Source: Monocercomonoides exilis PA203
Taxonomy: Eukaryota > Protista > Preaxostyla
Assembly: GCA_001643675.2 (NCBI GenBank)
Contig: LSRY02000005.1
Span: 1,054,001-1,118,000 of the forward strand
DNA: 64,000 nucleotides
Reading direction: 5' to 3'
Made by a program: the position numbers and the translations under genes. Shown piece after piece: positions 1 through 64,000 of this stretch; positions within the stretch are counted from its first letter, which is position 1; each line of letters starts with the position of its first letter. The notes beneath the pieces were generated by a model. That model saw nothing but the letters and a program-made list of their open reading frames with translations. It had not been told where the DNA came from and made no database searches.

Positions 1-2
1 CT

Positions 3-1076
3 GGTGCTGGTGGAAGAGGGAAAGCAAGCGACAGAGCTGGCGAATCTGGAGGCAAAGGAGGCCTTATGAAAAGTGGGATCGGCGGGATTTCTGAGCTTCG
101 TGGGCTGACGCAGAATTTGACAGACCCAAATGCTGATGTACCGTATAACTCACCAGATGGGCGGATATCAGGGCCTGCGATATCGTCACCTTCACATCGC
201 ACACTGCCTTCTTCTTCCTCCTCCTCCTCCTCCTCATCTCCTTCGTTAGGCACAGGCGCTTCATCTGCTTCTACCCTGATCACTCCGACTTCGCCGCCTC
301 CGTCGCATCTTTCGCCAACTCAACTATCTTCACTGTCGTCGTCTTCATCTCGACAATCTGCAATTTCAACACCAACATCTCATCATTCACAGACACGAAC
401 ACATTTGTCTCAATCTTCTTCCTCTTCCTCCTCTTCCACATCTCCATCATCATCTTCTTCACAATCATCACTGTCATTATCCTCATCAACTTCTTCCTCC
501 TCTTCTTCATCGCTCACTCGTTCTTTGACGCCTTTGTCATCTCCATCTGGCTCGCCTATCAACACGCCAGTTCGATCACCTTTCCATTCGCCGTCTTCTG
601 TCTTGTCTTCGCTGCCAACGATATCAACTGCAGCGTCTCCATCATCCCTATACTCTTCTAAACTGACTCATGCTTCTTCTTCCCCTGCCTATTATTCAAC
701 ATCATCTTCTTCCTCATCTTCCTCCTCCTCCTCCTCTTCTTCTTCTTCTTCTTCCACACGCACACCACAGTCAACCTCCTCATTCCGTTCCGGAACGTCT
801 CGCACAGCGGCATCTGCAACCGCATCTTCTGCCGCATCTCTTTCGTCGCTGACTGCTTCTGTTCGCAGAACTTCCCTCACTCCGCCTTCATCACTCAGAG
901 GCGCCTCTTCAACACCATCGCAATCATCTTCGTTGTCTGCATCTACACTGTGTGTATCGTCTCCTCCGCTTTCTGCAATGACTTCGAGCTTTGGCTCTTC
1001 AACTGTTGTTCCTTCATCTCGTTTGACTGTTGGAGGGAGGAAAGATGACAGCGACCGTAGCAGAAGGAAAGTTTGA
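3..1076 (+). CDS. 3' end of a gene truncated by the window edge; Ser/Pro-rich low-complexity C-terminus
   Basis: Frame is open from position 3 (GAGGRGKASDRAGESGGKGGL) through the ORF-track ATG at 66 to TGA at 1074-1076. It has poly-Ser tracts and is followed by AT-rich 3' sequence. Confidence 0.7.
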   Translation, partial: GAGGRGKASDRAGESGGKGGLMKSGIGGISELRGLTQNLTDPNADVPYNSPDGRISGPAISSPSHRTLPSSSSSSSSSSPSLGTGASSASTLITPTSPPPSHLSPTQLSSLSSSSSRQSAISTPTSHHSQTRTHLSQSSSSSSSSTSPSSSSSQSSLSLSSSTSSSSSSSLTRSLTPLSSPSGSPINTPVRSPFHSPSSVLSSLPTISTAASPSSLYSSKLTHASSSPAYYSTSSSSSSSSSSSSSSSSSSTRTPQSTSSFRSGTSRTAASATASSAASLSSLTASVRRTSLTPPSSLRGASSTPSQSSSLSASTLCVSSPPLSAMTSSFGSSTVVPSSRLTVGGRKDDSDRSRRKV

Positions 1077-1621
1077 CATGACTTATTCTTGAATACAAGA
1101 ATATATACATAGTTGTGAGCGTTCACATAAGTAATTGTTTTCTATTTCGGTTTAGCTGCTTTTTTTAAGTAACTTTTTGTTTCTTCTTGCAAGAGTTGGG
1201 GCTTTTATGAAATGTTTATTATATCGTCTCTTCATCATATATGTTTTGTTCGTCCAGATTGTTTTGATTATATGTTATATGTTTTATTCAGTAGCAAATG
1301 AAATCTTTGCTTTCTATTTTAGATGCTTTTTTTTCATTTGCTGACTTTTCAGACAAAATAATTTGCATGAAATAAAAAAATTCATCTCACATTTCATTAA
1401 GAAATTTCGTTGTTTAATAATGAAGTGCAAAATCGTTTGTGAGTAAGTTATTTTATTTTATTTTTTCTCCCATCATTAACGTTAACAACAATTGCAAAGA
1501 TTTATATGTGATAAAATTTTTGAATTGTCTTTAAAAACAATTCACATTCCTTTTGCATTTCAACGAATGTGCTTCCCTTTTTTACATTCCAAAAAGCATG
1601 CAAAGAGCATTTGTGCAAAAA

Positions 1622-2198
1622 CTAACATTTTCGAAGGGCATCACGCTGCTGTTGTGGAGTCAAACTTGCTCCATTATTTCTGCATTCTCTTGGAACAAAG
1701 CTGTTTCTGCGACTTGTTCCACTCGAAGGTGCTGTTTGCGAAGATGTCTGTTTGGTAGAGGATTCGCAAGGTGAAGCTGCTTTTGAATTTCCAGGTTTTT
1801 GACAATTTGATTTCGCCATTTCATTTTCTTTTGCACAAGGATCAGCTGGCTTACCAAAAGGGCCTGCCATAGGGGGGATAGAAAATGGCTGAGGCTTTGT
1901 ATCAAAAGCAGCCTTGGAAGGAGTTCCTTCGCTTCCAAAAATTGATGAAGGATTACCCAAATTTCCACCACAAAGACTTCCAATGTCATACTCAGCCAAT
2001 GGCGCAAGACCTGGTCTTTCTCTAATTTTACCATCAAGATCAGGAATTGTAGCGAGTCCACTTCCCCCAAGGCTACTTGGTATACATTTCTTTAACAAGC
2101 AGACGCATTTTTCAAAGATAATAGAAATAAAGACATGAAAGGAATTTTCATACTGCAACTGAAACTATCCCAAGAAAAAGAGAAAATAAAGTTATCAT
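1622..2198 (-). CDS. Small putative secreted protein (signal-peptide exon + Gly/Pro/Ser/Cys-rich exon); 3' end uncertain
   Basis: ATG at 2198 gives MITLFSLFLGIVSVA, then a GTATGA...TTAAAG intron joins in phase 0 to KCIPSSLGG of ORF 1622-2158. The end is either the TAG at 1622-1624 or another intron (GTTAGT). Confidence 0.5.
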
Positions 2199-2427
2199 TT
2201 ATCAAGCGATATTTGACAAAATGTTTTTAGAGTATAAAGTGCGAAGCCTTTAACATTCATCATTTCTATTAATAATGGGTAACTATTGAAATGAAGTTTA
2301 TATGTTCATATTTTTTCTTAATGAGCTATAATATCATTTCATCAATAATGAAAACAAATCCAAAAGAATGAATTTATTATGGTTAAAAAGGACTTTTCCT
2401 TTTGTGAAATAACATTTCAAAATTTGC

Positions 2428-4123
2428 ATGGCGATTCCAAATGGAAATGACTTATTGCACACGCAATGCCAAAAAGCTGCAAGATTATTGGCCAATGCAA
2501 AACGGTTTTTTTATTATTTGTTTTGAATTCTAATTGATTTGTTATTAAACTCAGCGTACTTGTCTTTTCTGGTGCTGGAATGTCGGCAGAATCTGTTTGC
2601 AAAAAATAAAGTTACATCATTCTCTTCATGTGCATTTTTATTTTGCTTATGATAGGGAATTAACACGTTTCGAGATCCTGATATGGGGTTGTGGAAAAAT
2701 AAAATAGCTCTTGTTTGATTGAAATTTTTTGGTTATTCCATTAACTTTTAATTATTCTTGTCAAAATATCAGGCTGCTTTTGGTTTGAGCTCAATAGTTA
2801 AATGTATCATTATCATTTTTTAAATAGGCACACCTTTTGGATGGAAATGGTTTGGCAATTTGGCTTGGAGGCTGTACAACAGTAAGTTCAGAGGGCCTAT
2901 TGCGAAAGCGCAACCAAATAATGGTCATTTTGCCATTGCAGAATTGGAACGAATGTATGAAATATTTTTTTTTTTTGAGGGTTAAATGAAAATTCTTGAA
3001 GATGTTCAATACGGCATGTGCCTTTTCGAATTTCGACACAAAATGTTGATAATCTGCATCAACGAGCAGGCTCTACACAAGTACATATTGATGGTTATCT
3101 GATTCAATTTATTCAATCTTCAATTTCAATGATATTTTGAAAATCAGAACTTCATGGAACAGTATATTCACACAGATGCACAAAAAATTCTCATGAAGTT
3201 ATTGTTAACGAAGAATTTTTCCGTGAGGGAGTAAAGAAATCACCTGTTTGCACAGTGGCTAATTGTAAGAGTTTGGTAAGACCAAATGCTGTTTTATTTG
3301 GAGGTATGCGAAATCATGACGGAAGTCAAATTAAAGAAAAAGAAAGAAGAGCGATAAAAAAATTGCATCATAAAGAATTATGACAATTTATCATAGATGA
3401 ACTTCTATTTTGAAATAGCTTGCTCACCTTTTGTGTTACATATGTAATAAACATTTGTTCTTGTGAATGTTTTGCTTAACAGAGGATCTTCCTGATGGAG
3501 TCTGGGAGCGATCAGCCAAATTTGCCAATGCAATGAATAAGGACGATGTGTGCCTTGTCATTGGATGCTCTGGCGCTGTCTATCCTGCAGCCCAGATTCC
3601 TGAAATTGCAAAGAGGTGTGCGGATGAACAATGAAGAGAAAATAGTTTTTGATTTATGAAAAATGGAGTATTTTTTTATTCTCTCACAAAAGCTTTTATT
3701 TTATAAATTTTTATTTTTGAAAAAATTTTCATTTCTTTCTCTTTCTCTTTCTCTTTCTCTTTCTCTTTCTCTTTCTCTTTCTCTTTCTCTTTCTCTCACA
3801 AAAAAAATAGTCGCAGAGCAAAATTAATCGAATTCAACATATCAGAATCAAGCTTAACTTCTTTATCTGATTTATTCATCAAAGCTCCAAGTGGCGTATC
3901 ACTCAGACTGACAATACAAAATCTTCTGCAAATACTTTCTGAAGAACCTGAGATGGAAGGTTATACACCTTCGCCTCAAATGTTAAGCAATCCTGCTACG
4001 AATCAAACCCTAGAGTTGCCATCAACAACATCATCATCATCCTCTTCAACTCCTTCCTCTTCTTCCTCCTCCCCTTCCTCATCATCATCATCCTCTTCTT
4101 CCTCTTCTTCCTCTTCTTCCTCT

Positions 4124-4158
<35 letters not shown>

Positions 4159-4324
4159 TTCTTCCTCTTCCTCTTCAACACCTGAATCCGGATCAGTCGA
4201 ATCATCTCGTGCATCTGAGTTACCTTCAACATCAACAATGTCTCAAGTTAGCAGCGCAACGCCACATTCTTCTGAAAATGAAGATGCAGAAAAAATCAAA
4301 GATGAGGACTTATCTTCTTCCTAA
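2428..4324 (+). CDS. Sir2-family NAD-dependent protein deacylase (sirtuin, CobB/SIRT5-like), 9 exons, poly-Ser C-terminal tail
   Basis: Spliced exons 2428-2504, 2555-2594, 2656-2712, 2773-2782, 2828-2954, 3002-3093, 3148-3303, 3483-3615 and 3811-4324 all have GT-AG ends and consistent phase. Motifs: SGAGMSAESGINTFRD, AQPNNGH, STQNVDNLHQRAG, ELHG, RPNAVLFGE, VIGCSGAVYPAA, IEFN. Confidence 0.93.
3737..3796 (+). repeat. (CTCTTT)n microsatellite in the last sirtuin intron
   Basis: About 9-10 tandem hexamers, read directly. Confidence 0.9.
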
Positions 4325-4811
4325 ATATATCAAAAGGAAAATGATAAAGAAGGGTTATTAATTGAGAAAGAAATCAGCAGCAAATTAATATAAAGCTTCA
4401 AATTTCGTTGCATACAACATTATGTTTGATATTATTTGAAAATAATTAGAGAAAAATTAATTTTTCATTTTTCTTTCAATTTCAAAATGATTAATTTTTA
4501 TTTTGTTAGCTGGGAAATATTATCCTCTACTCCTTCCCACGAGCTTTTTGCGTTATTTCTGATGTTTAATGTTTAATTCCTTTTTTTTTCCCCAAAGTTT
4601 GAGAATTACTTTTTTGATTTTTTAAATCAACATAACGTTGTTGAAAGAAAAATTTTCTTCTTTTAAATGACGATGTGGATAATTCAATAACGAAGATATG
4701 AAGCAATGAAGTGATAATTTGACATGCTGAAGTGGAAAGGTTAAATAAAATCATATTAATATTAAGTGTTGTGAGGTGTTGCTTGTGAGAAGTGATAAAC
4801 AATTGTGCAAC

Positions 4812-7800
4812 TTATTTTTGGTGAATTGACATGAAATACAGGCAATCTGTTGCAGAGCCTACAAACATCCGATTCTTCTCTCCGCAAAACGAGCTGGTTT
4901 TGATGCCGCTCGGAAACGTTGCGTCTGAGCCCATCTCAAACGATGTAACAGTTCTAACGCGCTTTTGACAATCTTCTTCCTTTCTGTTTTCTTCATCGTC
5001 TGCAATATCTCTGCTATCATTCTTTTCACTCGAATTCGTCTTTATGCAAATGACTCTTTCAGACTGGTTCCAAACACTAACCCGTCCGGAATACTCTGCA
5101 ATCAGAAAGAGCGCATTACGTGATTGCATATTAAATTTGTCCACAGCCTGCTCGTTTTGCTTCGGTTGCAAACTGTCAACCACAACGGAATCAATTGAAC
5201 AGATGTATGACGATGCCATATCGGATATTATCTGTGTAACTGAAGCGGTTTCACAATCCCACACGACTATTCTGCCATCGTCAAGTCCAGAAAATAGAAG
5301 AGGCGGAGCAGAAATCGAAGGTGCATCAAGTGAAGTTCGAGAAAGCGCTATTGACCCCGAGGGGATTGCAAATCGTCTGACGTATTGAGGGATAGGTGGA
5401 GGAGGACGCATAAGTGTTTGTGATGAAGCAACAAGAATAGATGCATACGATGGAGATACAAACGCTGCCATGCCTTCTTGTTCTAACGGGCGTCCCATTG
5501 CTTCTTCCATCATTGCCTCTTCTTGTTTTTTCTGCAAAAGTCTTCTTCTTTTTCGCTCTTCCGCAAGTTCTCTTTCTCCATTCAGTGAATGAGTGAAACA
5601 TAGAGAAGTTACGTGCGACCCTTTCAAAGCATCAGATCCGAGGCAAACACCTTCTCGAAGCTTCAAACGGAATTGCGTGTGCTCCTCAATCACATCAATC
5701 AGCTCTTGTTTTGTTACAACTTCAGACAAGCGGCTTAGGATTTCATCATTATCTAAATGTGCCAAGCTCAGTGGGCCATACTCGCCTGACTCTTTTTCTT
5801 CAGATCTCATTCTGTCTTTATCAAAGAAAAGGTCCATTTTCTGCTGTTGAACTTCTTGAATTCTTCTCATTTCTCTGTAATGTGCACGAGTTGCAACCTG
5901 AATTGAGCTCATAGTGGTCAAAGATCTCCAGACAGCTTCCCAATCAGTCTCCCACTCAACATCCCAGAAATCAACTCCTTCTTCACCACCTGTACAGAAT
6001 GCAACTGACGGAACATTGCTTGGTGAAGAAGCACCTGAAGATAACGAAGATGGCATTCCACTGAAAACTTCGTCAGAGTTATCGCATTTGTTGAAGATAG
6101 TCTTTTCTTGTGGAGGTTGGAAAATAATAGAATTAGTTGTGTGAGGAGCATATGACACAGAGAGCAGTCGCAGAAGCGGTCGAGAAAGAGATCTTGCATC
6201 GTCCAACGAAGCGTTTGGATTTATTGGAACGGGATGATATGCCAAATCGCTAATCCTCAAAAGCCATAGCGAGACTTGCCTTTCTTCGTTGTCACTCACA
6301 GAAACGGCAAAAAGACAAGGAGGAAGCGAATAAGAAGGCTTAACAGATTGCGACTCTTCAGAAGACCAAGAAGAACTTTGCAAAGCGCTGCCCCTCTTTC
6401 CAATCGGAGATAATATTCGCTCGAACAAACTGGCTATTCTCTTTGAGGGATTAAATGGGATTGATGTTATCGAAGACAGCGCAATGCATCGGATACCCGT
6501 CCTATGCGCACGAACAGTACAAGCAAGCGCAATGAACGGCTCTCTCGAGTCGTTTTCCTCTGCTTCATTCTCTGCTGAGTACAGGTCGTCTTCTACACTT
6601 TGCATCAATGATGATCGACTCATCTCTGTTGAGCAAATTGATAATTCGTCAGAATGAGGAGGAGGTGTGGATGAACGAGGCATTTCACTTGCAGATGTTT
6701 GCGTTTGATGCATATCATCAGTATGAGGATGTTTCAAAGACTTCTGATAATCAGGAATTCTGGAACCTATTCTTTTGGAATCTGTAAAACTTGTTTGATC
6801 TCCAAATAAAGTTTGCCAATCAGTTTGTTCATCGTTTAATTCTTCGATTGGACGCGAATAAATCCAAACAGAAAGCGTGGAAAAGCCGCCATTTTCAGCT
6901 TCTGGCATCTCCCCCCCAGTCACAATGATCGTATGTGCGCTTCTCTTCTTTAAAAGACCTCTGCGCTTATTAAATTCATTCAAAATGTTGTTGTTGCTGT
7001 CATTCAAGCTCAGCACATCTTTCACGTTGAACTGATCGTCGAAAGGCGAACCAGCGCTTTTGGGGTTCGGAAACACTGCAATTGAAGACAACCTCACTGT
7101 TCGTGCAAGCAATGCAGCTGTGTTCAGCAATGCAGGTCCTCCAGATGCTGGACGTTGGATCCCTTCAAGTGAATCTGCTCGGTCTCCATTCGAATACCAG
7201 AATGAGCTTGGTTGCGTGGCTGGCAATTCTTCAGGCTCCAAACAGCGCCCAGGTTCCTTCACACAGTCAGGAATGAATGCTGTCGAATGGATCTGAACAT
7301 TGTAGCTTCCACTGCTAACTCCCACATTCTGAGGAAACTGATTGCTTCTCAGCTGCCATCTTTCTCTGCTTTCCGCTGAACCAAATTCTGGTGCTTTCTG
7401 CCTTTTCAATACATTCTGTATTCCCTTTAGCACTTCTCCTCTCATTTTGCTGGCACCAGGGCGCATCCACGAACGTGTTGGCAAGCAATAAGCCTTCTTT
7501 GAGTGATCATACACAGCCGGGAACGTTCCCTTTCCTGCAGCAAACACACACCGCTCTCCATTTATCCACACAGGCGATGCAGTGGGTGTGGAAGGTACAA
7601 GAGGATACCCAGGAATCGACGGAAGAGAGGAAGTTGGAGAAGCACTCGTTGCTGTTTCGTCTCGATAACTTGCTGTCGATGGAGGCGGAGGCAATTGCGA
7701 CGGAGATCTGATCACTCCAACACGGCGAGGCTGCGATTGCTGCGAAGAAGTTGTGCTTTTTGCGCTCCGTGGGCGAGCTGAAGGCAACGATACAGACTTC

Positions 7801-10800
7801 GTTGACTGTGCAATTGCTGATGCTGTTACTGCATGAGAATGCTTTTGACGAGATGCAAAAGCAACTGGAGCGTACAACGTTGATTCTGATGATTCACCTC
7901 CTTCTGCTTGCTTTTTGTGATTCGCAGAACTTGATGTTTTCTTTTTTATCTCAGTTTTTTTGGCAATGTGAACAGAAGGATGTGGCTTAGTTTTCTTTAT
8001 TTTGCTAGAATTCGTCTTTTGATGCTTCATAACCTGCAAATCAGCATCGTCATCCCAGGCAGAAATCTCTCCTTTATCTGCTTTGCTTACATCGTATCTG
8101 TCATCTTCATCTTCAAAGCTATCAATTTTTTCTTGATTTGAAGCATCTGGCACCATTTCTTCTGCTTCTTCACTGTCAGAAGATTGAAGATTCTCATCTT
8201 TTAACCCTTTTCCACATCGCATTTGATTTTCACTTGGTTGCTCTCTTTCATATTGCGGCTCGTTTTCTTCATCAGCTTCTTCTGATTCACTGCCATGCGG
8301 ATCGCTTTCAACATTCCACAGCATCTCTTCCTCCAGTTTTTTGCCTTGTTTGTCCAATTCTGCTGCCGCTGCTTTGATTTCTGCTTCCAAATGCCCAGCA
8401 GTCAAAGAATCAGCAGGCAGCGGTGGAGGCGGAGGAGAATGCGGATGCGGAGTTGGAAGCGTGTCACTCGAAGAAACAGCAGGAATTGTTTCATCCAACA
8501 TCGCTTCATCTGAGCTTGCTTGCGCAGCCGGATTCATCACCTCCGGGCGCAGCTGTTCTTTGTCATTTGGAAGCTCGTCTTTGCCCACAGAAAATTCAGC
8601 CATTCTTTGCTCATCAAACTGCATGTCGTCTTGCAGCTCTGTCAACAACTCGTCCTCTTCATCCATTTCATACGCGCTCTTTTTTGCGGGCAAAAACCCT
8701 TCTTCAAAGCTTTTCTGCTCTTCTCCTTCGAAATCCGCTGCTTTCTCTCCGCCCATCCGCTTCCTCAGCTGAATCACCTCTTTTTCCTCGTTTGCCCACT
8801 TCACCCGCTCTCCCAGCATAGCCGTCCTCTCGTTATCGAGAATCTCCAGCTTCTGCTTCAGTTTTTCCTGCGCATCATGCGGCTTCAGCTCATCTGCCAC
8901 GCACCACACGTTGATCTCTCCTCCAGAGCCAGCTGTGATCAGCCGATTCCCGTCGGTTGTGAACGCCGCGGCTGTCACAATTCCATAATGCCCAGGAAAT
9001 GACTGCGGAACTCTGTCAAGTGGAGAGTCACCTGATGATGAGCCAGTTTGAGTTGGCTGTGTTAGCAGCGAAAAAGCAGGACTTATGGAAGAAAGAGGAG
9101 CAATCTGCACATACGTGTTTGGGATGATAACTGATCCTACTGTAACCTGACTGCCTCTTTCAGACTGGTCAGAATCAGCCGAATCATAAAGAAGATCAGA
9201 AGGAGATTGAGAAAGCTTTGGTGCATCTTCTCCGCTTGCTAGTTGCTTGCAGCCGTCAGCAAGCTGGTCAACTGCAGGGGTGGCAGGTTCTGTTCCAGGC
9301 ATCACATTCGACGGCAATCCTGTTGCAAGCGACGAAGGCGGAGGAGAAATATCAGCTGCAGCTGAGGAAACAGCTGAGGTGGAGCCTCGCTCATTTCCGT
9401 GAACAGGCACAACTGCAGCCTCAACAACACCGCTGCACAAATACTTTCCGCCTGGGCGAACACACATCGTTGTGACACCATTAAACTTCTGCCCCATCTT
9501 TTCGCCTTCGATTGAAAACGTAGCCACTCGTTTGTTTGTGCCAATGAGCAAAAAATTAGATGGAGACTCGTCAAACGCTACGCATACTGCTTTTTCTTCG
9601 CACGCTTCATCAAAATCTGCTTGCTCCGCTTTTTTCTGGTCGCTTCTCGCTTTTCTGTCTACCACACTCATCACTTTTGTCAAACGTTGTGTTGGCAGCG
9701 TTCGCTTTTTTTGCTCCTCTTCTACAGCTCTCTTTTCATCGCTGCTTGATCGAAGAGCGGCAGATGATCCAACGCTTCCTCTGAGCATTCGGGCTGAAAC
9801 AACGGACGCACCAGACGCAATCAGCGCATCGATGTTAGACGACGAGCCTCGCTTTGAAAGCGATTCGCGTGTGCTATCTTTTCCCTTTAATCCAACTTTC
9901 ACTCTTTGCTTTTCACCAGCACTGCTCGTTCTGAGCGAAGAGCTGGCAGATACTGAATTAGACTGCTTCTCCTTTGATTCTCTGTCGGTGGTCTCCACTT
10001 CTTCATCGAGAAGCGAAGGGCGCCCGACGTCAAACACCGGGTCACACACCCGAATGGCATTCACAAGCTGTAGGTTTTTCAGCGAGATAAGGAAAACGCG
10101 CGTCGGGTCAGCCGAAATAGACGCCAGCCAGTTGTTGTCCACTGACACTGAAAGAGAAGGGTGCTGCTGGGAACACGCGCTCTCGATTATTCTGACCTGC
10201 TTTGTGAACAGCGTTGTCTGCGTTGACTCCAGTACAAGAAGGTTTCCTGTCATCAGCGCGGCAAATAAGAATCGTCCTACTCGGTCAAACAAAAGTTTCA
10301 TGATTGTCGTCATCACTGAGCAGCACTTTCCAATCGTCGTTTGAAGTGCAGTGTCGTGAAGAATGATGGTCCCGCTGCGGAACCCGATCGCTAACAGCTG
10401 GCTTCCTCGTCTGTCAACATGCTGCTGAGATGTTATTTGCTCTTGGCCTGTTGAAGTGAAAGCGCTGCCAGAGGCTGATGAAGATTGTTGTGTCGATTGG
10501 GGCTGTGAAGGAAGCAGAGAAGTCTGAACAAATGGCATCAGTGGGCCTGCGGTGGTTGTTGTGGTGGAAGGCGTGGCTGACAGAGCAGAAGGTCCAAGCG
10601 GGCAGAATGCGACAGAATGAGGAATATCGTCCGCCCATCTGCCTTCAAACACTTCGGGGCATCCTCCCATCCCGATAGCTCGACCTTTCACTCGTTCATT
10701 TTCTGCGCTATTATCTCCGTTTTCTAGCTCCTCATTTCTCCCTTTGTTTCTGTATTTGCCGTTCCACAGCGCTCCTCTTGCGCAAAGCATCGTATCCCAA

Positions 10801-12743
10801 ACGCGAACTGTTCCGTCTGATGCGACTGTAGCGAACTCTGTGCCGTTTGGGTTCACAGACACATCGTACACTTTGCCTTCGTGCGATCTGTATACAACAC
10901 GATACTTTCCTGTTGTGATGTCCAGGATGCCGATTTGCCCTTCAACTGTCCCGACAGCAACAAGCTGCCGAGACGGCGAAGGAGAAAGGCACGTCACCCC
11001 GCTGGAAAGCGTGATGTCGATGTAGCACTCGCCAAATGTCAGCGGCCAGACAGATAAGACACCCTGTGATGATCCGACAATGCAAAATGAAGGCACAACA
11101 CCGACAACAGGAATAGAGTGGTCAAAAAGCGTAAAGCGGCATTCGACTTCTCTCTCATCCACATCGCAAAGCAGAAGCGATCCTTCCTTCGTTGCAACAA
11201 GCATCCTCGGATGAAACAATACATCGCTACTGATTTTGCTTTCGCTTTCTTCCTTCTTTCCTTTTCTACTTCCTGGCCTTGAACTTTTGCCTTTATTTGC
11301 ATTTTTCTGATTGGAAAGAGATCTGGGATCTGAAGAGTGCATGTTGATTCCTCCAGCGTCTGCCCCAGATGCACCTGCGGTACTGTCTTCTTCTTCAGCT
11401 TGCAAGTTCCTCCCAATAGGTGTTGGAATCATGCCACCAAACACATCTCCGCTGCTGGTTCCGATGATGTCCGGAGTCAAGAACACAAGGTCAGTAAAGG
11501 TCATTCTCGATTGTTCTTTCATTCCAATGCCCATGTTCTTGAGCTGACCGGCTTTTATACGCCAGAGACGCACATTTTGCGGACCGCATGTTGCAAAACG
11601 TGTCGAGTCGCCTGGAAACAGCTTGACTCTTGTCAAAGGAAACTGCGAAAAGCATCTTGCAATCAAGGTAACTTTCTTGGTTAGACGCACGCGAGACAAA
11701 TCGTACACTGCTATAGAATGCTTTCCGCTATCGTCACGTCCGATCAGCACAGCGCGCTCGCCGTTTACACAAACCGCAATATCAACTATTGAAGCCAAAG
11801 GAGGCGATTCTGCAGCTATGCACACACCCTGAGCTACGTCCCACACGCATAGAAGAGAAGGAATGACATGAGATGATTGAGACTTGAGAAGTGATTGAGA
11901 GTTGGAGCGAAGATGTGCTGATGTGTCTTTGTTGGAAGTGAAAGGAAGAAAAAGCGAATGAAGTGATGATGCAATTACTGAAGATTGTGTTGAAGAGCTT
12001 CCGCGAAGAATAGAATCCGACTCAATCGAAGAATTTCTGCGAAAACCAGAAGTATAGCATTTATAGAACTCATCTGGTATCGAAACAGCCGACTGCACTG
12101 AAACAATTAGCCCAGAATTTGGAGAATATCCCATTACAGTTATTGGAGCTGTATGACCACTAAGAATCCTCTGCGCATGTGTATCCGGTGCTAAAATTAC
12201 TATAGAAGACCCACTTGGAAATGCAATGCAATTATCAATCAACCATAGTATTGACGTTGGTGTAAATCCAATATGAGTTTCAAGATTCAATTTTGGAGAA
12301 ACACCCGAAAAATCTTGAAGCATTGCAGCAGAATTATCACAAGATAGCTGAGGAAAGGATCCCAATGGATACACAATGGACGATGGAGAACAATGAGAAG
12401 AACTATATTCTTTCTTTTCAAAAGATTGAGAATTCGAAGGAAACGCACAGCATCCTTTTTCTGAATTTGCCATGTCTTCTCCAGATTCACACATTTTAAT
12501 TTTTGTATCTTGAGTGAATTTCTTTTGAAAAGGAAGTGGTTGAAATTCTTTCAAAGGCTGTGATTGTTGCTGTTTCTGAAATTGTAAATGCTGTGGAAAT
12601 TGAGGCGATGTAGTTCGTGAGTTCCATTGTCTTAAAACTTGTTTACCATCTTTTGGTACTGTTGAAGTCGATATTTTATTTGTCGAAGATGAAGTTTTTT
12701 TTGTTGATAAGTTTGAGGAACTGCTTTTCTGTGATTTTTGCAT
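4812..12743 (-). CDS. WDR90: WD40-repeat protein, WDR90/POC16 centriole-protein-like (WD40 portion), intronless 2643-aa ORF
   Basis: WDR90-like blocks: LSGHTAPITVMGYS, GRDDSGKHSIAVYD, DSTRFATCGPQNVRLWRIKAGQLK..TFTDLVF, RSHEGKVYDVSV..FATVASDGTVRVWD, PQSFPGHYGIVTAAAF. The neighbouring gene encodes the WDR90-type N-terminal DUF667 domain. Confidence 0.8.
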   Translation of the reverse strand: MQKSQKSSSSNLSTKKTSSSTNKISTSTVPKDGKQVLRQWNSRTTSPQFPQHLQFQKQQQSQPLKEFQPLPFQKKFTQDTKIKMCESGEDMANSEKGCCAFPSNSQSFEKKEYSSSHCSPSSIVYPLGSFPQLSCDNSAAMLQDFSGVSPKLNLETHIGFTPTSILWLIDNCIAFPSGSSIVILAPDTHAQRILSGHTAPITVMGYSPNSGLIVSVQSAVSIPDEFYKCYTSGFRRNSSIESDSILRGSSSTQSSVIASSLHSLFLPFTSNKDTSAHLRSNSQSLLKSQSSHVIPSLLCVWDVAQGVCIAAESPPLASIVDIAVCVNGERAVLIGRDDSGKHSIAVYDLSRVRLTKKVTLIARCFSQFPLTRVKLFPGDSTRFATCGPQNVRLWRIKAGQLKNMGIGMKEQSRMTFTDLVFLTPDIIGTSSGDVFGGMIPTPIGRNLQAEEEDSTAGASGADAGGINMHSSDPRSLSNQKNANKGKSSRPGSRKGKKEESESKISSDVLFHPRMLVATKEGSLLLCDVDEREVECRFTLFDHSIPVVGVVPSFCIVGSSQGVLSVWPLTFGECYIDITLSSGVTCLSPSPSRQLVAVGTVEGQIGILDITTGKYRVVYRSHEGKVYDVSVNPNGTEFATVASDGTVRVWDTMLCARGALWNGKYRNKGRNEELENGDNSAENERVKGRAIGMGGCPEVFEGRWADDIPHSVAFCPLGPSALSATPSTTTTTAGPLMPFVQTSLLPSQPQSTQQSSSASGSAFTSTGQEQITSQQHVDRRGSQLLAIGFRSGTIILHDTALQTTIGKCCSVMTTIMKLLFDRVGRFLFAALMTGNLLVLESTQTTLFTKQVRIIESACSQQHPSLSVSVDNNWLASISADPTRVFLISLKNLQLVNAIRVCDPVFDVGRPSLLDEEVETTDRESKEKQSNSVSASSSLRTSSAGEKQRVKVGLKGKDSTRESLSKRGSSSNIDALIASGASVVSARMLRGSVGSSAALRSSSDEKRAVEEEQKKRTLPTQRLTKVMSVVDRKARSDQKKAEQADFDEACEEKAVCVAFDESPSNFLLIGTNKRVATFSIEGEKMGQKFNGVTTMCVRPGGKYLCSGVVEAAVVPVHGNERGSTSAVSSAAADISPPPSSLATGLPSNVMPGTEPATPAVDQLADGCKQLASGEDAPKLSQSPSDLLYDSADSDQSERGSQVTVGSVIIPNTYVQIAPLSSISPAFSLLTQPTQTGSSSGDSPLDRVPQSFPGHYGIVTAAAFTTDGNRLITAGSGGEINVWCVADELKPHDAQEKLKQKLEILDNERTAMLGERVKWANEEKEVIQLRKRMGGEKAADFEGEEQKSFEEGFLPAKKSAYEMDEEDELLTELQDDMQFDEQRMAEFSVGKDELPNDKEQLRPEVMNPAAQASSDEAMLDETIPAVSSSDTLPTPHPHSPPPPPLPADSLTAGHLEAEIKAAAAELDKQGKKLEEEMLWNVESDPHGSESEEADEENEPQYEREQPSENQMRCGKGLKDENLQSSDSEEAEEMVPDASNQEKIDSFEDEDDRYDVSKADKGEISAWDDDADLQVMKHQKTNSSKIKKTKPHPSVHIAKKTEIKKKTSSSANHKKQAEGGESSESTLYAPVAFASRQKHSHAVTASAIAQSTKSVSLPSARPRSAKSTTSSQQSQPRRVGVIRSPSQLPPPPSTASYRDETATSASPTSSLPSIPGYPLVPSTPTASPVWINGERCVFAAGKGTFPAVYDHSKKAYCLPTRSWMRPGASKMRGEVLKGIQNVLKRQKAPEFGSAESRERWQLRSNQFPQNVGVSSGSYNVQIHSTAFIPDCVKEPGRCLEPEELPATQPSSFWYSNGDRADSLEGIQRPASGGPALLNTAALLARTVRLSSIAVFPNPKSAGSPFDDQFNVKDVLSLNDSNNNILNEFNKRRGLLKKRSAHTIIVTGGEMPEAENGGFSTLSVWIYSRPIEELNDEQTDWQTLFGDQTSFTDSKRIGSRIPDYQKSLKHPHTDDMHQTQTSASEMPRSSTPPPHSDELSICSTEMSRSSLMQSVEDDLYSAENEAEENDSREPFIALACTVRAHRTGIRCIALSSITSIPFNPSKRIASLFERILSPIGKRGSALQSSSWSSEESQSVKPSYSLPPCLFAVSVSDNEERQVSLWLLRISDLAYHPVPINPNASLDDARSLSRPLLRLLSVSYAPHTTNSIIFQPPQEKTIFNKCDNSDEVFSGMPSSLSSGASSPSNVPSVAFCTGGEEGVDFWDVEWETDWEAVWRSLTTMSSIQVATRAHYREMRRIQEVQQQKMDLFFDKDRMRSEEKESGEYGPLSLAHLDNDEILSRLSEVVTKQELIDVIEEHTQFRLKLREGVCLGSDALKGSHVTSLCFTHSLNGERELAEERKRRRLLQKKQEEAMMEEAMGRPLEQEGMAAFVSPSYASILVASSQTLMRPPPPIPQYVRRFAIPSGSIALSRTSLDAPSISAPPLLFSGLDDGRIVVWDCETASVTQIISDMASSYICSIDSVVVDSLQPKQNEQAVDKFNMQSRNALFLIAEYSGRVSVWNQSERVICIKTNSSEKNDSRDIADDEENRKEEDCQKRVRTVTSFEMGSDATFPSGIKTSSFCGEKNRMFVGSATDCLYFMSIHQK

Positions 12744-13560
12744 GAAAAATTCTTTGATATGAATTATTCGAAGCTAAGAAACTTTTTGATAATAAAGAAT
12801 ATATTCCAAATGCTTAAAGTTTTCAACAGATTTTAAAAAAATCAAATTTTATGATCCAATAATCCCATCTCTGACAATTTCAAAAATTCGATCGAATCAG
12901 TTTGATTTTATCAAATAGAACAGTTATCTCTTCAAAGCAGTTTTAACTTGTTATATCAATATCATAATCACATTTCCAGAAATGTTGATTCTTTGCGCAC
13001 AAAGAACACTTTTTTTTTTAAAAAATTGAAAATAAATTTTTATATTTTTGATTTCTTAATTTTGTTTTCATAAAAAGTCATTTAAACAAAGAAAACGAAA
13101 AGTTGAAATATAACAAATGTATCGTAAAATACTTTGAAAAAAAAAACCTTTCCATTTCGATAAATTGTAGTGGTTTTTTGATTGAGTCAGAATCCTTTAT
13201 TATGAATTCTTTTCTCTTTCTGATAATTTCCAAAAAATGCCTTCTTCTGCTTTAAATGTTGGCTCTTTACAAATTCATTTACAGGATAAAAGCCTCTTTC
13301 ATTTGTACGTTCTCGTGGATAAAAATTGAGGCCAATCAGTAATAACTTCATTATGTGAGTTACCACCGCAACGCCATCAGTAGTTTAAATGCTCAAGAAA
13401 TTATATATGTGTAATTCATTGAAGATTCTCATAGAAATATAGTAATGGAGGCATTAACGCACGGCTCGTGTAATGGCTTTTGCACAAAAATTGTTTAAAA
13501 TACTTTGCTGCGCAGTACATTGTGCAATCAAACAAAGAAAAGTCTACAACTTTTTGAAAT

Positions 13561-15262
13561 TTACATTTTCTCGCTTTTTGAGAAGATTTTTGATTTTGAA
13601 TTTGATTTATTCTGTCCGCTTAACTTTCCTCTAGAAGTTGGCAAGTGGTGCGATTTGGCTGACGAATGAGAAGAAATAGTAGTAATCTTTATGGATCTTT
13701 TTTGCTGAACAATTACCCTTTTTTGGCTCGGTCGAACATTATGTTTTATGCCATTCGGTGCGGAAGAAACCGAATGTTTACTTACATTTTTGCGTGCTTT
13801 CTTTTTTTTCAATGTGCCGCTTGCTTTCTTTGTGCGCAATAATTGCTTTGATTCTGATTGGAAACGATGCGAATTAAGTTCTGTTGCTGTCGCAGATTTA
13901 GAAGAAGAAAGATGAGTCTCAAATGTCACTTTCTTTTGTTCTCTATGCTCATCTGTTTCGCTTTTGCGATCTTCAACAGATGGGCTCTCACGATCAAAAC
14001 AAAGTGAAGAACTTTGAACGCAACCTGAACTTTTAGGCAGAATCGAATGCTCATCGAAAGAACATATACCACACGTGGATGATGATCGTTGAGGAACAGG
14101 ACAAAATGTTGAGGTAGTATCAGAAGCATAACGAGGTAAAGATGGTGGATATTGTTGCAAGCAGAAATCATCCACTTGCTCACTTAGAGAATGAAACTTA
14201 ATAGAAGAAGACGAAACTGTGTGTTCATTGTGCAAGCTACTTTTTGATGAACCTCTTCCACAGGCAAACGGAATTTGGCAGTCGCAAAGCGCCTCACAAT
14301 CGGAATCAGATGTTTCATCTGACATGATAATCAAACAGCTTGGAAAAGAAATCCATTCGTAAACATCATGAAAAGACTTCTTTTCTGGCACGCGTAATAA
14401 AAACTCGAAAGGAAGAGTCTAAAATCACAAGAACATCAATCAAACAAATTGAATGCAGCACAAATAACATATCACAATTAGGTTAAAATGAGGATACAAA
14501 CCTGTGGTGTGTACTTATTATCGGAAGTGAATATTCCACCAACAAAAATTGTTGAGCACAATTGTAATGATTTCATTTGTGAGTACATTCGCGAAAAATA
14601 CATTTTGGAAATTTCCACAAGGTCAAGGCAAATCACTGTCCATCTTTCTTGACGAAGCATAATTGGGAGTGATAAAGAAAATTCAGTACTCTATTCAACA
14701 ATATCATTGTTCAATTATAAACTTTAAAAATAGTCTGGAAGAAATGGCAAACTTTTGGTGCAACAAAAAGATTTCCAAGCGTTATGCGATAGCAGAGTTC
14801 ATCATCTAAGATTATGTCAAAGTTCATCGAATAAGAATTCGGAGATGGTTTTGGTATTTTGCACTGAAAAAAACGATTAATTTTCCGTTAATTCAAAAAT
14901 AAGTCAAGCCTGGATATATATATATCTACCAGTTAGCCCAAGTGGTTTTTTAATGCTCGAAGGAGGAAACCTTATATAATTATTTGCAGAAATAGATCCA
15001 AATATTCTCAAGCATTTCTTTGAGAGTTGAGCATCCTAGAAATGTATAAATCTCACTAAAATTTTTAAGCATTCTGAAATAAAAATACCATCACTTCCGA
15101 TACATCACCACAATGAATTTTTTGCCCATTTGAAAACGTTTTTAATACGTTTACATAAGGAAGTTGCCAATCTCAAAAAGACATACAAAAAAATATATCA
15201 ATATTATTTTTAATTTAAATTCTTCGATGCTTTAATATAAAATACAAACGAGCTGAAAACAT
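13561..15262 (-). CDS. CFAP20/DUF667-domain protein corresponding to the WDR90 N-terminus; 6 exons
   Basis: Spliced translation MFSAHWQLPYVNVLKTF..GDVSEVMDAQLSKKCLRIFGSISANNYIRFP..LGLTGRYIYIQ..YRITLGNLF..RWTVICLDL..YSQMKSLQLCSTIFVGGIFTSD..PEKKSFHDVYEWISFP matches the WDR90 N-terminal pattern as I recall it. A basic low-complexity tail follows, ending at TAA 13561-13563. Confidence 0.85.
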
Positions 15263-15550
15263 CAAAAACAAAAATATTTAATTTTTTTATTCATATGAAT
15301 AATATAACATTTCTCCAAATGTGTTCATTTCTTGTTTCAATTTTAATAATCATATAAATATCCAAACTGAATTTCTTTCATCTGAGTTGAATCGAACCAT
15401 ATTTATTATTTTAATACTTATTTTTGTTCAACATCAAAAATAACGGAATCAGAACGGAAAATACTGGTAAATTTTCTATATACACTTAAAAATCAAGTAA
15501 CAAATATTATTTGTCCAATTTAAAAATGTTTTTGATTTTTACAAAAAAAG

Positions 15551-18178
15551 GAGAGTTTCTCGAAGGAAGAATTATTTCTTAATCGTGCCACAAAAAGTAA
15601 CTGTCCTTATAATTTAGCGTCCATACGGCTTCCTGTTTCTATTGAACGTTCAAAAGAATACGAATGTGCTAATGACCAGTTTAAGCAATCAACTTTTCTT
15701 CTTGATTCGTTATCGTCCTGTCCATTTCCACTAACTATTAGTCATTATTCCACAACTGCAAATACACCTTCTTTGTATAGTAAACGTTTTTTTACCTCGA
15801 CCATTAGTCGCTGCTGCGTATCTGTTTCTGAGGATATCACTCCAGCATTTATTTCTGGAAAAATTGACCAAACTCAGCAAAAACCGTTCACTGTTTTTGG
15901 AAATTCAGATTCATCATCTTCTTTTCCATCTGCTAAATCAGATCCACCATTTGAGATGTTTTTGACAAATGATTTGGAAAGGCCTAATAAGATTGACGAA
16001 AGAATTCCTTTGCAAATGAACAAACCAATCATCCATTCAAGTGAACCCAAAGCATGCCATTCAAAAAGTTTTAATAATCCATCTAAAGGTGATGAAGGTC
16101 CATTGATTTTTGAAGACGATTTCAAGAAGGATGCCGCTGAACAAAAAACTCGCAAACCATATGATGCAATAGTTATGGTTGGTTATGAAATGTTGAATGA
16201 ATTCAGATCGAAAATGACAGATGAAAATAATTCCAATAATGAAATACATAATTGTTCAAAAATACTTGAAGGATCAGAGAAAAAAAGCACGAACAATAAC
16301 TTCAATTTTGCTCCTGGAATTTGTGAATTTGCTTTCAACGACAAAATGGAAATAGAACAAGACAAGCCATTCAATATGGGCCAACAATGCAGTGCATCAG
16401 CGCTGCTGCAAACGTCAGATTCGTTATCATCTTATAAATCAACTGGATCTTTGGCAACTTCCATTTCTTCTGGATTATCTCACTCTTCTTCATCTTCTTC
16501 CCAGGCACTTGATCAGCATGTACTTGATGGAATCATCCATTGGAAGCCTTCTCAATTTGCTCAGCAGCAGATATGCAGCGATTCTGTATGCATCATTGAA
16601 GGGAAGAGGGTGAGCACATACTTGGAAGTGCAGAAAAAGCAAATGATGGAAAATTGGAAGAAACAAGAAATTGAAATGAAGAAAAAAATCGAAGAATTAT
16701 GCTTAAAAATTCATGATGGAAAAGAAGAAAAATGTGCAATGGAACAGTTTGGAGATGAGTATCACTCACAGGCACCTAAAACAGAGAACAAAAGCGATTG
16801 TTTGAGCGATGTCTCTGAAATTCAGTTGCTTCAAAGAAAAAAACAAGAAAAAATAGTGGAGACATACAAGAGAAAGATGCTTCGTAAACGAGTGAAAGAA
16901 GCAATTCGATTTTGGAGGATGTTTGATGTTTGGGTGAAGAACGATTGGTTTGCTGAAAGAGGAATAGTCGAAGGAGATGCTGAAACATACGAAGAGCAAG
17001 AATTGTGGGAAGCAGCGGAATCTGAAGAGCTTGGAAGAATGAGGAAACCTGCCAAATTCGAATGGGCTGAAGATAGAGATACGGAAGGAGTAACACTAGA
17101 AGAGATGAAGAATTACTTGAAGGGTGTAGATGAAAACGGAGCATGCGACAAAAGTGAAAGTTTAGAAATTTTGATTCGCAGAGCAGAAGACAGCATTAAG
17201 AAAGAAATTGAGCGAAACGAAAAAAGTTGTGTGGAAAGATGTTTTGAAATAAAACAAAAACGATTACTCAGAAAAACTGGAACAAGCATTAAATGGAAAA
17301 ATGTTAACACACTTATGGGAGAATCTACAGGGAGCAATGAACGTGATAAAAACGTTGTTGCAATAAATAAGTTTGACACTGAAAATGCTGATGCAACAAA
17401 ACCAAACGAATTGGATAAACAAATGGATAGAGGAATGCTTTATCAGTCTTCTGTTGCTGACTTGCATCTGAATGAAGACTTAAACATCAAAGGGCTGGTT
17501 ACCAGAGATGCGTTTGTACCAAGGAATTCGTTGTATAAGAAATTTGTCAATACTCAAAAAACTGCAACGCATGGCATTACCAATTGGCATAGCAATCTTT
17601 TCTCTTCATCAAGAATTACATCATTAATGAATTCTCAAAAGCAATCCTTATATCAGAGGCTGTTATGGGGACTTTTTTTGCCTCATGATTACGCATGCAA
17701 ATATGAGCACGTAAACTCTGAAAATCTTCTTAGAAATTTGCTTCGATTTCAAAATTCATTTGACAGAAAAGAATATTCGATTTCTCATATGCCTCAGATT
17801 TGGAAGCAAGATTTAGTTGAAATGTGCGATCAACTGCCTAACTGTGACTATTTACAACGATCAAACGAAAACTCTGATTACAACACAGCAATTTCTGTAT
17901 CATTTTTCTTATCTAGCAATTCTTTCACAAGAAAAAGAGAGAAACTGAAAGAAGACAAAAAGCGAAAAATAAAACTGTGTAGCATGAAGAATAACATTTA
18001 CAATATGAAAGAAAGACTATTTCACAAAACTCCACCACAGAAAAAATGGCTATGGACGTTCGACGAAATGAATCTGAGCTTCAAGAAGCAATGGAAAAAG
18101 TGGTTTTGGGGAAAAGGTACAGTGAGCCCTCCGTCTTTCGAGGAACACAAAAATCCTTTTAAATTATGTTCAAATTAA
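15551..18178 (+). CDS. Hypothetical protein, last large exon (>870 aa), with coiled-coil/charged central region
   Basis: The ORF-track frame (15773-18178) stays open upstream to an AG at 15549-15550. The 5' exons are unresolved and no family was recognised. Confidence 0.65.
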   Translation, partial: ESFSKEELFLNRATKSNCPYNLASIRLPVSIERSKEYECANDQFKQSTFLLDSLSSCPFPLTISHYSTTANTPSLYSKRFFTSTISRCCVSVSEDITPAFISGKIDQTQQKPFTVFGNSDSSSSFPSAKSDPPFEMFLTNDLERPNKIDERIPLQMNKPIIHSSEPKACHSKSFNNPSKGDEGPLIFEDDFKKDAAEQKTRKPYDAIVMVGYEMLNEFRSKMTDENNSNNEIHNCSKILEGSEKKSTNNNFNFAPGICEFAFNDKMEIEQDKPFNMGQQCSASALLQTSDSLSSYKSTGSLATSISSGLSHSSSSSSQALDQHVLDGIIHWKPSQFAQQQICSDSVCIIEGKRVSTYLEVQKKQMMENWKKQEIEMKKKIEELCLKIHDGKEEKCAMEQFGDEYHSQAPKTENKSDCLSDVSEIQLLQRKKQEKIVETYKRKMLRKRVKEAIRFWRMFDVWVKNDWFAERGIVEGDAETYEEQELWEAAESEELGRMRKPAKFEWAEDRDTEGVTLEEMKNYLKGVDENGACDKSESLEILIRRAEDSIKKEIERNEKSCVERCFEIKQKRLLRKTGTSIKWKNVNTLMGESTGSNERDKNVVAINKFDTENADATKPNELDKQMDRGMLYQSSVADLHLNEDLNIKGLVTRDAFVPRNSLYKKFVNTQKTATHGITNWHSNLFSSSRITSLMNSQKQSLYQRLLWGLFLPHDYACKYEHVNSENLLRNLLRFQNSFDRKEYSISHMPQIWKQDLVEMCDQLPNCDYLQRSNENSDYNTAISVSFFLSSNSFTRKREKLKEDKKRKIKLCSMKNNIYNMKERLFHKTPPQKKWLWTFDEMNLSFKKQWKKWFWGKGTVSPPSFEEHKNPFKLCSN

Positions 18179-18272
18179 TGTATTTTTTAAACCTTCGGGT
18201 GATTTATAAACCTGAATTGTTTTCATTTAATTAATCAAAAAAATTTTTTCCCCTAAGCAATCATGCGTTTGT

Positions 18273-18273
<1 letters not shown>

Positions 18274-18320
<47 letters not shown>
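18274..18320 (+). repeat. Poly(A) tract (47 nt)
   Basis: Read directly. Confidence 0.95.
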
Positions 18321-18322
<2 letters not shown>

Positions 18323-18342
18323 ATGTGATAAATTATAAACAT

Positions 18343-18548
18343 GGCTGATCCTTTTTGAAATCATACTTTCGTTCGAGTTTTGATCAAAAATTTTATCTCA
18401 ATGGGATTTATATGAAAATGAACTTAAACTGATAATACATATTGTTCATGATGTTGTTATTACAGAAACAAATTTTGACACAAATCCCATTGAGATTATA
18501 ATTTTGATCAAAACTCGAACGAAAGCATGATTTCAAAAAGGATCAGCC
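18343..18548. mobile_element. MITE with ~67-bp TIRs and 4-bp TSD (ACAT)
   Basis: GGCTGATCCTTTTTGAAATCATACTTTCGTTCGAGTTTTGATCAAAA... is mirrored by ...TTTTGATCAAAACTCGAACGAAAGCATGATTTCAAAAAGGATCAGCC. ACAT flanks both sides. Confidence 0.85.
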
Positions 18549-18559
18549 ACATTATCAAT

Positions 18560-19426
18560 GAGCTCGGCAAATTCGCATTATATCGGACATCGAAAAATTG
18601 ATTTAATTGTTGATAGAAATGTTTATTAATCAAATATATTCATGTTTCGGTTATATAAAAAGCGCGGAAGTTAGTCAAAATCAGGCTAAAAATTTTTCTT
18701 TTTCAAAAAAATATAATTGTGGGTTAATGAAAAAAGTTGAAAAATCGAAAAAATTGTCAACTGTAATGATTCATCTTCTCGTTCTGATGAATCTGCGCCA
18801 TTAGACAATCCCAAGCCATCACTTTTAGGATAAATTTAACAAATGTGATGTTAAAAAAATTAAAAAAAATGAAAAAAAGGAAATGTGCAGTTGGATTTGA
18901 ACCATTGACCATATTATTAATACAAGAAAAATCCTAACAACATGACCATTGCTTCACTCAAAAGGATTTTATTCAAAATTATTCTTTTATTTTTTTACCC
19001 TAACCCTAAAACAAAACAAAATTCAAAAAAGTTGATTCAAATTCAAACACTAACCCTAAAGCCACATTTGAAACGAAAATTGATAGAGAAATGAAAACCT
19101 AAAAAAAAAAACAATAGGTTTGTCAAATTTTTCCGAAAACTGTTTCTGTGAACCCTCTTCATTAATAAATGCAAAAATTCAATAAAAAACTGAAATTCAC
19201 ATTTGTCTTGAAAAAGCTATTAAAGAACTTTATCTGTTTTTCAATAACACAAATTAGGAATTGACCCAAAATTGTAATATTTTCGAAATATTTTTTGTTT
19301 TTTTAGAAAATGTTTTCCGCGCATTAAAACTATTTTTAAATTGAATGAAATACATATTAAAGTATGTTAGAAGCAAAAAAACAAGAATTTAGGTTGTCCG
19401 ATATAACGCGATTATGCCATGAGCTC
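18560..19426. mobile_element. Non-autonomous TIR element with GAGCTC termini
   Basis: GAGCTCGGCAAATTCGCATTATATCGGACA versus the reverse complement of TGTCCGATATAACGCGATTATGCCATGAGCTC. No clean TSD. Confidence 0.65.
18884..18958 (-). pseudogene. Degenerate tRNA-like / Pol III (A-box + B-box) sequence inside the TIR element
   Basis: The minus strand has the B-box GGTTCAAATCC, an A-box-like TGGTCATGTTGTTAGG and a partial acceptor stem GTGAAG/CTGCAC. The anticodon arm does not fold. Confidence 0.35.
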
Positions 19427-19863
19427 TCTCAACAAAATTCTTCTGATATTTTCATGTATTGCTTCTTTGTCGAAAGCATCATCATTCAAAATGTGGGATC
19501 TGAGAAATCTTCTTTTTCCTGACTTTTCATCAACAAAAAAATTTTTTTTCGAAATTATTAATGGAACAGTTTAAATCGTTGTGTGCATATTTTATCTTGA
19601 CCACAAAAATTTTTCTCATCCCTTTTTTTGAAATTTTCTGAAGCCTTTTTTTAGCTAAGCTAAGGTTTGAAACAAAAAATCAATAAGTTAACTTTTTTAT
19701 CATTATTATTTACAACTTTCTGTTATTTAATTTTTTGTTGATTTTTAGTTCATAAAAATTGTTATTATTTTTTCAATTTTAGTTCCCAGATCAAAGACTT
19801 GCTGGTAATGAAGTGAATGTTTTATACAAAATGTTAAAGCCACAACATCGCAATTCAACATTC

Positions 19864-20390
19864 ATATGATAAAAATTATTTTGAAAACTTCCTTATGTTT
19901 TATTTTCAAATAAAATAAAATAAACATATTTTCATTAAATTTTCGTTCACACTTATAAAACTTCACTGTCATAGAAATTGTGATACTGTTTTGGTTTTGA
20001 TATCCATTTAAGTGAAGTTTTTCAAACGGGAACAGAAATTTGATAAAAATATGGGGCAAAATATTTTTCTTCAGGCATTTTCATAGAAAAAATATGAACG
20101 TTTCATTAACTTTTTGAGATCAAAAAACATCATATAAACGTGTCCATTTTTTGACATTTGTGAAATATTGGAAAACTTGATGTTTTGATTTCAACGATGC
20201 ATGTAAACCGATCTGAAAATCAATTTTTTTTGAAATCTGAGAAAGTTTAAAAAATAGTTACAAGTGAAGCAATTTTTTCTACGCTTTGTGCAAAAACAGC
20301 TTGAAAGTCCGTATTTTCCCCCATATGAAAATTTTGTTTTTTTTTGAAAATTAAACATAAGGAAGTTTTCAAAAAAAAATAGCCATATAT
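19864..20390. mobile_element. Degenerate TIR element carrying the ~280-bp dispersed core module (20050-20330)
   Basis: TTTTGAAAACTTCCTTATGTTTTATTTTCAAA (~19879) is inverted at ~20342-20374 as TTTGAAAATTAAACATAAGGAAGTTTTCAAAA. The internal segment is similar to 50892-51170 and 58526-58800. Confidence 0.6.
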
Positions 20391-20392
20391 AT

Positions 20393-20648
20393 GGGTGATT
20401 ATTTTTGAAATCATATTATTTCATACAATAATTTCGGTGCAAAAATATTTTTTGAATATCAATAAAAAAAATTGAAAAGTGAAAAGGCTCATTGAATGGA
20501 TTTTAATCTTTGATTCGGAAAAACCATTTATTTTTAAAAACAATTATCATGCTTTTTCTCTTTTGAATTAAAAATTTCTTTCAAAATACTAACAATTTTT
20601 GAAAAATCATCACCCCGATAAAAGATATGATTTCAAAAATAATCATCC
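20393..20648. mobile_element. MITE related to the 18343 element; 4-bp TSD (ATAT)
   Basis: TIRs GGGTGATTATTTTTGAAATCATAT / ATATGATTTCAAAAATAATCATCC share GGnTGATnnTTTTTGAAATCATA with the 18343 element. ATAT flanks both sides. Confidence 0.75.
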
Positions 20649-21368
20649 ATATATATATATTTTATTGTTTTTAACTTTTTCAATGAAATTTTTGATCATT
20701 TTTTCTCATTTCACTGTTTTTGAATAAAACACAGTTTTCGAAATAAATATGAATTTGTGTTTATTTTTAAGCATATAAAAAATTAAAACAAGGTGTTATT
20801 TATTGTATATTTTTGTTAAATTCCGAAATGAAAAAGAATTGAACAAGAATTTGAAGCGAAATGGTTGAACATATGAAAATTTTGATCTGAAAATTGTTCG
20901 TCATATTTGGATGTTTAGTTGTTTTTTCTTTGAAATTTTTTTTCATAACAAATTTATTTTTGTTTCGTTTCAAAGAATTTCAAAACAAAAGAATATTTGA
21001 TTAGAAAATTATATTTTTTTGAAAAATGCGTGAAATGAGAAAAAATGTTAAAAAAACTAATTGAGAAAGTTTTAAACAACAAAATCATATAAAAAAAGAA
21101 ACAATAAATTATGAAATTAAAACTAAATACTTCTGATAATAAGTATTCGATGGAAAAGCAGCAAGTCAATGATCAATATGAAAAAAATTATTATAATCCT
21201 TGATCTTTTTGTCAAATATGAAAAATTGAAAAAATATTTCAAAATAATTAGATTATTATATAGCAAACAGTTCTGGTTATTTTTAATTTTTAACAGGCTT
21301 GTGTGCAGCTGCTAACAAGGGGAAAAAAAAAAGTGTCTTGATAAAGAAAAAAGGTCAAGATAAAATCA

Positions 21369-21813
21369 TAGTCCTATATAATTTCATCGGTTTTTGCACA
21401 ACTATTTGTGACTATATCCGATTATGATAATATACAATTCTGCTTTTCACTGAAAAAAATTAAAATTTATTTATTGATTAATAAAATTAGTGTCAATTTT
21501 TTCATTTTTAGAAAATTCTTCACAAAAGCACTTTTTTCACTTGTAAAAGCTATTTTCATCATTAATTTGCATCATTCAGATTTATTTATATTCTATTTGG
21601 AAAAATCAAATTGTCGAAATTTTTGATCAAAAAATCGATTTTTCATTGATAAAATCACCAATGATACTAAAAAATGAAATTAAATAATTTCATCCCTGCG
21701 ATTATATGTGATGAAAAATGAATGAAAAACAATCAAAAAATGTCGGTGCATCAAAAAATGTGACAATAAACGATATTGATTATATTTGACGTGTTTTTAT
21801 CCGGTTTAGACTG
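21369..21813 (-). mobile_element. Tc1/mariner(pogo)-type MITE; diverged inverted copy of 61919-62368
   Basis: Colinear similarity to the reverse complement of 61919-62368 (GTTTTTGCACAAC..GTGACTATATCCGATT; TATCCGGTTTAGACTG-TA). The left TIR is degenerate. Confidence 0.75.
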
Positions 21814-22025
21814 TACTGCATAATTTAACGTTTTAAATGCATTCATGAAAAATTTTTCAAAGACTGTGCAATAACTTTTATATGTTCACTAACAAAAATG
21901 CAAAAAAAAATTTCTTATTGAAAAATTTGACAGAAAAAATATTTTATCAAAAATAATCACACATATTATGGGTTATTCTTTTTGAAAAGACGCAAATGTT
22001 TAATAACTTGGTCAAATAAAAGAAT

Positions 22026-22451
22026 AGTCAAGCTCGGTTTTAATCACAATCCATTTTGCATGATTTTTTGTGATTATAACCGAACTTAATTATAACCGAA
22101 CCATCTTTTTCTTTGAAAAGTTTTTCCGAAAATTTTTTTATTGAAGATAATTAAAGAAAAATTTCAATATTTATTTAAATCCACACATTTGTGTCGATTT
22201 TTCAATATATAATGTTAAAACGTGAAATATTGTTCATTATAAAGCAGGAAAAAACAACTTTCATTTTCAGAAAAATTTCAAAATAGACAGAATAATACAC
22301 ATAAATTTTCAAAACTTTTGATTATCCACGATTTTAGTGTGCTTATAACAGATGAAATTGCACATAAAAAATGCAAAATTTATCGATACACGAAAAAATG
22401 TGATTATTCGCGGTCTTGATAACGACCGAGGTGATTATAACCCAGCTTCAC
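22026..22451. mobile_element. Degenerate pogo-like MITE
   Basis: AGTCAAGCTCGGTTTTAATCAC versus GTGATTATAACCCAGCTTCACT. An internal sub-terminal inverted copy lies at ~22070-22092. Confidence 0.5.
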
Positions 22452-23235
22452 TTCATTTTCTTTTTATTTTTTTTGGTCATTTTTAGGAATTGAATTTTCA
22501 AACTCTATCATTTTGCAAATAAGAATACACAAACCTATTTGATATGAGTATCAGTACATTGTGGAAAATTTTGATGGATTGACAACAATAAATGATCAAA
22601 TAATTGCCATTTTCATAAAACCCAGATATAAAACATTGGCGACTTTTCAAAAAAAACTATATGAACATATTTCGCCTTTCAGTGGATGGGACGTAATTTT
22701 TTGGAACAAAACACAGTTTTTTTAATTTATGAACATTTTTCGCCCTCGAAAAAAGTCGTAGGAAATAAATAGGAAAGTATTATAACATATTTTTCCTCAA
22801 ATTATTTGAGACAAACATTATGATTTTGTCATTTTATCACACACATTTTTTTTCTTTATCAGTTTTTCTTTGAATTTTTCTTATCTTATCTTTTTTTTTT
22901 CTTTTCTGTTTTCTTTTTCTTTTTTTTCTTTTCGTTTGCTTGTTTGTTTATATGATTGTTTTCATAAATTTAATATTTTTCTATCTTTGTAATTTTCTAA
23001 CAAAAATTAACCAACTTTCTTTATCTGATCTTTCTTTATCGTGAAAAACTTTCAAAAAGAAACATCTTCACTGAAAAATTGTAATACAGATTCAATTCAT
23101 TTTTTAAATGAAAAAGAGGAAGAAAAGGAATGAACTTCGAGATTTGCTTTTCTCAATAATAACAAATTGCTTTGCTTTTCAAAAGATATATAACGATTTA
23201 ATTGCTTCCCCATAAGAAGTTTTTTATTTTTACGA

Positions 23236-26200
23236 ATGAGTTTTTGCCTGCTGTGCGTTTGCTTCTGTTATTTCTTTATTTTATCGCAAATTGGAGAAAC
23301 ATACAGTTTTGAGCCAAAAATGTTTGAAATTAATTTTGCAAATTTTCTTTCTTCATTGCATCGAATTGTGATTTTTTTTATTGTGATATTTTTTCTGTTT
23401 CACCTTAAAAAGTCACACACCTGAGAACGCTGATGAATTCTATTATGTAAATGAAAATTGTGGAGAAGGCACGGACGACTGCAGTGAGAATTCTCCATGT
23501 TGCAGCTTGACAACTGTTTTCAATAAAAACGGACCATTTTTTGTCAAAATCAACGGAAAAACAACAATAACAGAATCAAAAAATTTCAATTGTGCAGTCA
23601 CTTTATCTGGAGAAAGAGATGCGAGCATTGAAGTCACCGGCTCTGCTTCATCTTTTCCTTCACTTGAGTTCCATTCTGAAACAATGATGAGTAATTTGAT
23701 TATTTTTCTTTCAAGTTTTAGTCCTGACGTAGCTGCATTTATTAAAATGGAAAATGCTTCACTGGAAATGATTGGAGTTGAAATTATTTTGCCAGAGACA
23801 TTTGGAAATTCTCTTTTAGATATTACTGGTGAGAATGCGAATTGCAAATTCGAAAATTTGTCCATAAGACCAAATGATAATTGCTCTGAATTTGGCTCGA
23901 ACACTCCTTGTTCATCTATTTTAACAAATTCGAAAGGGATTATTAATGTGAAATCTTCTTCAATAGCCACTATAACAGAATCAAACTTCGAATTTTTAAA
24001 CCTTCATTCATCGCTTTTCAACATAGAAATGACTAATCAGTTCACCATTTCTAAATCCAATTTTTCTTCTGTTATTTTGAATTTTAAAGAGGAAACTCTT
24101 GGAATTACTGGAAATTGTGGAAGTTGCATCAAATTCACGGGAGGGAAACCGACTGATCCTTTTCTTAGCGTTTCAAATAGCACTTTTCGTAATTGCACCT
24201 TGGCAGAGAATGGGTTAAAAGGAGGTGCATTATATATTGATTTAATGCGTGGAGTCCGCCTTGAGTTAAATTCTTCAACTTTCGAATCATGCAATGCAAA
24301 CTCATCTGAACAGAGCACAAAGGGTGGAGCAATATACTTGAATCTTCAACTAAGATCATTGGATTTTGTATTTAAGAATCTCACATTTGGAATAGGAGAA
24401 AATTCCTGCAGTGCGACAAATGGAATGAATATATTTTTAAAATCTTCTTTGTATAATTTGGTAGCCACCACAGAATATTTCGCTTTTGACATGTCAGAAA
24501 ACGACAACAAAACCAGATATCAGGCTTCACCCGATGATAATACAATCATCTCAATAATTGATTACCTTGCACCAGAAGGCAATGTTTTTTATTTCAATTC
24601 AAATATTACAAATAATAATACAAATTGTGGGACGCAATACAACCCTTGTGGATCAATTATGTATGCATTAAGCAACACTTTTTTGGGAATGTGCGAACGA
24701 GAACTCATACTCATGAATGAATTTGTTCTCAATGAACTCTTAATTTTGACAGATCTTCCTTTTAATGTATGTGGAAACCCCAACGATAATGCCAATTCGA
24801 AAATGAATATAAGAATTACATCGACTGAACAAGATCTAATTCAAGTGACTACGCAGTGCTCCTTTACAAGGCTTGAAATATCCTTTATATCTGATCAAAC
24901 AAGTGATATTTCTTTTATTACATCTGAGGTGAACAATTCAAATAATTACACCTTATCATTTTCTCAGTGCTTGTTTACTCAAGTTCCAGACATAGATACC
25001 ACAGGCTTAACGATAATAACACTCAAAGCCGGAAAGCTTATCTTCCATCAAGTGAATGTCCAAAATTGTTTCATAAAATCATTCTTATCTATGATATCAG
25101 GAACTTTAGCAATTTTATCTGAAAGTCCATCTTCTTTATCAAAAACAAACAACAGTAAAAACGAAGAAATCTCATTTACATTATCATTGACAAATTGTAA
25201 ATATGATAAATATCTTATAAATATCGAAAATATTATTGAAAGCGAAAGAATGGAAATTGACATATCAGACATTCAAATAAAAAATTGCATTTGCACAGGG
25301 GATGATGGGAGTCTTGTGCGTGTATTGAATGCGGATAGTTTCATTATGTTTGGAGCAGCGATTAGTGGAGCTACAGATGAGGAAAGTAATGTGTTGGTGA
25401 GCGGGCGAGGGGTGGAGATTGAGGGATGTGGAAAAGGAAGTGTAACGAACAGCAACTTTACGGGGCTTGTGGTTAAATGCACGGGATTTAGTGGCAGCAG
25501 TTATGAGGAAGCGGGAGGCGGGGGTCTGAAGGCGATTGTGAAGGCGAGGGGAACAGCGACGGCGGCGGCGACGACGATGGGGCGGTTGATGAAAAGAAAC
25601 GGAAATGGGGATACGAGTGGCGAAGGGGCGGGAGAAGAGGCGCTGCTGGCTGTAACGGGGTGCCGATTTGAAGGATGCAAAGTTATTGGAGCAGGGAAGG
25701 ATAAAGCGCTTTTAGTGGGAGGAGGGGTGTGGTGTGTGCTTGGGGAAAAAGGAGATGGTGAAGATAAAGGAGGCGAGATTGAGATTAGGGGATGCGAGTT
25801 TTGCTCGTGCTGGGCGGGGAAGAAGCAGGGTGACGCAGGAACGGAAGAAGATGCCAATAACACTGAGGGTCGAGGAGGAGGGATCTTCTTGGATGTGCAG
25901 AATACAAAGATGAGATTTTATTTGGAGGGTGTTACAAAAGGGGATGAGGGGGGAGACGCGGGAGAGGGGACTGGAGAAGGAACGGAAGAGCCGGTGGTGG
26001 CAAAGAAGGAGCTGTTTGGGGTTGGTGAAGGGGAGGAGTGCTATGCGTTGCACGGTACGAATTTGTTTGTTAGATATCCTGGGAGCGGGGATGGGGAGAG
26101 TTTGAAAGGCAACATATTTGATTTTGATTATGATACGGAAAGAGCGGAGCGGCGGAACGAGATGAAAGGAGGGTATTTTGTGGAAGATGGAGAAGGGGGG

Positions 26201-29200
26201 ATAGCAGACGAGGTGATTGAGTATCTGCTGATACACTTGGTAGATTGGAATGAAAGCGAGGGAGCGTATGTGATGATGGGGAAAAAGGATGGGGAGATTG
26301 AGGTGGGCGGGGAAGATGTTCCGGGATGTGGGAGGAAGTATCTGCCGTGTGCGGGGATTGAGTTTGCGTATGGCAATGCTAAATGGGGTGAAGGCGCTAA
26401 TGATGCGAAGATTGTTCTTTCTGGGGAAGAATATACTATTGGGGAGCCGATTGAGCTTTTGGCAGGAAATGGAGCGAATGGTGTGCGTCCAGGGAAAGTT
26501 ATTATTGATGGGGCAGCAGGAAGTGAAGAGGGGAGTGCAGAAAAAATGAAAGTGATGATTGATATTGAGAGCAAACCAGGAGTCAGCGGAAGGAATGAAG
26601 GAGAGGAAAGCTCTGCGAAGGGGGCGATTACGAGTTACGTTAATTTGGTTATACAGAATGTGAAATTTTCATTGAATAAAGCAGGGAATAAGAGCAGCTG
26701 TGTTGTGTGGAGTGAGGGGGCAGGAGTGAGCCTGAGTGTGGAACATGTAGAGTTTGATGGGACAGAAATTAGCAAAGAGACGATTGGATGGAGAGTGATC
26801 CACTATGAAGGGGGAAGTAATCTGAGCATGAGTGATGTGACGGTCAAGGCAATGAGGCTTTCGAAGAGCATGATTGAATATAAATGCGAAACTAATTTTG
26901 GAGCAGGTGGAGAAGGAGAAGTTGCGGGTTATGTCAATCTGATGGGAGTGAAGATTGATGATTGCAAAGTGAAGGTCAAGGAGGATGGGAATGGTGTGGA
27001 AAATGCGACAGGAAGTAAGGTGTATCTGGTGAAAGTGGAAGGGGGAGAAGGCATAAGTGTAAATATGGAGGGGGTTACTATTACGAAGAGTGTTTCGGAG
27101 GAAGGGTGCGGGAGTCTTGTGCGTGTGGCTAATGTGGGCAGTTTTGTGATGAAGAGAGCAGCGATTAGTGGAGCTACGGAAGGTGGTGATTCTAGTTTTG
27201 TGAGTGGGCGAGGGGTGGAGATTGAGGGATGTGGAAAAGGAAGTGTAACGAACAGCAACTTTACGGGGCTTGTGGTTAAATGCACGGGATTTAGTGGCAG
27301 CAGTTATGAGGAAGCGGGAGGCGGGGGTCTGAAGGCGATTGTGAAGGCGAGGGGAACAGCGACGGCGGCGGCGACGACGATGGGGCGGTTGATGAAAAGA
27401 AACGGAAATGGGGATACGAGTGGCGAAGGGGCGGGAGAAGAGGCGCTGCTGGCTGTAACGGGGTGCCGATTTGAAGGATGCAAAGTTATTGGAGCAGGGA
27501 AGGATAAAGCGCTTTTAGTGGGAGGAGGGGTGTGGTGTGTGCTTGGGGAAAAAGGAGATGGTGAAGATAAAGGAGGCGAGATTGAGATTAGGGGATGCGA
27601 GTTTTGCTCGTGCTGGGCGGGGAAGAAGCAGGGTGACGCAGGAACGGAAGAAGATGCCAATAACACTGAGGGTCGAGGAGGAGGGATCTTCTTGGATGTG
27701 CAGAATACAAAGATGAGATTTTATTTGGAGGGTGTTACAAAAGGGGATGAGGGGGGAGACGCGGGAGAGGGGACTGGAGAAGGAACGGAAGAGCCGGTGG
27801 TGGCAAAGAAGGAGCTGTTTGGGGTTGGTGAAGGGGGAGGAGTGCTATGCGTTGCACGGTACGAATTTGTTTGTTAGATATCCTGGGAGCGGGGATGGGG
27901 AGAGTTTGAAAGGCAACATATTTGATTTTGATTATGATACGGAAAGAGCGGAGCGGCGGAACGAGATGAAAGGAGGGTATTTTGTGGAAGATGGAGAAGG
28001 GGGATAGCAGACGAGGTGATTGAGTATCTGCTGATACACTTGGTAGATTGGAATGAAAGCGAGGGAGCGTATGTGATGATGGGGAAAAAGGATGGGGAGA
28101 TTGAGGTGGGCGGGGAAGATGTTCCGGGATGTGGGAGGAAGTATCTGCCGTGTGCGGGGATTGAGTTTGCGTATGGCAATGCTAAATGGGGTGAAGGCGC
28201 TAATGATGCGAAGATTGTTCTTTCTGGGGAAGAATATACTATTGGGGAGCCGATTGAGCTTTTGGCAGGAAATGGAGCGAATGGTGTGCGTCCAGGGAAA
28301 GTTATTATTGATGGGGCAGCAGGAAGTGAAGAGGGGAGTGCAGAAAAAATGAAAGTGATGATTGATATTGAGAGCAAACCAGGAGTCAGCGGAAGGAATG
28401 AAGGAGAGGAAAAGCTCTGCGAAGGGGGCGATTACGAGTTACGTTAATTTGGTTATACAGAATGTGAAATTTTCATTGAATAAAGCAGGGAATAAGAGCA
28501 GCTGTGTTGTGTGGAGTGAGGGGGCAGGAGTGAGCCTGAGTGTGGAACATGTAGAGTTTGATGGGACAGAAATTAGCAAAGAGACGATTGGATGGAGAGT
28601 GATCCACTATGAAGGGGGAAGTAATCTGAGCATGAGTGATGTGACGGTCAAGGCAATGAGGCTTTCGAAGAGCATGATTGAATATAAATGCGAAACTAAT
28701 TTTGGAGCAGGTGGAGAAGGAGAAGTTGCGGGTTATGTCAATCTGATGGGAGTGAAGATTGATGATTGCAAAGTGAAGGTCAAGGAGGATGGGAATGGTG
28801 TGGAAAATGCGACAGGAAGTAAGGTGTATCTGGTGAAAGTGGAAGGGGGAGAAGGCATAAGTGTAAATATGGAGGGGGTTACTATTACGAAGAGTGTTTC
28901 GGAGGAAGGGTGCGGGAGTCTTGTGCGTGTGGCTAATGTGGGCAGTTTTGTGATGAAGAGAGCAGCGATTAGTGGAGCTACGGAAGGTGGTGATTCTAGT
29001 TTTGTGAGTGGGCGAGGGGTGGAGATTGAGGGATGTGGAAAAGGAAGTGTAACGAACAGCAACTTTACGGGGCTTGTGGTTAAATGCACGGGATTTAGTG
29101 GCAGCAGTTATGAGGAAGCGGGAGGCGGGGGTCTGAAGGCGATTGTGAAGGCGAGGGGAACAGCGACGGCGGCGGCGACGACGATGGGGCGGTTGATGAA

Positions 29201-32200
29201 AAGAAACGGAAATGGGGATACGAGTGGCGAAGGGGCGGGAGAAGAGGCGCTGCTGGCTGTAACGGGGTGCCGATTTGAAGGATGCAAAGTTATTGGAGCA
29301 GGGAAGGATAAAGCGCTTTTAGTGGGAGGAGGGGTGTGGTGTGTGCTTGGGGAAAAAGGAGATGGTGAAGATAAAGGAGGCGAGATTGAGATTAGGGGAT
29401 GCGAGTTTTGCTCGTGCTGGGCGGGGAAGAAGCAGGGTGACGCAGGAACGGAAGAAGATGCCAATAACACTGAGGGTCGAGGAGGAGGGATCTTCTTGGA
29501 TGTGCAGAATACAAAGATGAGATTTTATTTGGAGGGTGTTACAAAAGGGGATGAGGGGGAGACGCGGGAGAGGGGACTGGAGAAGGAACGGAAGAGCCGG
29601 TGGTGGCAAAGAAGGAGCTGTTTGGGGTTGGTGAAGGGGAGGAGTGCTATGCGTTGCACGGTACGAATTTGTTTGTTAGATATCCTGGGAGCGGGGATGG
29701 GGAGAGTTTGAAAGGCAACATATTTGATTTTGATTATGATACGGAAAGAGCGGAGCGGCGGAACGAGATGAAAGGAGGGTATTTTGTGGAAGATGGAGAA
29801 GGGGGATAGCAGACGAGGTGATTGAGTATCTGCTGATACACTTGGTAGATTGGAATGAAAGCGAGGGAGCGTATGTGATGATGGGGAAAAAGGATGGGGA
29901 GATTGAGGTGGGCGGGGAAGATGTTCCGGGATGTGGGAGGAAGTATCTGCCGTGTGCGGGGATTGAGTTTGCGTATGGCAATGCTAAATGGGGTGAAGGC
30001 GCTAATGATGCGAAGATTGTTCTTTCTGGGGAAGAATATACTATTGGGGAGCCGATTGAGCTTTTGGCAGGAAATGGAGCGAATGGTGTGCGTCCAGGGA
30101 AAGTTATTATTGATGGGGCAGCAGGAAGTGAAGAGGGGAGTGCAGAAAAAATGAAAGTGATGATTGATATTGAGAGCAAACCAGGAGTCAGCGGAAGGAA
30201 TGAAGGAGAGGAAAGCTCTGCGAAGGGGGCGATTACGAGTTACGTTAATTTGGTTATACAGAATGTGAAATTTTCATTGAATAAAGCAGGGAATAAGAGC
30301 AGCTGTGTTGTGTGGAGTGAGGGGGCAGGAGTGAGCCTGAGTGTGGAACATGTAGAGTTTGATGGGACAGAAATTAGCAAAGAGACGATTGGATGGAGAG
30401 TGATCCACTATGAAGGGGGAAGTAATCTGAGCATGAGTGATGTGACGGTCAAGGCAATGAGGCTTTCGAAGAGCATGATTGAATATAAATGCGAAACTAA
30501 TTTTGGAGCAGGTGGAGAAGGAGAAGTTGCGGGTTATGTCAATCTGATGGGAGTGAAGATTGATGATTGCAAAGTGAAGGTCAAGGAGGATGGGAATGGT
30601 GTGGAAAATGCGACAGGAAGTAAGGTGTATCTGGTGAAAGTGGAAGGGGGAGAAGGCATAAGTGTAAATATGGAGGGGGTTACTATTACGAAGAGTGTTT
30701 CGGAGGAAGGGTGCGGGAGTCTTGTGCGTGTGGCTAATGTGGGCAGTTTTGTGATGAAGAGAGCAGCGATTAGTGGAGCTACGGAAGGTGGTGATTCTAG
30801 TTTTGTGAGTGGGCGAGGGGTGGAGATTGAGGGATGTGGAAAAGGAAGTGTAACGAACAGCAACTTTACGGGGCTTGTGGTTAAATGCACGGGATTTAGT
30901 GGCAGCAGTTATGAGGAAGCGGGAGGCGGGGGTCTGAAGGCGATTGTGAAGGCGAGGGGAACAGCGACGGCGGCGGCGACGACGATGGGGCGGTTGATGA
31001 AAAGAAACGGAAATGGGGATACGAGTGGCGAAGGGGCGGGAGAAGAGGCGCTGCTGGCTGTAACGGGGTGCCGATTTGAAGGATGCAAAGTTATTGGAGC
31101 AGGGAAGGATAAAGCGCTTTTAGTGGGAGGAGGGGTGTGGTGTGTGCTTGGGGAAAAAGGAGATGGTGAAGATAAAGGAGGCGAGATTGAGATTAGGGGA
31201 TGCGAGTTTTGCTCGTGCTGGGCGGGGAAGAAGCAGGGTGACGCAGGAACGGAAGAAGATGCCAATAACACTGAGGGTCGAGGAGGAGGGATCTTCTTGG
31301 ATGTGCAGAATACAAAGATGAGATTTTATTTGGAGGGTGTTACAAAAGGGGATGAGGGGGAGACGCGGGAGAGGGACTGGAGAAGGAACGGAAGAGCCGG
31401 TGGTGGCAAAGAAGGAGCTGTTTGGGGTTGGTGAAGGGGAGGAGTGCTATGCGTTGCACGGTACGAATTTGTTTGTTAGATATCCTGGGAGCGGGGATGG
31501 GGAGAGTTTGAAAGGCAACATATTTGATTTTGATTATGATACGGAAAGAGCGGAGCGGCGGAACGAGATGAAAGGAGGGTATTTTGTGGAAGATGGAGAA
31601 GGGGGATAGCAGACGAGGTGATTGAGTATCTGCTGATACACTTGGTAGATTGGAATGAAAGCGAGGGAGCGTATGTGATGATGGGGAAAAAGGATGGGGA
31701 GATTGAGGTGGGCGGGGAAGATGTTCCGGGATGTGGGAGGAAGTATCTGCCGTGTGCGGGGATTGAGTTTGCGTATGGCAATGCTAAATGGGGTGAAGGC
31801 GCTAATGATGCGAAGATTGTTCTTTCTGGGGAAGAATATACTATTGGGGAGCCGATTGAGCTTTTGGCAGGAAATGGAGCGAATGGTGTGCGTCCAGGGA
31901 AAGTTATTATTGATGGGGCAGCAGGAAGTGAAGAGGGGAGTGCAGAAAAAATGAAAGTGATGATTGATATTGAGAGCAAACCAGGAGTCAGCGGAAGGAA
32001 TGAAGGAGAGGAAAGCTCATGAAGGGGGCGATTACGAGTTACGTTAATTTGGTTATACAGAATGTGAAATTTTCATTGAATAAAGCAGGGAATAAGAGCA
32101 GCTGTGTTGTGTGGAGTGAGGGGGCAGGAGTGAGCCTGAGTGTGGAACATGTAGAGTTTGATGGGACAGAAATTAGCAAAGAGACGATTGGATGGAGAGT

Positions 32201-35200
32201 GATCCACTATGAAGGGGGAAGTAATCTGAGCATGAGTGATGTGACGGTCAAGGCAATGAGGCTTTCGAAGAGCATGATTGAATATAAATGCGAAACTAAT
32301 TTTGGAGCAGGTGGAGAAGGAGAAGTTGCGGGTTATGTCAATCTGATGGGAGTGAAGATTGATGATTGCAAAGTGAAGGTCAAGGAGGATGGGAATGGTG
32401 TGGAAAATGCGACAGGAAGTAAGGTGTATCTGGTGAAAGTGGAAGGGGGAGAAGGCATAAGTGTAAATATGGAGGGGGTTACTATTACGAAGAGTGTTTC
32501 GGAGGAAGGGTGCGGGAGTCTTGTGCGTGTGGCTAATGTGGGCAGTTTTGTGATGAAGAGAGCAGCGATTAGTGGAGCTACGGAAGGTGGTGATTCTAGT
32601 TTTGTGAGTGGGCGAGGGGTGGAGATTGAGGGATGTGGAAAAGGAAGTGTAACGAACAGCAACTTTACGGGGCTTGTGGTTAAATGCACGGGATTTAGTG
32701 GCAGCAGTTATGAGGAAGCGGGAGGCGGGGGTCTGAAGGCGATTGTGAAGGCGAGGGGAACAGCGACGGCGGCGGCGACGACGATGGGGCGGTTGATGAA
32801 AAGAAACGGAAATGGGGATACGAGTGGCGAAGGGGCGGGAGAAGAGGCGCTGCTGGCTGTAACGGGGTGCCGATTTGAAGGATGCAAAGTTATTGGAGCA
32901 GGGAAGGATAAAGCGCTTTTAGTGGGAGGAGGGGTGGTGTGTGCTTGGGGAAAAAGGAGATGGTGAAGATAAAGGAGGCGAGATTGAGATTAGGGGATGC
33001 GAGTTTTGCTCGTGCTGGGCGGGGAAGAAGCAGGGTGACGCAGGAACGGAAGAAGATGCCAATAACACTGAGGGTCGAGGAGGAGGGATCTTCTTGGATG
33101 TGCAGAATACAAAGATGAGATTTTATTTGGAGGGTGTTACAAAAGGGGATGAGGGGGGGAGACGCGGGAGAGGGACTGGAGAAGGAACGGAAGAGCCGGT
33201 GGTGGCAAAGAAGGAGCTGTTTGGGGTTGGTGAAGGGGAGGAGTGCTATGCGTTGCACGGTACGAATTTGTTTGTTAGATATCCTGGGAGCGGGGATGGG
33301 GAGAGTTTGAAAGGCAACATATTTGATTTTGATTATGATACGGAAAGAGCGGAGCGGCGGAACGAGATGAAAGGAGGGTATTTTGTGGAAGATGGAGAAG
33401 GGGGATAGCAGACGAGGTGATTGAGTATCTGCTGATACACTTGGTAGATTGGAATGAAAGCGAGGGAGCGTATGTGATGATGGGGAAAAAGGATGGGGAG
33501 ATTGAGGTGGGCGGGGAAGATGTTCCGGGATGTGGGAGGAAGTATCTGCCGTGTGCGGGGATTGAGTTTGCGTATGGCAATGCTAAATGGGGTGAAGGCG
33601 CTAATGATGCGAAGATTGTTCTTTCTGGGGAAGAATATACTATTGGGGAGCCGATTGAGCTTTTGGCAGGAAATGGAGCGAATGGTGTGCGTCCAGGGAA
33701 AGTTATTATTGATGGGGCAGCAGGAAGTGAAGAGGGGAGTGCAGAAAAAATGAAAGTGATGATTGATATTGAGAGCAAACCAGGAGTCAGCGGAAGGAAT
33801 GAAGGAGAGGAAAGCTCTGCGAAGGGGGCGATTACGAGTTACGTTAATTTGGTTATACAGAATGTGAAATTTTCATTGAATAAAGCAGGGAATAAGAGCA
33901 GCTGTGTTGTGTGGAGTGAGGGGGCAGGAGTGAGCCTGAGTGTGGAACATGTAGAGTTTGATGGGACAGAAATTAGCAAAGAGACGATTGGATGGAGAGT
34001 GATCCACTATGAAGGGGGAAGTAATCTGAGCATGAGTGATGTGACGGTCAAGGCAATGAGGCTTTCGAAGAGCATGATTGAATATAAATGCGAAACTAAT
34101 TTTGGAGCAGGTGGAGAAGGAGAAGTTGCGGGTTATGTCAATCTGATGGGAGTGAAGATTGATGATTGCAAAGTGAAGGTCAAGGAGGATGGGAATGGTG
34201 TGGAAAATGCGACAGGAAGTAAGGTGTATCTGGTGAAAGTGGAAGGGGGAGAAGGCATAAGTGTAAATATGGAGGGGGTTACTATTACGAAGAGTGTTTC
34301 GGAGGAAGGGTGCGGGAGTCTTGTGCGTGTGGCTAATGTGGGCAGTTTTGTGATGAAGAGAGCAGCGATTAGTGGAGCTACGGAAGGTGGTGATTCTAGT
34401 TTTGTGAGTGGGCGAGGGGTGGAGATTGAGGGATGTGGAAAAGGAAGTGTAACGAACAGCAACTTTACGGGGCTTGTGGTTAAATGCACGGGATTTAGTG
34501 GCAGCAGTTATGAGGAAGCGGGAGGCGGGGGTCTGAAGGCGATTGTGAAGGCGAGGGGAACAGCGACGGCGGCGGCGACGACGATGGGGCGGTTGATGAA
34601 AAGAAACGGAAATGGGGATACGAGTGGCGAAGGGGCGGGAGAAGAGGCGCTGCTGGCTGTAACGGGGTGCCGATTTGAAGGATGCAAAGTTATTGGAGCA
34701 GGGAAGGATAAAGCGCTTTTAGTGGGAGGAGGGGTGTGGTGTGTGCTTGGGGAAAAAGGAGATGGTGAAGATAAAGGAGGCGAGATTGAGATTAGGGGAT
34801 GCGAGTTTTGCTCGTGCTGGGCGGGGAAGAAGCAGGGTGACGCAGGAACGGAAGAAGATGCCAATAACACTGAGGGTCGAGGAGGAGGGATCTTCTTGGA
34901 TGTGCAGAATACAAAGATGAGATTTTATTTGGAGGGTGTTACAAAAGGGGATGAGGGGGGAGACGCGGGAGAGGGGACTGGAGAAGGAACGGAAGAGCCG
35001 GTGGTGGCAAAGAAGGAGCTGTTTGGGGTTGGTGAAGGGGAGGAGTGCTATGCGTTGCACGGTACGAATTTGTTTGTTAGATATCCTGGGAGCGGGGATG
35101 GGGAGAGTTTGAAAGGCAACATATTTGATTTTGATTATGATACGGAAAGAGCGGAGCGGCGGAACGAGATGAAAGGAGGGTATTTTGTGGAAGATGGAGA

Positions 35201-38200
35201 AGGGGGATAGCAGACGAGGTGATTGAGTATCTGCTGATACACTTGGTAGATTGGAATGAAAGCGAGGGAGCGTATGTGATGATGGGGAAAAAGGATGGGG
35301 AGATTGAGGTGGGCGGGGAAGATGTTCCGGGATGTGGGAGGAAGTATCTGCCGTGTGCGGGGATTGAGTTTGCGTATGGCAATGCTAAATGGGGTGAAGG
35401 CGCTAATGATGCGAAGATTGTTCTTTCTGGGGAAGAATATACTATTGGGGAGCCGATTGAGCTTTTGGCAGGAAATGGAGCGAATGGTGTGCGTCCAGGG
35501 AAAGTTATTATTGATGGGGCAGCAGGAAGTGAAGAGGGGAGTGCAGAAAAAATGAAAGTGATGATTGATATTGAGAGCAAACCAGGAGTCAGCGGAAGGA
35601 ATGAAGGAGAGGAAAGCTCTGCGAAGGGGCGATTACGAGTTACGTTAATTTGGTTATACAGAATGTGAAATTTTCATTGAATAAAGCAGGGAATAAGAGC
35701 AGCTGTGTTGTGTGGAGTGAGGGGGCAGGAGTGAGCCTGAGTGTGGAACATGTAGAGTTTGATGGGACAGAAATTAGCAAAGAGACGATTGGATGGAGAG
35801 TGATCCACTATGAAGGGGGAAGTAATCTGAGCATGAGTGATGTGACGGTCAAGGCAATGAGGCTTTCGAAGAGCATGATTGAATATAAATGCGAAACTAA
35901 TTTTGGAGCAGGTGGAGAAGGAGAAGTTGCGGGTTATGTCAATCTGATGGGAGTGAAGATTGATGATTGCAAAGTGAAGGTCAAGGAGGATGGGAATGGT
36001 GTGGAAAATGCGACAGGAAGTAAGGTGTATCTGGTGAAAGTGGAAGGGGGAGAAGGCATAAGTGTAAATATGGAGGGGTTACTATTACGAAGAGTGTTTC
36101 GGAGGAAGGGTGCGGGAGTCTTGTGCGTGTGGCTAATGTGGGCAGTTTTGTGATGAAGAGAGCAGCGATTAGTGGAGCTACGGAAGGTGGTGATTCTAGT
36201 TTTGTGAGTGGGCGAGGGGTGGAGATTGAGGGATGTGGAAAAGGAAGTGTAACGAACAGCAACTTTACGGGGCTTGTGGTTAAATGCACGGGATTTAGTG
36301 GCAGCAGTTATGAGGAAGCGGGAGGCGGGGGTCTGAAGGCGATTGTGAAGGCGAGGGGAACAGCGACGGCGGCGGCGACGACGATGGGGCGGTTGATGAA
36401 AAGAAACGGAAATGGGGATACGAGTGGCGAAGGGGCGGGAGAAGAGGCGCTGCTGGCTGTAACGGGGTGCCGATTTGAAGGATGCAAAGTTATTGGAGCA
36501 GGGAAGGATAAAGCGCTTTTAGTGGGAGGAGGGGTGTGGTGTGTGCTTGGGGAAAAAGGAGATGGTGAAGATAAAGGAGGCGAGATTGAGATTAGGGGAT
36601 GCGAGTTTTGCTCGTGCTGGGCGGGGAAGAAGCAGGGTGACGCAGGAACGGAAGAAGATGCCAATAACACTGAGGGTCGAGGAGGAGGGATCTTCTTGGA
36701 TGTGCAGAATACAAAGATGAGATTTTATTTGGAGGGTGTTACAAAAGGGGATGAGGGGGAGACGCGGGAGAGGGGACTGGAGAAGGAACGGAAGAGCCGG
36801 TGGTGGCAAAGAAGGAGCTGTTTGGGGTTGGTGAAGGGGAGGAGTGCTATGCGTTGCACGGTACGAATTTGTTTGTTAGATATCCTGGGAGCGGGGATGG
36901 GGAGAGTTTGAAAGGCAACATATTTGATTTTGATTATGATACGGAAAGAGCGGAGCGGCGGAACGAGATGAAAGGAGGGTATTTTGTGGAAGATGGAGAA
37001 GGGGGATAGCAGACGAGGTGATTGAGTATCTGCTGATACACTTGGTAGATTGGAATGAAAGCGAGGGAGCGTATGTGATGATGGGGAAAAAGGATGGGGA
37101 GATTGAGGTGGGCGGGAAGATGTTCCGGGATGTGGGAGGAAGTATCTGCCGTGTGCGGGGATTGAGTTTGCGTATGGCAATGCTAAATGGGGTGAAGGCG
37201 CTAATGATGCGAAGATTGTTCTTTCTGGGGAAGAATATACTATTGGGGAGCCGATTGAGCTTTTGGCAGGAAATGGAGCGAATGGTGTGCGTCCAGGGAA
37301 AGTTATTATTGATGGGGCAGCAGGAAGTGAAGAGGGGAGTGCAGAAAAAATGAAAGTGATGATTGATATTGAGAGCAAACCAGGAGTCAGCGGAAGGAAT
37401 GAAGGAGAGGAAAGCTCTGCGAAGGGGGCGATTACGAGTTACGTTAATTTGGTTATACAGAATGTGAAATTTTCATTGAATAAAGCAGGGAATAAGAGCA
37501 GCTGTGTTGTGTGGAGTGAGGGGGCAGGAGTGAGCCTGAGTGTGGAACATGTAGAGTTTGATGGGACAGAAATTAGCAAAGAGACGATTGGATGGAGAGT
37601 GATCCACTATGAAGGGGGAAGTAATCTGAGCATGAGTGATGTGACGGTCAAGGCAATGAGGCTTTCGAAGAGCATGATTGAATATAAATGCGAAACTAAT
37701 TTTGGAGCAGGTGGAGAAGGAGAAGTTGCGGGTTATGTCAATCTGATGGGAGTGAAGATTGATGATTGCAAAGTGAAGGTCAAGGAGGATGGGAATGGTG
37801 TGGAAAATGCGACAGGAAGTAAGGTGTATCTGGTGAAAGTGGAAGGGGGAGAAGGCATAAGTGTAAATATGGAGGGGGTTACTATTACGAAGAGTGTTTC
37901 GGAGGAAGGGTGCGGGAGTCTTGTGCGTGTGGCTAATGTGGGCAGTTTTGTGATGAAGAGAGCAGCGATTAGTGGAGCTACGGAAGGTGGTGATTCTAGT
38001 TTTGTGAGTGGGCGAGGGGTGGAGATTGAGGGATGTGGAAAAGGAAGTGTAACGAACAGCAACTTTACGGGGCTTGTGGTTAAATGCACGGGATTTAGTG
38101 GCAGCAGTTATGAGGAAGCGGGAGGCGGGGGTCTGAAGGCGATTGTGAAGGCGAGGGGAACAGCGACGGCGGCGGCGACGACGATGGGGCGGTTGATGAA

Positions 38201-41200
38201 AAGAAACGGAAATGGGGATACGAGTGGCGAAGGGGCGGGAGAAGAGGCGCTGCTGGCTGTAACGGGGTGCCGATTTGAAGGATGCAAAGTTATTGGAGCA
38301 GGGAAGGATAAAGCGCTTTTAGTGGGAGGAGGGGTGTGGTGTGTGCTTGGGGAAAAAGGAGATGGTGAAGATAAAGGAGGCGAGATTGAGATTAGGGGAT
38401 GCGAGTTTTGCTCGTGCTGGGCGGGGAAGAAGCAGGGTGACGCAGGAACGGAAGAAGATGCCAATAACACTGAGGGTCGAGGAGGAGGGATCTTCTTGGA
38501 TGTGCAGAATACAAAGATGAGATTTTATTTGGAGGGTGTTACAAAAGGGGATGAGGGGGGACGCGGGAGAGGGGACTGGAGAAGGAACGGAAGAGCCGGT
38601 GGTGGCAAAGAAGGAGCTGTTTGGGGTTGGTGAAGGGGAGGAGTGCTATGCGTTGCACGGTACGAATTTGTTTGTTAGATATCCTGGGAGCGGGGATGGG
38701 GAGAGTTTGAAAGGCAACATATTTGATTTTGATTATGATACGGAAAGAGCGGAGCGGCGGAACGAGATGAAAGGAGGGTATTTTGTGGAAGATGGAGAAG
38801 GGGGATAGCAGACGAGGTGATTGAGTATCTGCTGATACACTTGGTAGATTGGAATGAAAGCGAGGGAGCGTATGTGATGATGGGGAAAAAGGATGGGGAG
38901 ATTGAGGTGGGCGGGAAGATGTTCCGGGATGTGGGAGGAAGTATCTGCCGTGTGCGGGGATTGAGTTTGCGTATGGCAATGCTAAATGGGGTGAAGGCGC
39001 TAATGATGCGAAGATTGTTCTTTCTGGGGAAGAATATACTATTGGGGAGCCGATTGAGCTTTTGGCAGGAAATGGAGCGAATGGTGTGCGTCCAGGGAAA
39101 GTTATTATTGATGGGGCAGCAGGAAGTGAAGAGGGGAGTGCAGAAAAAATGAAAGTGATGATTGATATTGAGAGCAAACCAGGAGTCAGCGGAAGGAATG
39201 AAGGAGAGGAAAGCTCTGCGAAGGGGGCGATTACGAGTTACGTTAATTTGGTTATACAGAATGTGAAATTTTCATTGAATAAAGCAGGGAATAAGAGCAG
39301 CTGTGTTGTGTGGAGTGAGGGGCAGGAGTGAGCCTGAGTGTGGAACATGTAGAGTTTGATGGGACAGAAATTAGCAAAGAGACGATTGGATGGAGAGTGA
39401 TCCACTATGAAGGGGGAAGTAATCTGAGCATGAGTGATGTGACGGTCAAGGCAATGAGGCTTTCGAAGAGCATGATTGAATATAAATGCGAAACTAATTT
39501 TGGAGCAGGTGGAGAAGGAGAAGTTGCGGGTTATGTCAATCTGATGGGAGTGAAGATTGATGATTGCAAAGTGAAGGTCAAGGAGGATGGGAATGGTGTG
39601 GAAAATGCGACAGGAAGTAAGGTGTATCTGGTGAAAGTGGAAGGGGGAGAAGGCATAAGTGTAAATATGGAGGGGGTTACTATTACGAAGAGTGTTTCGG
39701 AGGAAGGGTGCGGGAGTCTTGTGCGTGTGGCTAATGTGGGCAGTTTTGTGATGAAGAGAGCAGCGATTAGTGGAGCTACGGAAGGTGGTGATTCTAGTTT
39801 TGTGAGTGGGCGAGGGGTGGAGATTGAGGGATGTGGAAAAGGAAGTGTAACGAACAGCAACTTTACGGGGCTTGTGGTTAAATGCACGGGATTTAGTGGC
39901 AGCAGTTATGAGGAAGCGGGAGGCGGGGGTCTGAAGGCGATTGTGAAGGCGAGGGGAACAGCGACGGCGGCGGCGACGACGATGGGGCGGTTGATGAAAA
40001 GAAACGGAAATGGGGATACGAGTGGCGAAGGGGCGGGAGAAGAGGCGCTGCTGGCTGTAACGGGGTGCCGATTTGAAGGATGCAAAGTTATTGGAGCAGG
40101 GAAGGATAAAGCGCTTTTAGTGGGAGGAGGGGTGTGGTGTGTGCTTGGGGAAAAAGGAGATGGTGAAGATAAAGGAGGCGAGATTGAGATTAGGGGATGC
40201 GAGTTTTGCTCGTGCTGGGCGGGGAAGAAGCAGGGTGACGCAGGAACGGAAGAAGATGCCAATAACACTGAGGGTCGAGGAGGAGGGATCTTCTTGGATG
40301 TGCAGAATACAAAGATGAGATTTTATTTGGAGGGTGTTACAAAAGGGGATGAGGGGGGAGACGCGGGAGAGGGGACTGGAGAAGGAACGGAAGAGCCGGT
40401 GGTGGCAAAGAAGGAGCTGTTTGGGGTTGGTGAAGGGGAGGAGTGCTATGCGTTGCACGGTACGAATTTGTTTGTTAGATATCCTGGGAGCGGGGATGGG
40501 GAGAGTTTGAAAGGCAACATATTTGATTTTGATTATGATACGGAAAGAGCGGAGCGGCGGAACGAGATGAAAGGAGGGTATTTTGTGGAAGATGGAGAAG
40601 GGGGATAGCAGACGAGGTGATTGAGTATCTGCTGATACACTTGGTAGATTGGAATGAAAGCGAGGGAGCGTATGTGATGATGGGGAAAAAGGATGGGGAG
40701 ATTGAGGTGGGCGGGGAAGATGTTCCGGGATGTGGGAGGAAGTATCTGCCGTGTGCGGGGATTGAGTTTGCGTATGGCAATGCTAAATGGGGTGAAGGCG
40801 CTAATGATGCGAAGATTGTTCTTTCTGGGGAAGAATATACTATTGGGGAGCCGATTGAGCTTTTGGCAGGAAATGGAGCGAATGGTGTGCGTCCAGGGAA
40901 AGTTATTATTGATGGGGCAGCAGGAAGTGAAGAGGGGAGTGCAGAAAAAATGAAAGTGATGATTGATATTGAGAGCAAACCAGGAGTCAGCGGAAGGAAT
41001 GAAGGAGAGGAAAGCTCTGCGAAGGGGGCGATTACGAGTTACGTTAATTTGGTTATACAGAATGTGAAATTTTCATTGAATAAAGCAGGGAATAAGAGCA
41101 GCTGTGTTGTGTGGAGTGAGGGGGCAGGAGTGAGCCTGAGTGTGGAACATGTAGAGTTTGATGGGACAGAAATTAGCAAAGAGACGATTGGATGGAGAGT

Positions 41201-44200
41201 GATCCACTATGAAGGGGGAAGTAATCTGAGCATGAGTGATGTGACGGTCAAGGCAATGAGGCTTTCGAAGAGCATGATTGAATATAAATGCGAAACTAAT
41301 TTTGGAGCAGGTGGAGAAGGAGAAGTTGCGGGTTATGTCAATCTGATGGGAGTGAAGATTGATGATTGCAAAGTGAAGGTCAAGGAGGATGGGAATGGTG
41401 TGGAAAATGCGACAGGAAGTAAGGTGTATCTGGTGAAAGTGGAAGGGGGAGAAGGCATAAGTGTAAATATGGAGGGGTTACTATTACGAAGAGTGTTTCG
41501 GAGGAAGGGTGCGGGAGTCTTGTGCGTGTGGCTAATGTGGGCAGTTTTGTGATGAAGAGAGCAGCGATTAGTGGAGCTACGGAAGGTGGTGATTCTAGTT
41601 TTGTGAGTGGGCGAGGGGTGGAGATTGAGGGATGTGGAAAAGGAAGTGTAACGAACAGCAACTTTACGGGGCTTGTGGTTAAATGCACGGGATTTAGTGG
41701 CAGCAGTTATGAGGAAGCGGGAGGCGGGGTCTGAAGGCGATTGTGAAGGCGAGGGGAACAGCGACGGCGGCGGCGACGACGATGGGGCGGTTGATGAAAA
41801 GAAACGGAAATGGGGATACGAGTGGCGAAGGGGCGGGAGAAGAGGCGCTGCTGGCTGTAACGGGGTGCCGATTTGAAGGATGCAAAGTTATTGGAGCAGG
41901 GAAGGATAAAGCGCTTTTAGTGGGAGGAGGGGTGTGGTGTGTGCTTGGGGAAAAAGGAGATGGTGAAGATAAAGGAGGCGAGATTGAGATTAGGGGATGC
42001 GAGTTTTGCTCGTGCTGGGCGGGGAAGAAGCAGGGTGACGCAGGAACGGAAGAAGATGCCAATAACACTGAGGGTCGAGGAGGAGGGATCTTCTTGGATG
42101 TGCAGAATACAAAGATGAGATTTTATTTGGAGGGTGTTACAAAAGGGGATGAGGGGGAGACGCGGGAGAGGGGACTGGAGAAGGAACGGAAGAGCCGGTG
42201 GTGGCAAAGAAGGAGCTGTTTGGGGTTGGTGAAGGGGAGGAGTGCTATGCGTTGCACGGTACGAATTTGTTTGTTAGATATCCTGGGAGCGGGGATGGGG
42301 AGAGTTTGAAAGGCAACATATTTGATTTTGATTATGATACGGAAAGAGCGGAGCGGCGGAACGAGATGAAAGGAGGGTATTTTGTGGAAGATGGAGAAGG
42401 GGGATAGCAGACGAGGTGATTGAGTATCTGCTGATACACTTGGTAGATTGGAATGAAAGCGAGGGAGCGTATGTGATGATGGGGAAAAAGGATGGGGAGA
42501 TTGAGGTGGGCGGGGAAGATGTTCCGGGATGTGGGAGGAAGTATCTGCCGTGTGCGGGGATTGAGTTTGCGTATGGCAATGCTAAATGGGGTGAAGGCGC
42601 TAATGATGCGAAGATTGTTCTTTCTGGGGAAGAATATACTATTGGGGAGCCGATTGAGCTTTTGGCAGGAAATGGAGCGAATGGTGTGCGTCCAGGGAAA
42701 GTTATTATTGATGGGGCAGCAGGAAGTGAAGAGGGGAGTGCAGAAAAAATGAAAGTGATGATTGATATTGAGAGCAAACCAGGAGTCAGCGGAAGGAATG
42801 AAGGAGAGGAAAGCTCTGCGAAGGGGGCGATTACGAGTTACGTTAATTTGGTTATACAGAATGTGAAATTTTCATTGAATAAAGCAGGGAATAAGAGCAG
42901 CTGTGTTGTGTGGAGTGAGGGGGCAGGAGTGAGCCTGAGTGTGGAACATGTAGAGTTTGATGGGACAGAAATTAGCAAAGAGACGATTGGATGGAGAGTG
43001 ATCCACTATGAAGGGGGAAGTAATCTGAGCATGAGTGATGTGACGGTCAAGGCAATGAGGCTTTCGAAGAGCATGATTGAATATAAATGCGAAACTAATT
43101 TTGGAGCAGGTGGAGAAGGAGAAGTTGCGGGTTATGTCAATCTGATGGGAGTGAAGATTGATGATTGCAAAGTGAAGGTCAAGGAGGATGGGAATGGTGT
43201 GGAAAATGCGACAGGAAGTAAGGTGTATCTGGTGAAAGTGGAAGGGGGAGAAGGCATAAGTGTAAATATGGAGGGGGTTACTATTACGAAGAGTGTTTCG
43301 GAGGAAGGGTGCGGGAGTCTTGTGCGTGTGGCTAATGTGGGCAGTTTTGTGATGAAGAGAGCAGCGATTAGTGGAGCTACGGAAGGTGGTGATTCTAGTT
43401 TTGTGAGTGGGCGAGGGGTGGAGATTGAGGGATGTGGAAAAGGAAGTGTAACGAACAGCAACTTTACGGGGCTTGTGGTTAAATGCACGGGATTTAGTGG
43501 CAGCAGTTATGAGGAAGCGGGAGGCGGGGGTCTGAAGGCGATTGTTAAAACTGGAAAAACAGAGGAAAATCTTGTTAAAATGTGTGAGTTTAGTAATAAA
43601 AATCTAATTAATATTGATAAAGATTTTGAACAATTGATTGTTGAAGGATGTCAATTTGAAAATTGTGAAGCTGTTGATTCTGATGAAAGAGATATGGTAT
43701 TGGTGGGAGGTGGATTTTATTGTTGCATTTGCGGAGAGGAAAGTTGTTATAATTCATTTGAAAATGCCGATAATTATAAGTTATTATTTAGCAATTTGAT
43801 TTTTAAGGAATGTAGTCTTTTAAAAGAAGGAAGCAAAGGTGGTGGAATATATGTTCATAATTTGGAAAATCTTCCGATGAAAATGGATATGAGAGTTAGC
43901 GATATGAATAATTGCATTGATAACAAAGCCACATTCGGATCAGTGATGTTTCTATCTGCAAAAGATTTAAGTGAGATTGTGAAATCAACAACGTTTAACT
44001 TTCTTGCTAGCGGAGCAAACATTGATGAATTTCTTGGAAGTGAATTAATAAATGATCCAGATGTGGATGCTGTTCCATTATTTGCATTTACGTTGGGAAC
44101 ATTTAGTAACAGCAGTATTGATGATAATGGAATAGATAATTATATTTGTGGATATCAAAAATATCCATGCGCTTCAATAAATCGAGCAATTGAGAAAGCC

Positions 44201-47200
44201 AAAGGCAATTCAAAAAGAGTTTGTAAAATACTCAACAAGTCAAGTGTGGAAAAGAAAATATCACTTGAATATTCAGCTTATCAATGCTCTATTGAAGGAA
44301 CAGATAGATCAAAAAGCACATTGACTACAAAAGATGATGCAGATTTCCAAGGAAAATCGGCATTTGAGATTATTACAAAGATATCGTTTAAGACATTACG
44401 GGTTTTGTTAAAGAGCCACAATTCGATTTATAGTTTCACAACAGTTAATGGAGGGAATTTGGAATATAGTAGTTGTTCAATATCAAACAATGCGCCAAGA
44501 GAATCGTTGAATTATCCATTTCTGAATATGATAAATGGAAATGTTACATTTAGTTATGTTTCATTAAGCGATTTGAATTATCAGGATGCAAGCTTTCTGA
44601 TTGCTGGACACGAAGATCAGCAAAATGATGAAACTATTCGCATTTCATTGAGTTATACAAACATTTCAAAGTCAAATGCAAATGGTTGTGATGGTTTTCT
44701 TCATGTTGTTAATATCAGAAGCTTTACTGTGAATAGATGTAACTTCAACAATGTGAATTTGAGTTGCCCATTGATTGCAATGAATAACATTTCAGCAGGT
44801 TCTGTATCTTATTCGAATTTTACACAAATTAAAAGCAGTGGGACTCATGGAGGTTGCGTAGCAATGAAAAAGCTAAATGATAACCAACAAGATCAGTCAT
44901 TAAACTTTAGCCAAGTTAGATTCAACAGCGTTAATGTTGATGGTTCAGAAAGCCAAGGAGGCTCCATGTATTTGGCATTGGACAACAAAATGAAGTTGCT
45001 GATAAACAATTCAGCTTTCTCATCTTCAAGCGCAAACTTGTCAAATGGACGAGGAGGAGCTTTGCTGTTGAATCTTCTGCCGCCGTTTGTTGGAAGTTAT
45101 TTATTGTCCTCACCAACGTTCAAATTCAATAGTGCGAAATGCGGAAGAGATGTTTTTGTGTATGCAACACGACTGAGCACAGGCGCTGTAATGAGCTGGT
45201 TCGACTTCTCGTTTTTTGATGGATATGATCAGAAGAATGCTCTTTACGGGGCTGATGCTTTGGATTTGAAAGATGTTGATCTGTTTGATTTGTGGGAGCA
45301 AAAATCGTCAGTTGTGATTATTGCAGATGATGGAATTGACTCAAAACTTTGCGGTACTACAAATATCCCTTGTAAAAGCTTTTCTGATGCTTTAAGTCGT
45401 CTTGAAGGTGATGACAAATATGTTCAAATCAGCGGGAAATGCTATATCACCAGCTCTAATGATGTATCTGGAACAACTATTCAACCTCATAATGAAGATT
45501 CTTCTCAATCTCCTGGAACTAAGCAAATAACTTTGGTTTTAAAAGGAAATGAAAGTGTAGAAATTACCACAGGATTGCTGTGTAATTCAAAATTCTTTTC
45601 ATTGCAAAATGCTTCTCTGCACATTACGAGAGAATTGGCTTGTGGGGCAGTTATCGACTCTGCAAAAGGACACGTACAGCTCACGTCAGTTGAATTGGCA
45701 TATGAAGAAACAGAACAAGCTGCTAATACGCTTTTGAAAAGGTCCACGAATGATCCTTTCCAAATTACTATGAACATATTACTAATTGAAGGAGGCGATT
45801 TAACGATAAGCGAATTTCGAATGAATGGATTGATTTTTGCAGTTAGTCCAATTGTGTTGAATCAAAAATGCGGGAACGTGTCAATTTCCTCAATGTCCGT
45901 GAAAGACACTGTCATAAATGATATTGAAAAATCTTTCTGTTCTGTCGCAACTCCAAGTGATAGAAGCCCAACAGATGAAAAAATCAATTTCTCTTTGTCT
46001 CATTCTTCTTTTGCAAATCTTTCACGTAGCCTTTCAGAAGTGGTAACAACAAAACAAAACAGTGAGACTCAAAGTGCACCGCTTGTGTTCTCTTTTACTG
46101 ATCCTTCTCCTTCTCCTTCGGAAGATGAGAATGATGCGAGCGATGACCCACAGACAGACGATGCGGAGAAATTCCCAGTCGTTGCGATAAAGAATTGCAC
46201 GTTTGTGTGCCCCGAGCAAAAGGATAGTACTTCGTTTATTTGTGTCAGCAATTCTGCTGCGTCATTTACTTTTTGCACTTTCGATGCCAATGTACCTTCT
46301 GAGCCTGAATCTCTGAAACAGCTTTCTCTCTCTTCAAGATTATCAAATTCAATTTTAAAATACTCATCAAAGGCAAATTCAAAAGCAAATTCTGGGCAAT
46401 TAATCTCAAACGAAGATTTCTGCAGCTGGAACGGTTCGCTTCTTAAATTCACACAGGCAAACGGAACTGTAACAGAAACAGTGTTTGCTGGAACAACAAA
46501 TGGTGCTGTTTGTGTAGACGGAGGAAATATTAGTTTTTCTGAATGCAAGTTTACAAACAATACGATATCATCCTCGTTGTATCCATCAGCAAGAAGAAAT
46601 CTAAAATGTTCTAACAAAGCTATTGTGACTCTTTCGAGCTTAAAGGGAGGCGATGGCTTTAGTAAAACAGATCCGCTTTGGATTCTTAATGATGGATGCG
46701 AATTAAATGGAATTCCAAGCGAAAGGAATTCATCATTATTTGTCCCTACTGTTACATCGTTTACGAATAAAACAGATAACACAAATTACAAACTGACATT
46801 CAAAGGAACTTATTTATTCCCTTGTGATCTTGCTTATCACGTGAAGGTTGAGTATATTCAAGAGAAAGAACAAGAAGAACAACAGGAGCAAAAAGAAGAA
46901 GATCCAAATGCTCATCCGACAACCATCACAGATTTCTCTTTCAGTGCTTTCGTATCTGAATCAGAAGTTGTCGGCCAAATTCCAAAAAGTGTGATAGACG
47001 ATGCTGAGTACCAAGATGAAATAACAGTATGGTTCTCGTATGAAAAGGGCGACGTGAGCAAAACCAGATCAATAACGTCCTCATTGATTCTTAAGAATTG
47101 GACATATCCCCCACAACCAGGACCTGAAGATCCATATGAGAGAATTGCCAAAATGTCGTCGCAGATAAAGAATATCGTAATTGCTCTTGCTGTTGTGTTT

Positions 47201-48361
47201 GTTATTGCTGCTCTAATTGTGATTGTGCTTGTGATATGTGCGTTGCGCTATAAGAAGCAAAGAAATCTGATCAAGCAAGAAAAACTGAAAACAGACGACA
47301 CAATGAAAGTGGTAATGTCAACGCATTCGTCGTATGGCACGATTCGCCCAGAGATTGCGCCACCAGAAAATACATACTCCAGCGTATCTCAGCTTCCGTT
47401 GCTTGAAGCTGATGAAATGGACGATGAAGATGAATATGATTCATCATATGCATATGACAATGAAGAAGAAAGTGAAGAAGACAATACCTTTATGGGCGGA
47501 TTGAGATTGGAGAGCGTAAAGGCAGAACCTGTTCACTCATTAAAAGCAGACGATTCAGTAGTAACTTCGTCAGATATTTCTTCGTCTTCATCATCTGCTG
47601 TGGATGAAGAACCTTTGATGGCTCTTCCACCGAAGTCTAGCTCAGCTCTTCCGGTACCAGTAGCACCACCACGATTTACAACACCATCGGATCTGCTTGT
47701 GACCGTCATGCCAACAGTTTCACCATTTACATTGACGACTGTCAGTGCACAGTCTTCTTTGTACTCCTTCTTGTTCTCTTCGGCCTCAAACGCAGCAAAG
47801 GAAGAAGAAGCAATTCCCGGAAAGCGCCAAACAGCTGCTAAACCTGAACTTGCTCCAGATGAGGTGATGGGTGTGGTGCTGTCGATTATTAATGGGCTGA
47901 CACACTTGAACGAGATCAAAGACCCGCAACTGGGAATGATATACGGTCAGCTGTCTCCGATGTCCGTGTATCTTGGAGGAGCTAACAAGCGTCAGGTGTT
48001 TTTGGCTGTTCAGAACATTCCTCAAATAGAAACGCTTCGATGGGTTGCGCCTGATGTGAATGAGGATGGCGTTGGAACAGAGCAGAGCTCAGTATTTTCT
48101 TTGGGACTGCTTATGTATGCGATGCTGTTTGGACAGATGCCTTTCGAAGATATGAACCCTGTTGAAGCGTCGCTTGCAATTGCTGCTGGCAAACGTCCCG
48201 ACATCTCTGGAGCTTTTGACTCAACATTGACACAACTGTTGATGGAATGCTGGCAAAAGAGTGCACAAAAACGCCCGTCCTTGCGTGAGTTGGAATCTAC
48301 GTTGCGCATGATTATCCAACTTTATTCACAAGAAAATGAAGCAACCGAAACAGCAGACTGA
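23236..48361 (+). CDS. Giant single-pass receptor-like protein: signal peptide, beta-helix/Pmp-like Cys-rich ectodomain with 10 tandem 601-aa units, TM helix, truncated TK/TKL pseudokinase. The frame is broken nearly always by small indels in G-runs.
   Basis: Signal exon MSFCLLCVCFCYFFILSQIG, then intron 23322-23412 (GTTTGA..AAAAAG, phase 2) joins the 23507 frame. Motifs: GGA(I/L)Y, GGGIF, FxxC and CGxxxxPC. TM IVIALAVVFVIAALIVIVLVICAL at ~47174-47245. The C-terminus has RWVAPD..SSVFSLGLLMY..PF..ECW..KRPS. Confidence 0.85.
25398..43545 (+). repeat. Coding tandem array, ~10.1 copies of a 1,803-bp G/A-rich unit
   Basis: The anchor GAGCAGCGATTAGTGGAGCTAC recurs 11 times at ~1.8-kb spacing (~25353 to ~43359). 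The first period is exactly 1803 bp (25501 to 27304). Confidence 0.97.
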
Positions 48362-49213
48362 AAAAAATTAAGTGCATAAAAAAAAACTTGTTTAATGAAT
48401 TTCTCTATTCTAAATTTTTTTTTAAATTGTTTTATGTTTACGCAATGTTTTTGATTAAATACTCACCTCACAATTTTAAGTTGAACTTGTATAAGTATAT
48501 TAGAAGAATTATTTGTTTGTCCGAATTTCTATCTATTTTTTAAATCTTGTGCTACAATTTCTATTTTGCTCGTCATATCATTGCTCTTTTTGTAGTTTTG
48601 GTAATCGTGATACTTTTAATATTTGAATGTCTGTTGTTTCGGTCCATCGAGCAAAAGAGAGGCCGAATGGTTTATCCTTCGATTGTGTATTATTTATCGA
48701 TTGTTATCTTTTTGTTTTGAATTGTTTCATAATTATTATATTTTTATTTTGTTATTCTTAAACAGATTTAATTTGATAAAAGAAAAAATGAAAAAGATGA
48801 TTTCAATACTTTGCAAAATTAATTCTAACTGTTAAATATTTTTTATTTCTTTGTTTTCCTTTATTAGTTTTTCTCCCCATTTGAATTTTGATATTTTTAT
48901 CGTGTTCTCCAAATCGTTGTTCTCCTTTCACTTCAATAGTTTCATTTTTAAATTATATTATTTTGTTTCATTATTTTATTTTATTTAATTTTATTAAGGA
49001 TGATAGTTTTTTTATCCTTTATTCAATAATTAATTATTAATATTATTTTTATTCAAAACATAATTTATTAAACAAAAACTAATTTTTAGCCATAAAATAA
49101 AATCAAAAAGAATTTGTTTCTTCAAAGGGAATTAAAAGAATAATTATTTCTTTTGATTTTTCTCTTCAAATGTCGTAAGTTGTGAATAAAAATTTTTGAG
49201 TGGTTTTATTTAA

Positions 49214-49454
<241 letters not shown>

Positions 49455-50208
49455 TGTTTTTGTTTTTATTTATTTTATTTTATTTTATTTTTTTTTTTTT
49501 TGTTGGCTTTCACCAAAAATCATTCAACTTCTTTAAACTTTAAATCGAAATTAAAATAGTCCAAATTAAAATCGAAAAAACAAAGTTTATATATTTAAAT
49601 TTTTTTCTCTTGTGAAAGTTTTGGAGATTGTTGTGATTTAACTGTTGATAATGATATTTATTTATTAAGTGATAATGTTTTTCTTTTATTTTGAACAGCT
49701 GTTTTCAATTATTTTGAATGATGTTCATTGATCCTTTTTTCATTTTGAAAATTGAAAATGTTTTATTAAGTCTGTTTCAAATGCAATAAACAATATCTGA
49801 AACGTTTCGTATCAAATAAATGAGATTGATTACTGTATTTTTGTGCTAAAAACAAGATTAATAACGATCCTATCTTTTTTATTTTTTGCAAAAATAACTT
49901 ATTATTTCCTGTGCACATGTGAAGTGTTTTCAATAAATCAATTTAATCCAATATACGCAATTGCACACAACAAAACACCACAAAAACGTTTAAAAACTTT
50001 TTTTCTGAATGAAATTTACAATTTCTTTGATCATTTTGTATAGAAAAATTACTGACATGAGAATAAATTTCAAAAGTTTATGGATTTTTTTTTTGGATTA
50101 TTGTATTTATAATTTTGAACGATATATTTTTTATTTCAAATCTGACTGTTTCGATATTGAATAATTTTCAGATTAACTCATCAAACAAATACTGATAATT
50201 AAAAATAA

Positions 50209-52147
50209 AAATGTGTAAAAACTATTTTTTAACATAGATTTTATTTTCAAAACAAAATTTTTTTTGTTTCAATTTTTGTTTTTGATGAAGATCTTGAGAA
50301 TTTTCATTTTATTTTTGTTCATGCATTTGGCTCGTTTTTTAATCAACTATCTTTTTCAATAGGTTTTTAGATACTTGACCATGAATCATTCATGATTATC
50401 TTTTTCTATCTCAATTCTTTTATTGTTTTTCTAATTATTTCGATTGATTTTTGCATTTGGGACAAATATTTTTGCTTTATGAATTTTGTTCCACACAGTT
50501 CTTTCGAAATTTTTTTTCCGACTTTTTTATATTTCAATATTTAATATTGCACGGTAATACCGGAATTATAATTATACAATTGCAGAAAAATTTTGGAAAA
50601 AATCATTGAATTTTTCACAAATGCAAGAATTCTGTCCCATTTCATTGTTTTTGAAGAAAAATTTGAAAAAAATACAGATACATAAAAATTTGTCATTTGT
50701 TTCAAAATTATTAAATGTGAAAAATAAATATGTTGTTCGCGCAAAGAGTGAAAATGTTATGAAAACCGTGAAATGTTGTTTTTGTGAAGACATTGAATAT
50801 TTTTCGGATATTTCATTACAAAGTGTGAATAATAAAGAAGAATGAAATACATAAAATTATCATTCCTCATTCTTCATATTTGAACAACATAAGGTGCAAA
50901 AATTTTCACTTCAGGCATTTTCATTGAAATATTATGCACTTTTTGTTGACTTTTTGTGTTCAAAAAACGTGGAAAAAATGAATTCATTTTTTTGAAATAT
51001 GTGTGAGAACACAAAACATTATGATGTTATATCAATAATACCTGTTTGCAGATATGAAAATCCTTTTTATTTTGAAATCTGAGAGAGTTTAGTGAAGTTG
51101 TGAAATATTCTATATTTTAATGATTTGTGCATAAAATACTTGAAAGTTCATTTTTTTCCCCCATATGAAAAAAAAATTGATTTCAAAAATAATGTTGGAA
51201 AAAAATGAACTTTCAAGTATTTTATGCACAAATCATTAAAATATAGAATATTTCACAACTTCACTAAACTCTCTCAGATTTCAAAATAAAAAGGATTTTC
51301 ATATCTGCAAACAGGTATTATTGATATAACATCATAATGTTTTGTGTTCTCACACATATTTCAAAAAAATGAATTCATTTTTTCCACGTTTTTTGAACAC
51401 AAAAAGTCAACAAAAAGTGCATAATATTTCAATGAAAATGCCTGAAGTGAAAATTTTTGCACCTTATGTTGTTCAAATATGAAGAATGAGGAATGATAAT
51501 TTTATGTATTTCATTCTTCTTTATTATTCACACTTTGTAATGAAATATCCGAAAAATATTCAATGTCTTCACAAAAACAACATTTCACGGTTTTCATAAC
51601 ATTTTCACTCTTTGCGCGAACAACATATTTATTTTTCACATTTAATAATTTTGAAACAAATGACAAATTTTTATGTATCTGTATTTTTTTCAAATTTTTC
51701 TTCAAAAACAATGAAATGGGACAGAATTCTTGCATTTGTGAAAAATTCAATGATTTTTTCCAAAATTTTTCTGCAATTGTATAATTATAATTCCGGTATT
51801 ACCGTGCAATATTAAATATTGAAATATAAAAAAGTCGGAAAAAAAATTTCGAAAGAACTGTGTGGAACAAAATTCATAAAGCAAAAATATTTGTCCCAAA
51901 TGCAAAAATCAATCGAAATAATTAGAAAAACAATAAAAGAATTGAGATAGAAAAAGATAATCATGAATGATTCATGGTCAAGTATCTAAAAACCTATTGA
52001 AAAAGATAGTTGATTAAAAAACGAGCCAAATGCATGAACAAAAATAAAATGAAAATTCTCAAGATCTTCATCAAAAACAAAAATTGAAACAAAAAAAATT
52101 TTGTTTTGAAAATAAAATCTATGTTAAAAAATGGCTTTTACACATTT
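50209..52147. repeat. Long near-perfect inverted repeat: ~950-bp arms with a 37-nt spacer (51160-51196)
   Basis: Mirror ORFs 50606-50845(+) and 51511-51750(-) are identical. Mirrored coordinates sum to 102356 throughout. Only two mismatches were seen, near the outer ends. Confidence 0.95.
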
Positions 52148-52565
52148 ATATATTTTTTTCATGTATTTATTCTGCTTCAACGAATAAAAAAAAAAAACCG
52201 GGTTTATGAAAATGTTCGAGCTTATAAATCACCCAATTTATCTGCATTTCTATCAACATGAAAGTTATAAAAATGAATGAAACAAAAAGAAACAACAATG
52301 AACGAAATCACAGAATATGCGGATAAAGAATAATTATCTACAAAAGTATTAATCATAGAATCAGTTTACACATGATTTATATGATTTAGTGGGATTGAGA
52401 TAATGCGCAATGCAACAATTTATTGAAAAAAGAACAATATATATGTATAAATATAGTTCAAATAAAAAAAATTGCCTCCCACTTAAATCTTTAATAGATA
52501 TTTATAACTTGATTAACGTCAAATACTTTTTTTTACAATTCCAAACACAAATACAAAGTACTGCT

Positions 52566-54219
52566 TCATATGCCTTTGGAACTCGCTGATTCAATGTTCA
52601 AAGGCTTTCGCATTTCAACAAATTTTCGTTTTCTCAATCCATCGATAATTGGATAAAAATTCAAATTTACCAGCAAAGATTCTCTTATGTTTTGTTCAAC
52701 TTTCATATCATCATCATTAATTGCTTCAACGTGCAATGAATTCTTTGGATTACCACCACAGCTATTTTCTTTTGAAATCTTTTTTTCAAAATGTTCAACG
52801 CTTGCCGAAGTTAAGCTATGATAAGTCTTCAGATGCCTCTGCTTACATGTGTCAACAATTGGATCCCAAAATGATGAAGACGAAAGCAGTTCCACATGAG
52901 AAAGTAAATGGCAATCCTGACTCAAACTTAAAATTGTCAAATCAAAGTTCATACAAAAATTTCGAACAAATTCAGAAATCAGATCAATATTGAAAAAAAA
53001 ATATTTTTCAATTCAACATAAAACAATCAAGCAAGAAAACAAACATTATTCCACCAGGTGTTAGTCTGGGATAAAGCGCAGATATTGCTGTTTCAGCTGC
53101 GCTTTTCAAATCTACATCAATTAAAGCGACATCAATTAGATTTGGTATTTGGCATCTGTCTTTTGTGCATTGACTCATTACATCTGTTGAAGATGAACTG
53201 CAATTCAGCGACTTCTCATTTAAAAGCTTTTTTTTCGACGCGTTTTCTTTTCTTTCTCTTTTCTCTTGTTTTCTCAGCATTCTGTTGTCAATTTCGTCTT
53301 TATCTGAATTTTCTGTAGTTTGCGATTCGTTCATGTATATTTTTGAGTTCGTTTCTATTTCTTCCATCTTTTCAGTTTTCAGAAGTTTTTCTCCGAATGG
53401 ATCAAAATTTCTCTTTTGTTCACTTTTATCATTCGTATTTTGTTTGGAAAAGAATTCATTCGATGGTTCTTTCATCGTGCTTTGACCTTCTTCTTTCATA
53501 TACAAGTTTAATCGGTCATCAAAATCGTTGTCTGGAATTGGCCACAAAGTGTCTTCCAGCCATCCTTTCACAAACACACATATCGTCGCATCCCCTTCTT
53601 CACTGACATTTCGCTTCACCAACGACAAGTTCCCCCGAAAACTCCCCTTTTCAAAATGGACAGGCCGAGACAGAACAGGTATAACAGTCGCAGGCAAATC
53701 CGATGTATTCGATTCATTCAATACGGAATCTGTTTTTGCTGTTTTATTATTAAGTGACATTTCTGATTCAACTTCACTTAAGCTTTTTGGCAAAATAGTC
53801 GAAGTAGCTGAAGATTCACGGTCTCTGTCTCTCCAGGCAGATGGAACGGGATTGGCAACAACAGCTTTTTTGCTCGTATGCTCATTTCCTTTGCTCTCGA
53901 AAAACGTTATTTGTTGATGAACTTCCTCGTTTGATGGTATGCCTTGATATGAATCGCAGGCGTATAATTTCATTATAACAACTGGATCACAATCGCTCAT
54001 ATTTTTCGAAGAAAGCTCCTTTTTAATTTGCCTTTTCACTGTTTTTGAAAGAATGGATAAAACTTTCGAAATTTTTGCAGTACTTGAACCGTAAGCTACA
54101 CCACATTCAACAACAACAAATATGAATGGATCAAGTGGTTCAGATCCATTAATAGAAGCAATATATTTTTGTAGATTACTTTTAGCTTTATCAAAAATAC
54201 AAAATGCAGTTTGTAACAT
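52566..54219 (-). CDS. TylF/MycF/NovP-family class I SAM-dependent O-methyltransferase, with low-complexity insertions; intron 52927-53044
   Basis: Motifs in family order: VVVECGVAYGSS, LYACDSYQGIP, KGSFRGNLSLVKRN, FVKGWLEDTL, ALIDVDL, LYPRLTPGGI-ILSQD. The true start may lie further upstream. Confidence 0.8.
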
Positions 54220-54800
54220 TTCGGAATTTGTGTGAAATCCGCGAATCTTCCTGGAAATTTTTCAAAAAATATATTTATCAATTTTTCTTTCAAATAAACT
54301 TTCCAAAAAAATTAAAGTTACCATGTTGTTTTCGCAAAACTAAAAATTATTTTTAACTTCTCGACCCAAGTTATTCCCAGATATGTGAAATCATGTGTTA
54401 AAAAAGAAAAATTTGCTTCTCTTTCCCTTGTAAAAAAGTAATGAACAGTTTGAATTAATCTAAAAAGTGATTTTGGACTAATGTAAATGCATTTACAAAA
54501 ATATGCACATTTTAACAAAAAGCAGAAATCAAAAATTTAGAAATTGAATGATAAATAATGCACACCCTCTTGAATGAGGCACAAAACGGAAAAAAGTTTT
54601 ATTAAATGAAGAAGAATTCTGCGGGATGTTCAGTACAATCGAATACCATAATGCTATCAAAAAAATGAAAATGAAAAAACATAAAACTATCATTTTTTGA
54701 TCATTGTAACCATAACAATATCATGAATCAAAATAGGAAGAATAAAACATAAAAGTTGTAAATTGTTTTTTTATTCCGGAAGAAAAGCAATTCCTTTGAG

Positions 54801-57038
54801 ATGTCTGAAGAAACCAAAGTTGAAGCACCAGTTGATGCAAAGAACTACAAGTTCCGTGCAGAGATCAACCAATTGTTGAGCTTGATCATCAACACATTCT
54901 ATTCAAATAAAGATATTTTCCTTCGGGAACTTATTTCAAATGCATCTGATGCTTTGGATAAAGTTCGTTATCAGAGCCTCACAGATAAATCATTGTTGGA
55001 AGAGGAGCCAAGATTTGAAATCCGCCTTATTCCGGATAAGGTCAACAAAGTCCTTCACATTTGCGATACTGGTATTGGTATGACCGAATCTGATCTCGTC
55101 AACAATTTGGGTACAATTGCAAGCTCTGGAACAAAGGCATTCATGGAAGCCATCCAAGCTGGTGCAGATGTATCTATGATCGGACAGTTTGGTGTTGGTT
55201 TCTACTCAGCATATCTTGTTGCCCAAAATGTGATGGTGACAACAAAACATCACGATGACGTCCAACTCGTTTGGGAAAGTGCTGCCGGTGATTCATTCTC
55301 AATTCGCGAAGACAAAGAAGGAGAAAGAATTCCTCGCGGAACTCGTATTTCTCTTTTCTTGAAGGACGATATGTTGGACTACTTGGAAGAAAGAAAATTG
55401 AAGGAGCTTGTCAAGAAACACTCAGAATTCATTGCATATCCAATTTCACTCCAAGTCGAAAAGACAGTGGAAAAAGAAGTCGAAGAAGAAGAAGAGGAGG
55501 AAGAGAAGAAAGAAGAGGAAAAGAAGGAAGGTGAGGAAGAAAAGAAAGAAGGAGAAGAAGAGAAGAAAGAAGGTGAGGAAGAAAAGAAAGAAGGAGAAGA
55601 AGAGAAGAAAGAAGGTGAGGAAGAAAAGAAAGACGATGAAGAACCAAAAGTTGAAGAAGAACAAAAACCAAAGGAAAAGAAAACAAGAAAGATTAAGGAG
55701 GTTGTTCATGAATATGAACAAATCAACAAGATGAAAGCAATTTGGATGCGCAAGCCAGAGGAAATCACAAAAGAAGAATATGCAGCATTCTATAAGAGCA
55801 TCTCAAACGATTGGGAAGATCATCTTGCTGTCAAGCATTTCTTCTTCGAAGGATCATTGGAATTCCGCGCTGTTCTCTTCACTCCACGTCGTGCTCCATT
55901 TGATATGTTCGAAACAAAGAAGAAGAACACAAACATCAAGTTGTATGTGCGCCGTGTCTTGATTATGGAGAACTGCGATGATTTGATTCCCGAATATCTT
56001 GGCTTTATTCGTGGTGTCGTTGATTCAGAAGATCTTCCATTGAACATTTCTCGTGAGACACTCCAACAAAACAAGATCATGAAAGTTATCAAGAAGAACA
56101 TTGTCAAAAAGTGCATTGAAATGTTCAATGATATTGCAGAAAATAAGGAAGACTATCAGAAATTCTATGAAGCCTTCTCCAAGAACATTAAATTGGGTAT
56201 TCACGAAGATGCTGACAACAGAGCTAAATTGGCTGAATTGCTGAGATACTGCTCAACAAAATCTCCTGATGAGCTTATTTCATTGAAAGACTATGTTGCA
56301 AGAATGAAGCCAGAACAGAAAAACATTTACTACATCACAGGAGAATCAAAGGAGGCTGTCCGCGATTCCCCATTCTTGGAGAGATTGAAGAGAAAAGACT
56401 TGGAAGTTTTGTTCATGGTTGATCCAATCGATGAGTACTCAGTTCAACAACTCAAGGACTACGAAGGAAAGAAACTTGTTTGTGTCACAAAAGAAGGATT
56501 GGAAATTGAAGAGACAGAAGAAGAGAAAAAGAGAAGAGAGGAAATGGCAGCTGCCAACGAAAACTTGTGCAAAGTTATGAAGGACATTCTTGGAGAAAAA
56601 GTCGAGAAAGTCACAATTTCCTCACGTGTCGTTGATTCACCATGTGTTCTTGTGACCAACGAATACGGCTGGTCTGCTAACATGGAAAGAATCATGAAGG
56701 CTCAAGCATTGCGTGATGCTTCTTCGTTCTCATACATGGCATCAAAGAAAATCATGGAGATCAATCCAGATCATCCAATCATGGCTGAATTGAGAAAGAA
56801 ATGCGATAACCCAGCAGATGCCACATTGAAGGATCTTGTCATGATGCTTTATGAAACTGCATTGCTTCAATCTGGATTTTCACTTGAAGATTCATCATCA
56901 TTTGCCTCTCGCATCCACAGAATGATCAAGCTTGGTCTTTCAATTGATGATACAAGCGATTCATCAGATGCATCTGACCTTCCACCTCTGGAAGCTGATG
57001 CTTCAGCTGAGCCAGGTGAAATGGAACAGGTTGATTAA
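54801..57038 (+). CDS. HSP90: Cytosolic heat shock protein 90, intronless
   Basis: Motifs: [56 protein letters not shown]. Charged linker with EEEKKEG repeats and a C-terminal MEQVD. Confidence 0.99.
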
Positions 57039-57340
57039 AAAGGAATTCAATAAAAAGTTGTTATTCTTACAAAATAGTGAATATTTCAATAACTTTAACA
57101 TAAAGCTTTTTGAATATCATTTTAAAAATAATTATTTTTATATTTTTGTATTATTATTTTGTTTTGAATAATTTTTGTGTTTCACTTCGCAATCATACGA
57201 CTGATTGGAAAAATCTAAAATTTCACGATTTGTTTTTTCGCAAACATCAAGACATTCTTTGAAGGATGTTAAAGGTGAAAGGAAAAAGAAAATAATTTAT
57301 TGGTTGAATTTTAAAATAATTTTTTAACTTTAAAGATTCT

Positions 57341-57906
57341 TTATTCGACAACGACTCGAACAACTTCAGGAATTGGGTTTGTGTGCTCCCATGGCCTCGC
57401 CTTTTTATGATTAGAATAAGATTTTGATGCATAGCAGAAAATAACATTAAATAAATTTAAAAAACAAACATGAACAAATTCAAGATCCATTGTTCCTCTT
57501 TTTTCTGTCTGAAACACAAATCTATGAATTCCACCTCCTCCGGCCTTAAAAAAAACAAACGAAAATTTTATTGGATATTTCGAAATCAAATGTTTGAATG
57601 ATCAAACTAGCTTCGGCCCATGAGTTGGTTGTTTAAAATTTGGTTCGTATTTCTCATCAAGAAGCTTTAGTATTGCTTATAATTCCAAAAATTTTTATTA
57701 ACGATAAAATTATTTCTTTATGAGAAAAAATAGAAACAATTAAATAATTTCAAACGCTCTTCATTGCTTTGAGGTTCATTAAATTTCCAAATATAACCGG
57801 TTGTCGGATTTGAAGGAAATTCAATGGTGAAAGTTTCTCCTTCTTTTTTGGTCAAAGTTCGAAATTCAGCAAAAACCGCTCCAAAAACTAAAAGAAAGCA
57901 GAACAT
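57341..57906 (-). CDS. Chagasin-family (MEROPS I42) inhibitor of cysteine peptidases, secreted; 4 exons
   Basis: Exons 57906-57756, 57675-57608, 57544-57470 and 57400-57341 have GTTTG donors in phase. Signal peptide plus the three family loop motifs NPTTGYIW, AGGGG and RPWE. Confidence 0.9.
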
Positions 57907-58126
57907 TAAATAATAAGCAAAGCTGAATAAATTGTAAAAAACGAATATAAAAATTACAGTAGAAAAGTCAATATTTTAACACACATATATTAATCATGGG
58001 TAGCCTATGATCAAATCTTAAACGAATTCATGTTTTTATTTTTTCCCTGGAAATGAGCAAAGAAGCAACATTTTTTGTTCATAATATTATATCTTCAATT
58101 TATTTTGTTTGTTTTCGTTTTCAATA

Positions 58127-58523
58127 CAGTTTGTGCAAAAAATACCGAGCATCGCAAAAAATACCGGACAAGATCGATATCTCAATAACCGCAAGAGGAA
58201 TTATTCTGACAATTTTCCCCAAAATATATCTCATCAATGCAAACTCATTTGATAATCGAAACTTTCAAAATAGCCTCATTTGAGCTCAGAAAAAAATTAT
58301 TATATAATTCTCGGAAAAATTGAATTTTGAGTTTCTTCGAGATTTCAAAAATAATTTTCTCTGAGCATGAATGGAGCTATTTTGAATGTTTCGATTATCA
58401 AATGAGTTTGCATTGATGAGATATATTTTGGGGAAAATTGTCAGAATAATTCCTCTTGCGGTTATTGAGATATCGATCTTGTCCGGAATTTTTTGCGATG
58501 TTCGGTATTTTTTGTACAAACTG
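58127..58523. mobile_element. Tc1/mariner-type foldback MITE with ~175-bp TIRs and TA TSD
   Basis: TA|CAGTTTGTGCAAAAAATACCGAGCATCGC...GCGATGTTCGGTATTTTTTGTACAAACTG|TA. Confidence 0.9.
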
Positions 58524-58525
58524 TA

Positions 58526-58800
58526 TGGTGCAAAATATTTTCCTTCAGGCATTTTCGTTGAAAAATTATGTACTTTTCATTCGCTTTTTGAGTTCAAAAA
58601 ACACAATAAAAACAGGTCCATTTTTTGACATTCGTGAAATGTTGGAAAACTTCATGTTTTGATTTCAACGATTCCTGATAAAGGATATGAAAATCAAATT
58701 TATTTTGAAATCTGAGAAAGGGAAATAATGTTATGAGTGAAGCAATTTTTCAATGCTTCGCGCAAAAAAAAGCTTGAAAGTCCATATTTTCCTCCAGATG
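58526..58800 (+). repeat. Copy of the ~280-bp dispersed core module
   Basis: GGTGCAAAATATTTTCCTTCAGGCATTTTC...TTTTGAAATCTGAGAAAG...CTTGAAAGTCCATATTTTCCTCCA aligns with 20050-20330 and 50892-51170. Confidence 0.85.
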
Positions 58801-60019
58801 TTTTGATTTCTCATACTTTTTTTCAATTTTTTATTGTTGTGAAAACGAAAATATCTCAGTTTGAAATGGATGAAATGCGAATAAAAAGTTTTTATTCAAA
58901 TGATCTGACTTTATTCGAATAAACCCCATTTTAAATAAATGAGAGGCAGTTTATTCAAACAAACGACTGCTTTCTCGAATCAACCATGAAAGATTTGAAT
59001 AAAAAATTAGGAGATATTATTATGGAAATATTGAACAAGTCTTCGTTGTTTTTCATGCTTTATTCACAATTTGCAAATAATTAAAAATAAGTGATCAAAC
59101 ATTTTTTTCCGTGAAAATCAAAGAAAAACTTTTTTTTGAAGATATTTAATGAAAATTTTCATGATTCACAAATTTTTTTAAATTATTTTTCACACATTTA
59201 AGAGGTTTTTTGTGGAATTATCATTTTTGACAACTTAAATCATAACATAAGTTGGATAAACTTCATGAAAATGTAGATTTCTTCTTCTTCTTGCATTGGA
59301 ACGATAATTTCAAATTTAAAATGTAATGCACCAAAATGACTGATAATGTTTATTTATATATCCTTCTTTATTTGCACTCATCTTGTTTCACAATCTTTAT
59401 TCTTTGATTCTGATTTTTTGAAATAATAATCCTTAATTTTTCGATTGGGACAGTTATTTAACAATAAAGCCGTTTTCATTATAGCATGCTCATCCAACTG
59501 CTGTTGAGTGAGCAATATTATTTATTCCTTATTTGAACGTTAGCACGAAAATAAAAATCCAAAAGAATATTCAAAAATTACACATTCCTTAAACATCTTT
59601 GGCAATTTTATATAAAGAATTGTTTGAAAACTTCTTTTTTTGAAAATATGGACATATTTATTGTTTATTTGCTTTGATTCATTTTTTTCACATAACGAAA
59701 ATATCCTTCATATTCTTTCAACATTGCGGTTGTTATTTATCCACTCACAATCATATGTCATTTTTTTGTCGACTTAGTATTCTGATGCGCACAGCCATTC
59801 ATTCCTGTTCCAGTGAAGATCATCCACCGGATCGGTGCAGAGATAAATATTTAACCTGTTTTTTTTTAGCTGCTCGAATTATTAAACCTCATTTCTTCCT
59901 TGTATTTGATGCTTCTTCTTCTCATCCAAAAATTATTTCATTCACAACAATTTCAACCGCACACTTTTGCTTGCTCCTAACAATCTCCAACTTCTTCGCT
60001 GCATGCACACATTTATGAG

Positions 60020-61596
60020 AGTATATTCAAAGACGGTTATTGAGAAATGGGAATTCGGAGAGCGGTTGGCGCTGCTTTAGGCATCTTCAATGAAGAATTT
60101 GAACAGGCTGCATGACGAAATTCGATGGCATCGAATGTGCTCGAAGACCCTTCATACAGCAGAAACATCGACCACGTGAGATCGGTATTTTTCAACTCAA
60201 ACAGCATGCCGATTACACTTCACCATTCCACAACAGCAAAGAAAAAAGCACCCAGCTCAGCGACACTTATGTGTGGCTCAATAGCACACCTGTTCAGATC
60301 CAATGAACCCTACTTGCTGAGGATGATCGCACTAACTTCGTTGCTGAACACATCGGAAACTTGGAGGGTGGTACCTGAAAGAAGGAAACTCCAACAGTTC
60401 AGAAGGAATTGATCGGATCCCAGGATGTCTTCCTGGAACAGCAGCACTGACTGCACTGCTTCCTCGCTGGGCAAAGACCGGCAAGTGAAGTTCGATAAGT
60501 CAGCGGGACGGCTGATGGCTGTTGAGCAGCTGATGCAGAACGTTTTGTGTTCAGCCGATGCGTCGATGTGCTCGAAGCCAGTCACAAAGGATCGGCAGGG
60601 ATCGTTCGGCGATCCACACCTGGCAATGTCGAATCCGGCATCGGACAGGTGGATCTCGCTGGATGTGTATGGAACAAGAAAGCGGAACAGATCAGCATCG
60701 ACAAATGTTTGGTTGCTCCCCTCAAACGCATACAGATCATAAACAGACAGTTCGAATAGGAGGTGGAAGGTGGTAGGAGTTGCTCTCGTACTGAAATTGA
60801 AGGAGTTCACATAAATGTTTCTGCCTTTGGCTGAATCGTTGCTCGCAAAAGTGATTGCCTCAAAAAGGAAACTTTCTAACATGCATCTGTGTCTGTGCTT
60901 TTCACGCATGGCGCCCCTACTCTGTCTGTCTTCTTTTTGCACTCGCCGTGGTCAAACTCGCACCCAGCAGCACTCAAATGGCACCAGCTCCCCAGACTCA
61001 CCCCAATCAGCCTGCCTGCATCGCAACCCAAGGCACGGCTCCCTTGAAATGCAGTTGTGTTCATCTCCAGTGAGCTGCTGATGCGCAGGAGAGATAAAGT
61101 GGGAGAAATAGCATAGACACGCACTCTTCCAACTGCATGCTGCATCCTTCAGCACGAACAAGAGCGCCTTCAACCTGATGAGAGCTTGCTGGAGTGAACG
61201 TCTTGCTATCGAGCAGAAGTCGATCCCGAGGTGTGGAGGAAGACATGAGTCGGAGTTACGAAGAAATGAATTCCTGATAACAGAATAATCAGTCCAGCTG
61301 AAGCTCTGTCTATCTGTGATTAGTACAGCACAACGGAGTGAACCATCGTGTGTGACAGAAAAAAATTTGAATATAGCCTTTTCAGAGCTGCTGGAGGAAA
61401 CTGATTAAAATTTCTGGTCAAACTCGTTTTGGATAAGCGCCGATTCCTCGAAAGCAAGCGTCTTGCCTGCTGAACCTAAATTAATGTTCATCGTGCCTCT
61501 CCAGAACGATGCACAAAGATATGTGTCTGAACCGCACCCCAGGATATCGAAGCCGTTGGGAGGGATACAGGAGCTGGAGAACATGTCATTTAACAT
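60020..61596 (-). pseudogene. Fragmented paralog of the giant receptor ectodomain family
   Basis: ITFASNDSAKGRNIYV..FEGSNQTFVDADLFRFL..HLSDAGFDIARCGSPNDPCRSF and GFDILGCGSDTYLCASF parallel NSAKCGRDVFV..DVDLFDLW..IADDGIDSKLCGTTNIPCKSF of the giant gene. There are multiple stops/frameshifts, and no signal peptide or TM was seen. Confidence 0.7.
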
Positions 61597-61791
61597 TCCA
61601 TTAATAGCTGAATAGCATTAGAAAAAATGAGAAAAAACCTATTTGGCTGAATTTATCAGAGTTTTTCTTGCAATTCTTCAGAATTTTACACAGCCATTTT
61701 TAGACACTTATCGAATTTTCATTTTTCATTAAAGAATTAATTTTTTTCTCAATATGTTCATTTGAACTTATGTTCACAAACGTACTTTTGA

Positions 61792-62580
61792 GGTACTTTC
61801 CCAATAGGTGGACATAACCCTTAATAAATAAATTTTTCTGTGAAAATCATAATAATTATAAATAAAAAATTTGTTTACAAACTGCTTTACATATTGTAAA
61901 TTGCACTAATTATCACTACAGTCAAAACCGGATATAATCACGTCGAAAATAATCACATTCGTTTATAGTCAAGTTTTTCGATGCACCTACAATAAAGGCC
62001 TATCTTTCATTCATTTTTCATCGCATATAATCACAGGGCTGAAAATATATAATCACATTTTTTATCATTATGGGTGGATTTTTCATTGAAAAATTGACTT
62101 TTTGATCAAAAATCTCAATATTTCGCTTTTTCAAAAATGTGCTCAAATAAGTCAAAATAATGTGTGTTAATAATAAAAATTGTTATTTTTATTGAAAAAT
62201 GTGTATTTGTGTAGAATTTCCAAAAATAAAAAAATCGACCCAAAATAAATTATTTCAAATATTAATTTTAACTTTCTTCTGTGAAAAGCATCATCGTGTA
62301 TAATCACAATCGGATATAGTCACAAAAAGTTGTGCAAAAACTGATGTGATTATATCCGGTTTTGACTGTATGTTAAGTATTTATGAATTTAGTGATCTGC
62401 AAAATAAAAATATCTGAGGGTTTGAGTTGATAAAAGTGCAACTGAAGAACAAGAATATTTGTTCATGTTTGCATAAAGCTGTTTCATTTGGTTTATTTAG
62501 GTTTTTCGGGTTTTTATTAAGAAAATAATAACCTAAAAAAATAACTATTTAGGGTTATGTCCACCTTTTGGGATTGTACC
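61792..62580. mobile_element. Merlin-like non-autonomous element (GG termini, 8-bp TSD) containing a nested MITE
   Basis: TIRs GGTACTTTCCCAATAGGTGGACATAACCCT / AGGGTTATGTCCACCTTTTGGGATTGTACC. Flanks are ACTTTTGA and GCTTTTGA (7/8 match). Confidence 0.8.
61919..62368 (+). mobile_element. Tc1/mariner(pogo)-type MITE, 450 bp, TA TSD
   Basis: Perfect 23-bp TIR CAGTCAAAACCGGATATAATCAC, flanked by TA on both sides. Confidence 0.92.
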
Positions 62581-64000
62581 GCTTTTGAACACATATGAAA
62601 GTCAGTTGTTCGTCGTATGTTTCGTTTTATCAATAGGAATTATTTCTTTCAGGAAAACTATTCTTCGAATTTTTTTTCAATTTTTAAAAGGAGCTAACAT
62701 ATTTTAAAATTCCCATTTTTCTAATTTTTTTAGTGAATTCGCAAAATGAAATGTGAGATGAATGAAAATTTCTATTTTAATATTCTATTCACATTTTTAA
62801 ACATCTTTGAAACATCAAAACGTTTTACATTATTTCGCTTTTTGATCGAAAAATGGGGCATAATTTTTCCATTTACGAAAAAAACAGTGTTTTGACACAA
62901 ACTTATTCTGCATTCTAGTCATAATGTTTATAGTCCAATGATACAAAAAAAAAAAATGAATTGAAAACTATTCCATAATAAAAGTTTATTTTGAGTTTAA
63001 GAAACAATTTCGATATAAAAGGAAATAACATGAGAAGACATATGAAAGGTTTGGCTTTAAACATTGCTCTCATTAAAAAGTACTTTTAACGGGAACAGAA
63101 GTTTTACAAAATCGCTTATGTTGTTGCTGAAGATTTGATATAAATGGTGATGATTTGCTCCTGATAATTGTTATTTCAAAAGAAGATTTTCTCATAATGG
63201 TAAAAATTGATAGAGGAGGTGAAAATATGGAGATACACTAAAATCAATTATTTTTTACAGGTGAAAAAAAAATAGAAAATGAAGTGTATGATTTCTAAGA
63301 GAGGAAAGAGGAATAATCATTGCAAAATGAAGAGGGGGAAGAAGAATTGTTCATTTATTGACACTTTCTATCCAAGAAATCGTTTGTGTGAAGCAATAGA
63401 TGATCTGTTGTTGAATCTTCGAAGAGTTTAAATGTTGCTGTTTGGAGACAACGGGTTATCGTTCACACAACAAAGAAAATACACACGCTGCTTGCAATGC
63501 ATCCTTATTCAAGAGTAATAAAAGGGCTTTATATGCTGAGACGTGAAGTCTGATAACATATTTTCATGACCATCGAAAAGATGTTAATTCTAGTACTATT
63601 CAGTTCAATTTACTAAATTATCGACTTCTTCTTTAGTTTATTCATCTTAAAATTCAGGATTTGAATTATTGAAGTCTGTAACTGAGTTTTCTTTGCGATT
63701 TGTCTGAATTATTACAATTTTAATATCTCCATTGCACATGGAACGGGGATCCGAGCACAAAACAAGCATTCTCTCAACTGTAAGAACAAGGAAGCGATTC
63801 TGAGCTGTTCGATAAGATAAAATATAGCCAACTTAGTAATGTGTGCATCGCATCTGAGCTAGCAACCTAGCAAGTTCTGTTTCCATGGAAGGCAAACAAC
63901 GGGATGCTGAAGTGATTCCAACAGACAAAGCGAGTGCTGCTGAATGAGCTGAGGAGCGAAAGCTACGAGCTGCAACTGCACAAGCGCGTTGAATACAGTG

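Follow-up and report, generated by a model that had tools for sequence, protein, structure and literature searches.

A putative giant beta-helix surface receptor gene with a ten-fold array of 601-aa units in Monocercomonoides exilis

Introduction

Monocercomonoides exilis is a mitochondrion-less gut flagellate that serves as a model eukaryote without mitochondria. One locus of its genome carries about ten near-identical units of 601 aa between a signal-peptide-like start and a kinase-like tail, and its reading frame is interrupted many times within these units. The locus therefore raises the question of whether it is a single gene, and what kind of protein such a gene would encode. An earlier note on this DNA had proposed one gene for a surface receptor of ~8,300 aa, in which the repeated units hold a distal sensing or adhesive head far from the cell and a dead kinase signals inside it. 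We analyzed the locus in a window of 64,000 nt (contig LSRY02000005.1, positions 1,054,001 to 1,118,000), and all coordinates given below are those of this window.

Results

Organization of the locus

From the ATG at 23236 to the stop codon at 48361, the locus comprises 25,035 nt after removal of a putative 91-nt intron, corresponding to 8,344 codons plus the stop, which matches the size proposed earlier when the frame breaks are set aside. The parts that had been assigned to one gene, from signal exon to tail, are present in order (Table 1), but in this assembly the array lacks a continuous open frame. The single-gene reading holds only if the array frame breaks are assembly errors; with this proviso, the locus is likely one M. 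exilis gene. Note that all searches and structure models used in-frame pieces, with the exons and the ~20 frame pieces left unjoined.

Table 1. Features of the locus (window coordinates).
Feature	Position	Strand	Remarks
Putative exon 1	23236..23321	+	ATG and hydrophobic, signal-peptide-like start; 28 codons + 2 nt, phase 2
Putative GT-AG intron, 91 nt	23322..23412	+	GT donor, pyrimidine tract, AG acceptor; removal restores the main frame
N-terminal module ("head")	23413..24505	+	Two GGA[IL] motifs
First capped module	24506..26206	+	Cap at 24626; N-terminal half unique, C-terminal half repeat sequence
Near-identical tandem array	25403..43529	+	10.05 periods of ~1803 nt; ~20 frame pieces
Sole complete in-frame 601-aa unit	33405..35207	+	Modelled piece, 33411-35207
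Last, hybrid unit	42410..44026	+	Repeat up to 43529, unique beyond
Unique capped module, ~400 aa	44027..45229	+	Cap at 44147; GGS and GGA motifs
Last capped region	45230..47173	+	Cap at 45350; juxtamembrane domain from ~46385 at its end
Transmembrane helix	47174..47245	+	24 hydrophobic residues, then basic stop-transfer
Acidic, Ser-rich cytoplasmic linker	47246..47854	+	Predicted disordered; no Pfam match
Kinase C-lobe remnant (helices E to I) and stop	47855..48361	+	Pfam match 48032-48304

Exon 1 has an open frame from the ATG onwards; the main ORF, open from 23387, lies in a different frame. A close paralog in the same genome (hereafter the C49 paralog) retains the same ATG and exon 1, and the sole 1-nt indel between the two genes in this 5' stretch falls inside the putative intron. 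Introns of M. exilis are canonical GT-AG introns with a mean length of ~120 nt. The comparison with the paralog is no proof of the intron because exon 1, intron and upstream region are all ~95% identical between the two genes; both the splicing of exon 1 and the signal peptide are predicted.

The CGx4PC caps pointed out earlier were confirmed in the modules, as were GG[AGS][ILV] motifs, with two GG motifs per module. On the other hand, the distinct distal head was not borne out and was rejected as a candidate, since the N-terminal stretch of 373 aa is one more module of the type seen throughout the family. Its residues 140-360 have matching modules at over 100 paralogous loci in this genome, and the module shares 92% identity with its counterpart in the C49 paralog. 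At the opposite end, the unique ~400-aa module has BLAST-level matches in many family relatives, and the family-conserved juxtamembrane domain (residues ~1350-1640 in the frame that starts at 42338) matches more than 130 fetched family proteins with 31-38% identity.

The tandem array

The 1.8-kb period exceeds the maximum of Tandem Repeats Finder (500), and a repeat search combined with a script was used instead. Solid identity extends over 18,127 nt, equivalent to 10.05 periods of 1803 nt. Unit starts lie 1798-1804 nt apart, and 10-11 copies are in register. Substitutions are absent from the nine interior units except for a single small cluster in the unit that begins at 31715. The complete in-frame unit is exactly 601 aa long, the unit length given in the earlier note. 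The perfect identity of the copies may partly be a consensus artefact. The coding strand of the array is G-rich, with a GC skew of ~+0.6 and, in the interior, 301 runs of at least four G and no such run of C. Periodic 167-aa antisense ORFs were dismissed as a by-product of this C-poor strand.

An older gene model from the 454 assembly, MONOS_10584 (2150 aa), corresponds to this gene with ~1.3 units and is its collapsed-array version; this model was not found in the supplementary material that we looked up. The M. exilis nanopore (ONT) assembly comprises 82,301,135 bp in 101 contigs (PMC8767320, Table 1).

Frame breaks and copy number

The reading frame switches ~20 times between 27874 and 42338. 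The array contains ~28 one- or two-base indels, almost all of them in G4-G6 runs, namely ~18 copy-specific indels and a G5 that replaces G6 at all ten later unit junctions and puts a TAG directly behind the unit. If the junction G5 were true, translation would be limited to the first 1.5 units at most. It is conceivable that the locus is a real pseudogene with genuine frameshifts, whose array expanded before the gene died, or a gene that was never translated past the first junction. This reading would account for the same -1 change and immediate TAG at every junction after the first, and for the ~20 frame pieces. It would also fit the database record, in which MONOS_10584 occurs only in the old EukProt set and is absent from the NCBI models returned. 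For the C-terminal part of the gene, the current NCBI protein set returned no model of 1,090-3,470 aa, which tells against the one-gene reading. However, the spectrum of changes is unlike natural decay, as the ~28 indels stand against roughly zero substitutions across 16.2 kb. The breaks lie in G runs and become more frequent with run length: 10 of 11 copies have G5 in place of the junction G6, and another G6 is shortened in six of nine copies. Neither the 10.5 kb of unique flanks (4.5 and 6 kb, both fully open) nor the edge copies contain any break, and in the C49 paralog the same junction is read through in an intact frame of 2679 aa. The dN/dS between the two genes is 0.43-0.62, and on this sequence comparison both are under purifying selection. 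Furthermore, the authors of the assembly stated that multi-copy regions are less well polished. We therefore consider a dead gene quite unlikely, and regard unpolished nanopore homopolymer errors as the likely cause of the frame breaks and a better fit than decay.

Even with a living gene, the unit count of ten may be wrong because the read N50 of the assembly is 8.9 kb and the identical array is 18.1 kb long. The gene would then be real and its ten-fold array an assembly estimate, with a true number that differs, is possibly much lower, or varies among the cells of the culture; the ~1.3 units in the 454 assembly and the two units of the C49 paralog point in the same direction. Against this, 454 assemblies usually collapse identical repeats, and long-read assemblers collapse them more often than they expand them. 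In addition, the contig runs through the array without interruption and has the correct unique sequence at either end of it, and multi-copy near-identical blocks also occur in other family members. We judge a wrong count to be rather improbable.

Fold of the repeated unit

One unit (33411-35207) was modelled with AF2, and the model was compared by VIA-align and Foldseek. The model has a pLDDT of 73.7 and a pTM of 0.82. In VIA-align, it reached Z scores of 25.3 to 9ozl_B and 24.8 to 2pyg_A; matches to beta-helix proteins had Z scores of 21-25 over 290-350 aligned residues at 3-4.4 Å rmsd with 5-13% sequence identity, and included AlgE4, RbmB, PL6 lyases and tailspikes (Z ~25). Foldseek returned beta-helix proteins only. 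The 601-aa unit thus models as a right-handed parallel beta-helix, and the beta-helix proposed in the earlier note stood up to structure prediction. By sequence, two of 45 family modules matched PF13229 (Beta_helix) or PbH1, with a best E of 2.9e-4, and the repeated unit matched neither; the PDB sequence-profile search gave only a dextranase (E 0.085). Pfam returned nothing on the N-terminal ORF or the repeated unit, and NCBIfam gave only scattered chance matches on the 45 modules.

The same predicted fold and N-terminal cap-then-helix layout are found in the AlgE4 A-module, RbmB, PL6 alginate lyases, phage tailspikes, NosD and the pneumococcal adhesin PfbA. Unlike in those proteins, ~14 modules are chained here on a eukaryotic membrane anchor, and the unit has no Pfam match. 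In the 45-module alignment, the invariant or near-invariant columns are Gly, Cys and Ala only, with no conserved acidic or basic column suggesting catalysis; a catalytic site could be missed because the mean identity of this alignment is 15%. The conserved Gly, Cys and Ala columns likewise give no positive sign of ligand binding.

The motifs could suggest a kinship with chlamydial polymorphic membrane proteins (Pmps; PF02415, TIGR01376), perhaps through acquisition from bacteria. Pmps are likewise beta-helical surface proteins with GGA(I/L/V) and FxxN-like tetrapeptides, and GG[AGS][ILV], FxxC and FxxN-like tetrapeptides do lie near the C-terminal end of each module here. The density of these motifs is however far lower, with only two GG motifs per 350-600 aa, and PF02415 and the POMP repeat (TIGR01376) gave no match at E ≤ 0.1 in the gene pieces or at E ≤ 0.05 in the 45 family modules (Pfam, NCBIfam). 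An autotransporter beta-barrel was not found at the C-terminus, which instead consists of the transmembrane helix, the disordered linker and the kinase C-lobe. The gene has a putative eukaryotic signal exon and intron, and the protein would have a eukaryotic type I membrane topology. The sampled top 150 relatives were all from oxymonads. Descent from a Pmp-type adhesin was thus rejected for want of any HMM support, and we consider it extremely improbable.

The cytoplasmic kinase remnant

In the tail, PF07714 matched with an E of 6.5e-15, covering profile positions 167-258 of 258 only, and PDB kinases aligned solely to tail residues 250-350. Subdomains VIII-XI (APE to helix I) of the C-lobe were detected. 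In none of nine proteins did a kinase-profile match begin before position 155-167, where the N-lobe would lie. An alignment of five tails contained no Gly-rich loop, VAIK, HRD or DFG, and HRD and DFG were absent at their expected places upstream of the APE-like motif. The structure model of the tail has a pLDDT below 50 for residues 1-192, helices at 196-362 and no N-lobe sheet, and Foldseek aligned it with TK/TKL kinases over ~170 columns. The profile matches and the model support a catalytically dead, C-lobe-only kinase remnant, so that the dead half-kinase of the earlier note was retained. All eight other members tested (five M. exilis paralogs and three Blattamonas proteins) have C-lobe-only tails; compared with the tails of 19 further members, which are highly uniform, the tail of this gene has an identity of only 23-27%.

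Membership in an oxymonad family

The relatives of the gene carry MONOS_* names, and family members include MONOS_955, MONOS_5407, MONOS_9641 and BLNAU_15988. The M. exilis genome has more than 100 family loci. A profile built from the 45 modules matched 578 cluster representatives at E ≤ 1e-30, and the sampled top matches were oxymonad proteins in 20 of 20 cases. The gene is an extreme new member of the oxymonad "tyrosine kinase" family, which is the largest that M. exilis has (PMC6759080); the locus is therefore not the isolated undescribed system for which it had seemed the best candidate. Existing annotation of the family already includes proteins of 7.7-8.0 thousand aa. Karnkowska et al. 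2019 (PMC6759080) and Treitli et al. 2021 (PMC8767320) present its members purely as kinases (PTK/TKL), with no mention of the ectodomain, and we found no paper on Monocercomonoides together with pseudokinase, beta-helix or adhesin.

Family members in M. exilis and Blattamonas share the capped beta-helix modules, the juxtamembrane domain, a single transmembrane helix, the C-lobe-only tail and giant size. A typical member is built of 3-5 modules, each 350-400 aa long and dissimilar to the others, whereas here one 601-aa block occurs ten times at ~100% identity. The C49 paralog holds two units against ten in this gene, and some other members carry near-identical tandem blocks of their own. Such changes in the copy number of whole blocks fit unequal crossing-over, as had been proposed.

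Discussion

Taken together, we think that the locus is probably best explained as one gene for an ~8,300-aa surface receptor with a role in adhesion or recognition, whose frame breaks are nanopore errors. The protein would be a type I surface glycoprotein that begins with a signal peptide, followed by a row of ~14 right-handed beta-helix modules that each start with a disulfide-type CGx4PC cap. Ten of these modules would stem from a single 601-aa block through very recent amplification by unequal recombination, and the frame breaks among them would be homopolymer errors that remained because polishing with short reads fails in multi-copy sequence. Next would come the family-conserved juxtamembrane domain, a single transmembrane helix, an acidic linker that is disordered, and the dead C-lobe remnant, which would act as a docking scaffold rather than an enzyme. 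As a putative adhesion or recognition receptor, the protein may bind extracellular ligands, probably glycans, through its beta-helix chain, for example on prey bacteria or in the mucus of the gut. With the identical block, the protein would gain reach (~6-7 nm per module), ten identical binding faces, or both, and a role as a spacer or multivalent adhesin is plausible.

Extender regions of bacterial RTX adhesins, such as that of MpIBP with its ~120 identical repeats, offer a comparison. In these extenders and in the fungal Hil/Awp beta-helix adhesins (PMC8746771), near-identical tandem copies likewise set adhesin length and change by recombination; unlike in those systems, the repeat here is a 601-aa beta-helix instead of a ~100-aa Ig-like domain or a short Ser/Thr repeat, and there is no homology. 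Entamoeba TMKs and plant RLK pseudokinases also form big families, whose members combine a large, variable ectodomain with one transmembrane helix and a cytoplasmic domain derived from a kinase. To our knowledge, they retain the whole bilobal kinase fold even if dead, whereas only the C-lobe is detectable here; in place of Cys-rich or LRR repeats, the ectodomain of the present protein is a chain of beta-helices. We tentatively suggest, as a possibility that we hold to be doubtful, that the oxymonad family is a distinct receptor class combining a beta-helix chain with a C-lobe-only pseudokinase. This gene would then show how the class changes rapidly: unequal crossing-over would add or remove whole 601-aa blocks, and cells or strains would come to differ in their reach or in their avidity for glycans of bacteria or the host.

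Annotation misses such genes because the ONT assembly breaks them at G runs. The largest M. exilis family, recorded as "tyrosine kinases", would consist of giant beta-helix surface proteins with a non-catalytic half-kinase, and its members can grow by amplification of whole domains. Kinome counts would accordingly include many oxymonad "kinases" that are unable to phosphorylate. If the copy number truly varies, the gene would provide a convenient marker and would be suited to testing how a gut protist tunes its surface.

Gene structure and tandem array

The locus, in the window G000:C47:1,054,001-1,118,000, had been read in the earlier note as one gene. A hydrophobic exon of 28 codons begins with the ATG at 23236, in a frame differing from that of the main ORF, and the putative intron listed below restores the frame in phase 2; introns of M. 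exilis are canonical GT-AG introns with a mean length of ~120 nt (PMC8767320). This ATG is kept in the contig 49 paralog, MONOS_9739, and the sole indel between the two paralogs in the 5' stretch falls inside the putative intron. With the putative intron removed, the gene measures 25,035 nt from ATG to stop (8,344 codons).

Features of the window and the closest paralog (window coordinates unless a contig is named)
Feature	Position	Strand	Remarks
WD40-repeat protein	4812-12743	-	2643 aa
ORF	15773-18178	+	801 aa; no Pfam match
Putative intron	GT at 23322, AG at 23411-23412		91 nt
Open frame 5' of array interior	23387-27874		1496 codons
Tandem array	25403-43529		18,127 nt; 10.05 periods of 1803 nt
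Capped modules (n = 13)	caps at 24626; ten canonical positions 26258 to 42461; 44147; 45350
Open frame, 3' flank of array	42338-48358		2007 codons
Juxtamembrane domain	~46385-47173
Transmembrane helix	47174-47245
ORF	53008-54219	-	403 aa; no Pfam match
HSP90	54801-57038	+	PF00183, E 3e-227
MONOS_9739	G000:C49:478000-487900 (1092-9128 of extracted locus L046)	-	intact 2679-aa frame

Successive units of the array start 1798-1804 nt apart. The nine interior units differ by 18 indels of one or two bases; the only substitutions among them form a small cluster in the unit that starts at 31715. The coding strand has a very high G content (GC skew ~+0.6), the array interior having 301 runs of four or more G and none of four or more C, and the encoded unit contains 18% Gly and 12% Glu. 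An antisense ORF of 167 aa with a TTG start occurs once per unit (27874-42777, minus strand); these ORFs were rejected as genes, since they result from the scarcity of C on the coding strand. The register of the array begins and ends in mid-module, as would be expected from unequal crossing-over between neighbouring homologous modules. The copy number of ten is uncertain because the identical sequence extends over 18 kb and the read N50 is 8.9 kb, and in the 454-era model of the same gene, MONOS_10584 (2150 aa), the array is collapsed to ~1.3 units. Just downstream of the gene, an AT-rich spacer (23% GC) carries a (TTA)n microsatellite of ~92 copies (49216-49489).

Origin of the frame breaks

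The single-gene reading does not hold for the array as assembled, which is not one ORF: ~20 shorter frame pieces lie between the 1496- and 2007-codon frames. The unit junctions (26174-42404) each carry a run of G. In the first copy, from 26174, this run is G6 and the frame continues; the ten copies after it all have G5, and there the shorter run brings a TAG immediately after the unit. Such breaks could reflect either decay of the gene or errors in the consensus. Across 16 kb of the array there are ~28 indels and ~0 substitutions, and an indel-only spectrum is typical of R9.4 nanopore consensus, not of natural decay. The breaks are located in G runs and their frequency rises with run length: of the two G6 runs, one is short in 10 of 11 copies and the other in 6 of 9, compared with only one or two of nine copies for runs of G4-5. 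Frame breaks are absent from the unique coding flanks (10.5 kb) and from the edge copies of the array, which carry a few private differences. Furthermore, the same junction is read through in the uninterrupted frame of the contig 49 paralog, and the authors of the source assembly (Oxford Nanopore, 82,301,135 bp, 101 contigs; PMC8767320, Table 1) remark that Nanopolish and Pilon polish multi-copy regions less well (PMC8767320). On these grounds we read the breaks as consensus errors, which is an argument rather than a proof. The earlier observation is largely correct, although the assembly presents the locus in damaged form. We also observed that the homopolymer under-call at unit junctions is systematic; it probably affects other multi-copy genes of this Nanopore assembly and their annotation. 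All searches and folds were run on in-frame pieces of the gene.

Fold of the ectodomain modules

Each module starts with a CGx4PC cap, continues in a cap-helix-then-strands pattern and ends with two GG[AGS][ILV] motifs in FxxC and FxxN-like contexts; with the N-terminal module, the gene has 14 modules. A structure was predicted for one unit (33411-35207) from an alignment of 45 module sequences, drawn from this gene and from 20 paralogous loci. The AF2 model is a ladder of short strands (pLDDT 73.7, pTM 0.82), and all its Foldseek matches are right-handed beta-helix proteins (best E 4.8e-4). VIA-align gave Z 25.3 against RbmB (319 residues, 3.7 A), Z 24.8 against the AlgE4 A-module (324 residues, 3.1 A) and Z 21-23 against PL6 lyases, NosD, tailspikes and the adhesin PfbA, supporting the proposal that the unit is a beta-helix. 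On the other hand, the suggested kinship with chlamydial Pmp adhesins was not recovered, as Pmp/POMP HMMs had no match in the gene pieces or the 45 modules; PF13229 matches 2 of the 45. Only Gly, Cys and Ala columns are conserved in the module alignment, so that there is no sign of a catalytic site. The low-confidence regions of the unit model, namely the Gly/Glu-rich insertions and the last 40-90 residues, resemble flexible linkers, suggesting that beads on a string may describe the ectodomain better than a single rigid rod. The head, thought to be unique, is not: modules that match these N-terminal 373 aa occur at over 100 loci in the genome. The juxtamembrane domain is common to more than 130 fetched family proteins. 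Each unit has 6 N-glycosylation sequons, and the unique parts have 15-23.

Kinase remnant in the cytoplasmic tail

The tail matches PF07714 at profile positions 167-258 only, and alignment with PDB kinases is confined to tail residues 250-350. Its AF2 model begins with 190 disordered residues; helices E to I come next, and an N-lobe sheet is missing. In Foldseek the model finds TK/TKL kinases over ~170 columns. The Gly-rich loop, VAIK, HRD and DFG are all absent from an alignment of five tails, which agrees with the dead half-kinase proposed previously. The same truncated match (positions 155-258) occurs in four paralogs from M. exilis and in three proteins of Blattamonas nauphoetae. Judging from these sequences, the half-kinase arose before the two genera separated and has been conserved, which favours a non-catalytic role. 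The tails of 19 paralogs on many contigs (last 310 aa) are nearly identical to one another, unlike their ectodomain modules (15-20% identical); the tail of the present gene is only 23-27% identical to them and therefore belongs to a separate tail lineage. Complete kinases (profile positions 2-258) also occur in the genome, some within very long frames. Open frames of 6,905 and 5,951 aa contain complete domains (positions 28-255) at G000:C52:244016-244684 and G000:C23:935922-936590, respectively, and are other giant kinase-bearing genes.

Proposed function

The analysis shows the architecture, a predicted fold and a kinase that has lost its catalytic parts. Beyond this, we infer that the product would be a type I surface glycoprotein. 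If stretched, its chain of beta-helices could reach a length of roughly 90-100 nm, assuming about a dozen rungs of 0.48 nm in each of the 14 modules. The ten identical modules would provide reach, or else ten identical binding faces. Glycans of prey bacteria or host mucus are the probable ligands, glycans being the usual partners of the beta-helix fold, and the C-lobe remnant may dock an active kinase or adaptor.

Closest paralog and gene family

MONOS_9739 has two units, compared with ten here, and is 92% identical to the present gene in the head and 66-77% elsewhere. The homology ends ~100 aa before the membrane, beyond which the transmembrane helix of MONOS_9739 differs and its tail is short, basic (Lys/Arg-rich) and devoid of the kinase remnant, indicating that it is a mosaic gene. 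Between the paralogs, dS is 0.11-0.35 and dN/dS 0.43-0.62; the array units, by contrast, are identical to one another, which places their amplification long after the duplication of the gene.

A search of the genome with the tail found over 100 loci, located where frames of 2,200-4,400 aa end. A profile of the 45 modules, run against a library of 1.84 billion proteins, matched 4,617 cluster representatives at E<=1e-3, 1,508 at E<=1e-10 and 578 at E<=1e-30. All of the top 20 matches, which were looked up, belong to M. exilis or Blattamonas, including MONOS_955, 5407, 336 and 9641 (7.7-8.0 thousand aa) and BLNAU_15988 (6,570 aa); the close protein relatives of the gene are all named MONOS_*. Near-identical internal blocks are present in MONOS_9641 (period ~1,470-1,550 aa), BLNAU_15988 (769 aa) and BLNAU_16048 (~920-940 aa), indicating that block amplification recurs in two genera. 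In the literature this family is reported as the largest of M. exilis, given as '332 protein tyrosine kinases, 320 TKL' (PMC6759080), and it is noted to overlap with 'unclassified repeats' (PMC8767320); descriptions of its ectodomain and truncated kinase were not found in the literature. The gene in the window is an extreme, recently amplified member of an annotated family that is poorly covered in print.
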